NCBI GenBank assembly: GCA_051294375.1
Contig: CM119264.1
Coordinates: forward strand, 30,880,091-30,944,090
Reading direction: 5' to 3'
Source of the DNA: Paraspadella gotoi
Taxonomy: Eukaryota > Animalia > Chaetognatha
DNA length: 64,000 nucleotides
Below the pieces are notes generated by a model. That model ran no database searches. It was not told the origin of the DNA and was given only the letters and a program-made list of their open reading frames with translations. Numbering within the stretch: position 1 is the first letter of the stretch; every line of letters starts with the position of its first letter. This document shows positions 1 through 64,000 of this stretch, one piece after another. A program made the position numbers and the translations under genes.

Positions 1-1561
1 TCGCCAACGACACAGAAATCGTCCGCTTCTGAAAATGTCATTCAAAAGATGAGCAGGTTTCAGGTTCGAGGAGTCTCTTTGTATTGGTTTCTTAACAGTC
101 GATTAATTACTAAGAGTGTCACAATAAGAAATATTTGCTGATTTGGATGTAAATGATACTCGAATAGAGATGATAATGATGAAGTGATAGAATAAGCATA
201 TAAGTAACTGAAAGTCATCAAAATTTGTTTGAGGGGAGAAAAGCTGCCTCGCAGCGCCCATCGTAGCGATCATGAAGAGTCGAGAAGTACGAAGAGACAA
301 GTCGCGAGAGAGGAAGAATATCTACATCTAGACGGAATCGGAGAAAGATAAGCGACAAGGGGCAGAAAAGACTATTGAGATGAATTGTGTGTATGGAAGA
401 TGATTATTGTCTCTCGTCGCTCCGCATAAGAATGAGATATATTATAACTAAAATAATTTAAGATACTGGAAGTAGACTCTCTATAGGCGCTGCACGCGGA
501 GTTGAGTATACTAAACATAAAACTTATATTAGGATTATATTAGTAAACTTACAGACATGTTTTACATAAACTGACCATTTTACCACCGTTTCTACCACCG
601 ACCTCTTGCCTCATCCCACGCCCTCTTTACCTTACCCCAACCGACTTCTTCCCCCCAAACCCCTTTCCCTCCCCCCTTCGAGCGAGAACCCCACCGGCTT
701 TTGGTCCCGGGCCACTTGAGGCGAGGAGCCCAAACGCCTCTTTGCCAGCCTCTCTCGAGACCCGAGAGCATACAAACCCCCACCGGCTTTTCCGACGACG
801 GCACGAAAACCCGCCGTATTCCATGCGCCCTACAACGCACCACCCCTGTGTTTCCCCCAACCCCCTTTACTCCTTCCTAGGCGGCGAGATTGGACACCAG
901 AGACCGCAAAATCCTTCTCCACGCCTTCGTCGCCGGCGCCACCCGCGCCGCCATCGCGTGATCGCCTCAAAGTGACGTGGCCCTCGCGTACCATCATTGA
1001 ATCAAATAAGTCGGGCGTCAGTTAATGGCGTCATCGAGAACGGGTGTCAGTTAGATGGGTCATCAGAGGGGTCAGTTAACGGGGTCATCGAGGGGTGTCA
1101 TGTTTAACGGCCGGGAGGGAGCTGCAGAGATTGAGAGATGTCAATGAAGGTGTGGTCATTAATCGAAAAGGGTATTAACGAAATCGGGGTCATATAGATG
1201 GGTGATGGTGCAAGAACGAAGTCAAGTGCGTGTTTGAGAATTTTAAACAAATGTAATTTATTTATTCGCCAACTTATAGTCGAATTCAGGTTAGCTAAAC
1301 TGCTCTAGAAATAGTAAATATGTATTACGAGCGTTAAATAATTATAAAATCGGAATTATCTCAGAATTAAAGACTGCTTTTGAAATCGGTGCACCCACAG
1401 TTGGTTGCTAATGAGGAAGTGAAGTTCCTTGATCGGTGAAAAAATCAATGAGTGAGCGTTGTCAGTGTGAAGAAAAGGTCAAAAAGTTCACAGGGACCAA
1501 AAGTTCACTGGGTTCAAAAAGGTCGAAACGTTTAACTGAAGTTTTTCCTTCTTCGTTTCAG

Positions 1562-4500
1562 ACGCGGAAGAAGTTGAAGCCAAAAAATCGGAGGCGTCGC
1601 TCTACGCAAAGGTAAGGGGGTTGGGTGGGAAAGTGGGTTAGGATGTGGGTTAGGAAAGTGGGTTAAAAGTGTGTGAGGATGTGGCTGAGGAAATGGCCTA
1701 GGAAAGTGGGTTAAAAGTGGGTTAGGATGTGGCTGAGGAAATGGGTTAGGAAAGTGAGAGAAAGCGTTTAAATCATACTATTCTCAACAATACTCATTAT
1801 ATTTGTTATATTAGTTAAATATATTAATCATTATGAATTTACTTTTATTATATCAGAAATTAGAAGAGAGCGAAGATTTATTGGCCGCCATGACGACTTC
1901 TCATCACGAGACTGGCCATTCCGAATCCCACCATTCCGAATCCAAGACTCGCCATTCCGAAAAAACCTCGGATTTGATTCTCAAAATTCCTTTAAAGGAT
2001 TCGGTACAAAATTTTTTCCTAATTTGAATATAAAAAGCAGTTATAAATTTATAAATTTACTATACTTTAGTAACTTAGTTAAATAAACTTTTCCTTTTTT
2101 GTTTGTCATAATCAGGAGGCTTTTCCCTCGCCGGCACTTATGCCCGCAACTCTGGCCAGACCAGTGATTCCTTTGTCCAAAAAAGGTATATATATATATT
2201 ATATAATTATATATATGTTTATAATTATATATGTAGACCCCGGCCTTTAAGCATGTCACCTTCAGTCGTGACTCTGTCTGCGGATTAGAATTGAACCCGT
2301 GTGGCGGTATATTCACACTGCCTCACATCCACCATCCGTCAGCCAAATCCATTGGCTCAGAGGGGGAACACACCATCCCAGGCGTAGTGTTCCATCCACA
2401 GTCCTAACGACTTCCCTCTGCGTTGGCAAAGCGAGACCGTCCTAGGGTAACCGCGCCAGTGACTGGAGGCGTCACTGAGGGTCGGAAGCCCCCAAAGCCA
2501 ACAGTGAGATGCCCCGTCCCAATGGGCATCACAGGCAACCCGGCTGTTGCCATACCCGGTACCTTGTGGTCATGAGCTGATTGCTTTACTCAATGAGCCC
2601 CCGGGTCACGACTGAAGGTATCATGCTTATAGTCGGGGTGAACTTATGTCCTTCTTCAATTCTACATCAATCTTCCCCCCCTCCCCTCCTCCAGAATCGG
2701 CTATGACTTCATCCGCCGCATTTCGATCCGCGTTGGAGGATCTCCTCTCGACCACATCTCCTCCTCAAACTCCTCAAACTCCTCAGCTAACGCCCATCCT
2801 TCCTTCAGCTTTCGAACAGCAACGTTGTCAATAAAGTCGCTTCTCCGATTCTTCAAAAAACGTTCTTCCGGTGAGTTTTAGGGCACTATTGTCAGAAGCA
2901 CGCCCCGCATTTGATAGTTCTTTAAATTTTAATATTATTTTTAATTTGTATATCTTTAATTATTAATAAATATTTCATTAAATGTTATAACTTAATAATT
3001 AACTAATTCATCGATTCTCACCCTTAACATAATAATTTAACCATACCTGAATCATTAATTTAGAATCACAATCCTTATTTTTAATTATTAACGCTAATTT
3101 TAATATTTGAAAAGATTTTAAGTTTATTTAATTGAGAGAGCTGAAATGGCGGTTTTTGAAAGTTAAGGCGAAGACTCGTTTGTTACTTTAGTGGCCAAAT
3201 ATCGGTATATTGTGTAAATTTTTACGTCCAAAGTTTATTTTCCCGTTATTGTACTACAGTATGAAGAAATTGACTCTGTTGTGTCTCTGAATAAGTCTTT
3301 AAACGCATTTTCTTCAGAGAGCTTTTAGAATATTAAATACCCAAATCTAATCCTTTAAAAATTCAAGTTCCTCAATAAAAATAAAATAAAAATATTTTAT
3401 TTTCCTTTTGATTATTTTTTCCCAATCTTTTTGAATTTGTTTTAAAAATTGGTGTCGATTTCTCATATCAAGTTATTCGGTGTGTTTCTTCGGCGTGTAA
3501 GATTTTATGGATCTCGAGCTAATTATTTTTTAACCTACTTAAAATATATTTATAATAAGTCGCTTTTCTATGATTAGCTTAGTCATGGCTGTTAACGCAT
3601 TGTAATCATGTTGAAGTTTTGTATAAAATCAAATTTTCTAAAAAAATATGATCAAACTTACAAAAATTTAGAAATAATGTTTTGTTAAAAAATATAAAAA
3701 ATATTTAAAAAAAAATCATGAATTTAGGGTAAAATAAATGTAGTGCTTAGTAGATATTTATTTTGCAGCCAAGACTAATCTTAATACTTTAGATCATCTC
3801 GTTTCGTTCCTTTGTATCGTAATCCTTAAGGTCTCATTACTATCTCGAGTAACTCCCTCTATTCTTCGTTCCTTATTTCTTCTCCTCCTCTTTAATCCCC
3901 TCCCACCTCAATTCTGATCCCCTCCATCCTTTCCCCAGTCCCGATGCCCGGGCTAATCGGGGAATGAATAGGCGGGGATCAGGTGATGGAAAGGGCGGGG
4001 ATCATCTTCGTGACCGATCCAGCGTCGAGGTGGTGATGGCGTTCGGGGAGCGAGAGGTACAGTTCGCCGAGAATTCGAAGGGTAGTGGGATGTTGCGGGG
4101 ATTGGAGTTCTTTGGCGCCGGGGCGGGCTGTGGGAAGATAGGAGGGGGATGGGGAAAGGGATTGGGAGGGATCAGGGAATTCCTGAGGTGGAGGGGGATA
4201 AAGAGGAGGAGAAGAAATAAGGAACGAAGAATAGAGGGTGTACCTAGGAAGTAAGAGACCTTATAAGGATTACCGCATACCAAAGGAAACGACACACGAG
4301 ACTGATCTAACAGTATTAATTTAGTCTTGGCTTGCCAAATAAATACTGCTACTAAGCATCTACATTTTTTTACCCTAAATTCATGAATTTTTTTTTAAAT
4401 ATTTTTAATATTATTTTTTAACCAAAACATCTATTTCTACATTTTGTAAGTTTGTCATATTTTTTTTTGAAAAAATTGATTTTATAACAAAACATTCAAC

Positions 4501-7500
4501 ATAGATCTACAATAGCGTTAACAAGTCCTATTTGACTAACTAATCATAGATAAAGCGATTATTATAATATATTTTTTAAGTAGGTTAAAAAAAGCTAATT
4601 AGCTCGAGATCCATAAAATCTTACACCGCCAAAAGAAACACACCGACATAACTGATATGAGAAATCGACACCAATTTTTAAAACAAATTCAAAAAGTTGG
4701 GAAAAAATAATCAAAAGGAAAATAAAATATTTTTATTTTATTTTTATTGAGAAACTTGAATTTTAAAAGGATTAGATGGGTATTTAATATTCTAAAGACT
4801 CTGAAGAAAATGGTTTAAAGACTTATCAGAGACACAACAGAGTCAATTTTTCTATGTAGTACAATAACGGGAAAAATAAACTTTGGACGTCAAATTTATC
4901 ACTAACTATAGATACTACCAACTCAAGTAACAAACGAGTCTCTCGCCTTAATCTTTCCAAAAACCGCCCATTTTCAGCTTCTCAATTAATAGAACTTAAA
5001 ATCTTTTAAATATTAAAATTAGCGTTAATAATTAAAAATATAGGATTGTGATTCTAAATTAATGATTCGGTTGATGCAGTTAAATTATTATGATTAAGTG
5101 GTAGAATCGATGAATTAGTTAAATTATTAAGTTATAACATGTTAATGATAATATTATATTAATAATTAAAATATAAAATTACAAAATTAATAATTAAAAT
5201 TTAAGAACATAAATGCGGGGGCGTGCTCTGACAATAGTGCCCTAAAACTCACCGAAGAAGTATTTTGAGCAATCGGAAGAAGCGACTTTATTGACAACGT
5301 TAGCTGTCTCGAAGCTGAAAGTAAGGATAGGGCGTTAGCTGAGGGAGTTTCGGAGTGGCTGAGTCTTGAGGAGGAAGATGTGGTCTGCGAGGAGATCTCC
5401 AACGCGGAATCGAATGCGGCGGAATGAATGTCATCAGCGATTCTGGAGGTAGGGTGATGAGTGGCGGGAAGATTGATGTAAATTGTAAGAGGCACATAAG
5501 TTCACACCCGACCTATAAGCATCGATAGCCTTCAGTCGCTGTGACCCCGGTGGCGTCCTCACTGAGTTTAAAGCAATGCCAGCTCCACGAACCCAACTCA
5601 GCGGTACCGGGATGAGCATACAGCCCGGGTTGCTGTTTGCCTTGGGACGCTGGGCACTCTGTCCCCTGTTTGGCTTTGGGGGCTTCCAGACCCTCCAGTG
5701 TGAACCGCTCCAGTCACTGGCGCGGTTACCCTAGGACGGTCTTCGCTTTGCCACACCGCAGAGAAGTCGTTAGGACTGTGGACTGGAACACTCCGCTTGG
5801 GATGGTGATGTGTTTCCCCCTCGCTGAGCCAATGGGCATTTGGTCTGAATCGGTATCGCGTGCGAATTGTGATGGCAGTGTTTTGTGACCTACTACCCGC
5901 CAACGGGATTCAATTTCTAACTCGCAGACAGCATGTCACGACTGACGGTGCACATGCTTATAAGGCCGGTGGTTCTTACATTACTATCAATATATATTCA
6001 AACCATACCTATATATTATTCTGCATAATCGAACTATCCTTCATCATACCGTTTCTTTGGTGGTACAACGTAGGACTCATCTACTGGTGCCAGCACGTGG
6101 GGCATAAGTGCCGAGCCGAGGGAAAAGCCTCCCTGATTCTATGACACCACAAAAAAACGGTAGATCAACACTTTCAATTATACACGCCTAAGTTACTAAA
6201 GTATCAGATAAAATATAAATGCTATAACTGGACTTCTTTATATAATCATTAGGAAAAATTTTTGTACGATCCTTATTAAAGAGAAATTTTGCAGAATTCC
6301 AAAATCCGAACAAGGATTTTTTCGGAAATGCGAAGTATTGGATTCCGGGAGTATGGTGGAGATTCGGAAATGGCCAGTCTCGTTGCAATTTGAGAAGTCT
6401 ACATTGGCGGCCAATAATCTTCCTCATCTATCTAAATATTTCTGATATATAAATAAAGTAAATCAATAATGATTAATATAATAATATATAAATAATTAAC
6501 TAAATATAATGNNNNNNNNNNNNNNNNNNNNNNNNNCTGATCCCCGCCTTTCCCCATCCCCTTAGCCCGGCATCGTTTCCCGATTCCCCGACCCCTCGGT
6601 TCCTTTGTTCCATTGATTCCGACGCAATGACCATTTCTTTGACCCAAGTGGTCGAGGATCTGCGGAATCCCGGTCGAGTCCTTGGCGCCGCAAATGACCA
6701 CCTTGGCGCCGGGGACCGATTCCTCGGCGTGGAGGAGGACGATGTAAGGAATATGTGAAATTATTAAAAAAGGGAATTTCGAAAGGGCATAATATTAATG
6801 GGCATTTTTTTAAAATTTTTATTTTCGTATTTTCGTGACAACGATTCATGGAATGATAATAATGATAATCCGATTATTATTTTAATGAGTCGCACACACG
6901 TCACCTGTAACCTCGAGAAAAATTATGAATATTTTTAATTATTTTTGTTAATTATACTATGAAATATTTACCCGCTAATCAAACCACATTTTTAATTATA
7001 TATTAACAGTATCAAAACTTTTAAGGTCATAAAAAAATAAACTATCATATTCGATCAAATTACGGCAATATGCAAATGAGATTAATGAACTCAAAGGTAA
7101 TAGGGCACGTTGAATGTTCTTCGATTGACGATTCGGGGGGGAGGGGGTCGAATTTAGGAGCGACGAAAACCGACTTTTCTTGTCGATTTCACGCCTAATG
7201 TTTTGCCTTCGATTTCATCCTTAATGTTTTACCATATTTTGTCTTCTCAGGTCGAGAAGACGGCGACGACGACGACGAAGACGAACTCGGCCACAATGGA
7301 ATCAGGATCCGGTGAGGAATTAAGCTTGATTCTTTCTGATTCTTTTTCATTCGTCATAAATGAGGGAGAAATTCCATTGAGCAGGGTGGGGGGGGGTAAA
7401 TGCATGTGGATTTTATGGATCGGTCCGTCGTTGGAATAGGGAGCATTGCCCAGGTTTACCCCTCAAATAGACATCGTTCCTCCAGTCGTGACCAGCTGCC

Positions 7501-9456
7501 TCGTTGGATAAAATCCATCAGCTCATGAGCACTACGTACCGGGTTCAATCCCATTTGAGAACCTGCCCTGCTGGAAGCATAAGGACCGCCGTAAACCGCT
7601 TTGTGAGGGAGCCTTAGAAAAACCTCAAGCCTGGTTCCAATCCCAGGACTCGTTACATGGCTGCCAGTTAGGAATAGCCATCTCCAGCCCACTTAGGCTT
7701 AGCTCTAATCTTAGCTCTAATCTTAGCTCTAATCTACAGCCCACTTATACTACGCGTCTTCTTTACAGAGTCCATTAGACCAATTCATGTCTTTTGGAGC
7801 TCAGTCCCCGAACTACAATGCTACACGCTTAAATTGACACAATTTCTTTTTCTTTTGTCAGTTATTAAGTAAATTTTTCTTGCTTACCTTACGTGGGGGC
7901 ACAGTGGCCTATTGTCTGTTCGATATAGCTGACCCACGAGCCTAGTTTCACATTGGGATCCGCTTAAAAAGAATGAATTTTAATCTCTTAAAGAGACATT
8001 TTTTCCCATGAACTTATTCTATTGTTCTATTTCCATTAACAAATGGAGACAATGGCGGTTTCTTTCCGCTTTTTTTTCACCAACAAAATTCCATCCATTT
8101 TGATCATTTCTCTGATATTTTTTTTCGACAACCATTTTGCTCCTATCCTTCTTATCTCCTTCTTTCCTTATACTATGCTTCTTTCCTCCTTCTATCCTCC
8201 CTCTCTCCTCCCTTTCTCCTCCTTCTATCCTCCCTCTCTCCTCCTTCTATCCGGAGGAAAGATAGCATAAATAGGATAAGAGGAGCTAACGACGAGGAGT
8301 AAGACGAGGGAGAGCTAGAAGTGGAGGAGAGAGGGTGAGGATAGAAGGAAGAGAGCAGGTGGACGAATAGAAGGAGGAGAGGCGAGGATACCGAATGGTG
8401 AGAGAAACAGGGAGGAGAGATGGAGAGGATAGAAGGTATGGAGAAAGGGAGGATAAGAAGGTAGGAAAGGGGACGAGAGGAAGCGATAAGAAAGGAGAAG
8501 AGAGGGAGGAAAGAAGCATAGCATACAGGACNNNNNNNNNNNNNNNNNNNNNNNNNCCTCCCTCTCTCCTCCTTCTATCCTCCCTCTCTTCTCCCTCTCT
8601 TCTCCTTCTATCCTTATTTTATGCTTCTTTCCTCCCTCTCTTCTCCTTCAATCCACCCTCTCTCCTACTCTCTACTACTACAGTAATCCATCTCTTTAAC
8701 CATCTTCAACCTATAAACCGACCTATCTGAAATCCATCTCGTTAACCATCTGCAATCTATATCCCGACCTATCTACAATCCATCTCGTTAACCATCTGCA
8801 CCACATCTTTTCAATCATCTGCAGGTTTTTTCCTCGCCCCCGAATTCGAGACGCAAGCGATGGTAAAGCCGCCAACGCCTCCACGAACCACGCCCCCTTC
8901 GGCGACGCCTCCACGAGCCACGCCCCCGAGATCGTCGTCGCCTCGGCCACCGAAAGCGGATCCTTCCCGGGCGCGATCGCCTCGGCAACATTCGCCCACA
9001 ACGGCGAGAGTATGTATAAATATAAGTACTATTATAAGTAATTGAGTATAAAAATAGATTCTTTGGACTCATCGTGTGGCTTTTATTCTGTGATCACGCG
9101 AGGCTCTCTCTCTCTCTCTNNNNNNNNNNNNNNNNNNNNNNNNNNNNNNNNNNNNNNNNNNNNNNNNNNNNNNNNNNNNNNNNNNNNNNNNNNNNNNNNN
9201 NNNNNNNNNNNNNNNNNNNNNNNNNNNNNNNNNNNNNNNNNNNNNNNNNNNNNNNNNNNNNNNNNNNNNNNNNNNNNNNNNNNNNNNNNNNNNNNNNNNN
9301 NNNNNNNNNNNNNNNNNNNNNNNNNNNNNNNNNNNNNNNNNNNNNNNTCTCTCTCTCTCTCCCGCGGGGCTGTAATCCCGTGATGCTGGTTTTGCTTGGG
9401 TCTTTGGGGTCGAATCCGCCTCATGGAATTTTTAAACAAATGATACGAAAGATTAT

Positions 9457-9511
<55 letters not shown>

Positions 9512-9893
9512 GTCTCCTCTTAAGCGCAGCGCGAACTCCATCACCCGACTTTAGCGCTTCAACTGGATCGTCGTTCGCTGCGGTCGTCTCCGCAGCCGCA
9601 GCACCGCTCCCAAGCGCCGCTCCAGCCGCAGCCACGGCACCGCTCCCCAGCGCCGCTCCATTTCCCAGCACTGCACCTCTTCCTAGCGCTGCGCCAATCC
9701 TTAGCGCCGCTCCTCTTTACGGCGCTGCTCCACTCCCCGGAACTGCAACTGTCCACGGCGCTGCTCCACTCCCCAGCGCTGCTCCACTCCCCAGCGCCGC
9801 TCCACTCCCCAGCGCCGCTCCACTCCCTTCTGCCTCACCCGCGGCGAAATCAAAATTGAGTCTGAAATTGAATTTGAAACAAAAGACGGAAGA

Positions 9894-9925
<32 letters not shown>

Positions 9926-12900
9926 TATCGACGCCGTCTAGTGACATAATCAGTAAGTTTTATCGATGATAGGGTCTGTGTCATTGATGTCGTTTGTGAC
10001 ATTGGTTACTTCCATTTTTGTGTCATTACTGTATTTTATCTTTTGCCATTTGTGGCTTTTTTTCATTTGTGTCTTTTGTCATTTCATTTTTTTGTTCTTT
10101 TCATGTCATTTGTGAATCCCGGGTCATTTATTTTGTGAGTTTTTTATGTATGTATGTTTGTATGTATGTATTTAGGAAAGCGATTTGGGAAACAATGTTT
10201 ACGAATTTAGTCAGAATTTAATTAAACGTCGCTNNNNNNNNNNNNNNNNNNNNNNNNNNNNNNNNNNNNNNNNNNNNNNNNNNNNNNNNNNNNNNNNNNN
10301 NNNNNNNNNNNNNNNNNNNNNNNNNNNNNNNNNNNNNNNNNNNNNNNNNNNNNNNNNNNNNNNNNNNNNNNNNNNNNNNNNNNNNNNNNNNNNNNNNNNN
10401 NNNNNNNNNNNNNNNNNNNNNNNNNNNNNNNNNNNNNNNNNNNNNNNNNNNNNNNNNNNNNNNNNNNNNNNNNNNNNNNNNNNNNNNNNNNNNNNNNNNN
10501 NNNNNNNNNNNNNNNNNNNNNNNNNNNNNNNNNNNNNNNNNNNNNNNNNNNNNNNNNNNNNNNNNNNNNNNNNNNNNNNNNNNNNNNNNNNNNNNNNNNN
10601 NNNNNNNNNNNNNNNNNNNNNNNNNNNNNNNNNNNNNNNNNNNNNNNNNNNNNNNNNNNNNNNNNNNNNNNNNNNNNNNNNNNNNNNNNNNNNNNNNNNN
10701 NNNNNNNNNNNNNNNNNNNNNNNNNNNNNNNNNNNNNNNNNNNNNNNNNNNNNNNNNNNNNNNNNNNNNNNNNNNNNNNNNNNNNNNNNNNNNNNNNNNN
10801 NNNNNNNNNNNNNNNNNNNNNNNNNNNNNNNNNNNNNNNNNNNNNNNNNNNNNNNNNNNNNNNNNNNNNNNNNNNNNNNNNNNNNNNNNNNNNNNNNNNN
10901 NNNNNNNNNNNNNNNNNNNNNNNNNNNNNNNNNNNNNNNNNNNNNNNNNNNNNNNNNNNNNNNNNNNNNNNNNNNNNNNNNNNNNNNNNNNNNNNNNNNN
11001 NNNNNNNNNNNNNNNNNNNNNNNNNNNNNNNNNNNNNNNNNNNNNNNNNNNNNNNNNNNNNCCCAGGCGATCTCTCAACGCCGGCCGTCGCGGAATTCCT
11101 CGGCCTCTCTCCTTCGGACGAGCCGCTTGATCTCGACTTGAAGGATCTCGAGTCTTGGCTCATGACCGACCCTTTGGAAGGGCTCAGGGTCAAGCAGGTT
11201 GGGGTCAGTGGGTCAATGAGGGAGGGGCGAAAAGGGTCAGAAAAGGTCTGGGACTAATATACTATATGGAGGCCTTAAACCACCAAAGCCTGTCCAAAGT
11301 CAGGGGCAAGATAGCTTATTTATTAAATGAATGGATAATTTTTATATTGGTTGTACCAATTTCATATAAATATATATATATTGTCAAGCGTTAACGATGA
11401 AAGCTCATAATGTAGATCAGCAGTTCCTTCGCTTAGGGTTCAGGATCTGCCCACGGACTGGAATCCCGGACCTTAAAGTTGTAAAAGCGAATGTTTCGCC
11501 TTAAGGTCTAACAGTCGCTTGATTTAACGCCACCACAACGTAGTACTTAGTCCTTTTACACGACTGTATATAGAAACAATATACCACTTCGTTGATAAGC
11601 CAATGTACTTTGGCATTTAACAAACTAGACTGTGAATTGTGTGAGAGCGTATTGATTGAAAGCTTATCTTGTTAGCGTGCTAAAAGCCTTAAACCAGCTA
11701 AGCCTGTCCAAAGTCAGCTCATTTATGAAATGAATGGATTATTATAATATTTGTTATACCAATTTATAAGAATCTCGTGGGCTTACTATCTCTACTATCT
11801 CTACTATCTCTACACTCTTAGTTAATTGCCTTTCGATTACGTAAACTCTAGTTAATATTAATGGACTAAATGTTTTAATATTTTTCAGTCCGACGCCGAC
11901 GGCGGGAAAAAGGCTTCCGGTTGCGACGACGACGACGACGACNNNNNNNNNNNNNNNNNNNNNNNNNNNNNNNNNNNNNNNNNNNNNNNNNNNNNNNNNN
12001 NNNNNNNNNNNNNNNNNNNNNNNNNNNNNNNNNNNNNNNNNNNNNNNNNNNNNNNNNNNNNNNNNNNNNNNNNNNNNNNNNNNNNNNNNNNNNNNNNNNN
12101 NNNNNNNNNNNNNNNNNNNNGAGAGAGAGAGAGAGAGACACAAAGGAAATAATAAGCAAAAAAAAAATATTAATTTTTTTTTTATCGATGACTCGATTTT
12201 TTAAAATCCATCTAATCAACTCATCTAATCTAATTTCTGTATTAATCTAATCTTCTAATCTAATCGAATCCAACTTTAATCTTCTTCCCAGAATCGAAAA
12301 GTTCTTTGCGATCGAACATTTCCGATATTTTTGATTCGTCTAAAGAGAATCTCGTTGACTGCGATGGGTAAGTTATTACTTTGTCCTCAAGTTGAACTTA
12401 GCAAAATTATTTTGAACCAAACCCTACATTGCACTTACCCTCTCCAGTCCTTCAGCAACTTCGTCTCCGCACGACAAAGTCGTTATGCGTCGCGTGGAAT
12501 CGGAAAAGAACCGACCTCGGCACAAGACTTGCCCTTTGCCGCAAGGTGAGTCAATCTGTCGCAAGACTGGCCCTTTACCGCAAGGTGAGTCATCTTACGC
12601 AAGACTTGCCCTTTGCCGCAAGGTGAGTCAATCTTCCGCCAGAGAAGTCCCTCTGCCGCAAGGTGAGTCCCCATTTTTCAAAGAGTGATTCGATATATTC
12701 AGGTTAGTGTAAAAGTACTTAGTAGTAGTCACATTTTCCACCTCCCTCTTTCCGGTCCTCCCCCTAACACATTTTCCACCTCTCTTTCCGGTTCTCCCCT
12801 AACACATTTTCCACCTCCCTCTTTCCGGTTCTCCCCCTAACACATTTTCCACCTCCCTCTTTCCCAACCACTTTGTCTACCGGAAAAAAAATTAATCGAA

Positions 12901-15900
12901 TTTTTTGATCATCAAAGGAAAAAAAAAATAGGGTCCATTGATGAGTCAATTTTCTGAGGGGAAAAGATCTTTGGTGGTTTACCAAACTGGGGTCTGGGTC
13001 TTTATGGCCGGAAATATACTCTTATATTTTATATCTATATAAACATTAGTATTATGGTACAGTATTATAAGAAACATAATGGTGTTTGGTACTCTACTTC
13101 AATTAAAATCAATGTTTCGATACCATTTACAATTGGGGAATGGAAATTTTAACACATTGGTGAACTCGCAATCTCGTTATCTGAATACAATTTTTTAATC
13201 TGCAGCATACAATCTACATTCTACGTATATTCTAGCAACATTTTCATATCGATATTTTTCATTGTATTTATATATTCAACGAATTCTACGGTTTACTTTT
13301 TAGATTCTACATTTTTCTATTAACCTTTCAAAATGTACATTCTAATTTTAAAATCTACATTCTACAATTAACATTCTACATTCTCGCATCCACCTTTTTC
13401 AGAGGAGGAAACTGAGTTGAGCAAAATTCTGAAGCGAAGAAGCGAAACCATAGATTCTTTTGCGAATTCTTTGGAAGGAGGGAGTTTGGAGGAAAAGACG
13501 TGGGAAGAGATGGCTGCTTTGCAGGTGGGAACAGATGGGAACAGATGGATGATTTGCGGATGGGAACTGATGGGTAGAGATGGTGGTAACAGATGCTCGT
13601 TTTGATGGTGGGAAGAGATAAAATAGATTAGGTCATGATGGTATTTTAAGATATATGTATGGAGTAAAATGGTAACATAAAATCTTGATAATGTACTGCA
13701 AGATATTTTGAGAAGGAAAGAGAATAAAAGAAAGAAAGGAGGAAAAAAGGAGGAAAGAAGAAAAAGAAAGGAGGAAAGAAAGAAAGAAAAAAGGAAAGAA
13801 ACAAGGAAAGAAGAAAAAGGAAGAAAGAAAGAAAAGAAAAGAGGAAAGAAGAAAAATAAAGAAAGGAGGAAAGAAAGAAATAGAAAGGAGGAAAGAAATT
13901 AGGAAAGGAGAAAAGATTGTAGGAAAGAAAAAAGAAAAGAAAGGAGGAAAGAAAGGAGGAAAGATTGTAGGAAAGGAGAGAGGAGGAATGAGTGATTGTC
14001 GAGATAAAAGGAAAGAAATTCGTGGGCGGAATATCAGATGGAAAAAGGAAAAAGAAAGGAAAAGAAAAAGTAAAAGAAAAGGGAAAAGAAAAAAGGAGGC
14101 GGATTATTTCTACATAATTCTACCAAAAAAAGTTCGATAGGATAGACCTTGGGTTGAATTCGCGATGCAATGCAATGTTTTAGAAAATTATACATCAACT
14201 TTATTCAAATTAATTTTAAACTAAAGCTGTACATCCATCTAATCAAATTTATTAACGCTCAACCCTCAACCAAAAAATTCCCGAACCGGCATCCAATCAA
14301 ATGTGATTGCAATTTCATGCTTGCAATCATGATTGCTCCGACTGCTTTCCAACCCTCGCAGGAATTGGAGAACAAAATCCAGGCGATGAGGGAAGAGACG
14401 AAAGCTGAAAGAAAACCCAGGGATTTCGCGAAGGTAAATATATTTAAATACTAATGATATTTATGAATATTATTAAGATAAACATTATTAAGTTGAATTT
14501 AATAGGTATCAAATGTTAGTAGCTGCGAGAAGGCTGTGTAATGAAAAATTGAAAGTATCTCTACTAATAAAAGTAATCATTTCTACATTAATGACAATAA
14601 TTTTTCTGACAATTTATTAGTTAATTTTGTCTAGTTTTATTTTTTTTGTAAAGCTCCATTCGACGATTGTATTCGGAATTCTCTTATTTATCTCCTGTTT
14701 TTCTTTTTCCTCTGAATTAACTTCAGATTTTCTTCTTCTCTGTTTTTTGGTTGATCAATCGCCCACCCCCCCCACCTACCCCCCCCCCACGCGCTACCAA
14801 AGGTTTCGAATCTTATTATTTTTTTTTCTTTTGTTTTCTCTGAATATATCTCTCTTATTTCTCTTTCTTTTTTTCTATTAAGTATTAGGTTTTTTTAATT
14901 TTTCCCCTTTTCGTCTGCGTCATTGGTTTTCATCTTGTTTCGTCTCTGTTTTTCCTCCGTTTTCTCTCTTCCTCCTCGTTTTATTTCTGTCTTCATGTCT
15001 CTAACTACAGTTTCATTCCTTCTTCATTTCTCATTTCGTCTCAATTTCATTTTAAAATTTATTTTCTCTCTATTTCTATTTTTCTTTTCCTGAGCCAAAT
15101 TTTGATTCCATTTCAAACTTTCATTTGTTTCCAATTTTCTTTTTTTCTTTTTTTTCCTTCATTTTTCTTTTTCAAAGACAAAAGACGTTTTTGGCTTCAA
15201 AGGCGCAACTTGACTCTCTACTTCCTCATAGATCCGCCCATGAGGATTAATCCTGACGTTGACTCGGTTTAGTGATGACATTGACTTTGCTTAGACTTGA
15301 CTTTAACTTAAAATATCTCTATTCTCCATGCTCCCTTAATGCTATCAATTACATAGGGCAGTAGTCCTTTTATACAATTGAAACATTCTTTAAAACATTA
15401 TATAACTTCATTGATAGGAAAGCCTTTTACTCTGTGAGTGAATAAGCTAGAAAGAGTGAAAGTCTTGCTGGGTCCTGTTATGACATTATCTTGTAAGAGG
15501 GAGCCATAGTCAAAGCCAGGGGCAAGATAGCTTATTTATTTAATGGATGGATAATTTAAATATTGGATGTAACAATTTCATAAAACTTCACGGGACTCGC
15601 ATCTGAGTTGACTCGTCCTTTTTCTCACTTTCATTGGTTTGAATCCAACTTTCTCTCATCTAAACCAATGTTCTATTTATTTAATTTCCATCGAAGTTCT
15701 CTCTTTTTTCCACTGACAAAAAAATACTAATAAAATAAAATAAAACAACAATATCGTATAATATTATATTTATATATATATATATATGTCAGTGACTTCT
15801 TTAAAATTCCCTTTAATTCTTTTAAACTTTTCTTTTTATTTTTCGTTTTGTCTTTTTGTTTTCAGAAAAACGAAACAAATTCGATTTTCCACCACAAGAG

Positions 15901-15978
15901 GTCGTCGCAAGAATCGGAGGCTGATTCCCTGACGTCGACGCCTTTAAAAAGCGTCTTGAAGAAGTCCTCTGCTTTTGA

Positions 15979-16015
<37 letters not shown>

Positions 16016-16107
16016 AAGAAAGTGTGGTGTTTAAGAGTAAGAGCGGGATAGGGAATAGAGGAAAAGGGGTGGGGTAGAGGCAGGGTGAGGAGTTAAAGAG
16101 AGGAAAT

Positions 16108-16167
<60 letters not shown>

Positions 16168-16990
16168 ACACGCAGTGAGAGAGAGAGAAAGCGGGAGAAT
16201 GAAGTCATAAGAAGTTTGATGAGTTAAACTTAAATTTAAAAAGGTGAGTTTTTTGTTTAAGTGAGTGAAGTGGGAGACAAGAAAAGTCGTGATCGTCGTC
16301 GTCTTCATCGTCGTCGTCTTCATCGTCGTCGTCTTCTTCTTCGGATTCCGCATATTTTATTCCTTTTTTTTTTCTTGACCTTCTTTCGTATTTTTTTTCT
16401 TTCGTATTTTTTTTCTTCTTTCAATTTCTATTCATTTTATTATCTTCCTCGTTTCTTCCAATCTTTTTTTCTTGATCACCTTCATATATTCACTTTTCTG
16501 TATAGCTAAACTCTTGATTTAATTAATTTAATTCCATTTCTTTAACTTTTTTTCCCCCTCGCTTAGACTCACCTTTCTCCGCCTCCGCAGCCGCCGCCTC
16601 CGCAGCCGGCTCCATCGACTCTGACCAAGAAACTACCTCTTCCTCCGCCTCGAGCGCCACCACCGCCTTGAGCGCCGCCAATCTTGGCGCCGCCAGTCCT
16701 CTCGGCGCCGGCAGCGGTGCCAAGAAGAAAAACCTCTCCGTCTTCTCCGCCAAAACCGTCGCCGGTTTCGACGTCATGGCGCCGCAATTCCGCGCCGCGG
16801 GGATCGACTCGGCGTCGCAGCGCGGCGTCGCTGACGAGGATGTCTCAGCACCGCAGTTTGGCGCCGCGGACGTCGACGTCAGGGCGCCGGAGAAGCGGAC
16901 GACGCCGAAAAAAGCGACGAGGACGAAAAGCGATGGAATATTTGTCGCCGCTAGGAGCGAAGCGGCGCTGGACGTCGGACCGTTCGGAGG
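1562..16990 (+). CDS. 5' exons of a long multi-exon gene, low-complexity N-terminal region of the supervillin-like gene (begins upstream of or at window start)
   Basis: GT-AG bounded exons, mostly phase-compatible: 1562-1611, 1857-2003, 2695-2870 (noisy), ~6538-6743 (its 5' part present only inverted at ~3945-4130), 7251-7311, 8825-9009, 9511-9952 (SAAPLP repeats), 11067-11197, 11889-gap, 12292-12367, 12448-12545, 13403-13524, 14362-14433, 15866-15980 (TPLKSVLKKSS), 16567-16990. The phase-2 donor at 16990 matches the phase-2 acceptor at 23619. The link to supervillin rests on this splice continuity, not on a recognisable domain. Confidence 0.65.
2233..2643. mobile_element. ~410 bp intronic element with ~38 bp imperfect terminal inverted repeats, internal hairpins and a tRNA-like head (MITE/SINE hybrid candidate)
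   Basis: Left GTAGACCCCGGCCTTTAAGCATGTCACCTTCAGTCGTGAC (2233-2272); right end reverse-complemented GTTCACCCCGACTATAAGCATGATACCTTCAGTCGTGAC (2605-2643). Internal hairpins include GGAACACACCATCCCAGGCGTAGTGTTCC, CAGTGACTGGAGGCGTCACTG, GATGCCCCGTCCCAATGGGCATC and GGCAACCCGGCTGTTGCC. A noisy inverted copy lies at ~5497-5980. Confidence 0.7.
3940..6511 (-). repeat. Fold-back inverted duplication of ~1800-3940 plus ~200 bp of downstream sequence; probable chimeric-read artefact
   Basis: 4140-6511 is the indel-rich reverse complement of ~1800-3940. 3945-4005 overlaps, inverted, the sequence that resumes at 6538 after the 25-N gap. Confidence 0.9.
7479..7757 (+). mobile_element. tRNA-derived SINE-like element (CAT anticodon-like loop)
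   Basis: A-box-like TGCCTCGTTGG, loop CTCATGA, B-box GGTTCAATCCC (7542-7552), core AGGACCGCCGTAAACC and a (TTAGCTCTAATC)3 tail. Homologous segments occur at 2555-2620(-), 32425-32545(-) and 34883-34975(+). Confidence 0.65.
8250..8531 (-). repeat. Short fold-back inversion ending at a 25-N gap; probable artefact
   Basis: The purine-rich arm is a noisy reverse complement of the CT-rich tracts at ~8160-8250 and 8557-8635. Confidence 0.75.
10234..11061. other. Assembly gap (other gaps: 9120-9347, 11943-12120; 25-N gaps at 6512-6536, 8532-8556, 52949-52973, 61087-61111)
   Basis: N runs. Confidence 1.
11272..11780. repeat. Interspersed repeat family, here as two diverged direct repeats (11272-11366 and 11686-11780)
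   Basis: Both share GCCTTAAACCA..AAGCCTGTCCAAAGTCAG..ATTTAT.AAATGAATGGAT..TACCAATTT. A third copy is at ~15503-15598 (CAAAGCCAGGGGCAAGATAGCTTATTTATT) and a weaker one at ~43260-43320(-). Confidence 0.7.
12522..12670 (+). repeat. 38-40 bp tandem repeat x4 containing the exon 3' end and 5' splice site
   Basis: Unit CAAGACTTGCCCTTTGCCGCAAG|GTGAGTCAATCT; GT donors at 12546, 12585, 12623 and 12663. Confidence 0.9.
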
Positions 16991-17345
16991 GTGAGAAAGA
17001 TTTGCTTGAGGGATGCTTGGGTTTGTGCTTGGTTTTTATTTTATAATTGCTTGCTTTAGATAAAGATAGACGGAAAATAAAATAAGAATTCAAGATTTAA
17101 GTATATTTTAATTTAAATTTAATACCTTTTTAACAAGCTATTAATCACTTCCCTTTTTAATACCTTTTTAACAAGCTATTAACAAATTCAAAGTGATTTT
17201 TATCTTCTGTTCTTTTTTCACGTAATTTCTACATTAATTTGGCCCAAAATTTTTCTCTCGATGTTTGAATAAAAAGAGAAAACTTTAACTTAATCCAAAC
17301 AAAATTTTTCTCTCGGGGACGAAAAACATGTACCGATTTTATTTG

Positions 17346-17394
<49 letters not shown>

Positions 17395-17476
17395 TCTTCT
17401 CTACTCTCTCTCATCGCCGCTTGAGGAATTCTCCAGCTCCTGTTGCTCACCCTTGCGCAAACAGCGGCAGAAAGTG

Positions 17477-17547
<71 letters not shown>

Positions 17548-18203
17548 ACCCAATGAGCGCCACCGGAGATGGCATTTTTCGACCAATCAGCTTGTAAAAG
17601 AAAAAGACGATGTTGGGATTTTTTGCGTCAAAAACCTCGAAAACTCGTGATCCTGGTTAGAGTAAACCAGATAAAAATTGGAATAACAATTTTTAAATAA
17701 AAAAAAAACACGGACATTTTAAGAAATTACGACCCAAAAATATTTAAACTATTTCGCTAGAAGAAGTAAAAACTGTTGTTTCTAGAGAAAACTGTTTTGG
17801 AAACACGAAACTGTTTTCTTTTTATCCTGGTTTTCGTCGGATGTCAAAGAAGAAAACATTTCTCGATCGATCGTGAAAGATTGAAGCTCTTCCGTCTTCT
17901 GAGTGATCATCTTCTTGTGGTCATCTGTGATTCTTTCACAGTTCCATTCAGATGTGTGGCCTTCGTTAACTGAGTTTCTTTAAAAAAGAAAAAGATATTT
18001 CCTTAAATCATAATTATTAATTATTAGAACATTTAACTATCGCCATAAAAAAATTTTAAAAGAATTCGTTTTTTATTAATTATTTTTGCCGAAGAAATGT
18101 TAATATAATATAATGTTATTATAATGTTAATATAATGTTAAAATAAAAAAAAAAAATTTATACCCAATTTCGTGTTCAAACAATCGAATCGACATATCAG
18201 CGA

Positions 18204-19031
18204 ATGGAAACGACGCCGACCTTCGCATCGGCGCCGTGTCACGTGACCGCGCCGGGTCACTTTAACAATCCCCGTCACGTGACCCCTCCGGACAATCCGA
18301 TCACGCCTTCCGTTCACGTGACCCCGTCCGATGACGAATCGGCGTCATTTTCGGTTCCGTTCGACGGCGGAACAAAGACGAACGACGCCGCTTTTCAAAC
18401 CGGCGTCGATTCTTTCTCCGGCGCCACAATAGAATCCGGCGCCGGTTTCGTTTCTTCTTTTCGATGGACGCCGCGTCTTGGACGAGGGACGACGACGACG
18501 ACGACGACGACGGACCGTAATCACAATCTATTTTATTCGCAAAATAATCCGGAATATTTGCAAAATAATAAGAAAAATTCGCAAAATCGTTCTGAAAATT
18601 TGCAATATTCGCAAAATAACACGAAGATCGCGAACGGAGAGTCGCCGCTACGCAGAAAGACTTCCGCCAAAACGATCTCGGTCAAGGCGATCTCGTTAAA
18701 GCCGATTTCGATAAATCCGATCTCGCAAGACGCGGAAAAATCGTTAAACGAGTTTGATTCGGAAGCGAATGATGGGAGCGATGTGATTGGTTGCAGGAGC
18801 GGACAGGAGCGAGACCGCGGTGTAGCGATGAGTGGGGCGGAGGTGGGAACTGTGAACAATGTGGGGGCGGAGTCGAGGGCGAACGAGGTACGAATCGAAT
18901 CGAATTGGATGACGATGACGACGACAAAGATCATGACGATGACGAGGACAAAGATGACGATGACGACGACAAAGACGACGACGACAAAGATGACGATGAC
19001 GACGACAAAAATGCATCAAGATAAAGAATAA
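18204..19031 (+). CDS. 275-aa low-complexity ORF in intron 16991-23618; possible alternative exon
   Basis: GC-rich, exon-like composition with HVTP and YSQNN repeats, AG at 18199-18200, and a 3' part made of (GAC/GAT)n repeat. No phase-compatible splice partner was established. Confidence 0.4.
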   Translation: METTPTFASAPCHVTAPGHFNNPRHVTPPDNPITPSVHVTPSDDESASFSVPFDGGTKTNDAAFQTGVDSFSGATIESGAGFVSSFRWTPRLGRGTTTTTTTTDRNHNLFYSQNNPEYLQNNKKNSQNRSENLQYSQNNTKIANGESPLRRKTSAKTISVKAISLKPISINPISQDAEKSLNEFDSEANDGSDVIGCRSGQERDRGVAMSGAEVGTVNNVGAESRANEVRIESNWMTMTTTKIMTMTRTKMTMTTTKTTTTKMTMTTTKMHQDKE

Positions 19032-19162
19032 AAGATAAAATCCATCAGAGCACAAAGTTGATTTACTATTGTTTTAGTTTGGTTTTTTTTTCTTTCTACT
19101 ATGATAAAGATTGAGTGAGACAGAGAGCGATAGCGCCGTAAATGAGATGAGAGAAAGAAAGA

Positions 19163-19194
<32 letters not shown>

Positions 19195-19640
19195 AAGAGA
19201 GATAGAGAGAGAAAGGAATATCGAGAAAGATATAAATAGTGATTAAAAAAAAAATATAAAAAGGAGACAGAGAAAGAGAGAGAGGTTAGGAAAAGATAAG
19301 AAAGAGAGAGAGGTTAGGAAAAGATAAGAAAGAGAGAGAGGTTAGGAAAAGATGAGAAAGATACGTGTATTAAGGTGACCATTAATAATATTAATAATAA
19401 TAATAATAATATTAATAATATTAATAAGAAGTGATAGAGGAGAGAAAGAGTAAAGTGGGTTGGAAAAAAGGGAGGGACTTTCCATCAAAGAAGAAATAAG
19501 GAAGGAGGCGAGGGGAGGGGAGAGGCTTTCCGTCCGCATATCAAATCAAAGAAGACATTAGGATGGAGGCGGGGGAAAAAAAGCAAAATTTACCGGGCGA
19601 AATGTAATACAATTATTTTAATAAACTACAAACCAAATAA

Positions 19641-19680
19641 GCAATGAAGAAGACTTTTACAAAAGTCGAAACATGTATGT
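19641..19680 (+). ncRNA. Degenerate minimal type-I hammerhead ribozyme-like motif (Penelope-type)
   Basis: GCA-ATGAAGA-A-GACTTT(TACA)AAAGTC-GAAACATGTA-TGT: 6-bp stem II, GAAAC-AT-GTA with palindromic ACATGT, 3-bp stem I, C3 replaced by A. AATAAA follows within ~15 nt. Confidence 0.5.
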
Positions 19681-19859
19681 ATACTAACAATAAAAGTCGT
19701 TGTTGCACAAAGAAATTCTTTTCTCTCTAAATAAATGTAATAGTGACATCGCAGGAAATAATAATAATAATAATAATTTTTTTTAAATTATAAGTAATAC
19801 TACTAAATATCTCTAAAATTGTATAATTAAAAATATTTTTCTACTACTATGTACGATTA

Positions 19860-21677
19860 TGTACGACTATAAAATCCAAGACGACGACGACAACAACGAC
19901 ATCATCTTACTCCCCCCCCCCTTAACCCTCCATTCTCCTTCGAGTAAAAATCCCGGTTAACGACAAATTTCCTTCTTAAGAATTCCGCGCGATTTTCTCG
20001 GATTTCCGAAGAAAACTGCGTCCGGCGTTTCCAAGGAAACGGAGCCGGCGGTTACCAAGGAAGAGACGTTGGGAGTTGCCAAGGAAACCATAGTGACGAC
20101 GACGGGCGTTGCCAAGGAAACGACGCCGCTGGTTACCTCGGAAACTGTAACGGGCGTTGCCAAGGAAACCTTGCTTGTATTCACGAAGGAAGCCTAGCTA
20201 GCGGTCACCAAGGAAACAGAGCCGGCGGTTACCAACGAAGAGACGGCGGGCGTTGCCAAGGTAACGACGCCGGGCGTTGCCAAAGAAACGACGCCGGTGG
20301 TCGCCGTGAATACGACGCCGGTCGGAGCTTGAAAAAAGACGCCGTCGTCTTCGCCGGTCATGAAAACCAGGGCGTCGATCCTTTTGAAAACGACGACGAT
20401 AAAAGAGAGAGAGACTTAGAGAAAAAGTGGAGCATCCAGGATGCTGCAAAGGAGGAACTAGTTGCGGCAAAGAAGGGGAAGGTGGCAGTAAAGGAGGGGA
20501 AAGTTGCTGCTAAAGAGAGGAGAGTTGCGGCAAAGGAGATAGGAGCTAGAAAAGGAACGGCAGTGACTTCGAGAGAGCGAACTGTTGTTGCAAAGGAATT
20601 TTTAGGTTCAAAAAATAAAGTTGCTGCAGAGGAGTCTCTCCGGGAAAAAGCGATAAACGTTGCCGCGGTTAGTGTTGCTTCTAAGGACTTTGCTCTGCGA
20701 AAACGAAAACCTGAAGATTCGAATTCGACTTTTCAAATATTAAGGACGACGAAAACACGATTCACCGAAGGACGAATCACGAAAATGGAATCACGTGATG
20801 AAGAAATTGTGAATTCACGCGGTGAGAGAAGGGCGTGGCTCGTAGAGAATGGAAGGATGGAACCGACCGTAGCGTCGGCCGCCAAACTCTTTGAAGCGAA
20901 GAAAGGGCCGACGATCGAAACCGACAAATCGTTCGTCGATCGACCGGAAAGGATCGTCGACGATGGTTCGTCTTCCGAGTTGATCTTCGCTTCAAAGGTC
21001 GAATCCAGAATCAGCGTTAATTCGTTGAGACTCAAGTTTGAAGGAAAATCGAGGAAGAGATCGAAGATCGGTGACGACTGCATCACTCGAGCCTTTGAAG
21101 ATCCAAGTCCATCGTCGTCGTTTAGCTGCGACAGTAGTGATGGAACGGAGTCGTCTGTCACAAAGTCTCTGAACGAGCGTCATAAAGTTATGCCGAGGGC
21201 CTTTGTAAATGAGCCTTATCTGCCAGAAAATTATCAATTGCACAACAATTTAGCGAAACTATTCTCAAAGCAAAATAATTCCTCAAAGACTTCTCTAATT
21301 TCTGACAGTCATTGGCTCAAATATTCTAACACCACTCTTGTTCATTCTCATCATGAATCGACCGCAACCATGAACTCAATTATCGATAACGAACGTGAGG
21401 TTTTGCCAAAATCGTCATTGAGCTCTAATCCATTAACGACAGTTGATCAATTTCAAACAACTTCACTCACCGCTTCTTGGATTCATGACCTCGAGCCTCC
21501 CTCCTCGAGCAGCCTTCGCTCCGATGGCCGAATTACTACGATCCCATCTTTAAAAGTGGGTGACGCCACAACAATTAGATTTCGTGCCGCTTCGATAACA
21601 GGAGTCGAATCGATGGCTTGGCGTCACCGGCGCCAGGATGAGAATTGGTCCAGCGAGCGGGGATTGAAGGATGAGAG
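19860..21677 (+). CDS. Large (~1.7-1.8 kb) alternative or first exon of the supervillin-like gene
   Basis: 450-aa ORF 20329-21681, preceded by GVAKET-type coding repeats (20020-20310) broken by apparent indel errors. It ends at GAG AG|GTGAGT (phase 2), compatible with acceptor 23619. The 5' boundary is uncertain. Confidence 0.55.
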
Positions 21678-22776
21678 GTGAGTTAGTCGGTCAGTCGGAA
21701 TGAAGCGGTGAAAATGTTAGATCGTTAAATTATTGCTGTCGTTGATTCTATCGCTCTCTCTCTCTCTCGCGACTTTCTAGTTTTTGATGTTTTTCGGAGA
21801 AGGCAAAAAAAAACTTTTTCCCATCTGACTTTGAGACTGAGTTTTTTTTTTTTCATTTATCTTTTGTTTTGATCCCGTGATTTTTAATGTTTTTTTTTCT
21901 CCAAAGAGAGAGAGAAATTGACAGATTGCCCTTTATGGAAGCAAAACTGAAAGGCTGCGTTTCGATTAGTCAAGATTGGAGCAATGAAAGATTAATATAC
22001 AATTAAGATTTTGAGCTATTTTAATCAAAAGTCGTGTAAAGCTTGAGTTCGAAGTGCGTGACTGTGACGGACGCACGGTGGCACATTAAGTAATGACAGA
22101 TGATGACAGATTAAACCTCAGTTTAAAATCAATAACCGTTTCAATATAATTTTAAAAAGTAAAATTACCGGCCCAAGATAAGTTAATATTTGCATTGTCT
22201 TTATTCACATCCCCTTACCGAGTTACATTCTTTTATATTTTAATTTCCCAAGTTAATTCTCTTTAAAACAAGGTTATTTTTTTAAATTGAGACGAAACTA
22301 TTCAGTTCACGATTGGACGTCATTATCTTTGATTCGAGTTGATTAGTTTTGGACGAAAAAAAAACGGAATTTTTTTTTGTTTGACAAGAACTGTCGACGA
22401 GAAACTGTCGACGAAAAACTGTTAACAGTGGAAGAGAACTGTGATCAGCGAATCGTTTTTTTTTTTGTTTTTTTTTTTGTCTCGACTTGAAATACTTTTT
22501 TTTGTATAAGATGATACAATTTTTTTTGGTAACAACAATAACAATAACAACAATTCCTCTTTACTTTATCATGTTGTTGTTTTCATCGTTAATGTTATTT
22601 CCAAGTAAATTTTTCGGTCATTCAACCCGAGATTCATTTTGTTTAAATTTGAGTATCAGAATTTTTTTTTATTATTTGGTTCATTTGATTCTTCAATCGA
22701 AAAAAAAATCAATATTTTGATGCGATTAATTTTTGTTGTCGTCAAATTTTTTTTAAAAAAGTTTTTATCCGCTTCT

Positions 22777-22822
<46 letters not shown>

Positions 22823-23618
22823 AGGCAAAGTTCGATCATCGGAAGACGCGAAAGATCAAGAGAGAATTTTTTGCAATTTCTCTCTCTCTCTTTCTCTTTC
22901 TCTCTCTCGCCCTATCTCCCACTAATGCTACCCATCTTTTTTCTTTCTCTATTTCTCTCTCCCTCTCTCTCTCTCATTTTTGGCGACGGTTTCGGCGCGG
23001 GTTCTCTCGCGGCTCAAACACCTCTCTCTCTCTCTCTCTCTCTCTCTCGTCAGGAGCCAATTTTTCGATCTCCTTTCAAACTTACCTTTTTCGTTGGTCT
23101 ATCGTCGATTTTACTTACCTTTTTCGTTTGTCCTTCCTTCGTCGATTTCACTTTTTAGCCAAAAAAAACGAATTTCATCGTGAAAAAAAAAGTTGAAACC
23201 AAAAAGTTTGGTTTAACATTTTTTTTACTTTACTACAACAATAATTAGTTTTCGTTTGGACGCACCGAATAAATTGCCAATTTTTTTATATTCGTTGTCA
23301 TCATCTGTTAAATCCCTATGTAATAAATACTTCAGGCTTCTGTCTCCGGTTGGTTTATCTTGCCAATATTTAAATATCTAACAGAAATTATTATTCATAT
23401 CGTATTAGCCAATTTGAATTTAATGCAAACTAAACATTATTTTCCTTAAACTGTTTAAAGGCGAAACAATTTTAGTATTTCTAGATGATCCGTTTTCAGT
23501 TTAAAATTTTGATTCTAACATCCTTTGCATTTACCAAGTTGTTTTCATTTAAGCATGTTTATTGAAATATTAAAGTGAATTCATATGTTTGTTTTTATTT
23601 ATGTTTACATTTTGACAG

Positions 23619-26600
23619 TTTCGCCGTGGAGGCGCCACCAGAAGTCGAAGTCATTCGTCCGAATGAAAGAAAGAAAAGCGAATCGGAGGTGAAAATTGTC
23701 TGGTTTTATTTTTTTTTAAATTATTATTGTTAGTATACTAGTTAGTATACTAGTTAGTATACTAGTATTTATATGAACTTAGCTTTTTGAGCTATATTAT
23801 GCTACATTCACTAGCCCCTCATCATTTTTTTACATATGGTTCGTTACTATTACCCCTAGGCTTTGTCCTTATTTTTTGTTAAATGCAATTCACTCATTCT
23901 CCCTTACATTCTACCCCCATTTCCTCTTTATTCTCCCTTACATTCTACCCCCATTTCCTTTTAATTATCCCTTACATTCTACCCCCTTTTCCTATTTATT
24001 CTCTCTTACATTCAACCCCCATTCTCCCATCATTCCTCCCACCCCATTCTACCCCTCCACATTCTACCCCCTATATCCTATTCCTTCTCCCCCACATTCT
24101 ACCCCCATTCCCTCATCATTCTCTCCCCCTCCGTTCTCCCCAGATGTCCGACGAGACAGAGACGATCGTTTCCGTTCGCGACCGAATCGCGAGAATGAGT
24201 CGAAAGTTGGACGACGATCGAAAAGGAATCATCGCCGTCAGAGAAGCCAAGTCGTCGCCTGGGAAGTTAACCTCTGTGCGAAGGTATGTTTTGGAGAATC
24301 ACTGTGGGAAGAAGACGAAATTGTTGCCAGGGAAATTAATCACTGTGAGTTTACTGTGATATAGAAATTAATCATTGTCTAAGAGAGGACGTGTTCTTGC
24401 AAATTTCAAAATCTTTATTATTTTTTTTTTTATTTTCTCTTCACTCTGTTCTCTCTCCCACTCCCTCCCTCTCTCCCCCTTCCTCCCTCTCTCCCCCTTC
24501 CTCCCTCTCTCCCCCTTCCTCCCTCTCTCCCCCCTTCCTCCCCTCTCCCCCAGAGTGCGACCTCCTCGATGATTCCGCCCTCGTCTCTTCTTCTCCCAAC
24601 CTCGGTTTCGACGACGCCCCCTTAGAGAAAACGAGGACGCCGCCTGATGGCGCTGAAGCAGATGACGCCGCCGACGAAAACGGCGCCGTCAAAGGTCAGG
24701 GTTCATTTTATGGAATTACGGGGCTTCGTGACGGTGTGAAGATTTCCAGGGACGCTGCTGCCACCACATGAAAAACTTTTGTCTTGTTGGAAAAGATTTA
24801 ATTCTAAATCGTATACAGGTGGCAGCGTTAAGTCGATATTTGCATAAACGTTTAAAATATAAAAGTTTCGTGTATAAATGTAATTATTTTTGTTTATTAT
24901 GAGTATAAATGAATTTTTACCGGATGCTGAAAGTGGCGAATTAACCCAAGTAAATTCACATATAGATAGCGATGATTTTTGTTTGCTTCTTACATACTCG
25001 TCCTTTTAACTTTTCTTCTCTCCTTTCCTTCTTTTCTTTTTGTAATACTTCTTTTGTTTTTCATTCTCTCTCTTTCCTTCATCTCAATCATACCCTCTTT
25101 TTCCCTCTCCTCTCTCTCCCCCACTCTCCCCCGCCCCGTCCACACCCGCCAACCCTATCTCCCCACAACCCTCTCTCCCCCACAACCCTCTCTCCCCCAC
25201 AACCCTCTCTCCCCACAACCCTCTCTCCCCACAACCCTCTCTCCCCACAACCCTCTCTCCCACAACCCTCTCTCCCCACAACCTCCCTCCAGACGACGAT
25301 GCCTCAGCCGCCAACGCCGCCCGCCCCTCATTGCCGCCAACCGCTCGTCGATTCAGGCCAAATTCGCCATCTTCAAGGACATGGAGAAGCAGAGGAAGAG
25401 GGCGTTCGACGGTGTCGTGGCGGAAGGTGGGTTTGATGAGGACAAAAGTGTCATTGTTGTTTATTATAGTTTATTATAATTATAAACAAGATCTAGGATT
25501 TTGATGATAACCGAATCCAAGCTGCTAGTTTGAACTTGCTTGTAATAAAATGAACTGTGATGATTGACGAAGAAAAGAAATATTAGTTATAGGGAAGCCG
25601 GGCAATCGGGGAGTTCAAAGGACAGGAGTTCAAAGGACAGGAGTTCAAAGGACAGGAGTTCAAAGGACAGGAGTTCAAAGGACAGGAGCAAGATATCTTG
25701 TTCATTGAATCAACAATTTCATTTGTTCCATGTTGAAGAATTAAGTTGAGGAACTGAAGCTTGAAAAAGCTGTGGCTAAAATTGAGGAGTATGAATGTAT
25801 GTAGTAAAAGGAAAATAAAATTTGGAGAGGGAAGAGAAGACCCGGGGAAGAGAAAGGTCCTGGCGCTGGCAGTAGGGGGAAACCTTTATCCTGATTGATT
25901 ATTTTCTTTCCTCCTCTCTCTTTCCCTTAATCCGTTCCAGATCCCTGCCAACCTCCGCTTCGATCCGTCCGTCGTTACGGCGCGCGTGGACGATCCTCTC
26001 GATCGATGACGACGCCCGTGACGCCGGAAGAGGTCGTCAGTGCCGAGAGAGAGAATCAGAACGCGGCGGCTGCTGCGGCTGCTGCGGCGGCGGGAGCTAC
26101 GTCGCCGCACAAAATGAAGGAGGAAAAGGAGAGAGAGAATCGGGAAGAGAAGATCGCGGTTGACATTCAGGTTTTAGTTTGTTTGTTTAGATATTTATTT
26201 ATTTATTCATTTATTCATTTTTTTTTTAAATTAATTTTATATAGTAGATTGTTCTTTTTCCTCAATGTTGCGTCCATTTTTTCATTCCCTTATTTAAAAT
26301 TTTTCTTCACCATTTTTTGCCATTTTTTTTGTCCATTTCCTTTTCACATTTTTGCCTTTTTTTTTTTTTGATCCAGGCGCTGATTTCCACGATCGACAAA
26401 GCGGCGAAGCTCACGAACAAAACTGACCAAAAACCAAAGGAGAAAGCGGGAGTCAAAGGTGAGCATGATGTGGTCGTAATGTGGGTATTGGGTGAGGTTC
26501 AAGGTTGAAGGTCAAATGAATATGATTAGAAATTAACTTTTTGGGGGAGATTAAATGATGTAGGTTCTTTGGATACTTGAGGTCAAAAGTCAGTGGGATC

Positions 26601-29600
26601 ACCCAGGCAATTCAAATAAGTAGTTTCCATGATCGGCGTTCAGATAAGATATCTTTTCTTCCTAAATCCAATATATATGTATGAGAGTATTTATTTATTC
26701 TTGTATCTTTTTGTCTCCCCCCCCCCCAATTCTCAGCTCTGACTGATTTGGCGGAAGATGATCAAGGAGACGAATTCACGAATCTTCCTTTGGCTGAAAA
26801 GATGAAACTGTGGGACACGAGACGAGGAGCTTGAAAAGGGTGAGACTGTAACACTCAGACTGTGACGCTCGGATAGAGACTGTGATGCTCGGATAGAGAC
26901 TGTGATGCCGATAGAGACTGTGTGCTCGGATAGAGACTGTGATGCTCGGATAGAGACTGTGATGCTCGGATAGAGACTGTGATGCTCGGATAGAGACTGT
27001 GATGCTCGGATAGAGACTGTGATGCTCGGATAGAGACTGTGATGCTCGGATAGAGACTGTGATGCTCGATAGAGACTGTGATGCTCGGATAGAGTGGCTG
27101 TAGAGACTGTGATGCTCGGATAGAGACTGTGACGCTCGGATAGAGTCTGTGATGCTCGCATAGAGACTGACACCCATTTTTTTTCTAGGCGAAACCTCCG
27201 TCCCCGATTCTGGTCCAATTCCATTGACAAAACCAACAAAGAGACGATTTCGCCGAGGAGGAGCCAGAGCGGGCAGAACCCTTACCCAGGTGAGGTCAAT
27301 TAGCGGGCAGAACCCTTACCCAGGTGAGGTCAATGAGCGGACAGAACCCTTACCGATGTGAGGTCAATGAGCGGGCAGATCTGTTTCCCAGGTGAGGTTT
27401 ATGGGCCGGCAGAACCCTTACCCAGGTGAGGTCGATAAGCAGACATAACCCTTACCCTGGTGAGGTATATGGACGGGCAGAAGGTAAAGTCACAAGACGA
27501 GAAGCAAATTTGGCTTGTTGGGCAATTACTGGTAGTCACATCTTGATAACTTTCTATGTATCGATTGTCCTCGAGTGTCACTCTGTTAAAATTAATGAGT
27601 TGTTACCTTTTTTTTTTATACAAATTTTAGCAAAGAGAATTTGTTTTTAATTCGACAACGATTGTATTTTTAATACAAAACAGACATGTTTCGGCTTTAA
27701 TGCAAGCCTTCAACAGCGAAAGAATTTTTCGCAATGTATACAAATCTTTAACTCTTGTCCTTTGTCTACTTTTTGTCCACTTTGTTTAGCCAAACACAGA
27801 CAGTTCGGACAACGAAGTAAGTTTCCTAGAGAGAACGTGAAAAATGTCTTCTTTCCATCTTCTCAGAATTATTGACGAGTTATCACTTCAAAAGGGTTGT
27901 TGTTGTTGTTGTTTTAAAATTGCTCTCTTGTTAATCTGAATATCGCTCACGCTGAAGTTTTTTCAAGATTTGATCTTTCGTTTCACTGAGAAGGAGTTAG
28001 ACAAGAAGTTCTTTTCAAACATAGACATTGACATTGACATTGACTTAGACATTGACTTAGACATTGACATAGACATTGACATAGACACGAATAGGGACAT
28101 TGGACATGGATTTTGCTTCTTCTACATTTGGAGGCGAATTTGAAGCGAGGCACTTTCCGGAACTTCAGATCCGGCGGTTGGCTATCCGGTTGGCTATCCG
28201 GCCCGTCACTTTTTTGCTAGGATTATTCCTGCTAGTGTTAGAAGCCAGAACTATTAGGCTGGAAGATAAATCGTTAGCTCATTGTACTTAAAGAGTATAG
28301 ATGTCTGTATCCGCTACATCCAAATAAATATAAATAAATACAAATAAATATAAATAAATAGATGTCTGTATCCGCTACATCCAAATAAACCGAGACTTGA
28401 AAAATGTTTTCGGGTACAAAGTTTTCCCCGTTGGCGTCGCTATTTTCGTCGTAAACTAAACAAAAGCTCAAAATAGAAAAAAAATAGGGTCTGTCTCTCT
28501 CTCTCTCTCACACATCTCTTGAAGGCACTTAGAAAAATACGTTGTCTTAGGATGCAAACAAAAAGTTTACGTTGCCTTTTTGTTACAGACTTTGTCCATC
28601 CATTTTTTCCTCTCATTTTTAAAACACAATTGTAAATGTTTTTCTTCAAATCCTATTTTCCAAAAAGGAAGAGATTTTTCAAAAGTCATCTTCAAAAGAA
28701 TTACCTTTTAAATCCAAACAACATTTTTTTCAAAAGTCGATGTTTGTTTTTACTTTCTTGAAAATAATTTAACTTTTTTTTTTTACCCAAAAAAGATCCA
28801 GGATTTTTTTTGTCATCTTCGTCGGATCTTCCCGAGTTTTTGTTTTGGTCCCCGGATGTTTCGTTCTGTTTTGTTTTCCCGGATGTTCTGCTGTTTTGTT
28901 CTTTTAACTCCCCAACCACTAATGGTTTTGTCTCACATTATCTCTTATGCCACTTTCAGCTCTATGCTCTAGATTTCTGTCTTTCCTTATTTTTTTTTCT
29001 TTTTCATTCTTTTTTTTTTTAAATATTTATTTTACCATCGCATTCTCTCACTCCACACTCGATTCTTCCACACTCGCTCTTTCCACTTTTTTCCACACTC
29101 GATTCTTCCACACTCGCTCTTTCCACTTTTTTTCCACACTTGATTTTTCCACACTCGCTCTTTTTTTCACATTTTTTTCTTCCATGCTATCTCTTTCCAC
29201 AATATCTCTTTCCACACAATCTTCTTCCACACTCGCTCTTCCCACATTTTGTTTTCCCACACAAGCTTCTTCCACACTCGCTCTTTCCACTTTTTTTCCC
29301 ATACTCGCTCTTCCCAGGTTGTTTTTTCTTCATAGTTGCTTTACTATCTCCTCCTCCTATTTGCTTCCCATTTCCTTTATCCTCTTCCTTTGATTTCTTA
29401 CCTTCGAAGTCACTGACCTTTAATTTTACCCACGCCCTCATCTTTTCCCCCCACACCCTCCCTCCACAACCACAGCCGGTGACCACGGAAGAGCTCTCTT
29501 CGGTCGCCTCTTCAAAACCTTCTCCTCTCGCTTTGACTCTTTGCAAACCACCGGAAGTTGATCAACTCAGCGGACTGCCCATCGCCGCGCAGCGTGAGAT

Positions 29601-29948
29601 GATGGCTCGCTACGCTATGGCGCAGCACGAGGCGGTAGCGGAGGTGAGAATGATACGCTGTCAGTCAGGGGTGGTTTGTAATTTGTTTCATTTCAAATTT
29701 GATCATTGTTGCATGTTACAGTACATGACTATTCGATAACTTATATTTTATCAAAGATACTGCTCATTTTACAGCATATTGTCACATTCTAATGCCGTGA
29801 TACTTTCGTGATCTCCAGGAAAAAAGATCGTCTCAACAAAAACATCAAAATTCAAAACCAAAATTTCAGGATCGAAATGAAACTCGTGAGTCAACAGATT
29901 TAAAAACCAGTTTTTAAATTGTTTATTTCGTTTTTAATTGCATTTTCT

Positions 29949-29987
<39 letters not shown>

Positions 29988-30060
29988 ATCTCTATCTCTA
30001 TCAGCGATTGGCGTTTCGACTGATTCTGGGAGCGCTCTGACTCGAAAATATTTAACGAAG
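23619..30060 (+). CDS. SVIL: Supervillin-like protein, N-terminal actin/myosin-binding region exons
   Basis: Exons 23619-23688, 24144-24283 (SVRDRIARM), 24554-24694, 25293-25426 (SSIQAKFAIFKDMEKQ), 25941-26170 (RSMTTPVTPEEV), 26377-26458, 26737-26839 (NLPLAEKMKLW), 27189-27289 (RTLTQ), 29476-29643 (PVTTEEL), 29819-29885, 30005-30060. These resemble remembered vertebrate SVIL motifs (SVAAKRLLFREMEK, RSLTQPITTEEV, LSLAEKLALF). A few single-base frame breaks are presumed sequencing errors. Confidence 0.8.
25615..25688 (+). repeat. 15-bp minisatellite (GGAGTTCAAAGGACA) x5
   Basis: Near-perfect tandem copies seen directly; intronic. Confidence 0.9.
26858..27170 (+). repeat. 20-bp minisatellite (GATAGAGACTGTGATGCTCG) x~15 filling almost the whole intron 26840-27188
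   Basis: Seen directly. The unit shares GAGACTGT with the donor GG|GTGAGACTGT. Confidence 0.95.
27268..27480 (+). repeat. 34-bp tandem repeat x6 containing the exon 3' end and 5' splice site
   Basis: Unit GAGCGGGCAGAACCCTTACCCAG|GTGAGGTCAAT; donors at 27290, 27324, 27358, 27392, 27426 and 27460. Confidence 0.92.
27681..27718 (-). ncRNA. Degenerate minimal hammerhead ribozyme-like motif
   Basis: Minus strand CG-CTGTTGA-A-GGCTT(GCATTA)AAGCC-GAAACATGTC-TG, with an A6U substitution. The downstream ~60 nt resemble those after the 19641 motif. Confidence 0.5.
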
Positions 30061-30489
30061 GTGAGTTCAAAACATTGTTTATTTTTTTGTAAAAATATCG
30101 TAATTTTAAACAGTAACAAAAAAGATTAATGATCAACAACGTCCAAAAAAAAAAGATTATGGAAATTTATCTCACGGTCATTTAAAATGAAGAACAATAC
30201 TCTAAATAATTAAAATAAGACGCGACAAAATTAATAAGATTTAATTAATTTCATACGAGCTTTGCATGGCGATATCGTTGTTATCATATAAACAAAGTTT
30301 GTGTAATTGTATTGAATGATTCGATTTGGCTAATGAGCATCGAATTGTTATCATTTAGGATTCTCTCACAGCATTAATAATTTAATACGATTTATATTTT
30401 GGTGAAGTCATTTATTCTTTGAAGTTTCACAAATCGTTAACAAGGCACTTGTGAGAGTAATGCGAGTTTTTGTAAACATAAACAAAAAA

Positions 30490-33400
30490 TCAATATGGCG
30501 GCGGCCTTGAGCCTCGATTCCAGCGCGGACCCCAAAATTGAGGTCGTTGTCTCTGAAGCGTCGGAATCGGCATTTGCTGAATATTCTGTTGCTGCACCGC
30601 TTGCTGCTGCTGCCAAGCGTTATGGTTTCGTATAGGAAAGCGCTGAGCTAGTGGGGAACCTTGATGCTGGCCTTGCCATGGCGGCGTCGGCGGGCCCTGC
30701 GGCGGCGGCGGCGGCGGCCTCTTCATCGACCCCTTCGGCGGTGGCGGGCCCTGCGGAGGAGGTGGCGGGCCCTGCGGAGGCGGAGTCGGGCCCTGCGGAG
30801 GCGGCGGCGACCCCTTAGGCGGCGACGACCCCTTAGGCGGCGGCGACCCCTGCGGAGGCGGCAACGGGCCGTGCGGCAACGGGCCCTGCAGAGGTTCTTT
30901 CCATGGCTCTCCCCTATTCCCTCGAGCCGCTTCCGTTCCTCCTCTCATCGACGAAGGAGTTGGGAAGCGAGATCGCGGCGCCGCCGCTGCTGTCCCCGCT
31001 GCCGTCGCCGGCGCCGCTCCTTGAAGACGTCCGCGCAATCGAGGTCGTCCTGGAAACTGACAACGAAAAATCGGCGTCGTAAAAAAAGCGCCGGCGCCGC
31101 CCCAGGTCCGGATCATCTCGCCTGGCGACGCCGGACGAAAGGGTGACGCCAATTTCTGAAGAATGGGCGCCGGTTCTATCGAAGCGGTATTAAAGTCTGA
31201 ATAGGAAGCGGCGTCGTTTCGAGGTCCCCATCCGGTGAAGAAGAGATTGGGGAGAGTGGGCGTGGCAGAGGAGGATGTGGGCGTGGCAGAGGAGGATGTG
31301 GGCGTGGCAGAGGAGGATGTTGGCGTGGCGGAGGGAGAGAGCGTGACAGAGGAAGAAGGGGATGTTGCGGGGGAGAGAGTGGTTGTGGCTGAAGAGGAAA
31401 AGGTGAGCGTGTCAGTGGAAGAAACAAGCGTGACAAAGGAGGAGGAAGTCGGCGTGGCAGAGGAGGGATCGGACGTTGCAGAAAAAGGCGTGGCAGAGGA
31501 AGACGTGAGAGAGGTTGAATTTGGCGTCGTTGGAATCGAAACTGAAGGGGGCGTCTCTGGGGAGAGGCGATGTATTTTCGATGTGGGACCATCATCTGTT
31601 GTTAGGAGGGAAAAATAACTTTAGAACTGCTTGGGACGAGTGCTTGTTCAAGCTCGACTGCCTGGTAACATTTGACCTAGCAAGAGATGCTGCGAAAGGC
31701 GCCCCGACAATCCGGCGCTTAATTTCTCTTTATATCTCTGATGATCTATTTCTCTTTATTTCTCTTTATTTCTCTTAATTTCTCTGATTATCGCCCTTGT
31801 TTGAATTCATTTTAGGCATCGGCAGCAATCCAATGCATGCAATCAGATTCATATATATTCAGATTCATATATATTCAGATTCATATATATTCAGATTGAA
31901 CACATTCAGATTAGAGTTTGAATCTTTAACTTACCACCGTTAATTTCGCCTTCTCCGACGACGTCGTCGTCCAACGGATTTTGTTCGAAACTATTTTGGT
32001 TTTCGTCAACGTGATTTTCTACCCCCAAAAAAATATTATTTATTTAATTATTTATTTAAAAAATATTAATCTCGCCGGCCCTTTGGGTTTTTTTTCCGAC
32101 TCGTGGTCCATCGCCCACACATCTCTTCCACTTACCCACGAGTTCTTTCCACAATCCCGGGAGCGGGACTCCCCACGCTTCCGAGATGTGAGTTAGGAGA
32201 ACGTTGACGATCCGTCGCAGGCCCGTGTTGTCCCAATGAGTTTCATCTCTGACTTGACGATGTAACTTGGAATCGAGAAGCGAAATGAACGATGTTTATG
32301 AATCAATAAAATCTAATGAATGATTTTAGTGAATGACTGAACAATTAAATATATTACAGATGAGGTGACATGTTTGCCATCCCTTTCGCTCGCAATGGAA
32401 CGGAGAATTTTCCTGGCCCCCCTCCCGCACAAGGGTGGCTTACGGCCGTCCTGACAGTTTTCGAAGGGTTGGTTGGGTATCTTTTGGAATAGATCCTGGT
32501 ACCTCAGGGTCATGAACTGATGGCTGACCGGATGACAAATGAGGGCGTCATGTTCATAGGTTCACTTTTCGCCCGACTTCATGATCGAATTCTCCTTTGA
32601 CCTCACCAGACCCCTACCTGAACCCTTTACCTGAACCCTTACATCTTCCCTTCCCTGACCCCTTACTTGACCCTTTACCTGAACCTCTACCCTTACCTGA
32701 CCCCTTACCTGACCCCTTACCTGACCCCTTACCTGATGCCGCATGAAGAAGTGAGTGTCGAGAAAATCGAATCCTCTGACGTCGACTTCTCTTTTGACGA
32801 AATTGTTGGCTGCGACGACGTGAAGATGGAGTTGGGCGGCGATGGAGGAAGAGGAAGGGAGGAAAGGATCCAAGATGGCGCCTGTGGAGGAAAGAAAAGT
32901 GATAAAGGGAGGAAAGGAAAGAAGGGAGGAAAGGAGAAGGTGGGCGATGGAGGAAGAGGAAGGAGGAAAGGATCCAAGATGGCGCCTGTGGAGGAAAGAG
33001 AAAGTGATAAAAGGAGGAAAGGAAAGGAAAGAAGGGAGGAAAGGAGAAGGTGGCGATGGAGGAAGAGGGAGGAAAGGATCCAAATGGCGCCTGTGGAGGA
33101 AAGGAAAGTAATAAAGGGTTAGGAAAGGACAGAAGGGAGGAAAGGAGAAAGTGGTGATGGAGGAAAAAGATCCAAGATGGCGCCTGTGGAGGAAAGGAAA
33201 GTGATAAAGGGAGGAAATGAAAAATGAAAGGAAAGAAGGGAAGAAAGGAAAGAAGGGAGGAAAGGAGAAGGTGGCGATGGAGGAAGAGGAAGGGAGGAAA
33301 GGATCCAAGATGGCGCCTGTAGAGGAAAGAAAGAAAAGAAAGAAGGGAGGAAAGGAGAAGGTGGCAATGGAGGAAGAGGAAGGGAGGAAATGATCCAAGA

Positions 33401-36052
33401 TGGCGCCTGTGGAGGAAAGGAAAGAAGGGAGGAAAGGAGAAGGTGGCGATGGAGGAAGAGGAAGGGAGGAAAGGATTCAAGGTGGCGCCTGTGGAGGAAA
33501 GGAAAGTGATAAAGGGAGGAAAGGAAAGGAGAGAAGGGAGGAAAGGAAAGAATAAAATAGAAGAGGAAAGAAAGGAAGGAACCCAAACTGACCATTCGGA
33601 TTGTGCCCAACCGGGAGACCCGCGACCCAAATGACCAGCGTCTCTTCGTCGACATTTTCCTTGACGGCGTCGAGCAGCAACACCAAGCGGCGTTTAAACT
33701 CGTCGATGCTAGATGGCGCCACCTCGTTGATAATGTTGTAGCGACTCATGTCCCAGAGGGTGCTGTTCATGACGAGGACGTCCGGCTGGAGTGGGAGGAG
33801 AGGGGGAAGAGGGAGAGAGAGAGAGAGGGAAGGGAGAGGAGAGGACGGGAAAGGAAGAAAAGGAGAGGAGAGAGAGAGGGAGAGAGGGAAGGGAGAGGAG
33901 AGCGAGAGGACGGGAAAGGAAAAGAAAGGGAGAGGAGAGAGAGAGAGAGTGAGAAGAGAGAGGGAGAAGGAGAGGAGAGCGAGAAGGACGGGAAAGGAAA
34001 AGAAAGGGAGAGGAGAGGAGAGAGAGAGAGGAAAGGAGAGGAGAGCGAGAGGACGGGAAAGGAAAAGAAAGGGAGAGGAGAGAGAGAAGTGAGAGAGAGA
34101 GGGGGAAAAGGAGAGGAGAGCGAGAGGACGGGAAAGGAAAAGAAAGGGAGAGGAGAGTGAGAGAGAGACAGGGAGAGGGAGGAAAAGGAAGAGGAGAGCG
34201 AGAGGACGGGAAAGGAAAAGAAAGGGAGAGGAGAGAGAGAGTGAGAGAGGGAGACACAGAGAGAGAGGGGAGGGTTAGGGTAGAAAAATGGGGAGAGGGT
34301 GAGAAAAAACATAAGTGGAAGCGAGGAAGGATTTTATTTTTTTTAATAAATTTTGTATTTATTTTTTCTTTCTTTTTTCGTTTACTTTTCCGACTAATAA
34401 TTTGTTCATTTTTCAATTTTCTCTTAAAAAGTAAATTAAAAGTTTTTTGAAGCGAGAACGAGATTTTTCAAAAATGAAATCGCGTTTGAAATTAAATTTA
34501 ACTCATTACGAAAACCGGAAGTCGTTAAAAAAAAAAAAACTACCAAATCATGACTTATCCACCATTCTCATCAAAACCACCTTCTCTTAACCCACCCACC
34601 CACCTTCTCTGTTTTGAGTCCATTCACTATCTGCTCCACGTGGTCGTTCCAAACTCTGGTTATGAACTCGAATCCAATTTTGATTTGAGTCGTTTGGCTT
34701 TTATAGAGCCGCTTCTCCCTGTGGAGGTTAGCAATGGCGGTTTTGGGTAATCGTATAGCTAACAGTTGAAGGATAGGAATGTAGAATAGCGAGTATCGCA
34801 ATTTTACAATTTGCACTGTCAATGTACCATCGGTTACTAATTACTATCAGTCGTGAAAAGTTGTGTAGTCGGGCATCGCGACAAGTTCACATCGTCCGTA
34901 AGCATTACACCTTCAGTCGTGGGTCAATGAATAAAAAACCCTTGAGCCTGGTTCCAAGCCCGGGATCCGACTTATACACAGTTGTACTCGCCTGGAAGGC
35001 AGGCCCCCTTTTTATCACAATGAGTTTGCAGTTTCATCCCAACATCCCGACCACCCAAAACCAATCAACCCCTCCACCAATCAACCCCTAAATCAATCAA
35101 CCTGTAATCGATGCCATTGCTGAGTTCCATCCCCGCTTTTCTTCCACCTTCCAACAGAGAATCGTTGGCGCAAGAGAATTCTCCTTTCTTCTTGCAGACG
35201 TAAGTCTTGATGAAGCGCGTTTGTTGTGAGAGGGTGATGAGGTCCTGTGAAAGATATAATTGTTGTGAGAGGGTGATGAGGTCCTGTGAAAGATATAATT
35301 GTTGTGAGAGGGTGATGAGGTCCTGTGAAAGATATAATTGTTGTGAGAGGGTGATGAGGTCCTGTGAAAGATATAATTGTTGTGAGAGGGTGATTAGGTC
35401 CTGTGAAAGTTGTTAGATATTTTAAGTGAATTTATAAAAAAATATTTACATAGTGGCAAAGTTTTTGATAAAATCCTAAACAAAATTGACGAAACATTTT
35501 TGTTAGTTTTAATTTTTTAATCCTATTTTTAAAAAGAATTAACTCCCTCGCGAAAGACGAGGACATAAAGATCCGATTAATGTCAGCTACATTCGGTTTT
35601 TTTATTGCAAAGTCGATTTCGCGTCTCGAAATTGGATGTCGAATCATTTGGTTTTAATAGAGTTTAAATTGTGTTTAGTTGTTTAGAGTGGAGAAATACT
35701 TAATTTATTATAAAATGGGTACAAGCAATATAAAATTTTCCATTAATTTAATAAATAATTTAACTTGCCCCCGACTTCGAAAAGGCTATGATGGTTTAAG
35801 CTTTCATTTAATATTATATTATTATATTATTTTATGTTATATTAGTTTTCATTTAATATTATATTAGAGTTAAAAGTTAAAAGCAATGAAATATATATTT
35901 TTCGTGACAGTAAATTCTAGAGAAATAGTACAAAGTATATATTTTATTACTATCACCTTGTAGACGCTTCTCTCGTTACTGGCGCCGATTATTTTTAAAT
36001 ATTTTCCCGCTAATAATTTAACAACGTCTTCGCTACGAAAAATGTCGCCCAT
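30490..36052 (-). CDS. PCED1A: PC-esterase domain-containing protein 1-like (FAM113; SGNH/GDSL fold) with Ser/Thr- and Pro/Gln-rich C-terminal tail
   Basis: Eight phase-consistent exons: 36052-35957 (LLAGKYLKIIGASNERSVYK), 35244-35102 (DLITLSQQ..KGEFS..LSNGIDYR), 34718-34604 (FITRVW), 33785-33593 (PDVLVMNSTLWDMSRY), 32881-32733 (GFDFLDTHFFMRHQ), 32265-32136 (RDETHWD..LLTHISEAWGVPLP), 32018-31935 and 31595-30490. These match remembered PCED1A motifs GDSIQRAVYKDL, NSCLWDLSRY, DGVHW and LLTHVADAWGV. Confidence 0.9.
32350..32545 (-). mobile_element. tRNA-derived SINE-like element, same family as 7479-7757
   Basis: Minus strand CATCAGTTCATGACCCTGAGGTACCAGGATCTATTCC followed by AGGACGGCCGTAAGCCACCCTTGTGCGGGAG, versus CATCAGCTCATGAGCACTACGTACCGGGTTCAATCCC / AGGACCGCCGTAAACCGCTTTGTGAGGGAG at 7516-7612. 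Confidence 0.6.
32592..32736 (-). repeat. 12-bp tandem repeat (~12 units) of a PCED1 5' splice site
   Basis: Minus-strand unit TCAG|GTAAGGGG starts exactly at the exon end (32733) and decays with distance. Confidence 0.9.
32838..33545 (-). repeat. 82-133 bp tandem repeat x7 of a PCED1 3' splice site plus the first ~44 nt of the exon
   Basis: Minus-strand unit ..CCTCCACAG|GCGCCATCTTGGATCCTTTCCTCCCTTCCTCTTCCTCCATCGCC; exon-first bases at 32881, 32985, 33090, 33183, 33316, 33406 and 33488. Confidence 0.9.
33790..34265 (-). repeat. ~65-bp pyrimidine-rich minisatellite upstream of the PCED1 exon-4 acceptor
   Basis: + strand unit GAGGAGAGCGAGAGGACGGGAAAGGAAAAGAAAGGGAGAGGAGA.., about 6 copies. Confidence 0.85.
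35221..35411 (-). repeat. 39-bp tandem repeat x5 of a PCED1 3' splice site plus 24 nt of exon
   Basis: Minus-strand unit TTATATCTTTCACAG|GACCTCATCACCCTCTCACAACAA, near-identical copies. Confidence 0.95.
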
Positions 36053-36291
36053 GGTTTTATAATTTAATGATTTTTGAAATACTTTTTTAATTCATTTCCG
36101 AGAAATGCTGTTGTTGTTGTTGTAGTTTTGGTTTTTCCGTTAAATATCACAGACTTGTGCTGTCATGTTGAGTTTAAAATTCACAGTCGAAATTTTATTT
36201 ACGTGTGACGAGAGGATCGAGAGGGAAGAAGAGAGCGAGAGAGAGAGAGGGAGAGAGAGAGAGAGAAGCCGGCCGATTGTTTTGGCAGTGG

Positions 36292-36333
<42 letters not shown>

Positions 36334-36383
36334 ATGAATGCGAGGATCGGGGAGTCCAAACCAGCCTGTTTTTGTGGCGGGCG

Positions 36384-36416
<33 letters not shown>

Positions 36417-36747
36417 GGAGCTTCGATCTTGATAAAACTTTAAAAGACAAAAAACTCGCTAAAATAGCCTAGTATATGCTGCTTCAGAACTTTCTCATTT
36501 TGGGCAATAAATTTCATTTCTAACGTTTTTGATTATTGCTAGAATGTAAGAATTTAACGATTGTGGCATTCGGTAGAATTCATCCAGTGTTTTAAGTTGG
36601 TTCTGTTTTAAATCATGTGATTGATTCCAACTTTTAGAAGTCACGTGACCTGCAAATAGAAATCAAGAAGAAATTTCGTTTATTTCAATCCGATCAACTT
36701 ATATCTTCCACTGTCTTTGAGCACATATTTGAAAAATTCTTTTTTTT

Positions 36748-37309
36748 AGCCGGATCTGCTTACAGCAGATTCCGGCTTGATAATTCACTTTGTCGGTCCG
36801 TCGGTCCGCCCCCATCTTGTCGGGCATTCACTTATATCATGTCAGAACATCTAATTATGATAAATTATGCAAAAAAAATGATGTCCGTCCGTCTACCTGT
36901 ATCTGTCAGTCCGTCCGTCCCACCTTAGCAAAAAAAACACCAATTACTTATAGATGAAAGATAGATGAAATTTTGTTTGTGGGTAGAAAAGTGTGTGATT
37001 GAGCAGGAAATAAAGTTTCGATGGAATTTCACTATTTGATTATGCTTTTTTTTATTTGTATATTAAATATAAGTTCAAGCTGCATTAATTAATTATTAAT
37101 AAATAACTAATTAATTAATTATTAATTATTTAAAATTAATTAATTGTGATCGAGATTGTTGTTTTGCGAATGAGAGGCAAGACAAAGTGGAAAACAATTT
37201 TCACACGAATAAAAAAAAATTAATATTAATTAATTATTTATTTATTTATTTGATCAGCTGCTTACCGCTAATGATTGTGGGCAGATCCGGCATTGTTTGC
37301 TCAAACTTG
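36748..37309 (+). mobile_element. DINE-1/HINE-like non-autonomous Helentron element
   Basis: Sits between T-runs. It has 5' AGCCGGATCTGCT-TAC-AGCAGATTCCGGCT (subTIR plus short IR), GTCC/GTCT microsatellite blocks (36792-36808, 36882-36920), 3' subTIR GCAGATCCGGC (37281-37291) and terminal stem-loop GTTTG-CT-CAAAC. This is the canonical DINE-1 architecture. Confidence 0.75.
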
Positions 37310-38044
37310 TTTTTTGATATTCTTACAAATGGAATTGTTCGGAAACTTGATTAATTGACATTATGTTGCTTTTACTCTTGTTTCGATATTTATTTCATAA
37401 GTTTTATTATTTCGTTAAATGAATAAAACAAAACTAAAAGAAAAAACATATAATTTTAGAAAGTTTGAAATTTCTATATTCAAATTCACTTCACCATTTC
37501 ACATTCAAATATTTATTTTTATCAATTAATAGATTCTTCTTTTAGTTGATCATTTATTTTATTTATTCGAAATCGTCAATAGATTTCGCTTTCACAATAA
37601 ACGTCGATTCGATTGTGTTGGTGATCGTGAGTTCGTAATCGTGAAAAGTCGAGCGGCGACTGTGAATCTGTGACTTGTGAACAGTTTTCTTTTTTAGCGG
37701 CGACATTCCGGGTCGTGAATGAACTGTTTTAACGAATCAGTTTAATTACTACTAATTTGTCTTTAGTTTAAAACGGATTCAATTACGCTGTGTAGCTTAC
37801 TTTCAAAAATATAATTATAATGAATGATATTAAATTATGTTTATACGATACATTCTTCAACAAATCCTATACTGTTGGTTATTCACATTAGCCTTCCTAC
37901 TATTTTGTCATCCCTTTGTCACTCTTGCTTTGTCACTCTTCCTTTGTCAATCTTCCTTTGTCACTTATCCTTTGTCACTCCCCACTTTTCACTCCCCAAC
38001 TCGTCACTCACCCTTTGTCACTCCCTCTCTATCTCTCTCTCCAG

Positions 38045-39176
38045 ACTTTCCGCTCGGAAATCTCCAGCGACGAATCTGGCGACAACCTCGTCTTTTCGAC
38101 GCCTCCATCCCGACCGACAACCGACACTCCAACTACCACTCCGACCGCCACTCAAACCGCCACCCCTGTCTCGGCTTATCTCACTCCTCAAACCTCTCGT
38201 CCGGATAAAACCGGCGCCCTCACGACGCCGGTCCTGACCTCTAGCGGCGTCTTTTTTGGCGGCGCCATGAATTCTCCCTTCCATCGCCCCGTCTCCGGCG
38301 TCAGCGAAGACATGGCGCCATCGACGGCGGCGTCGTCTTTTCTGACGTCGTCGTCGTTGTCGTCGTCGGCGCCGGCGGTCGAGGCTGCTGCGGAAGCGGC
38401 TGCGGACGCGGAGGATGCTGCGGCGTTCGAGGCTGCTGCTGACGCGGCTGCGGACGCGGCGGAGGCTGCGGCGCTGACGGAATCGTCCGATGGAGTTTTG
38501 GAGGTGAAGAATTGGGTGGAGGAAGATGTTGTGGTTTTGAAAGTGGGTCGATTTAGTTGATTATTTGAAAATTTAATTTTAATTTTGATATTTTATATAT
38601 AAATAATTTTTTAAAACTATACATTAATTTTAATTTTAATCCTGAATTATAACTTTTAATAACTTCATTATACAAAACTATGAATCATTAACTGAATATT
38701 ATTCGGTGGATAACATTCATAGCGAAATCATCATTACCCGTTGGGTACGACTGTTCCTTCCATCAGCGCCTTAATAGCTTAATGGGCTAACGTTTCATCT
38801 CCGAACCCAATGGTCACGGGTTCTAGCCCTGGTCAGAACAGTCCTTGCAAAAAGAGTGACGGACCGGTTAAGCCACCGGTAGCCAGCCAACCGCCGGATC
38901 CAAAGTTCCGGAAAGCAGGGCAACTGACGGAAAAATCTCCCAGACCCACTTAGCACACTAATTGTGGGGGCATGGCATGGCATGGCGTCTCTCTCTTCTG
39001 TCGGTCGCTTCAAGTTTATGATTTAATTACTAATACTATTTAAAAATCCGACTTATCTTTTGTCTTTTTTTTTCTCCCAAGTTCTCTGATCGCGACTCGT
39101 GTCCCCCAAGCGGACCGAGTAAAAGCGCGACGTCTTCGCCGAGATTCAATAGAAGAAAAACAGAAGACAAACGCAG
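38045..39176 (+). CDS. SVIL: Supervillin-like gene, two exons downstream of the nested PCED1 gene
   Basis: 38045-38503 (phase 0, matches donor 30060) and 39082-39176 (..KTEDKRR, phase 2), which joins 53348 to give RR|YQTQ, resembling SVIL ARYQTQPVT. Confidence 0.75.
38766..39010 (+). mobile_element. tRNA-derived SINE-like element
   Basis: A box TAGCTTAATGG (38775-38785), B box GGTTCTAGCCC (38819-38829), core GGACCGGTTAAGCCACC, and CCCAGACCCACTTAG similar to 7683-7696. Confidence 0.6.
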
Positions 39177-39576
39177 GTTAGTTTTTTTTTTCTACTTCAT
39201 ATAAATTATAATATAAAAAAAATTTAATAAAATTTTCGTCGCTCGATTTTCCTGTCGGTTTTTTATCTATTAATAAAAAATAACAACGCTACACTTTTTG
39301 GTTTTAGAGTAAATGACAGCATTTTTGAGACAAACAATAAAATTCCCTAATATATTGTCATCGAAATGAACAAAAGATTTTGAACTTTTTGGCGGGAAAT
39401 TTTTTCCTTATTTTTTTTTATTTTCTCTGTTTTCGATTTACTTTTTTATCCATTTCTCTCACTCAGTCTCTCACTCTCTCTGTCTCTCTCTCTTCAAGGT
39501 CTTTAACAGTTTGAATTCTTTTTAAATTTTGAGTTAAAAACTTAAGCTCTGAAGTGATTCATAACAACCGCTATTT

Positions 39577-39578
<2 letters not shown>

Positions 39579-39665
<87 letters not shown>
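39579..39665. repeat. (CT)n microsatellite, ~43 units; the longest of many GA/CT tracts in the window
   Basis: Seen directly. Confidence 0.95.
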
Positions 39666-39668
<3 letters not shown>

Positions 39669-40029
39669 CCAAAGATCCGGGAGAACTGGGCACCTAGTTT
39701 ACAATTCTACATTCATTTTTATTCCGTGTTATTTTAAGAATTAAATTCAAAATATTTTAGTTTTTTATTTAAACCAACATTATATTTAAGGGTTTTTTTG
39801 TTTTAATTCTTTTTCTTAAAACATTTTTCTTTTAAATTTATTTTAGATTTATAGATTAAACTTTATTTTATTTTGTTAGAATTTTTCTTAACTTTTTTTT
39901 TCTCAAAATTTCAAGTTACTTTTTTCCCTGTTAGTCGTCGTCGTCGTCGTCGTCGTCGTCGTCCACTCCTTAAAACTCAAAAACAGGATGAAACAGACTT
40001 TATTCTACTTTGGTCGCTTTAGACCCGAA

Positions 40030-40080
<51 letters not shown>

Positions 40081-40263
40081 CTACAGAAAGATTTTTGCGC
40101 TTTAATCCTAAATAAAAACAGTATTTTTTTTTAAAGTTCTCTACTATGCGAACTAATGTATATGAATATTGTAATTGAATATTTACTTTTTTTCCTAAAA
40201 TGGGCATGGGTTATCTGGTCACATGACTTCAGACTCCGTGACAATAGAAAATGGCCCATTTAA

Positions 40264-40305
<42 letters not shown>

Positions 40306-40349
40306 CTCTCTTGGCACATACCCTTTGCCACACACGCCAACGACAGCCC

Positions 40350-40391
<42 letters not shown>

Positions 40392-42445
40392 TCCTCTCAG
40401 TGTCTCTGTCCCACTCTACTCTTCCTGTCAGCTGATCATCCATAAACAAAGGCCCCGCGATTTTCTATTATTTCTTCTCTCGTCGTCAAAGCGAATAAAA
40501 AATCTAAAAAGAATAAAAACGATTTAATTAATTCATTAAGTTAATTAATTCATCGCACGTTTTCCGAGTTTCGTCCAAGTTTTAATTTGATTTTTCGCTG
40601 TTTAAAAACCCAATGATTAATTATTTTAACTTTTATGAAAGAAAAAAGTTGTTTTTTTTATTAGAAATTATATTTCCACGCTGACTCTTGCCCTAAAAAA
40701 ATTTTTAAATTTAACATCAAGAGTGCATGCCTTATATTCCATTCATTGCCATCCACATCGGTTCCATTATCCTAAACGTAAAAACATCTTTACAATCGAC
40801 ATCGTCTGCTCTCGTAAAAACTGTTTTTTAAAGACGATGACGATGACGACGACGATAACGACTGAAAAGACAACCGACCGATTACAAAATCCTCGTCGTC
40901 GTCATTTTCTTCTTCGGCATCATCGTAACTATTTTGTCCATTTCGTTGTCTACTTGTTCTTTATTGTCGTCGTCGTCGTCGCCCGGTTATTAATTAATCC
41001 AGGTGACAGTCAACAATAACAATTCATGGCCTGCAATTGAAATAAAGTTTTTTTAATCGCCAATGGAATCTTTTTTACATAGCTCAGCCATTTAGAAGTA
41101 CATTTTTAAAAAAACCCTTTTACGTCTTGAGATAATTAATTACAAGCCTCAATTCCACAATCCTGAAATAGTTTTTAAAACGACGGTTTTGTTCATCTCG
41201 TGTCAAGCTTGTAAAATGAATTTAAATAAAAACTGTTCTCGTTTGCTTGTAATCTGAACTAAGATATATATACATAACTTGTTCTCTCAAACGTATCCTG
41301 ACTTTGTTCTCGCCTAATCGGGATTTAATCGATATATCCGTTAAAATAATTGTTTTTAAACAAAAGCTTTCTCCGGCTGTCTGCAATTTGAATTAATATT
41401 TAAATATACTGAGATGAAATACTAAAATTAATACAATTAACATAGATACAACTTAGTCTTTTAAAAATGGTCTCTTCCAACTGGTTTAACATCCTGACGA
41501 TCAACGCGACCTTGGGACTCGGCCAGTCGACGGCCTCTTTCAAGGACGAGCGAACTCTCCGCAGCCCAGAAGGCACGGTGTCTCTCTCTCTCTTTCTATA
41601 AGGAGCATTGGGGGGGAGATAGAGTGGTGGTATAATCGAAAAGACTTCAGGGGAGGTCGTAGCTTCGTGCTGTTTTAAGACCTCCAGAGATAAGCTCAGT
41701 TTTTACAGCATTTTTTTTTCGGATTTAGATATTTTTTCTTCTTTTTTTTATTTTTAATTCGATCTCTCCCGGGGTTTTCTTTTTTTTCCTTAAAAAGGAA
41801 ATTGGGGCAAAAAATGAAGAAAAAAAGTTGTCGCCAGTCTCGTTGTTTAAAGTTCTTCGACTCTCTCTCTCTTTGACTCGCTCTCTGTCTTTCCCTGACT
41901 TAATCTCGAGAATAATCGGTTTTACTTTCTTGATTCTTTGAGTCAATTTACGTCCTTTTATTTTTTTTTTCTTTTTCCATTTTTTCTGTGTTTTTTCATT
42001 TTTATGTACTGTATTTATAATAAAAAGGGGGGAAAAATATAAATAACAGTCAAACGAAAACTTAGTGTTGAGAGATAGAGACAGAGAGAGCGAGTGGAGA
42101 GTAGTGATCTACTTGTGGACAATGAAACTAGAGTAAATTGAAAATGAGATCTGTTATTGTCATTTCCATCGGAAGTCGATTTGGAACTTACTGGACCGGA
42201 GAGACGGACACTTAGAACCGACGAACTGACGAGCAGACGGACAGACGGACAGACTCGAAGAAGAATCAGCCAAAACACTTAAAATTAAACCGGAATTTGA
42301 AGATAAAGTTTTCCCGAAAAAAAATGTTTGTGTCGGTTTGACTCATTCATGTTTCGTTTCAAAGGCGACGCTTATCAATTATAACTTGGCCGTCGATCTT
42401 AGATCTTAGAAATTCGATTGAATTATGGATCTAAATGTCCGGAAT

Positions 42446-42478
<33 letters not shown>

Positions 42479-43938
42479 CCGACCGAGGCCAAAGCGGATA
42501 TGAAACAATAGCGACGATAAATTGTTAATTGAAAATTTTTAACTGAGGAAAAAATGTATTTGAAAGAGACAAAGATTTTCAAGACGCCTCGTAATTATTT
42601 TCATGACGAAAAACAAAAATATAATAATAATTGTGAAACACCCCAAAAAAAAGGCTTAAGAAAATTTCTCGACGGAAGAAGAAAATTGGGTTGTGATCTT
42701 TTTTCGCTTCGTGTGAAAATTGACCCGAATGGAAAAAGGAAGAATCGGAAAAAAAACCGCAATGAATTTCGATCTCAAATCATATTTTTCTCTTTTCACA
42801 AAAAAAGAAAGAAAATAATTCGCTCGTTTTCGGTTTATTTTATTTTATTCACAGAAAAAATATAAAACGAAAAAACAAAATTGGAAAGAAACTTGTAGTA
42901 TTTTGTTTTCCTTAATCTTTAGTTTCAACTATATTTCTTTTGACTACGAAACAAAGGAATAGTCCGCACTGGTTCAAGGTCGGCTCAAGTCTACTTAGGT
43001 TCATTAGTGTCCGATAAGGTCCACTCGGGGTCATTCTCGGTCCAAAATCCTCCAGGTTCCGGTCAAAGTCAATTAGGATCGAAAATTTATCCCTAAAACC
43101 TTAAAAGCCAAAATTCAAATGAGTTTGACGTCACATAAGAAATTCGATCTTTTGTCTTAAAATTTCCTCTTTGAGTTTTTGACGCCGATGATTCGAGTGT
43201 CGAATCTTCGAGTCCTTGAATTTTAAAAAAATTCCTAGTTTCTAAAATCCAAGTTTAGTACGAAATTGGTACAACAATATGAAAATTACGCATTCAATTT
43301 ATTATAATAACATCGCAGGTCCCTATAAGTTTTCAATCAAGCATCTTTATTATTTTTCCCGGTGGTCAAAATTTAATTAATTTTTTGCTACTGACGGCAA
43401 AATTAAGACTACACTTGAGATTATTATTTTTTGCCAGAGAAGTTAACTGCAGTGTGCGAATTAGATTTAAAAAGACGATTTAAGATAAAAATAAAATTAA
43501 ATTAAATATGGAATACCCCTTAAGGAATTTTTTAAAAGAAATTGTCTGATTCTCAATGATTCATCTGTTTCTTATCATTCGTCTGATTTTTTATTCTCAA
43601 AACTGGAACTCGTCATCTCATTTCAAATCTTGAACGGATTTAAATTTGTTTAAGGGATGGAGATGTTAAGGGGAGGTGTTTGGGGGGTTGTTGGTGGTGT
43701 GGAGGGGAGACAGAGAGAGAGACCCTTGATGATAGATACTCGATTCAAGTCTCCTTAAATTTCTTTCTCTTAGTCACTTTTCTTTTCTCCGAGTTTAATT
43801 TTAGAATTTTTTTAGTTTTTGAGATTTAAAAAAATATCTTGTTAAACTTACCTAATCGATGCTTCATATGTTCCTTCATGTCCTGTTGATAATAATATTT
43901 AACTTGTTTGTTAAGTGTCATCTCATGCACCGAGTAGT

Positions 43939-44035
43939 TTGATATAGAAAAACATCGATTTGGGAAACAGTGCTAATTTTATAAAAATTTAATAAAATTA
44001 GCACTGTTTCCCAAATCGATGTTTTTCTATATCAA
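43939..44035. repeat. Perfect 44-bp inverted repeat with a 9-nt AT loop
   Basis: TTGATATAGAAAAACATCGATTTGGGAAACAGTGCTAATTTTAT / ATAAAATTAGCACTGTTTCCCAAATCGATGTTTTTCTATATCAA; also present in the inverted copy at ~57704-57798. Confidence 0.9.
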
Positions 44036-45969
44036 TATTTAACTTAATTTTATTAGTTTAATTTAACGAAACTTCCATTCGTTTGTCATTAGTTCTTTCA
44101 TTCTGTGAACAAAGAAAAAAAGCTTTGATCCTGTTTCTTATTGTCTCCGTTTGTTTTTTCTTCCTTTTAAATCTCGTTTCTCTTTTTCTTTTTGTTAAGA
44201 TTTTATCTTTTTTTATTCACATGTTATTATTTTTTTGTTTGTTTGTTGAGTTATTACGTGAATTTCATATGTTTTTTATAATTCTGCGTTTGTTAATGAA
44301 TAGCTCAGTAATTGAATAATCGCCTTCCCTTGAATATATTTGATTGTAAATTGTAGAATAAGTAACGCCAAATTCTAAAACCTAATGTATTAAATTTGCC
44401 CCATAACCGTCGGGCACAATGAAAACGTTTCTTCTCTGATCTCTGAGTGAACTTTCACCTTTTTATCAGATTCACTCTGCATTCTCTCTTTCAAGATGAA
44501 ACCGAAGTTCTTATCTATCACTTTTTATTATTTTAATTAATACTTTGCCATTTTTAAGTTGCGCCAATAGTCTGTGGGTCGGTCTGTCTGTTTCCGTCCG
44601 TCTGTCTGTTAATACTCTATCATTTTAGTTGAAACATGGTAGCAGGGTGACCTACGATTAGATACTTAATTGTGCAGTCAGATGATGTGAAAAGTCAATC
44701 ACTTCTGAAATTAAATTCAGCATAATTCACTAAACGCTGTTTAATTTTAGTGAATATCATTAAACTTCTGTGCATATTATTTTATACTTCATTCGTGACG
44801 GGTTCATGCTGGAGGCATAGTGGAGTTTATACTGGAGGGCGTAGTACACACAATGCACACTCAGAAGTCGCTTCGGCGTAAGACCAAAAACTTGCTTGTT
44901 CTTTCCTTTCTTCTCATTTTTCAATCGACGCTATTTTCCACCCCCCCCCAACCCATTTCCCCCCCCTTCCCTCTCTCCCTTTTTGTTTCTCTTAACCTCG
45001 ATCAAGTTTTACTCTCTCTCTCTCTCTCTCTCTCTACGCGTAATTCGGTTTTAGCCAAGTTCGTTTATAACGAATCGAATCTTGTCGGTTCGAATTAACG
45101 AGAAAGGAGCGTCCGATCTCGGTTGGGTTCAAAAAGTTTCGGGTTCAAGTCTCGGGTTCAAGACCGAAAACAAACAAATCACAAACTTTAAAAAAAATTG
45201 TTTTTTTCATTACGATTTAAAAAAGAAATAATATTTAAAACAGCGCGACGAAAAACAGATTATTGTCAAAAATGGATGAGTTTTGAAAACGTTAACAACT
45301 TTAGCTCTGTTTTAACTTTTGAAGAAAGTTTCCCATTTTACCAGAGAGTTTCAAAACCATGTTCGTTTAACTTCGCTTTTATAAACTGACTTTCCAATTC
45401 GCACGTCTGGTCGGCTGCACCCACCTCTTTTCTTCTCTATCATAATAATCCTTCTACCACTTTCCTTGTTCCATAAATACCGTTTCTTCCCTTTGTATCA
45501 CAACTATTCATCCATCTCTCATCACCAGTCTATGTACACTGTTTGCTCCTCTTCTTGTATTCATACAATGCAGTCATGCGGCGCTACCTTTGTGACCCAA
45601 ATCTTTTTCTCTGCCATTAAATAGGATCTGCGCGACGTCTGGCTGACTTATGATCTGCGTGCGGATGGGCAGGCGGTGGGAACGGAAGCCGACTCAAGAA
45701 TCGGAATACTCCCTGTATAAGAGGGAACGATGCATCTCTCGTAATACTGAAGAGACCGGAAATGCCGTGATAACTAGAGAGACGAAATGCAGTGAAACTG
45801 AGAGAAGGACAAATGCGACATCGCTACTGAGTGCAGCAAAAACACAATGCCACTGGAGGGAGAAATTCCAGCCAATACAGATACAACGAGCTATATACAA
45901 CTCTTTTATACGTGAAGCTTTTACTTGCTTTTAAGTCACAACGTGTACGAAATGATAAAGTTTCACCAG

Positions 45970-48900
45970 TTAATATGCTGTCTTGCGTCAGAGTATAATA
46001 AATTGCGTAAATGCCAAGGTTGGATAACATTCACGCTGTCGAAGGAAGGTGACTCTAGAAACAAAAACAATCTCTGCTGGAAGCGAGAAAAGAGGCTTCG
46101 GGCGCCACCATCTGCGGACCTGCGCCTGCAACACATCGACGACCTCTCTGTACAAGGGGGGGGCGATGGTATATTGTCATGCTAATGGGGTGGAACATGA
46201 TTCTGTCACAAATATGAGCTGAAATGGCGAGTGATGATACGTTCAGACAAAGGACGATGGCACAATGCCCATTGAGCAGTCTTGAGATGATGAGGCATGA
46301 TCTATCCGAAGGGAGATGATCGTCCCTTATGACTGACACAGAGCGGAGATGTCACAAAGGTGAGAGAGATGAGATGAGATGTAGCTGACAGCAGAGAGTG
46401 GATTCGAGTGAGTGAGTGGTGCAAAGAGATGAAGATGATGAGGAAGAGGTGGAGGGAAGTGTAGGAAAGGTTAGCGAGAATGAGAGGATGATATGACGGA
46501 AGTGAGTAGTGAAGGGAGGGTCGTAGCTAGAGAGGAAGGTGAGAGTGTGCACGTGGAATAGGTTCGCGGAGGGTAATGGTAGAGGAGAGACATGGTTAGC
46601 GTTAAGGGCCGTTAAAACTAATATTTTTAACGGTTAACCGTTAAAATCGGTTAATTTTAAAATTTACTTAAATTAATAATATTATTATTTAATCAAACTA
46701 AAGTATTTAATGGTATCTATCTTAACTCTTGCTGCCTGAATCTTTTTTATCTTCTATTTCAGATAGATAGGTACATATTTTAGTTAGTAAATTAAAAATG
46801 ATTTGACAACTATTTTGAATCTACCTATGATAATTTAGCTAATCAGATAATGGCATCGTGATAAATCTACTTATCAAAACTTTTTCTTTTACCTCATAGG
46901 CATAAAAAATAGATAAAGGACAAAAAGAAAAAACCACAAATGTAATTCTAATTCTAGTATTGTCTTTTCTTGCTCTCTCTTTCTCGTTTTTCTTTCGTTA
47001 TATCTCTCATGTATTTTTCTTGATGTTAGTTTCTGAACGCTTGTTTTTTGTTTATTTTTCATAAGCCATAAGGAGAATAAGAGAGGACAAGAAAAAAAAT
47101 ACTTTTCTTTAAAAAAATCCAAAGACTTTATACCAAAAAATTAAAAAAATCATATTTAAAAATTAACGAATTTACCGTAAAATAAATATATTACGGTTAG
47201 GTTAAAATAATTTTTAACCGTTAATAACCGTTAACTGTTAACGGTATCGTAACCCTAGTCACTAACCTGAATCACATGACCTCGTTGTACGGCTGCATTC
47301 TCCTGCCCTCATTGGTGAGACTCAAGTTCGGTTTTAAGAAGAGAAATCGCGGAAAAGTCTTCTTTTGGCCGAAAAAGCGGCCAGGGCTTCAGAGCCAGGG
47401 AGGCGTCTTTGCCTGGGAGGGAGAGGGAAAAGAGGAGGGGGGTTTGGAGGCATGTTATTGGGGTGAGACAATTATTTTTCTCTCACACTTCTTTTTTATG
47501 TCTCCCTCTTTTCAAGGCAATCCGGAAGTGACATCGTCTCTCTCTCTCACCAGCATTCTCTCTCTTCACTCTCTTTCAGCTCCTTTCAAGCCAATCGGAA
47601 GTGACATCACTGTCTCTCTCTCTCTCTTCCTCTCACCCGCATTCTCTCTCTTCACTCTCTCAGCTCCTTTTCAGCCAATCTGGAAATGACATCACGTCTC
47701 TCTCTCTTTCTCACCCCGCATTCCTCTCTCTTCACTCTCTTCAGCTCCTTTTCAGCCAATCTGGAAATGACATCATCTCTCTCTCTCTTTCTCACCCGCA
47801 TTCTCTCTCTTCACTCTCTTCAGTTCCTTTTCAGGCCAATCCGGAAGTGACATCCACTATCTCAGTCTTGAGGTCGGACGCGATGAGCCAGAGTCTTCAG
47901 AGGGTTGCGAGAGGAAGGGGCTTGGTGCGGGTGGGGCGTGCCTTGCCGGGCTGAGGAAAGGCTGTTTGGGAGGGGAGGAGAAGAAAATGAATGATAAAAT
48001 GAATGAATCAATTGTCTGCGATTAACGAACAAATGAACGACCCAAAGAACAAATGAACAGCCAAAGAAGGAATGAACGATCCAAAGAAAGGAATGAAGAT
48101 CTTCTCTCTCACCCCCCCAGTGAAGTCTCTCACATGTTCGTCTTCGTTTTCTCTCCGATAGACATCGAAGGCTTCGTCGTCGACTCGATCTCCGACGCCA
48201 TCTTTAGTTTTGACTGTGATCGATGACGTGGATCGAAAAAAAGGCCTGAAGGAGAACAAAAGAACATCGATTATTAATATCAAAGGAGAAGGAGGAGGAG
48301 ATATTAATATTAATTAATATATAATATATAATATTGTTAATTTAACATTAGTATTCATAATTATTTATTTAAAGATTTGATTGATTTGCACCTGAAAATC
48401 GTCGTCGTCCGTCTTCAAAGAGCCACGCCTTTTTTCGTCTCTGTTCACGCTCTGTGACTTCTCTGTCACTCTCTTTCGGCGTCTCCAGCAAATTCTCTTC
48501 GCAAGAGTGGCACCTCCTTCGCTACGGCTCTTTTTCTGTTTGCGAGAATTAGTAAATAATGAATGAGTACATTGTTAAATGAATAAATGCAAAATGGTTG
48601 ATGACCATGATAAAATAAATGAATGAATAAATAATTAGACACTGAATGAATAAATGATTGAATGAATGAAGCAACACATAACTAAATGAATTAATCCCTG
48701 AATGGATGAAGTAATATGAAAAGAATAATTGAAAGAACTAAACTATGACTGAATCAATCAAAGAATGAATGAATGAAAGAAAAGTATACAGAAGAGTTCC
48801 TCTTCTCTCTCTCTCTCTCTCTCTCCTCTTCTTCTCTCTCACCGTCAGAGAGGGAGAATTCCTCTCGTCTCTCTCTCTCGCTCCCAATTGCCCTTCAGTC

Positions 48901-51900
48901 GATGATCCGGCCGAGATTCGAACCCGAGATCTTTTGTTTCATCTTTGGTGTCGTTTTCTTTGTCTCCGTCGTCGGTGCCGCTGCTGTCGGTCATCCCTTG
49001 ATGCTGAAAGAAAAAAAAAACAAAAGACATTATTATTATTTTTATTTTATACAAAAACAGTCAACTGATGAAAAAATATAAATATTGTACGCTTGTTTTT
49101 GTTTTGATTTTTTTTTGCAAACTGGGGGAAAAAGTTATTAAGAAACCAAACACCGAGGAATTTTGTGGAAAGAAAAAAATAAAACTAAGTCTTTCATTTT
49201 TTTTCCTCTCACTTAAAAAGAATCACACAAATATTTTTGGGGTTCGAATCACCAAGGGCAAAAAAAAACAATGAAAAGGACAAAGGACATTGAAAGGGAC
49301 AAAGAAATTAAAGGGGTCAGAATTGGCGAGAATGGATTCTTACTAGGATAGCGGAAAGGGATCCCTCTGGACAGGTTTTCTAAAAAGAATAAACCCGATA
49401 ATTTATGGGGAAATAATATTTGAAAAAAAACTTAATGCTCATGTCGCCTTTTAAAACAAAGTTTTTAGTTACGAAGCGAGTTAATTTTAAGTTTTATATG
49501 AATAAAAATATCATTTTGAATAAGATCTAACCGTTAGTTAAGTTCTCATTTACCAGACAAACGGTAACAAATTAAACAACCTTTTTGCAACCTTTTTTGA
49601 ATCCGTTTGAAAATGACGATATTAAAATGACGCCGTAACAAGTAATGTTTAATAATAAAATATAATAAAATGTATCACAACATCCAACAAATCGCATGAC
49701 CGTATCACACCTAAATCAGACATCGCCATAATGCATCAATACCCCACCTACCCCATTTCTTTAATGCATTGCAACATCCCTCCAACACATGAATACTCTA
49801 ATATGAGCACCCTGCCCCAAACTCTTTTTGCAACTCCTCCACCTACACTGACGCCGCATCGATGCCTCTCCAATGGCATTTTCTAATGCGTCCTAACATC
49901 CTCACAACTATTCCCGAAATCGTCCCATCTTTCTCTCCCAATTCTCTTTCACACCTGACGCCGCATCGATGCTCTTCCGATGGCTTGCGTTACTCCTCAC
50001 CTCTGCCATGTATCATTCATGGGCTGATCGACCTGAAGCACTGATTCCCGCTCTTTCCAGTTTTCCTGCGACTGTGAATTCTTGTGCGTCGGATTCCGTG
50101 ACGCGGGATTTCCAGCCTGTGAGAAAGAGGGGGGGGGGGTGGGTGGGAAAGGGAATGTGAAGTGTGAAAGGTACGAGTGAAGAAATTAATTTTGATCTCT
50201 TATAAAATGCATAAAATCTTTTCCAACATCAAATTCACAAGAACTGTGTTATAGATTAAAGTGTTAAATCAACTTTGAAGTCAGTTTCGAATATGTCATT
50301 ATCACGCCTATTATCATCATGCCATCATAGTTATCCTAAAGTCATGTGATGGCTATGTCATAATCATCACGCACCATCATCATCGTGACCATCATCATCA
50401 TCATCATCATCTCCACCCTCACCAGTCTGCGCCTCTTGAAGGAGGTTGAGTCGATCCGCGATGTGAAACGGGTCGTCGACCGCCTGAAGGCGCTGGACTT
50501 CCGCCGGAGCCTGGAAGAAGGAAAAACGGAATCCGAGGTAAGTTAACGCTTACCTTTCATCTTTTTGTTACATTAAGGTCTCCTGTCCATTTTGTTTTCC
50601 CTCGATTTTTATTTCACTTCCTTTCCTTATATTTTTATTCATTTATTTATTCATTTAACTTTGTCTTCTTTTTTTCTCATCTTTTTCCCCCTTCTCTCTT
50701 CCTTCCCCTATTCTCCCTCCTCCCCTCTCTCCTATCTCATTCTCCCCCCCCAAAAAAAAACTCACGTTTCTCAGCGAATCACTGGCTCGCCTTCCGAGGA
50801 ACTCAAACTTCTCTGCGGAGAAACCGATTCTTCCAATCGTTCTCGCCATTTGTTTTCAAAGCTTTCAGGCTGCGGACGATAGAGGGCAGGCGGGGGATGG
50901 GAAAAAAATGAGAACAACAAAATAGCAACAAAAAAAATTTAGTTGTGAATAAACAATTAAGATGCGAATCTATCAGCGAAGATTTCACCAAAAAAAAAAA
51001 AAAGAATTAAAATAAACCGCACGACAAAATCAAAACCTAAAAATCACGTTTGACTACCACCTACCTTCCTTAAAATTATAAAAAGAATTATATTATATTA
51101 CAGAAGACAGAAGACATATCAATATTTACGAAATATTGATGGACATCCCGGCTCGGACGAGGTAGCCTTACCACCGTCTCTCTTCGATCTCTCTTACCGA
51201 TCCTGAATGGAGAGAGACCGGAGAGTGTTGCCATGACGACGGCAGAGGGCGGGTCTGAGACCGGAAGTGACGTCGCTGACGGAACGACGAAGAGTAGTCG
51301 ACCGCTCGGACGTCGGACGACCTGAGTGACAACGGGCTGAAGTGGGCGGGGTGAAGTGGGCGGGGCTGAAGTGGTCTGATTTTCTCCAAACGACATTTCG
51401 CCTTTGATCTCGATGGATCGATCGTCGTCGTCGTCGTCGTTCGTCGTCACATAAACGTCGGGTCGTGTCGTCGTCGACCGATAAATTTGGATCTCGTCAC
51501 GGAATTCGCTGTAGATTTGTCGCATTATTCGCGTAGATTTCGTCGTAGATTTCGCCTCTGAATTTGTTCTGAGATCCAAGCTGCTAATTTCGTTGTTGTC
51601 GTCGTCTTCGCCTTTCCCCTCGCGACGATCGCCTTCCCCTCGCGACGATCGCCTTTCCCTCTCGCGACGATCGCCTTTCCCCTCGCGACGATCGCCTTCC
51701 CTCGGACGAACGAAGTGGAGGAGCGGCGATCGGTTCAGCGCTGAGAGGAGGAAGAGAATGATGTAGTGACTGAAGAGGAGGATGATGTAGAGGCTGCGGT
51801 TGAGCAATTGATGTTGCTGGAGAAGATGATTTGATTAGCCTCTGATGTAGCGATTGATGAAGTGATTAAATATTTGCTTCCGTCTCAGAATCTAGTCGAT

Positions 51901-52198
51901 GTTGTGAAGGAGAGAGAAGGCTGTGGAGAGGGCTGTTGCGAAGGCTGTAGTGAAGGCTGTGGCGAGGGAGAAGAGGGCTGTGAAAAAAATAGAGACGGCT
52001 GAGGAGATGGCTGTTGTAAGGGCTGTAGAGAAGGCTGTGGAGAAGGATGCGTAAAAGTTCGAGAGGGTTTTCGAGGGGGCTGGGTGAAGGCTGTTGAAGG
52101 GGCTGTTGAAGGGCCGAAGGCTCGGAGAGAGGCCGCGTGGAAGTAGGTTCGGCTTTCGAGGAGACTCGTCGAAAGTAATACTCGTTTGGGTTTGATAT
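45970..52198 (-). CDS. SVIL: Supervillin-like exons within the inverted block, reaching the start of gelsolin-like repeat 1
   Basis: Exons 52198-51198, ~50868-50766, ~50510-50426, 50116-~49954, ~49004-48843, ~48535-48391, ~48245-48134, 47961-47796 (RNPLKTLA..DLKTEIVDV..KELKRVKRENA), 47412-47267 (ALAAFSAKEDFSAISL..QPYNEVM.IQ) and a noisy 46147-~45970 (GRRCV..MVAPEASFL.SSRDCF, cf. [24 protein letters not shown]). Confidence 0.75.
46603..47257. mobile_element. Possible non-autonomous hAT-like MITE
   Basis: Ends TAAGGGCCGTTAA.. and ..TTAACGGTATCGTAACCCTA, with clustered TTAACCG/CGGTTAA subterminal motifs and an AT-rich interior. No TSD found. Confidence 0.45.
47513..47860 (-). repeat. ~80-bp tandem repeat x4-5 of an exon 3' end plus 5' splice site
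   Basis: Minus-strand unit GATGTCACTTCCGGATTGGCTGAAAAGGAGCTGAAGAGAGTGAAGAGAGAGAATGCGG|GTGAGA(GA)n; donors at ~47795, 47714, 47636 and 47550. Confidence 0.88.
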
Positions 52199-53347
52199 CT
52201 GAATGAAAAGTGGAGGTTAGAAAACGGCACACGGAGGGGGGGGGTGGAGAAGGAAGGATAGGGAGGATAGAGGATAGACAGTTAGGAGAAGTTAGGGGAG
52301 TAGCAGAGGGGAGGAGGTTAGTGGGAGAAGAGAGATGAAGGGGAAGAAAGGAGGGAACCAAAAGAAGAGACAGGAGGAAGAGAAGGAAAGAAAAGGAAAG
52401 AAAGAAGGATAGAAAGAAGAATGAGCAAAGAAAAAAAAAAGGATGAGAGAAAGTGAGAGAGAGTGAGAGTCAGTTAAGCAGCGGATTAATGCGAGATGGT
52501 TTTTTGGCAAAATTTCGTCAAAACAAAACCAAAGAAAAAACCGCAAAAAAAAAAAAAAAAAATAAACAAAGGGAATCGAGAAAAAAAATTCGTCGCTCGA
52601 ATGAATCTTTATGTCAGATTTTTGAGAAAAAATTTTACGAGTAAAAACAACAATTTTGAGATTTTGAAAAAGGTAAAAAAAAAATAGAAGAGAAAGGCGA
52701 GGATTGAAAACAAATTTAAAAGGGAAAAAGGCTAAGATAGAAAAGGATAGAAAAGGATAGAAGCAGATAGACAAGATAAAAATATTCCTGGGGAAAGAAA
52801 ATTCCATAATTCGGATTTGATGAAAAACGGATTTATTATTTCTCTCGCTCTCCTAACTTTTCGCCCCCGCGCTCGAAAAGAGAAATCCTAAAAAAAGCGA
52901 ATCCCGCAGGCGTAACTTTATTTTATGTTTCATGTTATTTTATTTTATNNNNNNNNNNNNNNNNNNNNNNNNNTTTTTTTTTTTGCGGTTTTTTCTTTGG
53001 TTTTGTTTTGACGAAATTTTGCCAAAAAACCATCTCGCATTAATCCGCTGCTTAACTGACTCTCACTCTCTCTCACTTTCTCTCATCCTTTTTTTTTTTC
53101 TTTGCTCATTTCTTCTTTCTATCCTTCTTTCTTTCCTTCTTTCTTTCCTTCTGTCCTCCCTGCTGCTCTTCTTTTGGTTCCCTCCTTTCTTCCCCTTCAT
53201 CTCTCTTCTCCCACTAACCTCCTCTCCCTCTGCTCCTGCCCTATCATTCTCCCCCTCTCTATCTCCTCTATCCTCTCCTTCCTCTTCTCTATCCTCTCCC
53301 ACCCCCCCCCTCCGTGTGCCGTTTTCTAACCTCCACTTTTCATTCAG

Positions 53348-54353
53348 ATATCAAACCCAAACGAGTATTACTTTCGACGAGTCTTCCTCGAAAGCCGAAC
53401 CTACTTCCACGCGGCCTCTCTCGAGCCTTCGGCCCTTCAACAGCCCCTTCAACAGCCTTCACCCAGCCCCCTCGAAACCCTCTCGAACCTTTTACTCATC
53501 CTTCTCCACAGCCTTCTCTACAGCCCTTACAACAGCCATCTCCTGAGCCGTCTCTATTTTTTTCACAGCCCTCTTCTCCCTCGCCACAGCCTTCACTACA
53601 GCCTTCGCAACAGCCCTCTCCACAGCCTTCTCCTCCTTCACAACATCGACTAGATTCTGAGACGGAAGCAAATATTTTAATCACTTCATCAATCGCTACA
53701 TCAGACGCTACATCAAAGTCATCTTCTCCAGCAACATCAATTGCTCAACCGCAGCCTCTACATCATCCTCCTCTTCAGTCACTACATCATTCTCTTCCTC
53801 CTCTCAGCGCTGAACCGATCGCCGCTCCTCCACTTCGTTCGTCCGAGGGGAAAGGCGATCGTCGCGAGGGGAAAGGCGATCGTCGCGAGGGGAAAGGCGA
53901 TCGTCGCGAGGGGAAAGGCGATCGTCGCGAGGGGAAAGGCGAAGACGACGACAACAACAAAATTAGCAGCTTGGATCTCAGAACAAATTCAGAGGCGAAA
54001 TCTACGACGAAATCTACGACGAATAATGCGACGAAATCTACAGCGAATTCCGTGACGAGATCCAAATTTCATTCGGTCGACGACGACGACGACGACGACG
54101 ACGTTTTTTGTGACGACGACGACGACGATCGATCCATCGAGATCAAAGGCGAATTCGTCGTTGGAGAAAATCAGACCACTTCAGCCCCGCCCACTTCAGC
54201 CCCGCCCACTTCAGCCCCGATCACTTCAGATCGACGCCAGCGTCGCGAAACGCGTGACTCTTCGTCGTTCCGTCAGCGACGTCACTTCCGGTCTCAGACC
54301 CGCCCTCGCCGTCGTCATGGCAACACTCTCGCGTCCTCTCTCATTCAGGATCG
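53348..54353 (+). CDS. SVIL: Supervillin-like ~1 kb exon (QPS and EGKGDRR repeats; ends SLIQDR)
   Basis: TTCAG|ATATCAAACC to GATCG|GTAAGA. The phase-2 join to 61259 gives IQDR|LKALKTNGENDWKNR (cf. SVIL IKERLALLKKSGEEDWRNR). Contains at least one frame-breaking error. Confidence 0.8.
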
Positions 54354-54504
54354 GTAAGAGAGATCGAAGAGAGACGGTGGTAAGGCTTCCTCGTCCGAGC
54401 CGGGATGTCCAATCAATATTTCGTAAATATTGATATGTCTTCTGTCTTCTGAAACCAATATAGTATAATTCTTTTATAATTTTTAAGGAAGGTAGGTGGT
54501 AGTA

Positions 54505-57500
54505 ATCTAAAAATCACGTTTGACTACCACCTACCTTCCTTAAAAATTATAAAAGAATTATAATATTGGTTTCAGAAGACAGAAGACATATCAATATTTA
54601 CGAAATATTGATGGACATCCCGGCTCGGACGAGGAGCCTTACCACCGTCTCTCTTCGATCTCTCTTACCGATCCTGAATGGAGAGAGGACGCGAGAGTGT
54701 TGCCATGACGACGGCGAGGGGGGGTCTGAGACCGGAAGTGACGTCGCTGACGGAACGACGAAGAGTCACGCGTTTCCGCGACGCTGGCGTCGAATCTGAA
54801 GTGATCGGGGCTGAAGTGGGCGGGGCTGAAGTGGGCGGGGGCTGAAGTGGGCGGGCTGAAGTGGTCTGATTTTCTCCAACGACGAATTTCGCCTTTGATC
54901 TCGATGGACTCGATCGTCGTCGTCGTCGTCACAAAAACGTCGTCGTCGTCGTCGTCGTCGACCGAATGAAATTTGGATCTCGTCACGGAATTCGCTGTAG
55001 ATTTTCGATTTCGTGTAGATTTCGCCTCTGAATTTGTTCTGAGATCCAAGCTGCTAATTTCGTTGTTGTCGTCGTCTTCGCCTTTCCCCTCGGGACGATC
55101 GCCTTTTCCCTCGCGACGATCGCTCTTCCCCTCGCGACGATCGCCTTTCCCTCGGACGAACGAAGTGGAGGAGCGGCGATCGGTTCAGCGCTGAGAGAAG
55201 GGAAGAGAATGATGTAGTGACTGAAGAGGAGGATGATGTAGAGGCTGCGGTTGAGCAATTGATGTTGCTGGAGAAGATGATTTGATGTAGCCTCTGATGT
55301 AGCGATTGATGAAGTAATTAAATATTGCTTCCGTCTCAGAATCTAGTCGTGTTTGTGGAGGAGAGAAGGCTGTGGAGAGGGCTGTTGCGAACTGTAGTGA
55401 AGGCTGTGGCGAGGGAGAAGAGGGCTGTGAAAAAAATAGAGACGCTCAGGAGATGGCTGTTGTAAGGGCTGTAGAGAAGGCTGTGGAGAAGGATGGTAAA
55501 AGTTCGAGAGGGTTTTCGAGGGGGCTGGGGTGAAGGCTGTTGAAGGGGCTGTTGAAGGGCCGAAGGCTCGGAGAGAGGCCGCGTGGAAGTAGGTTCGCTT
55601 TCGAGGAAGACTCGTCGAAAGTAATACTCGTTTGGGTTTGATATCTGAATGAAAAGTGGAGGTTAGAAAACGGCACACGGAGGGGGGGGGTGGGAAGGAA
55701 GAGAGAGGAAAGGAGAAGGATAGAGGAGGATAGAGAGGTAGGAGGATGTAGGAGGAGCAGAGGGAGGAGGTTAGTGGGAGAAGAGAGATGAAGGGGAAGA
55801 AAGGAGGGAACCAAAAGAGCAGCAGGGAGGAAGAAGGAAGAAAGAAGGAAAAGAAAGAAGGGAAAGAAAGAAGAATGAGCAAAGAAAAAAAAAAGGATGA
55901 GAGAAAGTGAGAGAGAGGTGAGAGTCAGTTAAGCAGCGGATTAATGCGAGATGGTTTTTTGGCAAAATTTCGTCAAAACAAAACCAAAGAAAAAACCGGC
56001 AAAAAAAAAAAAATAACAAAGGGAATCGAGAAAAAAAATTCGTCGCTCGAATGAATCTTTATGTCAGATTTTTGAGAAAAAATTTTACGAGTAAAAACAA
56101 CAATTTTGAGATTTTGAAAAAGGTAAAAAAAAAATAGAAAGAAAGGCGAGATTGAAAACAAATTAAAAGGGAAAAAGGCTAGATAGAAAAGGATAGAAAA
56201 GGATAGAAGCAGATAGACAAGATAAAAATATTCCTGGGGAAAGAAAATTCCTATATTCGGATTTGATGAAAAACGGATTTATTATTTCTCTCGCTCTCCT
56301 AACTTTTGCCCCCCGCGCTCGAAAAGAGAAATCCTAAAAAAAGCGAATCCCGCAGGCGTAACTTTATTTTATGTTTCATGTTTTATTTTATTTTTAAAAA
56401 TGTGGAAACTTTCTTCAAAAGTTAAAACAGAGCTAAAGTTGTTAACGTTTTCAAAACTCATCCATTTTTGACAATAATCTGTTTTTCGTCGCGCTGTTTT
56501 TAAAATTATTTCTTTTTTAAATCGTAATGAAAAAAACTTTTTTTTTTAAAGTTTGTGATTGTTGTTTGTTTTCGGTCTTGAACCCGAGACTTGAACCCGA
56601 AACTTTTTGAACCCAACCGAGATCGGACGCTCCTTTCTCGTTAATTCGAACCGACAAGATTCGATTCGTTATAAACGAACTTGGCTAAAACCGAATTACG
56701 CGTAGAGAGAGAGAGAGATAAACTTGATCGAGGTTAAGAGAAACAAAAGGGAGAGAGGGAAGGGGGGGAATGGGTTGGGTGGGGGGGTGGAAATAGCGTC
56801 GATTGAAAAATGAGAAGAAAGGAAAGAACAAGCAAGTTTTTGGTCTTACGCCGAAGCGACTTCTGAGTGTGCATTGTGTGTACTACGCCCTCCAGTATAA
56901 ACTCCACTATGCCTCCAGCATGAACCCGTCACGAATGAAGTATAAAATAATATGCACAGAAGTTTAATGATATTCACTAAAATTAAACAGCGTTTAGTGA
57001 ATTATGCTGAATTTTAATTTCAGAAGTGATTGACTTTTCACATCATCTGACTGCACAATTAAGTATCTAATCGTAGGTCACCCTGCTACCATGTTTCAAC
57101 TAAAATGATAGAGTATTAACAGACAGACGGACGAAGACGGACGAAACAGACAGACCGACCCACAGACTATTGGCGCAAACTTAAAAATGGCAAAGTATTA
57201 ATGTAAAATAATAAAAGTGATAGATAGAACTTCGGTTTTCATCTTGAAAGAGAGAATGCAGAGTGAATCTGATAAAAAGGTGAAAGTTCACTCAGAGATC
57301 AGAGAAGAAACGTTTTCATTGTGCCCGACGGTTATGGGGCAAATTTAATACATTAGGTTTTAGAATTTGGCGTTACTTATTCTACAATTTACAATCAAAT
57401 ATATTCAAGGGAAGGCGATTATTCAATTACTGAGCTATTCATTAACAAACGCAGAATTATAAAAAAACATATGAAATTCACGTAATAACTCAACAAACAA

Positions 57501-59232
57501 ACAAAAAAATATATAACATGTGAATAAAAAAAGATAAAATCTTAACAAAAAAGAAAAGAGAAACGAGATTTAAAAGGAAGAAAAAACAAACGGAGACAAT
57601 AAGAAACAGGATCAAAGCTTTTTTTCTTTGTTCACAGAATGAAAGAACTAATGACAAACGAATGGAAGTTTCGTTAAATTAAACTAATAAAATTAAGTTA
57701 ATATTGATATAGAAAAACATCGATTTGGGAAACAGTGCTAATTTTATTAAATTTTTATAAAATTTAGCACTGTTCCCAAATCGATGTTTTTCTATATAAA
57801 CTACTCGGTGCATGAGATGACACTTAACAAACAAGTTAAATATTATTATCAACAGGACATGAGGAACATATGAAGCATCGATTAGGTAAGTTTAACAAGA
57901 TATTTTTTAAATCTCAAAAACTAAAAAAATTCTAAAATTAAACTCGGAGAAAAGAAAAGTGACTAAGAGAAAGAAATTTAGGAGACTTGAATCGAGTATC
58001 TATCATCAAGGGTCTCTCTCTCTGTCTCCCTCCACACCACAACAACCCCCAACACTCCCTTAACATTCCATCCCTTAAACAAATTTAAATCCGTTCAAGA
58101 TTTGAAATGAGATGACGAGGTTCCAGTTTTGAGATAAAAAATCAGACGAATGATAAGAAACAGATGAATCATTGAGAATCAGACAATTTCTTTTAAAAAA
58201 TTCCTTAAGGGTATTCCATATTTATTTATATTTATTTTTATCTTAAATCGTCTTTTTAAATCTAATTCGCACACTGCAGTTAACTTCTCTGGCAAAAAAT
58301 AATAATCTCAAGTGTAGTCTTAATTTTGCCGTCAGTAGCAAAAAATTTAAATTAAATTTTGAACCACCGGGAAAAATAATAAAGAGTGCTTGATTGAAAA
58401 CTTATAGGGACCTGCGATGTTATTATAATAAATTGAATGCGTAATTTTCATATTGTTGTACCAATTTCGTACTAAACTTGGATTTTAGAAACTAGGATTT
58501 TTTAAATTCAAGGACTGAAGATTCGACACTCGAATCATCGGCGTCAAAAACTCAAAGAGGAAATTTTAAGACAAAAGATCGAATTTCTTATGTGACGTCA
58601 AACTCATTTGAATTTTGGCTTTTAAGGTTTTAGGGATAAATTTTCGATCCTAATTGACTTTGACCGGAACCTGAGGATTTTGGACCGAGAATGACCCCGA
58701 GTGGACCTTATCGGACACTAATGAACCTAAGTAGACTTGAGCCGACCTTGAACAGTGCGGCTATTCCTTTGTTTCGTAGTCAAAAAAAATAGTTGAAACT
58801 AAAGATTAAGGAAAAACAAATACTACAAGTTCTTTTCCAATTTTGTTTTTCGTTTTATATTTTTTCTGTGATAAAATAATAAACCGAAAACGAGCGAATT
58901 ATTTTCTTTCTTTTTTGTGAAAAGAGAAAAATATGATTTGAGATCGAAATTCATTGCGGTTTTTTTCCTATTCTTCCTTTTTCCATTCGGGTCAATTTTC
59001 ACACGAAGCGAAAAAAGATCACAACCCAATTTCTTCTTCCGTCGAGAGAAATTTTCTTAAGCCTTTTTTTTGGGGTGTTCACAATTATTATTATATTTTT
59101 GTTTTTCGTCATGAAAATAATTACGAGGCGTCTTGAAAATCTTTGTCTCTTTCAAATACATTTTTTTCCTCAGTTAAAAATTTTCAATTAACAATTTATC
59201 GTCGCTATTGTTTCATATCCGCTTTGGCCTCG

Positions 59233-59268
<36 letters not shown>

Positions 59269-61086
59269 TCCGGACATTTAGATCCATAATTCAATCGAAT
59301 TTCTAAGATCTTAAGATCGACGGCCAAGTTATAATTGATAAGCGTCGCCTTTGAAACGAAACATGAATGAGTCAAACCGACACAACATTTTTTTTCGGGA
59401 ACTTTATCTTCAAATTCGGTTTAATTTTAAGTGTTTTGGCTGATTCTTCTTCGAGTCTGTCCGTCTGTCCGTCTGCTCGTCAGTTCGTCGGTTCTAAGTG
59501 TCCGTCTCTCCGGTCCAGTAAGTTCCAAATCGACTTCCGATGGAAATGACAATAACAGATCTCATTTTCAATTTACTCTAGTTTCATTGTTCCAAAGTAG
59601 ATCACTACTCTCCACTCGCTCTCTCTGCTCTATCTCTCAACACTAAGTTTTCGTTTGACTGTTATTTATATTTTTTCCCCCCTTTTTATTATAAATACAG
59701 TAAATAAAAATGAAAAAACACAGAAAAATGGAAAAGAAAAAAAAAATAAAAGGACGTAAATTGACTCAAAGAATCAAGAAAGTAAAACCGATTATTCTCG
59801 AGATTAAGTCAGGGAAAGACAGAAGAGCGAGTCAAAGAGAGAGAGAGTCGAAGAACTTTAAACAAACGAGACTGGCGACAACTTTTTTTCTTCATTTTTT
59901 GCCCCAATTTCCTTTTTAAGGAAAAAAAAAGAAAACCCCGGGAGAGATCGAATTAAAAATAAAAAAAAGAAGAAAAAATATCTAAATCCGAAAAAAAAAA
60001 TGCTGTAAAAACTGAGCTTATCTCTGGAGGTCTTAAACAGCACGAAGCTACGACCTCCCTGAAGTCTTTCGATTATACCACCACTCTATCTCCCCCCCCA
60101 ATGCTCCTTATAGAAAGAGAGAGAGAGACACCGTGCCTTCTGGGCTGCGGGAGTTTCGCTCGTCCTTGAAAGAGGCCGTCGACTGGCGAGTCCCAAGGTC
60201 GCGTTGATCGTCAGGATGTTAAACCAGTTGGAAGAGACCATTTTTAAAAGACTAAGTTGTATCTATGTTAATTGTATTAATTTTAGTATTTCATCTCAGT
60301 ATATTTAAATATTAATTCAAATTGCAGACAGCCGGAGAAAGCTTTTGTTTAAAAACAATTATTTTAACGGATATATCGATTAAATCCCGATTAGGCGAGA
60401 ACAAAGTCAGGATACGTTTGAGAGAACAAGTTATGTATATATCTTAGTTCAGATTACAAGCAAACGAGAACAGTTTTTATTTAAATTCATTTTACAAGCT
60501 TGACACGAGATGAACAAACCGTCGTTTTAAAAACTATTTCAGGATTGTGGAATCGAGGTTGTAATTATTATCTCAAGACGTAAAAGGTTTTTTTAAATGT
60601 ACTTCTAAATGGCTGAGCTATGTATAAAAGATTCCATTGGCGATTAAAAAAACTTTATTTCAATTGCAAGGCCATGAATTGTTTATTGTTGACTGTCACC
60701 TGGATTAATTAATAACGGGCGACGACGACGACGACAATAAGAACAAGTAGACAACGAAATGGACAAAATAGTTACGATGATGCCGAAGAAGAAATGACGA
60801 CGACGAGGATTTTGTAATCGGTCGGTTGTCTTTTCAGTCGTTATCGTCGTCGTCATCGTCATCGTCTTTAAAAACAGTTTTTACGAGAGCAGACGATGTC
60901 GATTGTAAAGATGTTTTTAGTTTGTGATGGAACCGATGTGGATGGCAATGAATGGAAATAAGGCATGCACTCTTGATGTTAAATTTAAAAATTTTTTTAG
61001 GGCAAGAGTCAGCGTGGAAATATAATTTCTAATAGAAAAACAACTTTTTTCTTTCATAAAGTTAAAATAATTAATCATTGGGTTTT
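54505..61086 (-). repeat. Fold-back inverted duplication of 52974-54503 and 40605-45340; probable artefact
   Basis: Hairpin apex at ~54503-54522 (GGAAGGTAGGTGGTAGT..ACTACCACCTACCTTCC). 56400-61086 is the reverse complement of ~40605-45340. The arm ends at a 25-N gap. Confidence 0.9.
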
Positions 61087-61258
61087 NNNNNNNNNNNNNN
61101 NNNNNNNNNNNTTGACTTTGTCGTGCGGTTTATTTTAATTCTTTTTTTTTTGTGTGTGAAATCTTTCGCTGATAGATTCGCAACTAAATTTTATTTCGTT
61201 GCTATTTTGTTGTTTCTCATTTTTTTCCAATCCCCCGCCTGCCCTCTATCGTCCGCAG

Positions 61259-63344
61259 CCTGAAAGCTTTGAAAACAAATGGGGAGAACGATTGGAAGAA
61301 TCGAGTTTCTCCGCAGAGAAGTTTGAGTTCCTCGGAAGGCGGAGCCAGTGATTCGCTGAGAAACGTGAGTTTTTTTTTGGGAGGGGGGGGAAGAATGAGA
61401 TAGGAGAGAGGGAGGAAGAGGATAGGTGGAGGAAGAAGAGAGAAAAAAGATGAGAAAAGGAAACAAAGAAAAGTTAACTAAATAAATAAAATGAATAAAA
61501 ATATAAGGAAAGGAAGTGAAATAAAAATCGAGGGAAAACAATAATGGAAGGAGACCTTAATATAACAAAAAGATGAAAGGTAAGGGTTAACTTACCTCGG
61601 ATTCCGTTTTTCCTTCTTCCAGTCTCCCGGCGGAAGTCCAGCGCCTTCAGGCGGTCGACGACCCGTTTCACTCGCGGATCGACTCAACCTCCTTCAAGAG
61701 GCACAGACTGGTGAGGGGTGGAGATGATGATGATGATGATGATGGTCACGATGATGATGATGATGATGATGGTCACGATGATGATAGTGCGTGATGATTA
61801 TGACATAGCGATCATGATGACTTTAGGATAACTATGATGGCATGATAATAATAAGGCGACATATCGATGAAACTGACTTTCAAACGTTGATTTAACACTT
61901 TAATCTATAACACAGTTCTTATGAATTTGATGTTGGAAAAGATTTTATGTATTTTATCAGAGATCAAAATTAATTTCTTCTAAACTCACTTTTACCTCTG
62001 CCCTCCCTCGTACCTTTCACACTTCACATTCCCTTTCCCACCCACCCCCCCCTCTTTCTCACAGGCTGGAAATCCCGCGTCACGGAATCCGACGCCAAAG
62101 AATTCACAGTCGCAGGAAAACTGGAAAGAGCGGGAATCCAGGTGTCGCCCTTATCGCAGAGGAAACGCGCCATCGGAAGAGCATCGATGCGGCGTCAGGT
62201 GTGAAAGAGAATTGGGAGAGAAAGATGGGACGATTTCGGGCAATAGTTGTGAGGATGTTAGGACGCATTAGAAAATGCCATTGGGAGAGCATCGATGCGG
62301 CGTCAGGTTAGGTGGAGGAGTTGCAAAAAGAGTTTGGGGCAGGGTAGCTCATATTAGAGTATTCATGTGTTGGAGGGATGTTGCAATGCATTAAAGAAAT
62401 GGGGCTAGGTGTCGGTATTGATGCATTATGGCGATGTCTTGATTTAAGGTGTGATACGTTCATGCGATTTGTTGGATGTTGTGATACATTTTATTATATT
62501 TTATTATTACACATTACTTGACCGTATTTAAAATGATGCTCCGTAACATTTTCAAAGCGGATTATTTATATGGTTGAAAAGAGGTTGTTTAATTTTGTTA
62601 CCGTTTGTCTGGTAAATGAGAACTTAAACTAAACGGTTAGATCTTATTCATTCAATCAGATATTTTATTTCATATAAAACTGTTAAAATTAACTCGCTTC
62701 GTAACATAAAAACTTTGTTTTAAAAGGCGACAGAGAACCATTAAGTTTTGTTTTCAAATATTATTTCCCCATAATATTATCGGGTTTTAATTCCGTTTTA
62801 GAAAACCTGTCCAGAGGGATCCCTTTCCGCTATCCTAGTAAGAATCCATTCTCGCCAAATTCTGACCCCTTTAATGTTCTTTGTCCCTTTCAATGTCCTT
62901 TGTCCTTTTCATTGTTTTTTTTGCCCCTTGGTGATTCGAACCCCAAAAAATATTTGTGTGATTCTTTTTAAGTGAGAGGGGAAAAAATGAAAGACTTAGT
63001 TTTATTTTTTTCTTTCCACAAAAATTCCTCGGTGTTTGGTTTCTTAATAACTTTTGTCCCCCAGTTTGCAAAAAAAAATCAAAACAAAACAAGCGTACAA
63101 TATTTATATTTTTTCATCAGTTGACTGTTTTTTGTATAAAATAAAATAATAATAAATGTCTTTTGTTTTTTTTTTCTTTCAGCATCAAGGGATGACCGAC
63201 AGCAGCGGCACCGACGACGGAGACAAAGAAAACGACACCAAAGATGAAACAAAAGATCTCGGGTTCGAATCTCGGCCGAGATCATCGACTGAAGGGCAAT
63301 TGGGAGCGAGAGAGAGAGACGAGGAGGAATTCTCCCTCTCTGAC

Positions 63345-63410
<66 letters not shown>

Positions 63411-64000
63411 GAACTCGTTCTCTATACTTTTCTTTCATTCATTCATTCTTTGATTGATTCAGTCATAGTTTAGTTCTTTCAATTATTCTTTCAATTATTC
63501 ATCCATTCAGGGATTAATTCATTTAGTTATCTGTTGCTTCATTCATTCAATCATTTATTCATTCAGTGTCTAATTAATTTATTCATTCATTTATTTTATC
63601 ATGGTCATCAACCATTTTTGCATTTATTCATTTAACAATGTACTCATTCATTTATTCACTAATTCTCGCAACAGAAAAAGAGCGTAGCGAAGGAGGTGCC
63701 ACGTCTTGCGAAGAGAATTTGCTGGAGACGCCGAAGAGAGTGACAGAGAAGTCACAGAGCGTGACAGAGACGAAAAAAGGCGTGGCTCTTTTGAAGACGG
63801 ACGACGACGATTTTCAGGTGCCAAATCAAATCAAAATCTTTAAATAAATAATTATGATACTAATGTTAATATTAACAATATTATGATATTAATTAATATT
63901 AATATCTCCGCCTCCTTCCTCCTTTGATATTAATAATCGATGTTCTTTTGTCTCCTTCAGGCCTTTTTTCGATCCACGTCATCGATCACAGTCAAAACTA
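61259..64000 (+). CDS. SVIL: Supervillin-like exons continuing past the window end
   Basis: 61259-61364, 61623-61710 (ADRLNLLQEAQT), 62065-62198 (GWKSRVTESDAKEFTVAGKL, cf. SVIL DSTQFTVAGRM), 63183-63345, 63675-63817 and 63961-end; all GT-AG. Confidence 0.82.

What the first reader, a model, noticed from the sequence alone, without database searches (positions are those of the whole stretch)
12522..62310. Splice junctions are recurrently tandem-duplicated ('stuttered' splice sites) in two unrelated genes
Seen: at roughly ten junctions the repeat unit is the exon edge plus its GT or AG site. Donors: 12522-12670 (x4), 13521-13600 (CAGGTGGGAA/CAGATGGGAA), 27268-27480 (x6), 32592-32736 (x~12), 34560-34610, 35050-35101, 47513-47860 (x4-5), 62168-62310 (x2). 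Acceptors: 32838-33545 (x7), 35221-35411 (x5), and weakly 8700-8824. Units are unrelated in sequence and length (10-130 bp), so this is not a transposon family. The copy contiguous with the exon body keeps the frame, and copies tend to decay into the intron. Known: duplication of AG|GT-containing sequence is a proposed route to intron gain and intron sliding. Inference: this lineage may have a junction-focused duplication process (for example co-transcriptional, R-loop or spliceosome-linked slippage) together with a strict exon-proximal site choice, or use the arrays as decoy or alternative sites. I know of no description of this at such density.
Basis: partly seen in the sequence, partly recalled or inferred. 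Interest (0 to 1): 0.8.

Follow-up and report, generated by a model that had tools for sequence, protein, structure and literature searches.

The report
Splice-site "mirage" repeats in two genes
Seven exon edges in two genes have been copied head to tail, splice signal included, into the neighbouring intron, a known repeat type called a "mirage"; at the two edges checked in RNA only the original signal is used, and the copies are likely harmless by-products of a genome that duplicates short stretches often, probably most often in and beside exons.

Summary
Real, but a known kind. DNA contigs of two further samples carry the 12523 and 13501 arrays, and one spliced RNA contig set uses only the first donor at both. 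The arrangement matches amphioxus "mirages" (PMC3087553) and the human F7/CBS/LMNB2 VNTRs (PMC1557585). This scan has noted it before in other genomes. About 17% of the window is tandem repeat. Per base, junctions are not enriched (7 of 94, background 12.5%). Per array, spanning arrays are 8 against 3.2-5.8 expected (p 0.01-0.19 by null). The firmer signal is broader: arrays crowd the junction zone whether or not they cross it (23 of 60 against 7.7-10.7; 21 of 46 against 12.7 within introns). Coding arrays are frame-filtered (20 of 22 are multiples of 3). Best reading: short duplications arise often over exons and their skewed flanks, and those at edges survive. Acceptor choice, genome-wide enrichment and the organism are untested. 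Gene names are recalled.

The parts
12523..12669 (+). Donor mirage: 39-nt unit (about 22 exon + 17 intron) x4; real donor after 12545
   Evidence: RNA joint 12545 to 13403 uses copy 1 and DNA contigs hold the copies
13501..13583 (+). Donor mirage: 35-nt unit x2.4; real donor after 13524; second copy has lost its GT
   Evidence: RNA contig leaves at 13524/5 into the exon at 14362; X7 and X8 contigs span it with 0 differences
27267..27482 (+). Donor mirage: 34-nt unit x6.4; modelled donor after 27289; every later copy would read a stop
   Evidence: not tested in RNA
32601..32736 (-). Donor mirage: 12-nt unit (4 exon-side + 8 intron) x11; modelled donor after 32733; later copies in frame and stop-free
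   Evidence: not tested in RNA
32838..33550 (-). Acceptor mirage: 82-133-nt units, 7 AG copies; fills 94% of intron 32882-33592; modelled acceptor before 32881
   Evidence: not tested in RNA
35221..35409 (-). Acceptor mirage: 39-nt unit (15 intron + 24 exon) x4.8, 99% matches; modelled acceptor before 35244; every copy in frame and stop-free
   Evidence: not tested in RNA
47537..47854 (-). Donor mirage: about 80-nt unit (59 exon + 22 intron) x4; modelled donor after 47796; lies in an inverted, indel-rich copy of the large gene
1012..1096 (+). Probable additional donor mirage, 25-29-nt unit x3; donor after 1016 inferred
   Evidence: junction copy only 13/20
62168..62310 (+). About 32-nt exon-end + GT echo 108 nt downstream; not head to tail; same locus as about 49840-49990 on the minus strand
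34560..34615 (-). Weak donor echo: 11 nt repeated 23 nt into the intron
35054..35102 (-). Intronic 16-nt array starting at the GT; abuts the donor, no exon part
8685..8800 (+). Intronic 23/46-nt array ending 24 nt before the acceptor; no exon part
26857..27169 (+). Example of an abutting array: 20 nt x16, fills 90% of a 349-nt intron, 17-19 nt from both ends
881..64000 (+). Large multi-exon host gene, supervillin-like (name recalled from motifs, not confirmed by a tool); its later exons are also present as an inverted copy at about 47267-52198 on the minus strand
   Evidence: three joints confirmed in RNA; Pfam scans of single exons gave no credible family
30490..36052 (-). Eight-exon gene nested antisense in intron 30061-38044; PCED1/FAM113-like (name recalled)
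   Evidence: exon 32136-32265 has two unnamed relatives at 79-81% identity

Best explanation
These are minisatellites whose unit straddles an exon-intron boundary ("mirages"), likely left by a general, high rate of short tandem duplication that is probably concentrated over exons and the first 40 or so bases of introns, and likely kept because the copy joined to the exon body still gives the original mRNA. Steps: (1) shown: the window is rich in minisatellites of unrelated units. (2) Shown: coding arrays are frame-filtered, intronic ones are not. (3) Shown in this window, modest: arrays crowd the junction zone, crossing it or not. (4) Inferred: births are about as frequent over exons as at edges and 4-5 times rarer deep in introns, tied to GC-rich, strand-skewed DNA; a first duplication is then expanded by slippage or unequal crossing-over. 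(5) Shown for two donors in one RNA contig set: the most upstream donor is used, as in human F7. (6) Inferred: the exon-contiguous AG is used at the acceptor arrays.
For: 16.8% of non-N bases lie in TRF arrays. Multiples of 3: 20 of 22 exonic arrays against 18 of 52 intronic. Arrays per kb of collapsed opportunity: exon 2.6 raw (7.9 if tripled for lost frameshifting units), spanning 5.0, abutting 6.2, further than 25 nt 1.4; for arrays with 80% or more matches 1.6 (4.7), 4.0, 5.8, 1.0. Spanning or within 25 nt: 23 of 60 against 7.7 uniform, 9.7 GC-matched, 10.5 GC+skew-matched; 21 of 46 against 12.7 within introns, p 0.002; 17 of 26 against 9.3 for score 80 or more. Spanning given nearness is at chance. 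Outside arrays the sense-strand GC skew is +0.57 just after donors and -0.51 just before acceptors, fading over about 100 nt; the near arrays mostly share that skew. RNA uses copy 1 at 12545 and 13524 and has no cover at 12561-12664. Precedents: PMC1557585, PMC3087553, PMC3902484.
Against: GC and skew matching removes only part of the near-junction excess (23 against 10.5-12.2), so composition is not the whole cause. The x3 correction for exons assumes coding repeats arose like intronic ones; many lie in long low-complexity exons, match at only 61-76% and may be kept by selection. For complex or long-unit arrays, spanning alone stays mildly in excess (7 of 27 against 3.5, p 0.03; 7 of 18 against 3.3, p 0.02), which a junction-specific process would also give. 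The 25-nt cut-off was chosen after seeing the data: within introns the abutting excess is absent at 10 nt (5 against 3.1) and 60 nt (15 against 13.6). Many nulls were tried without correction. One window, two genes, hand-made models in an assembly with errors.
Confidence: 0.65

Rival explanations
1. A splicing- or transcription-coupled process (R-loop, polymerase pausing or nicks at exon edges) makes duplications preferentially at or next to splice sites.
For: The near-junction excess survives GC, skew and within-intron controls. Spanning arrays are 2-3.5 times expectation in some subsets. Both donors and acceptors are affected, in two genes on opposite strands. PMC3087553 calls the mechanism of mirage generation unclear.
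Against: Spanning is not favoured over abutting. Under the strictest nulls spanning is 8 against 5.7-5.8, p 0.15-0.19. Exon bodies hold as many arrays once frame filtering is allowed for. Nothing here marks an RNA intermediate: copies keep intron sequence and lie in place.
Confidence: 0.17
2. No real rate difference: arrays arise evenly in a repeat-rich genome with short introns, and the crowding comes from retention (G-rich repeats tolerated after donors, pyrimidine-rich ones before acceptors, unique intron DNA deleted around old arrays) and from repeat calling on skewed sequence.
For: Per-base test shows no excess at junctions (7 of 94 against 12.5%; GC-matched 14.4 expected). Median modelled intron is 500 nt. 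Locally shuffled windows give 12-22 TRF rows at period 10 or more, a few of them scoring 80 or more. Some arrays fill their intron to both ends.
Against: The per-base test is biased against enrichment because expanded copies inflate the background. The excess is stronger for complex, high-scoring arrays (14 of 18 against 6.8). Several near arrays are young (89-99% matches).
Confidence: 0.12
3. The arrays are kept for use as alternative or decoy splice sites that add short peptide repeats.
For: At 3 of 7 arrays (12545, 32732, 35244) later copies are in frame, stop-free and score like the real site. Human 6-16 and CBS use one or two extra copies (PMC1557585).
Against: RNA contigs show only copy 1 at 12545. 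Units of 34, 35 and 104 nt shift the frame; 3 of 7 in frame is what chance gives. No conservation data.
Confidence: 0.04
4. The arrays are artefacts of long-read or gap-filling errors in the assembly.
For: The window holds inverted, indel-rich duplicates and 25-N gaps. The 47537 array lies in such a copy.
Against: Contigs of X7 and X8 carry the 12523 and 13501 arrays; a 35-nt contig in X4 has about twice the flanking depth (157 against 82). Copies differ by substitutions.
Confidence: 0.02

Closest known systems
Amphioxus 'mirages' (Adh3, globins BflGb6 and BflGb9, troponin C, PGBD5); passages of PMC3087553 and PMC3902484 read; the original Adh paper was not held
   Same: Minisatellite-like tandem copies of an exon-intron boundary, at both 5' and 3' boundaries; units 10-160 nt; 81-100% identity; many but not all copies keep GT or AG; edge copies escape homogenisation; normal splicing reported.
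   Different: Here 7-8 of 94 junctions in two neighbouring genes of an organism I could not identify. The passages I read give single-gene cases and no enrichment test. Length polymorphism and somatic instability were not tested here.
Human F7 IVS7 37-bp VNTR and the CBS IVS13, 6-16, LMNB2 and PDGF minisatellites; PMC1557585 abstract, passages and Discussion read
   Same: First unit spans the exon-intron border; identical downstream donors stay silent, even in-frame ones; the most upstream donor is chosen.
   Different: Human cases are isolated loci and donor-side. 6-16 and CBS also use one or two extra copies, which was not seen here at contig resolution.
CBS 844ins68; passage in PMC2630376 read
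   Same: Duplication of an intron/exon junction where the distal, exon-contiguous site is strongly favoured and the mRNA is normal; the model for the two acceptor arrays.
   Different: A single two-copy insertion; acceptor use here is untested.
Intron gain by tandem duplication of AGGT-containing exon sequence; PMC4974935 and PMC3443670 seen only as search listings; PMC2812944 passages read
   Same: Tandem copies that hold splice signals; the units at 27289 and 32732 contain AG|GT.
   Different: These arrays extend existing introns; no new intron or shifted boundary was found.

Membership tests
Mirage (exon-intron boundary minisatellite) | Head-to-tail repeats whose unit holds exon and intron sequence with the splice dinucleotide | tested here: met
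   7 arrays; 4 other listed sites fail or are marginal
Mirage (exon-intron boundary minisatellite) | The spanned boundary is a real splice junction | tested here: met
   RNA joints at 12545 and 13524; the other five rest on reading-frame models
Mirage (exon-intron boundary minisatellite) | Minisatellite-size units, unrelated between loci, 5' or 3' boundary | tested here: met
   units of 12 to about 130 nt; 5 donors and 2 acceptors
Mirage (exon-intron boundary minisatellite) | Normal splicing is not disturbed | tested here: inconclusive
   true at 2 of 2 donors in one contig set, which drops rare forms; acceptors not tested
Mirage (exon-intron boundary minisatellite) | Copy-number instability between alleles or cells | tested here: inconclusive
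   contigs of three DNA runs fit the same copies at 12523-12813, but no piece spans the whole array
[quoted passage not shown] | Downstream copies are functional and take over when the first is mutated | not testable with these tools
   needs minigene mutagenesis; copies score the same as the real site
Intron gain by tandem genomic duplication | A new intron whose two ends come from duplicated exon sequence | tested here: not met
   all arrays run from one exon edge into an existing intron; none of the 94 junction 20-mers matches the opposite end of its intron
Transposon or introner family | Related elements at dispersed sites | tested here: not met
   units differ in sequence and length; self-BLAST hits of 150 nt or more link no two arrays

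The most novel reading that the evidence does not exclude
In this lineage short tandem duplications are born several times more often within about 40 nt of splice sites than composition predicts, through a splicing- or transcription-coupled lesion. Mirages would then be the visible edge of a mutational hot zone that builds intron ends, lengthens introns from their edges and seeds in-frame alternative splice sites genome-wide.
Probability: 0.2. Interest if true: 0.65.

Novelty: new member of a known kind. Interest (0 to 1): 0.3.

Why it matters
The structure is known. What this window adds is a measured hint on a point the mirage literature leaves open: where such duplications arise. Repeats crowd the junction zone about twofold after the strictest control, but crossing the junction is not favoured, which points to an exon-centred rate plus a frame filter rather than junction targeting. 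The in-frame, identical copies (39 nt x5 acceptor, 12 nt donor, 39 nt donor) are clean natural tests of splice-site choice outside mammals, especially on the acceptor side, where scanning would predict the wrong AG.

Tried and rejected
No whole genome is held, so no genome-wide test. No run is on record as RNA; X5 was a guess that proved spliced. The central arrays could not be read against runs (laid nothing), so both acceptor arrays and donors 27289, 32732 and 47795 are untested. Gene naming by tool failed: Pfam on 3 and 11 single exons gave one sub-threshold hit; a homolog search with one exon found none among 78 candidates; another found two unnamed proteins without accessions; PDB search gave only E 0.04 or worse, judged chance; the atlas did not complete; the representatives job had not finished at submission. 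The per-base enrichment test was set aside as the main test because array expansion inflates its background. For statistics I dropped 4146-6511, 52947-64000 (second copies) and, in the event tests, the first 700 nt; a stricter set also dropped 17480-19944 and 39200-47100; the within-intron tests used 42 introns with both ends modelled and left out the 8-kb host intron. Exons in N gaps, at 17.4-19.9 kb and at 45.2-46.6 kb are missing or uncertain. Place and sequence look-ups in earlier findings were empty. Literature searches found no genome-wide count of mirages. No supplementary files were read; those of PMC3087553 may bear on unit identities.
Full report
Setting. The window is eukaryotic DNA with short introns (median 500 nt over 43 modelled introns), exons at 55% GC and introns at 39%. 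Tandem Repeats Finder covers 16.8% of non-N bases. Self-BLAST shows large inverted duplicates at 83-97% identity with many gaps, which I read as assembly artefacts; 62168-62310 and about 49840-49990 are one locus. No whole genome is held. I modelled two genes by hand: a large plus-strand gene whose later exons also appear inverted at 47267-52198, and an eight-exon minus-strand gene nested in its intron 30061-38044. They resemble supervillin and PCED1/FAM113; both names are recalled from motifs, and no tool confirmed them. The organism is unidentified.

Observation. Of 94 modelled junctions, 7 have a local copy of the junction 20-mer at 16/20 or better: donors 12545, 13524, 27289, 32732, 47795 and acceptors 32881, 35244. 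The other four are an 11-nt echo (34603), two intron-only arrays beside the junction (35054-35102, 8685-8800) and a non-tandem echo of about 32 nt (62198). TRF adds 1012-1096 over an inferred donor. Most extra copies keep GT or AG and score like the real site on a matrix built from this window. The outermost copy is often the most diverged, but decay is not monotonic.

Reality and use. Contigs of four runs were laid on 12145-13700. DNA runs X7 and X8, samples other than the possible source X4, carry the 12523 array in pieces and span the 13501 array without differences. Run X5 shows two GT..AG joints (after 12367 and after 12545) and a loose end at 13525 that is the start of the exon at 14362. 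So the first donor is used at both arrays, and X5 has no cover at 12561-12664. The +39 and +117 copies at 12545 are in frame and stop-free, so nonsense decay does not explain their absence; positional choice does. Contigs drop rare forms and this is one run. The other five arrays were not tested in reads (laid nothing).

Is it more than chance? Per base, no: 7 of 94 junctions against 12.5% of all non-microsatellite positions, with 14.4 expected after GC matching; the duplicated fraction rises from 3-5% in the exon interior (30-100 nt from the edge) through 7% at the junction to about 20% in the intron flank. That test is biased against enrichment because expanded copies swell the background, so I collapsed each array to one unit and placed it at random. 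Among 60 non-exonic arrays (unit 10 nt or more, score 50 or more), 8 span a junction against 3.2 (p 0.012), 4.7 GC-matched (p 0.08) and 3.9 GC+skew-matched (p 0.03); on stricter territory 5.8 GC-matched (p 0.19). Placed only within their own intron, 8 of 46 against 5.7 (p 0.15); for complex units 7 of 27 against 3.5 (p 0.03). Wholly intronic arrays within 25 nt of a junction are 15 of 52 against 4.2-6.1 and 13 of 38 against 6.8 within introns (p 0.004), but show no excess at 10 or 60 nt. Together: 23 of 60 against 7.7-10.7, 21 of 46 against 12.7, 17 of 26 against 9.3 for high scores. Given nearness, crossing the junction is at chance (8 of 23 against 10.1; 8 of 17 against 8.3). The cut-off was post hoc, many nulls were run, and locally shuffled windows yield 12-22 TRF rows, so some low-scoring arrays are noise.

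Mechanism. Exonic arrays are multiples of 3 in 20 of 22 cases, intronic ones in 18 of 52, which shows a frame filter. Arrays per kb are 2.6 in exons (7.9 if tripled), 5.0 spanning, 6.2 abutting and 1.4 deeper in introns. Intron ends are strongly skewed even outside arrays, G-rich after donors and C-rich before acceptors. I infer that duplications arise at a similar high rate over exons and their flanks, that frameshifting ones inside exons are purged, and that those crossing or touching an edge survive because one copy reproduces the old mRNA. Later expansion by slippage or unequal crossing-over is inferred from general knowledge of minisatellites and PMC3087553. Composition matching leaves about a twofold excess unexplained, and the tripling for exons is crude, so a splicing-linked cause stays open (0.17), as does retention bias (0.12).

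Known relatives. Amphioxus mirages are tandem copies of 5' or 3' exon-intron boundaries that do not appear to disturb splicing, with an unclear origin (PMC3087553 passages; PMC3902484 passage; the name came to me from earlier scan notes). Human F7 IVS7 shows exclusive use of the most upstream donor, including over in-frame copies, and the paper lists CBS, 6-16, LMNB2 and PDGF (PMC1557585 abstract, passages, Discussion). CBS 844ins68 is the acceptor-side case (PMC2630376 passage). The arrays here meet the structural definition of mirages. They do not meet that of intron gain or of a mobile family. Searches found no genome-wide count, but this scan has noted dense cases in several other genomes (unchecked notes).

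Verdict. Observation partly confirmed; interpretation partly supported; new member of a known kind; interest 0.3. The part worth following is the near-junction crowding of all minisatellites and the acceptor arrays as tests of splice-site choice.

Noticed in passing
window 26857-27169 and 32838-33550: Single arrays fill 90% and 94% of their introns, leaving little more than the splice signals.
   Followed up: partly
intron ends throughout the window: Strong sense-strand GC skew outside arrays: +0.57 in the first 25 nt after donors, -0.51 in the last 50 nt before acceptors. (GA)n or (TC)n runs also sit within a few bases of several junctions (6 of 24 short-period arrays within 25 nt against 1.9 expected).
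   Followed up: partly
window 30490-36052, minus strand: A whole eight-exon gene nested antisense in an 8-kb intron; its first exon reads GAS where I recall a GDS catalytic motif in PCED1 proteins, and its last exon encodes a long Ser/Thr/Pro-rich tail with in-frame repeats.
   Followed up: partly
window 1795-6511, 40605-64000: Inverted duplicates at 83-97% identity with many indels, next to 25-N gaps; likely mis-joined haplotypes or uncorrected long reads.
   Followed up: partly
window 13009-13430: A low-depth (4.3) contig of the RNA run covers the intron end and exon start: retained intron, precursor RNA or DNA carry-over.
   Followed up: no
before window 12292: The RNA contig continues into sequence whose tested motif is absent from the window, probably an exon end hidden in the N gap 11943-12120.
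   Followed up: partly
window 17404-21677: Several large, apparently skippable exons (frames also join 16990 to 23619); 19950-21690 is 99% held by the RNA run. Possible alternative exons or starts.
   Followed up: no
window 62168-62310: A 32-nt exon-end echo placed 76 nt past the original looks more like a templated insertion than a tandem unit.
   Followed up: partly
all modelled exons: CpG observed/expected is 1.34 in exons and 0.82 in introns, so no sign of methylation-driven CpG loss in these genes.
   Followed up: no
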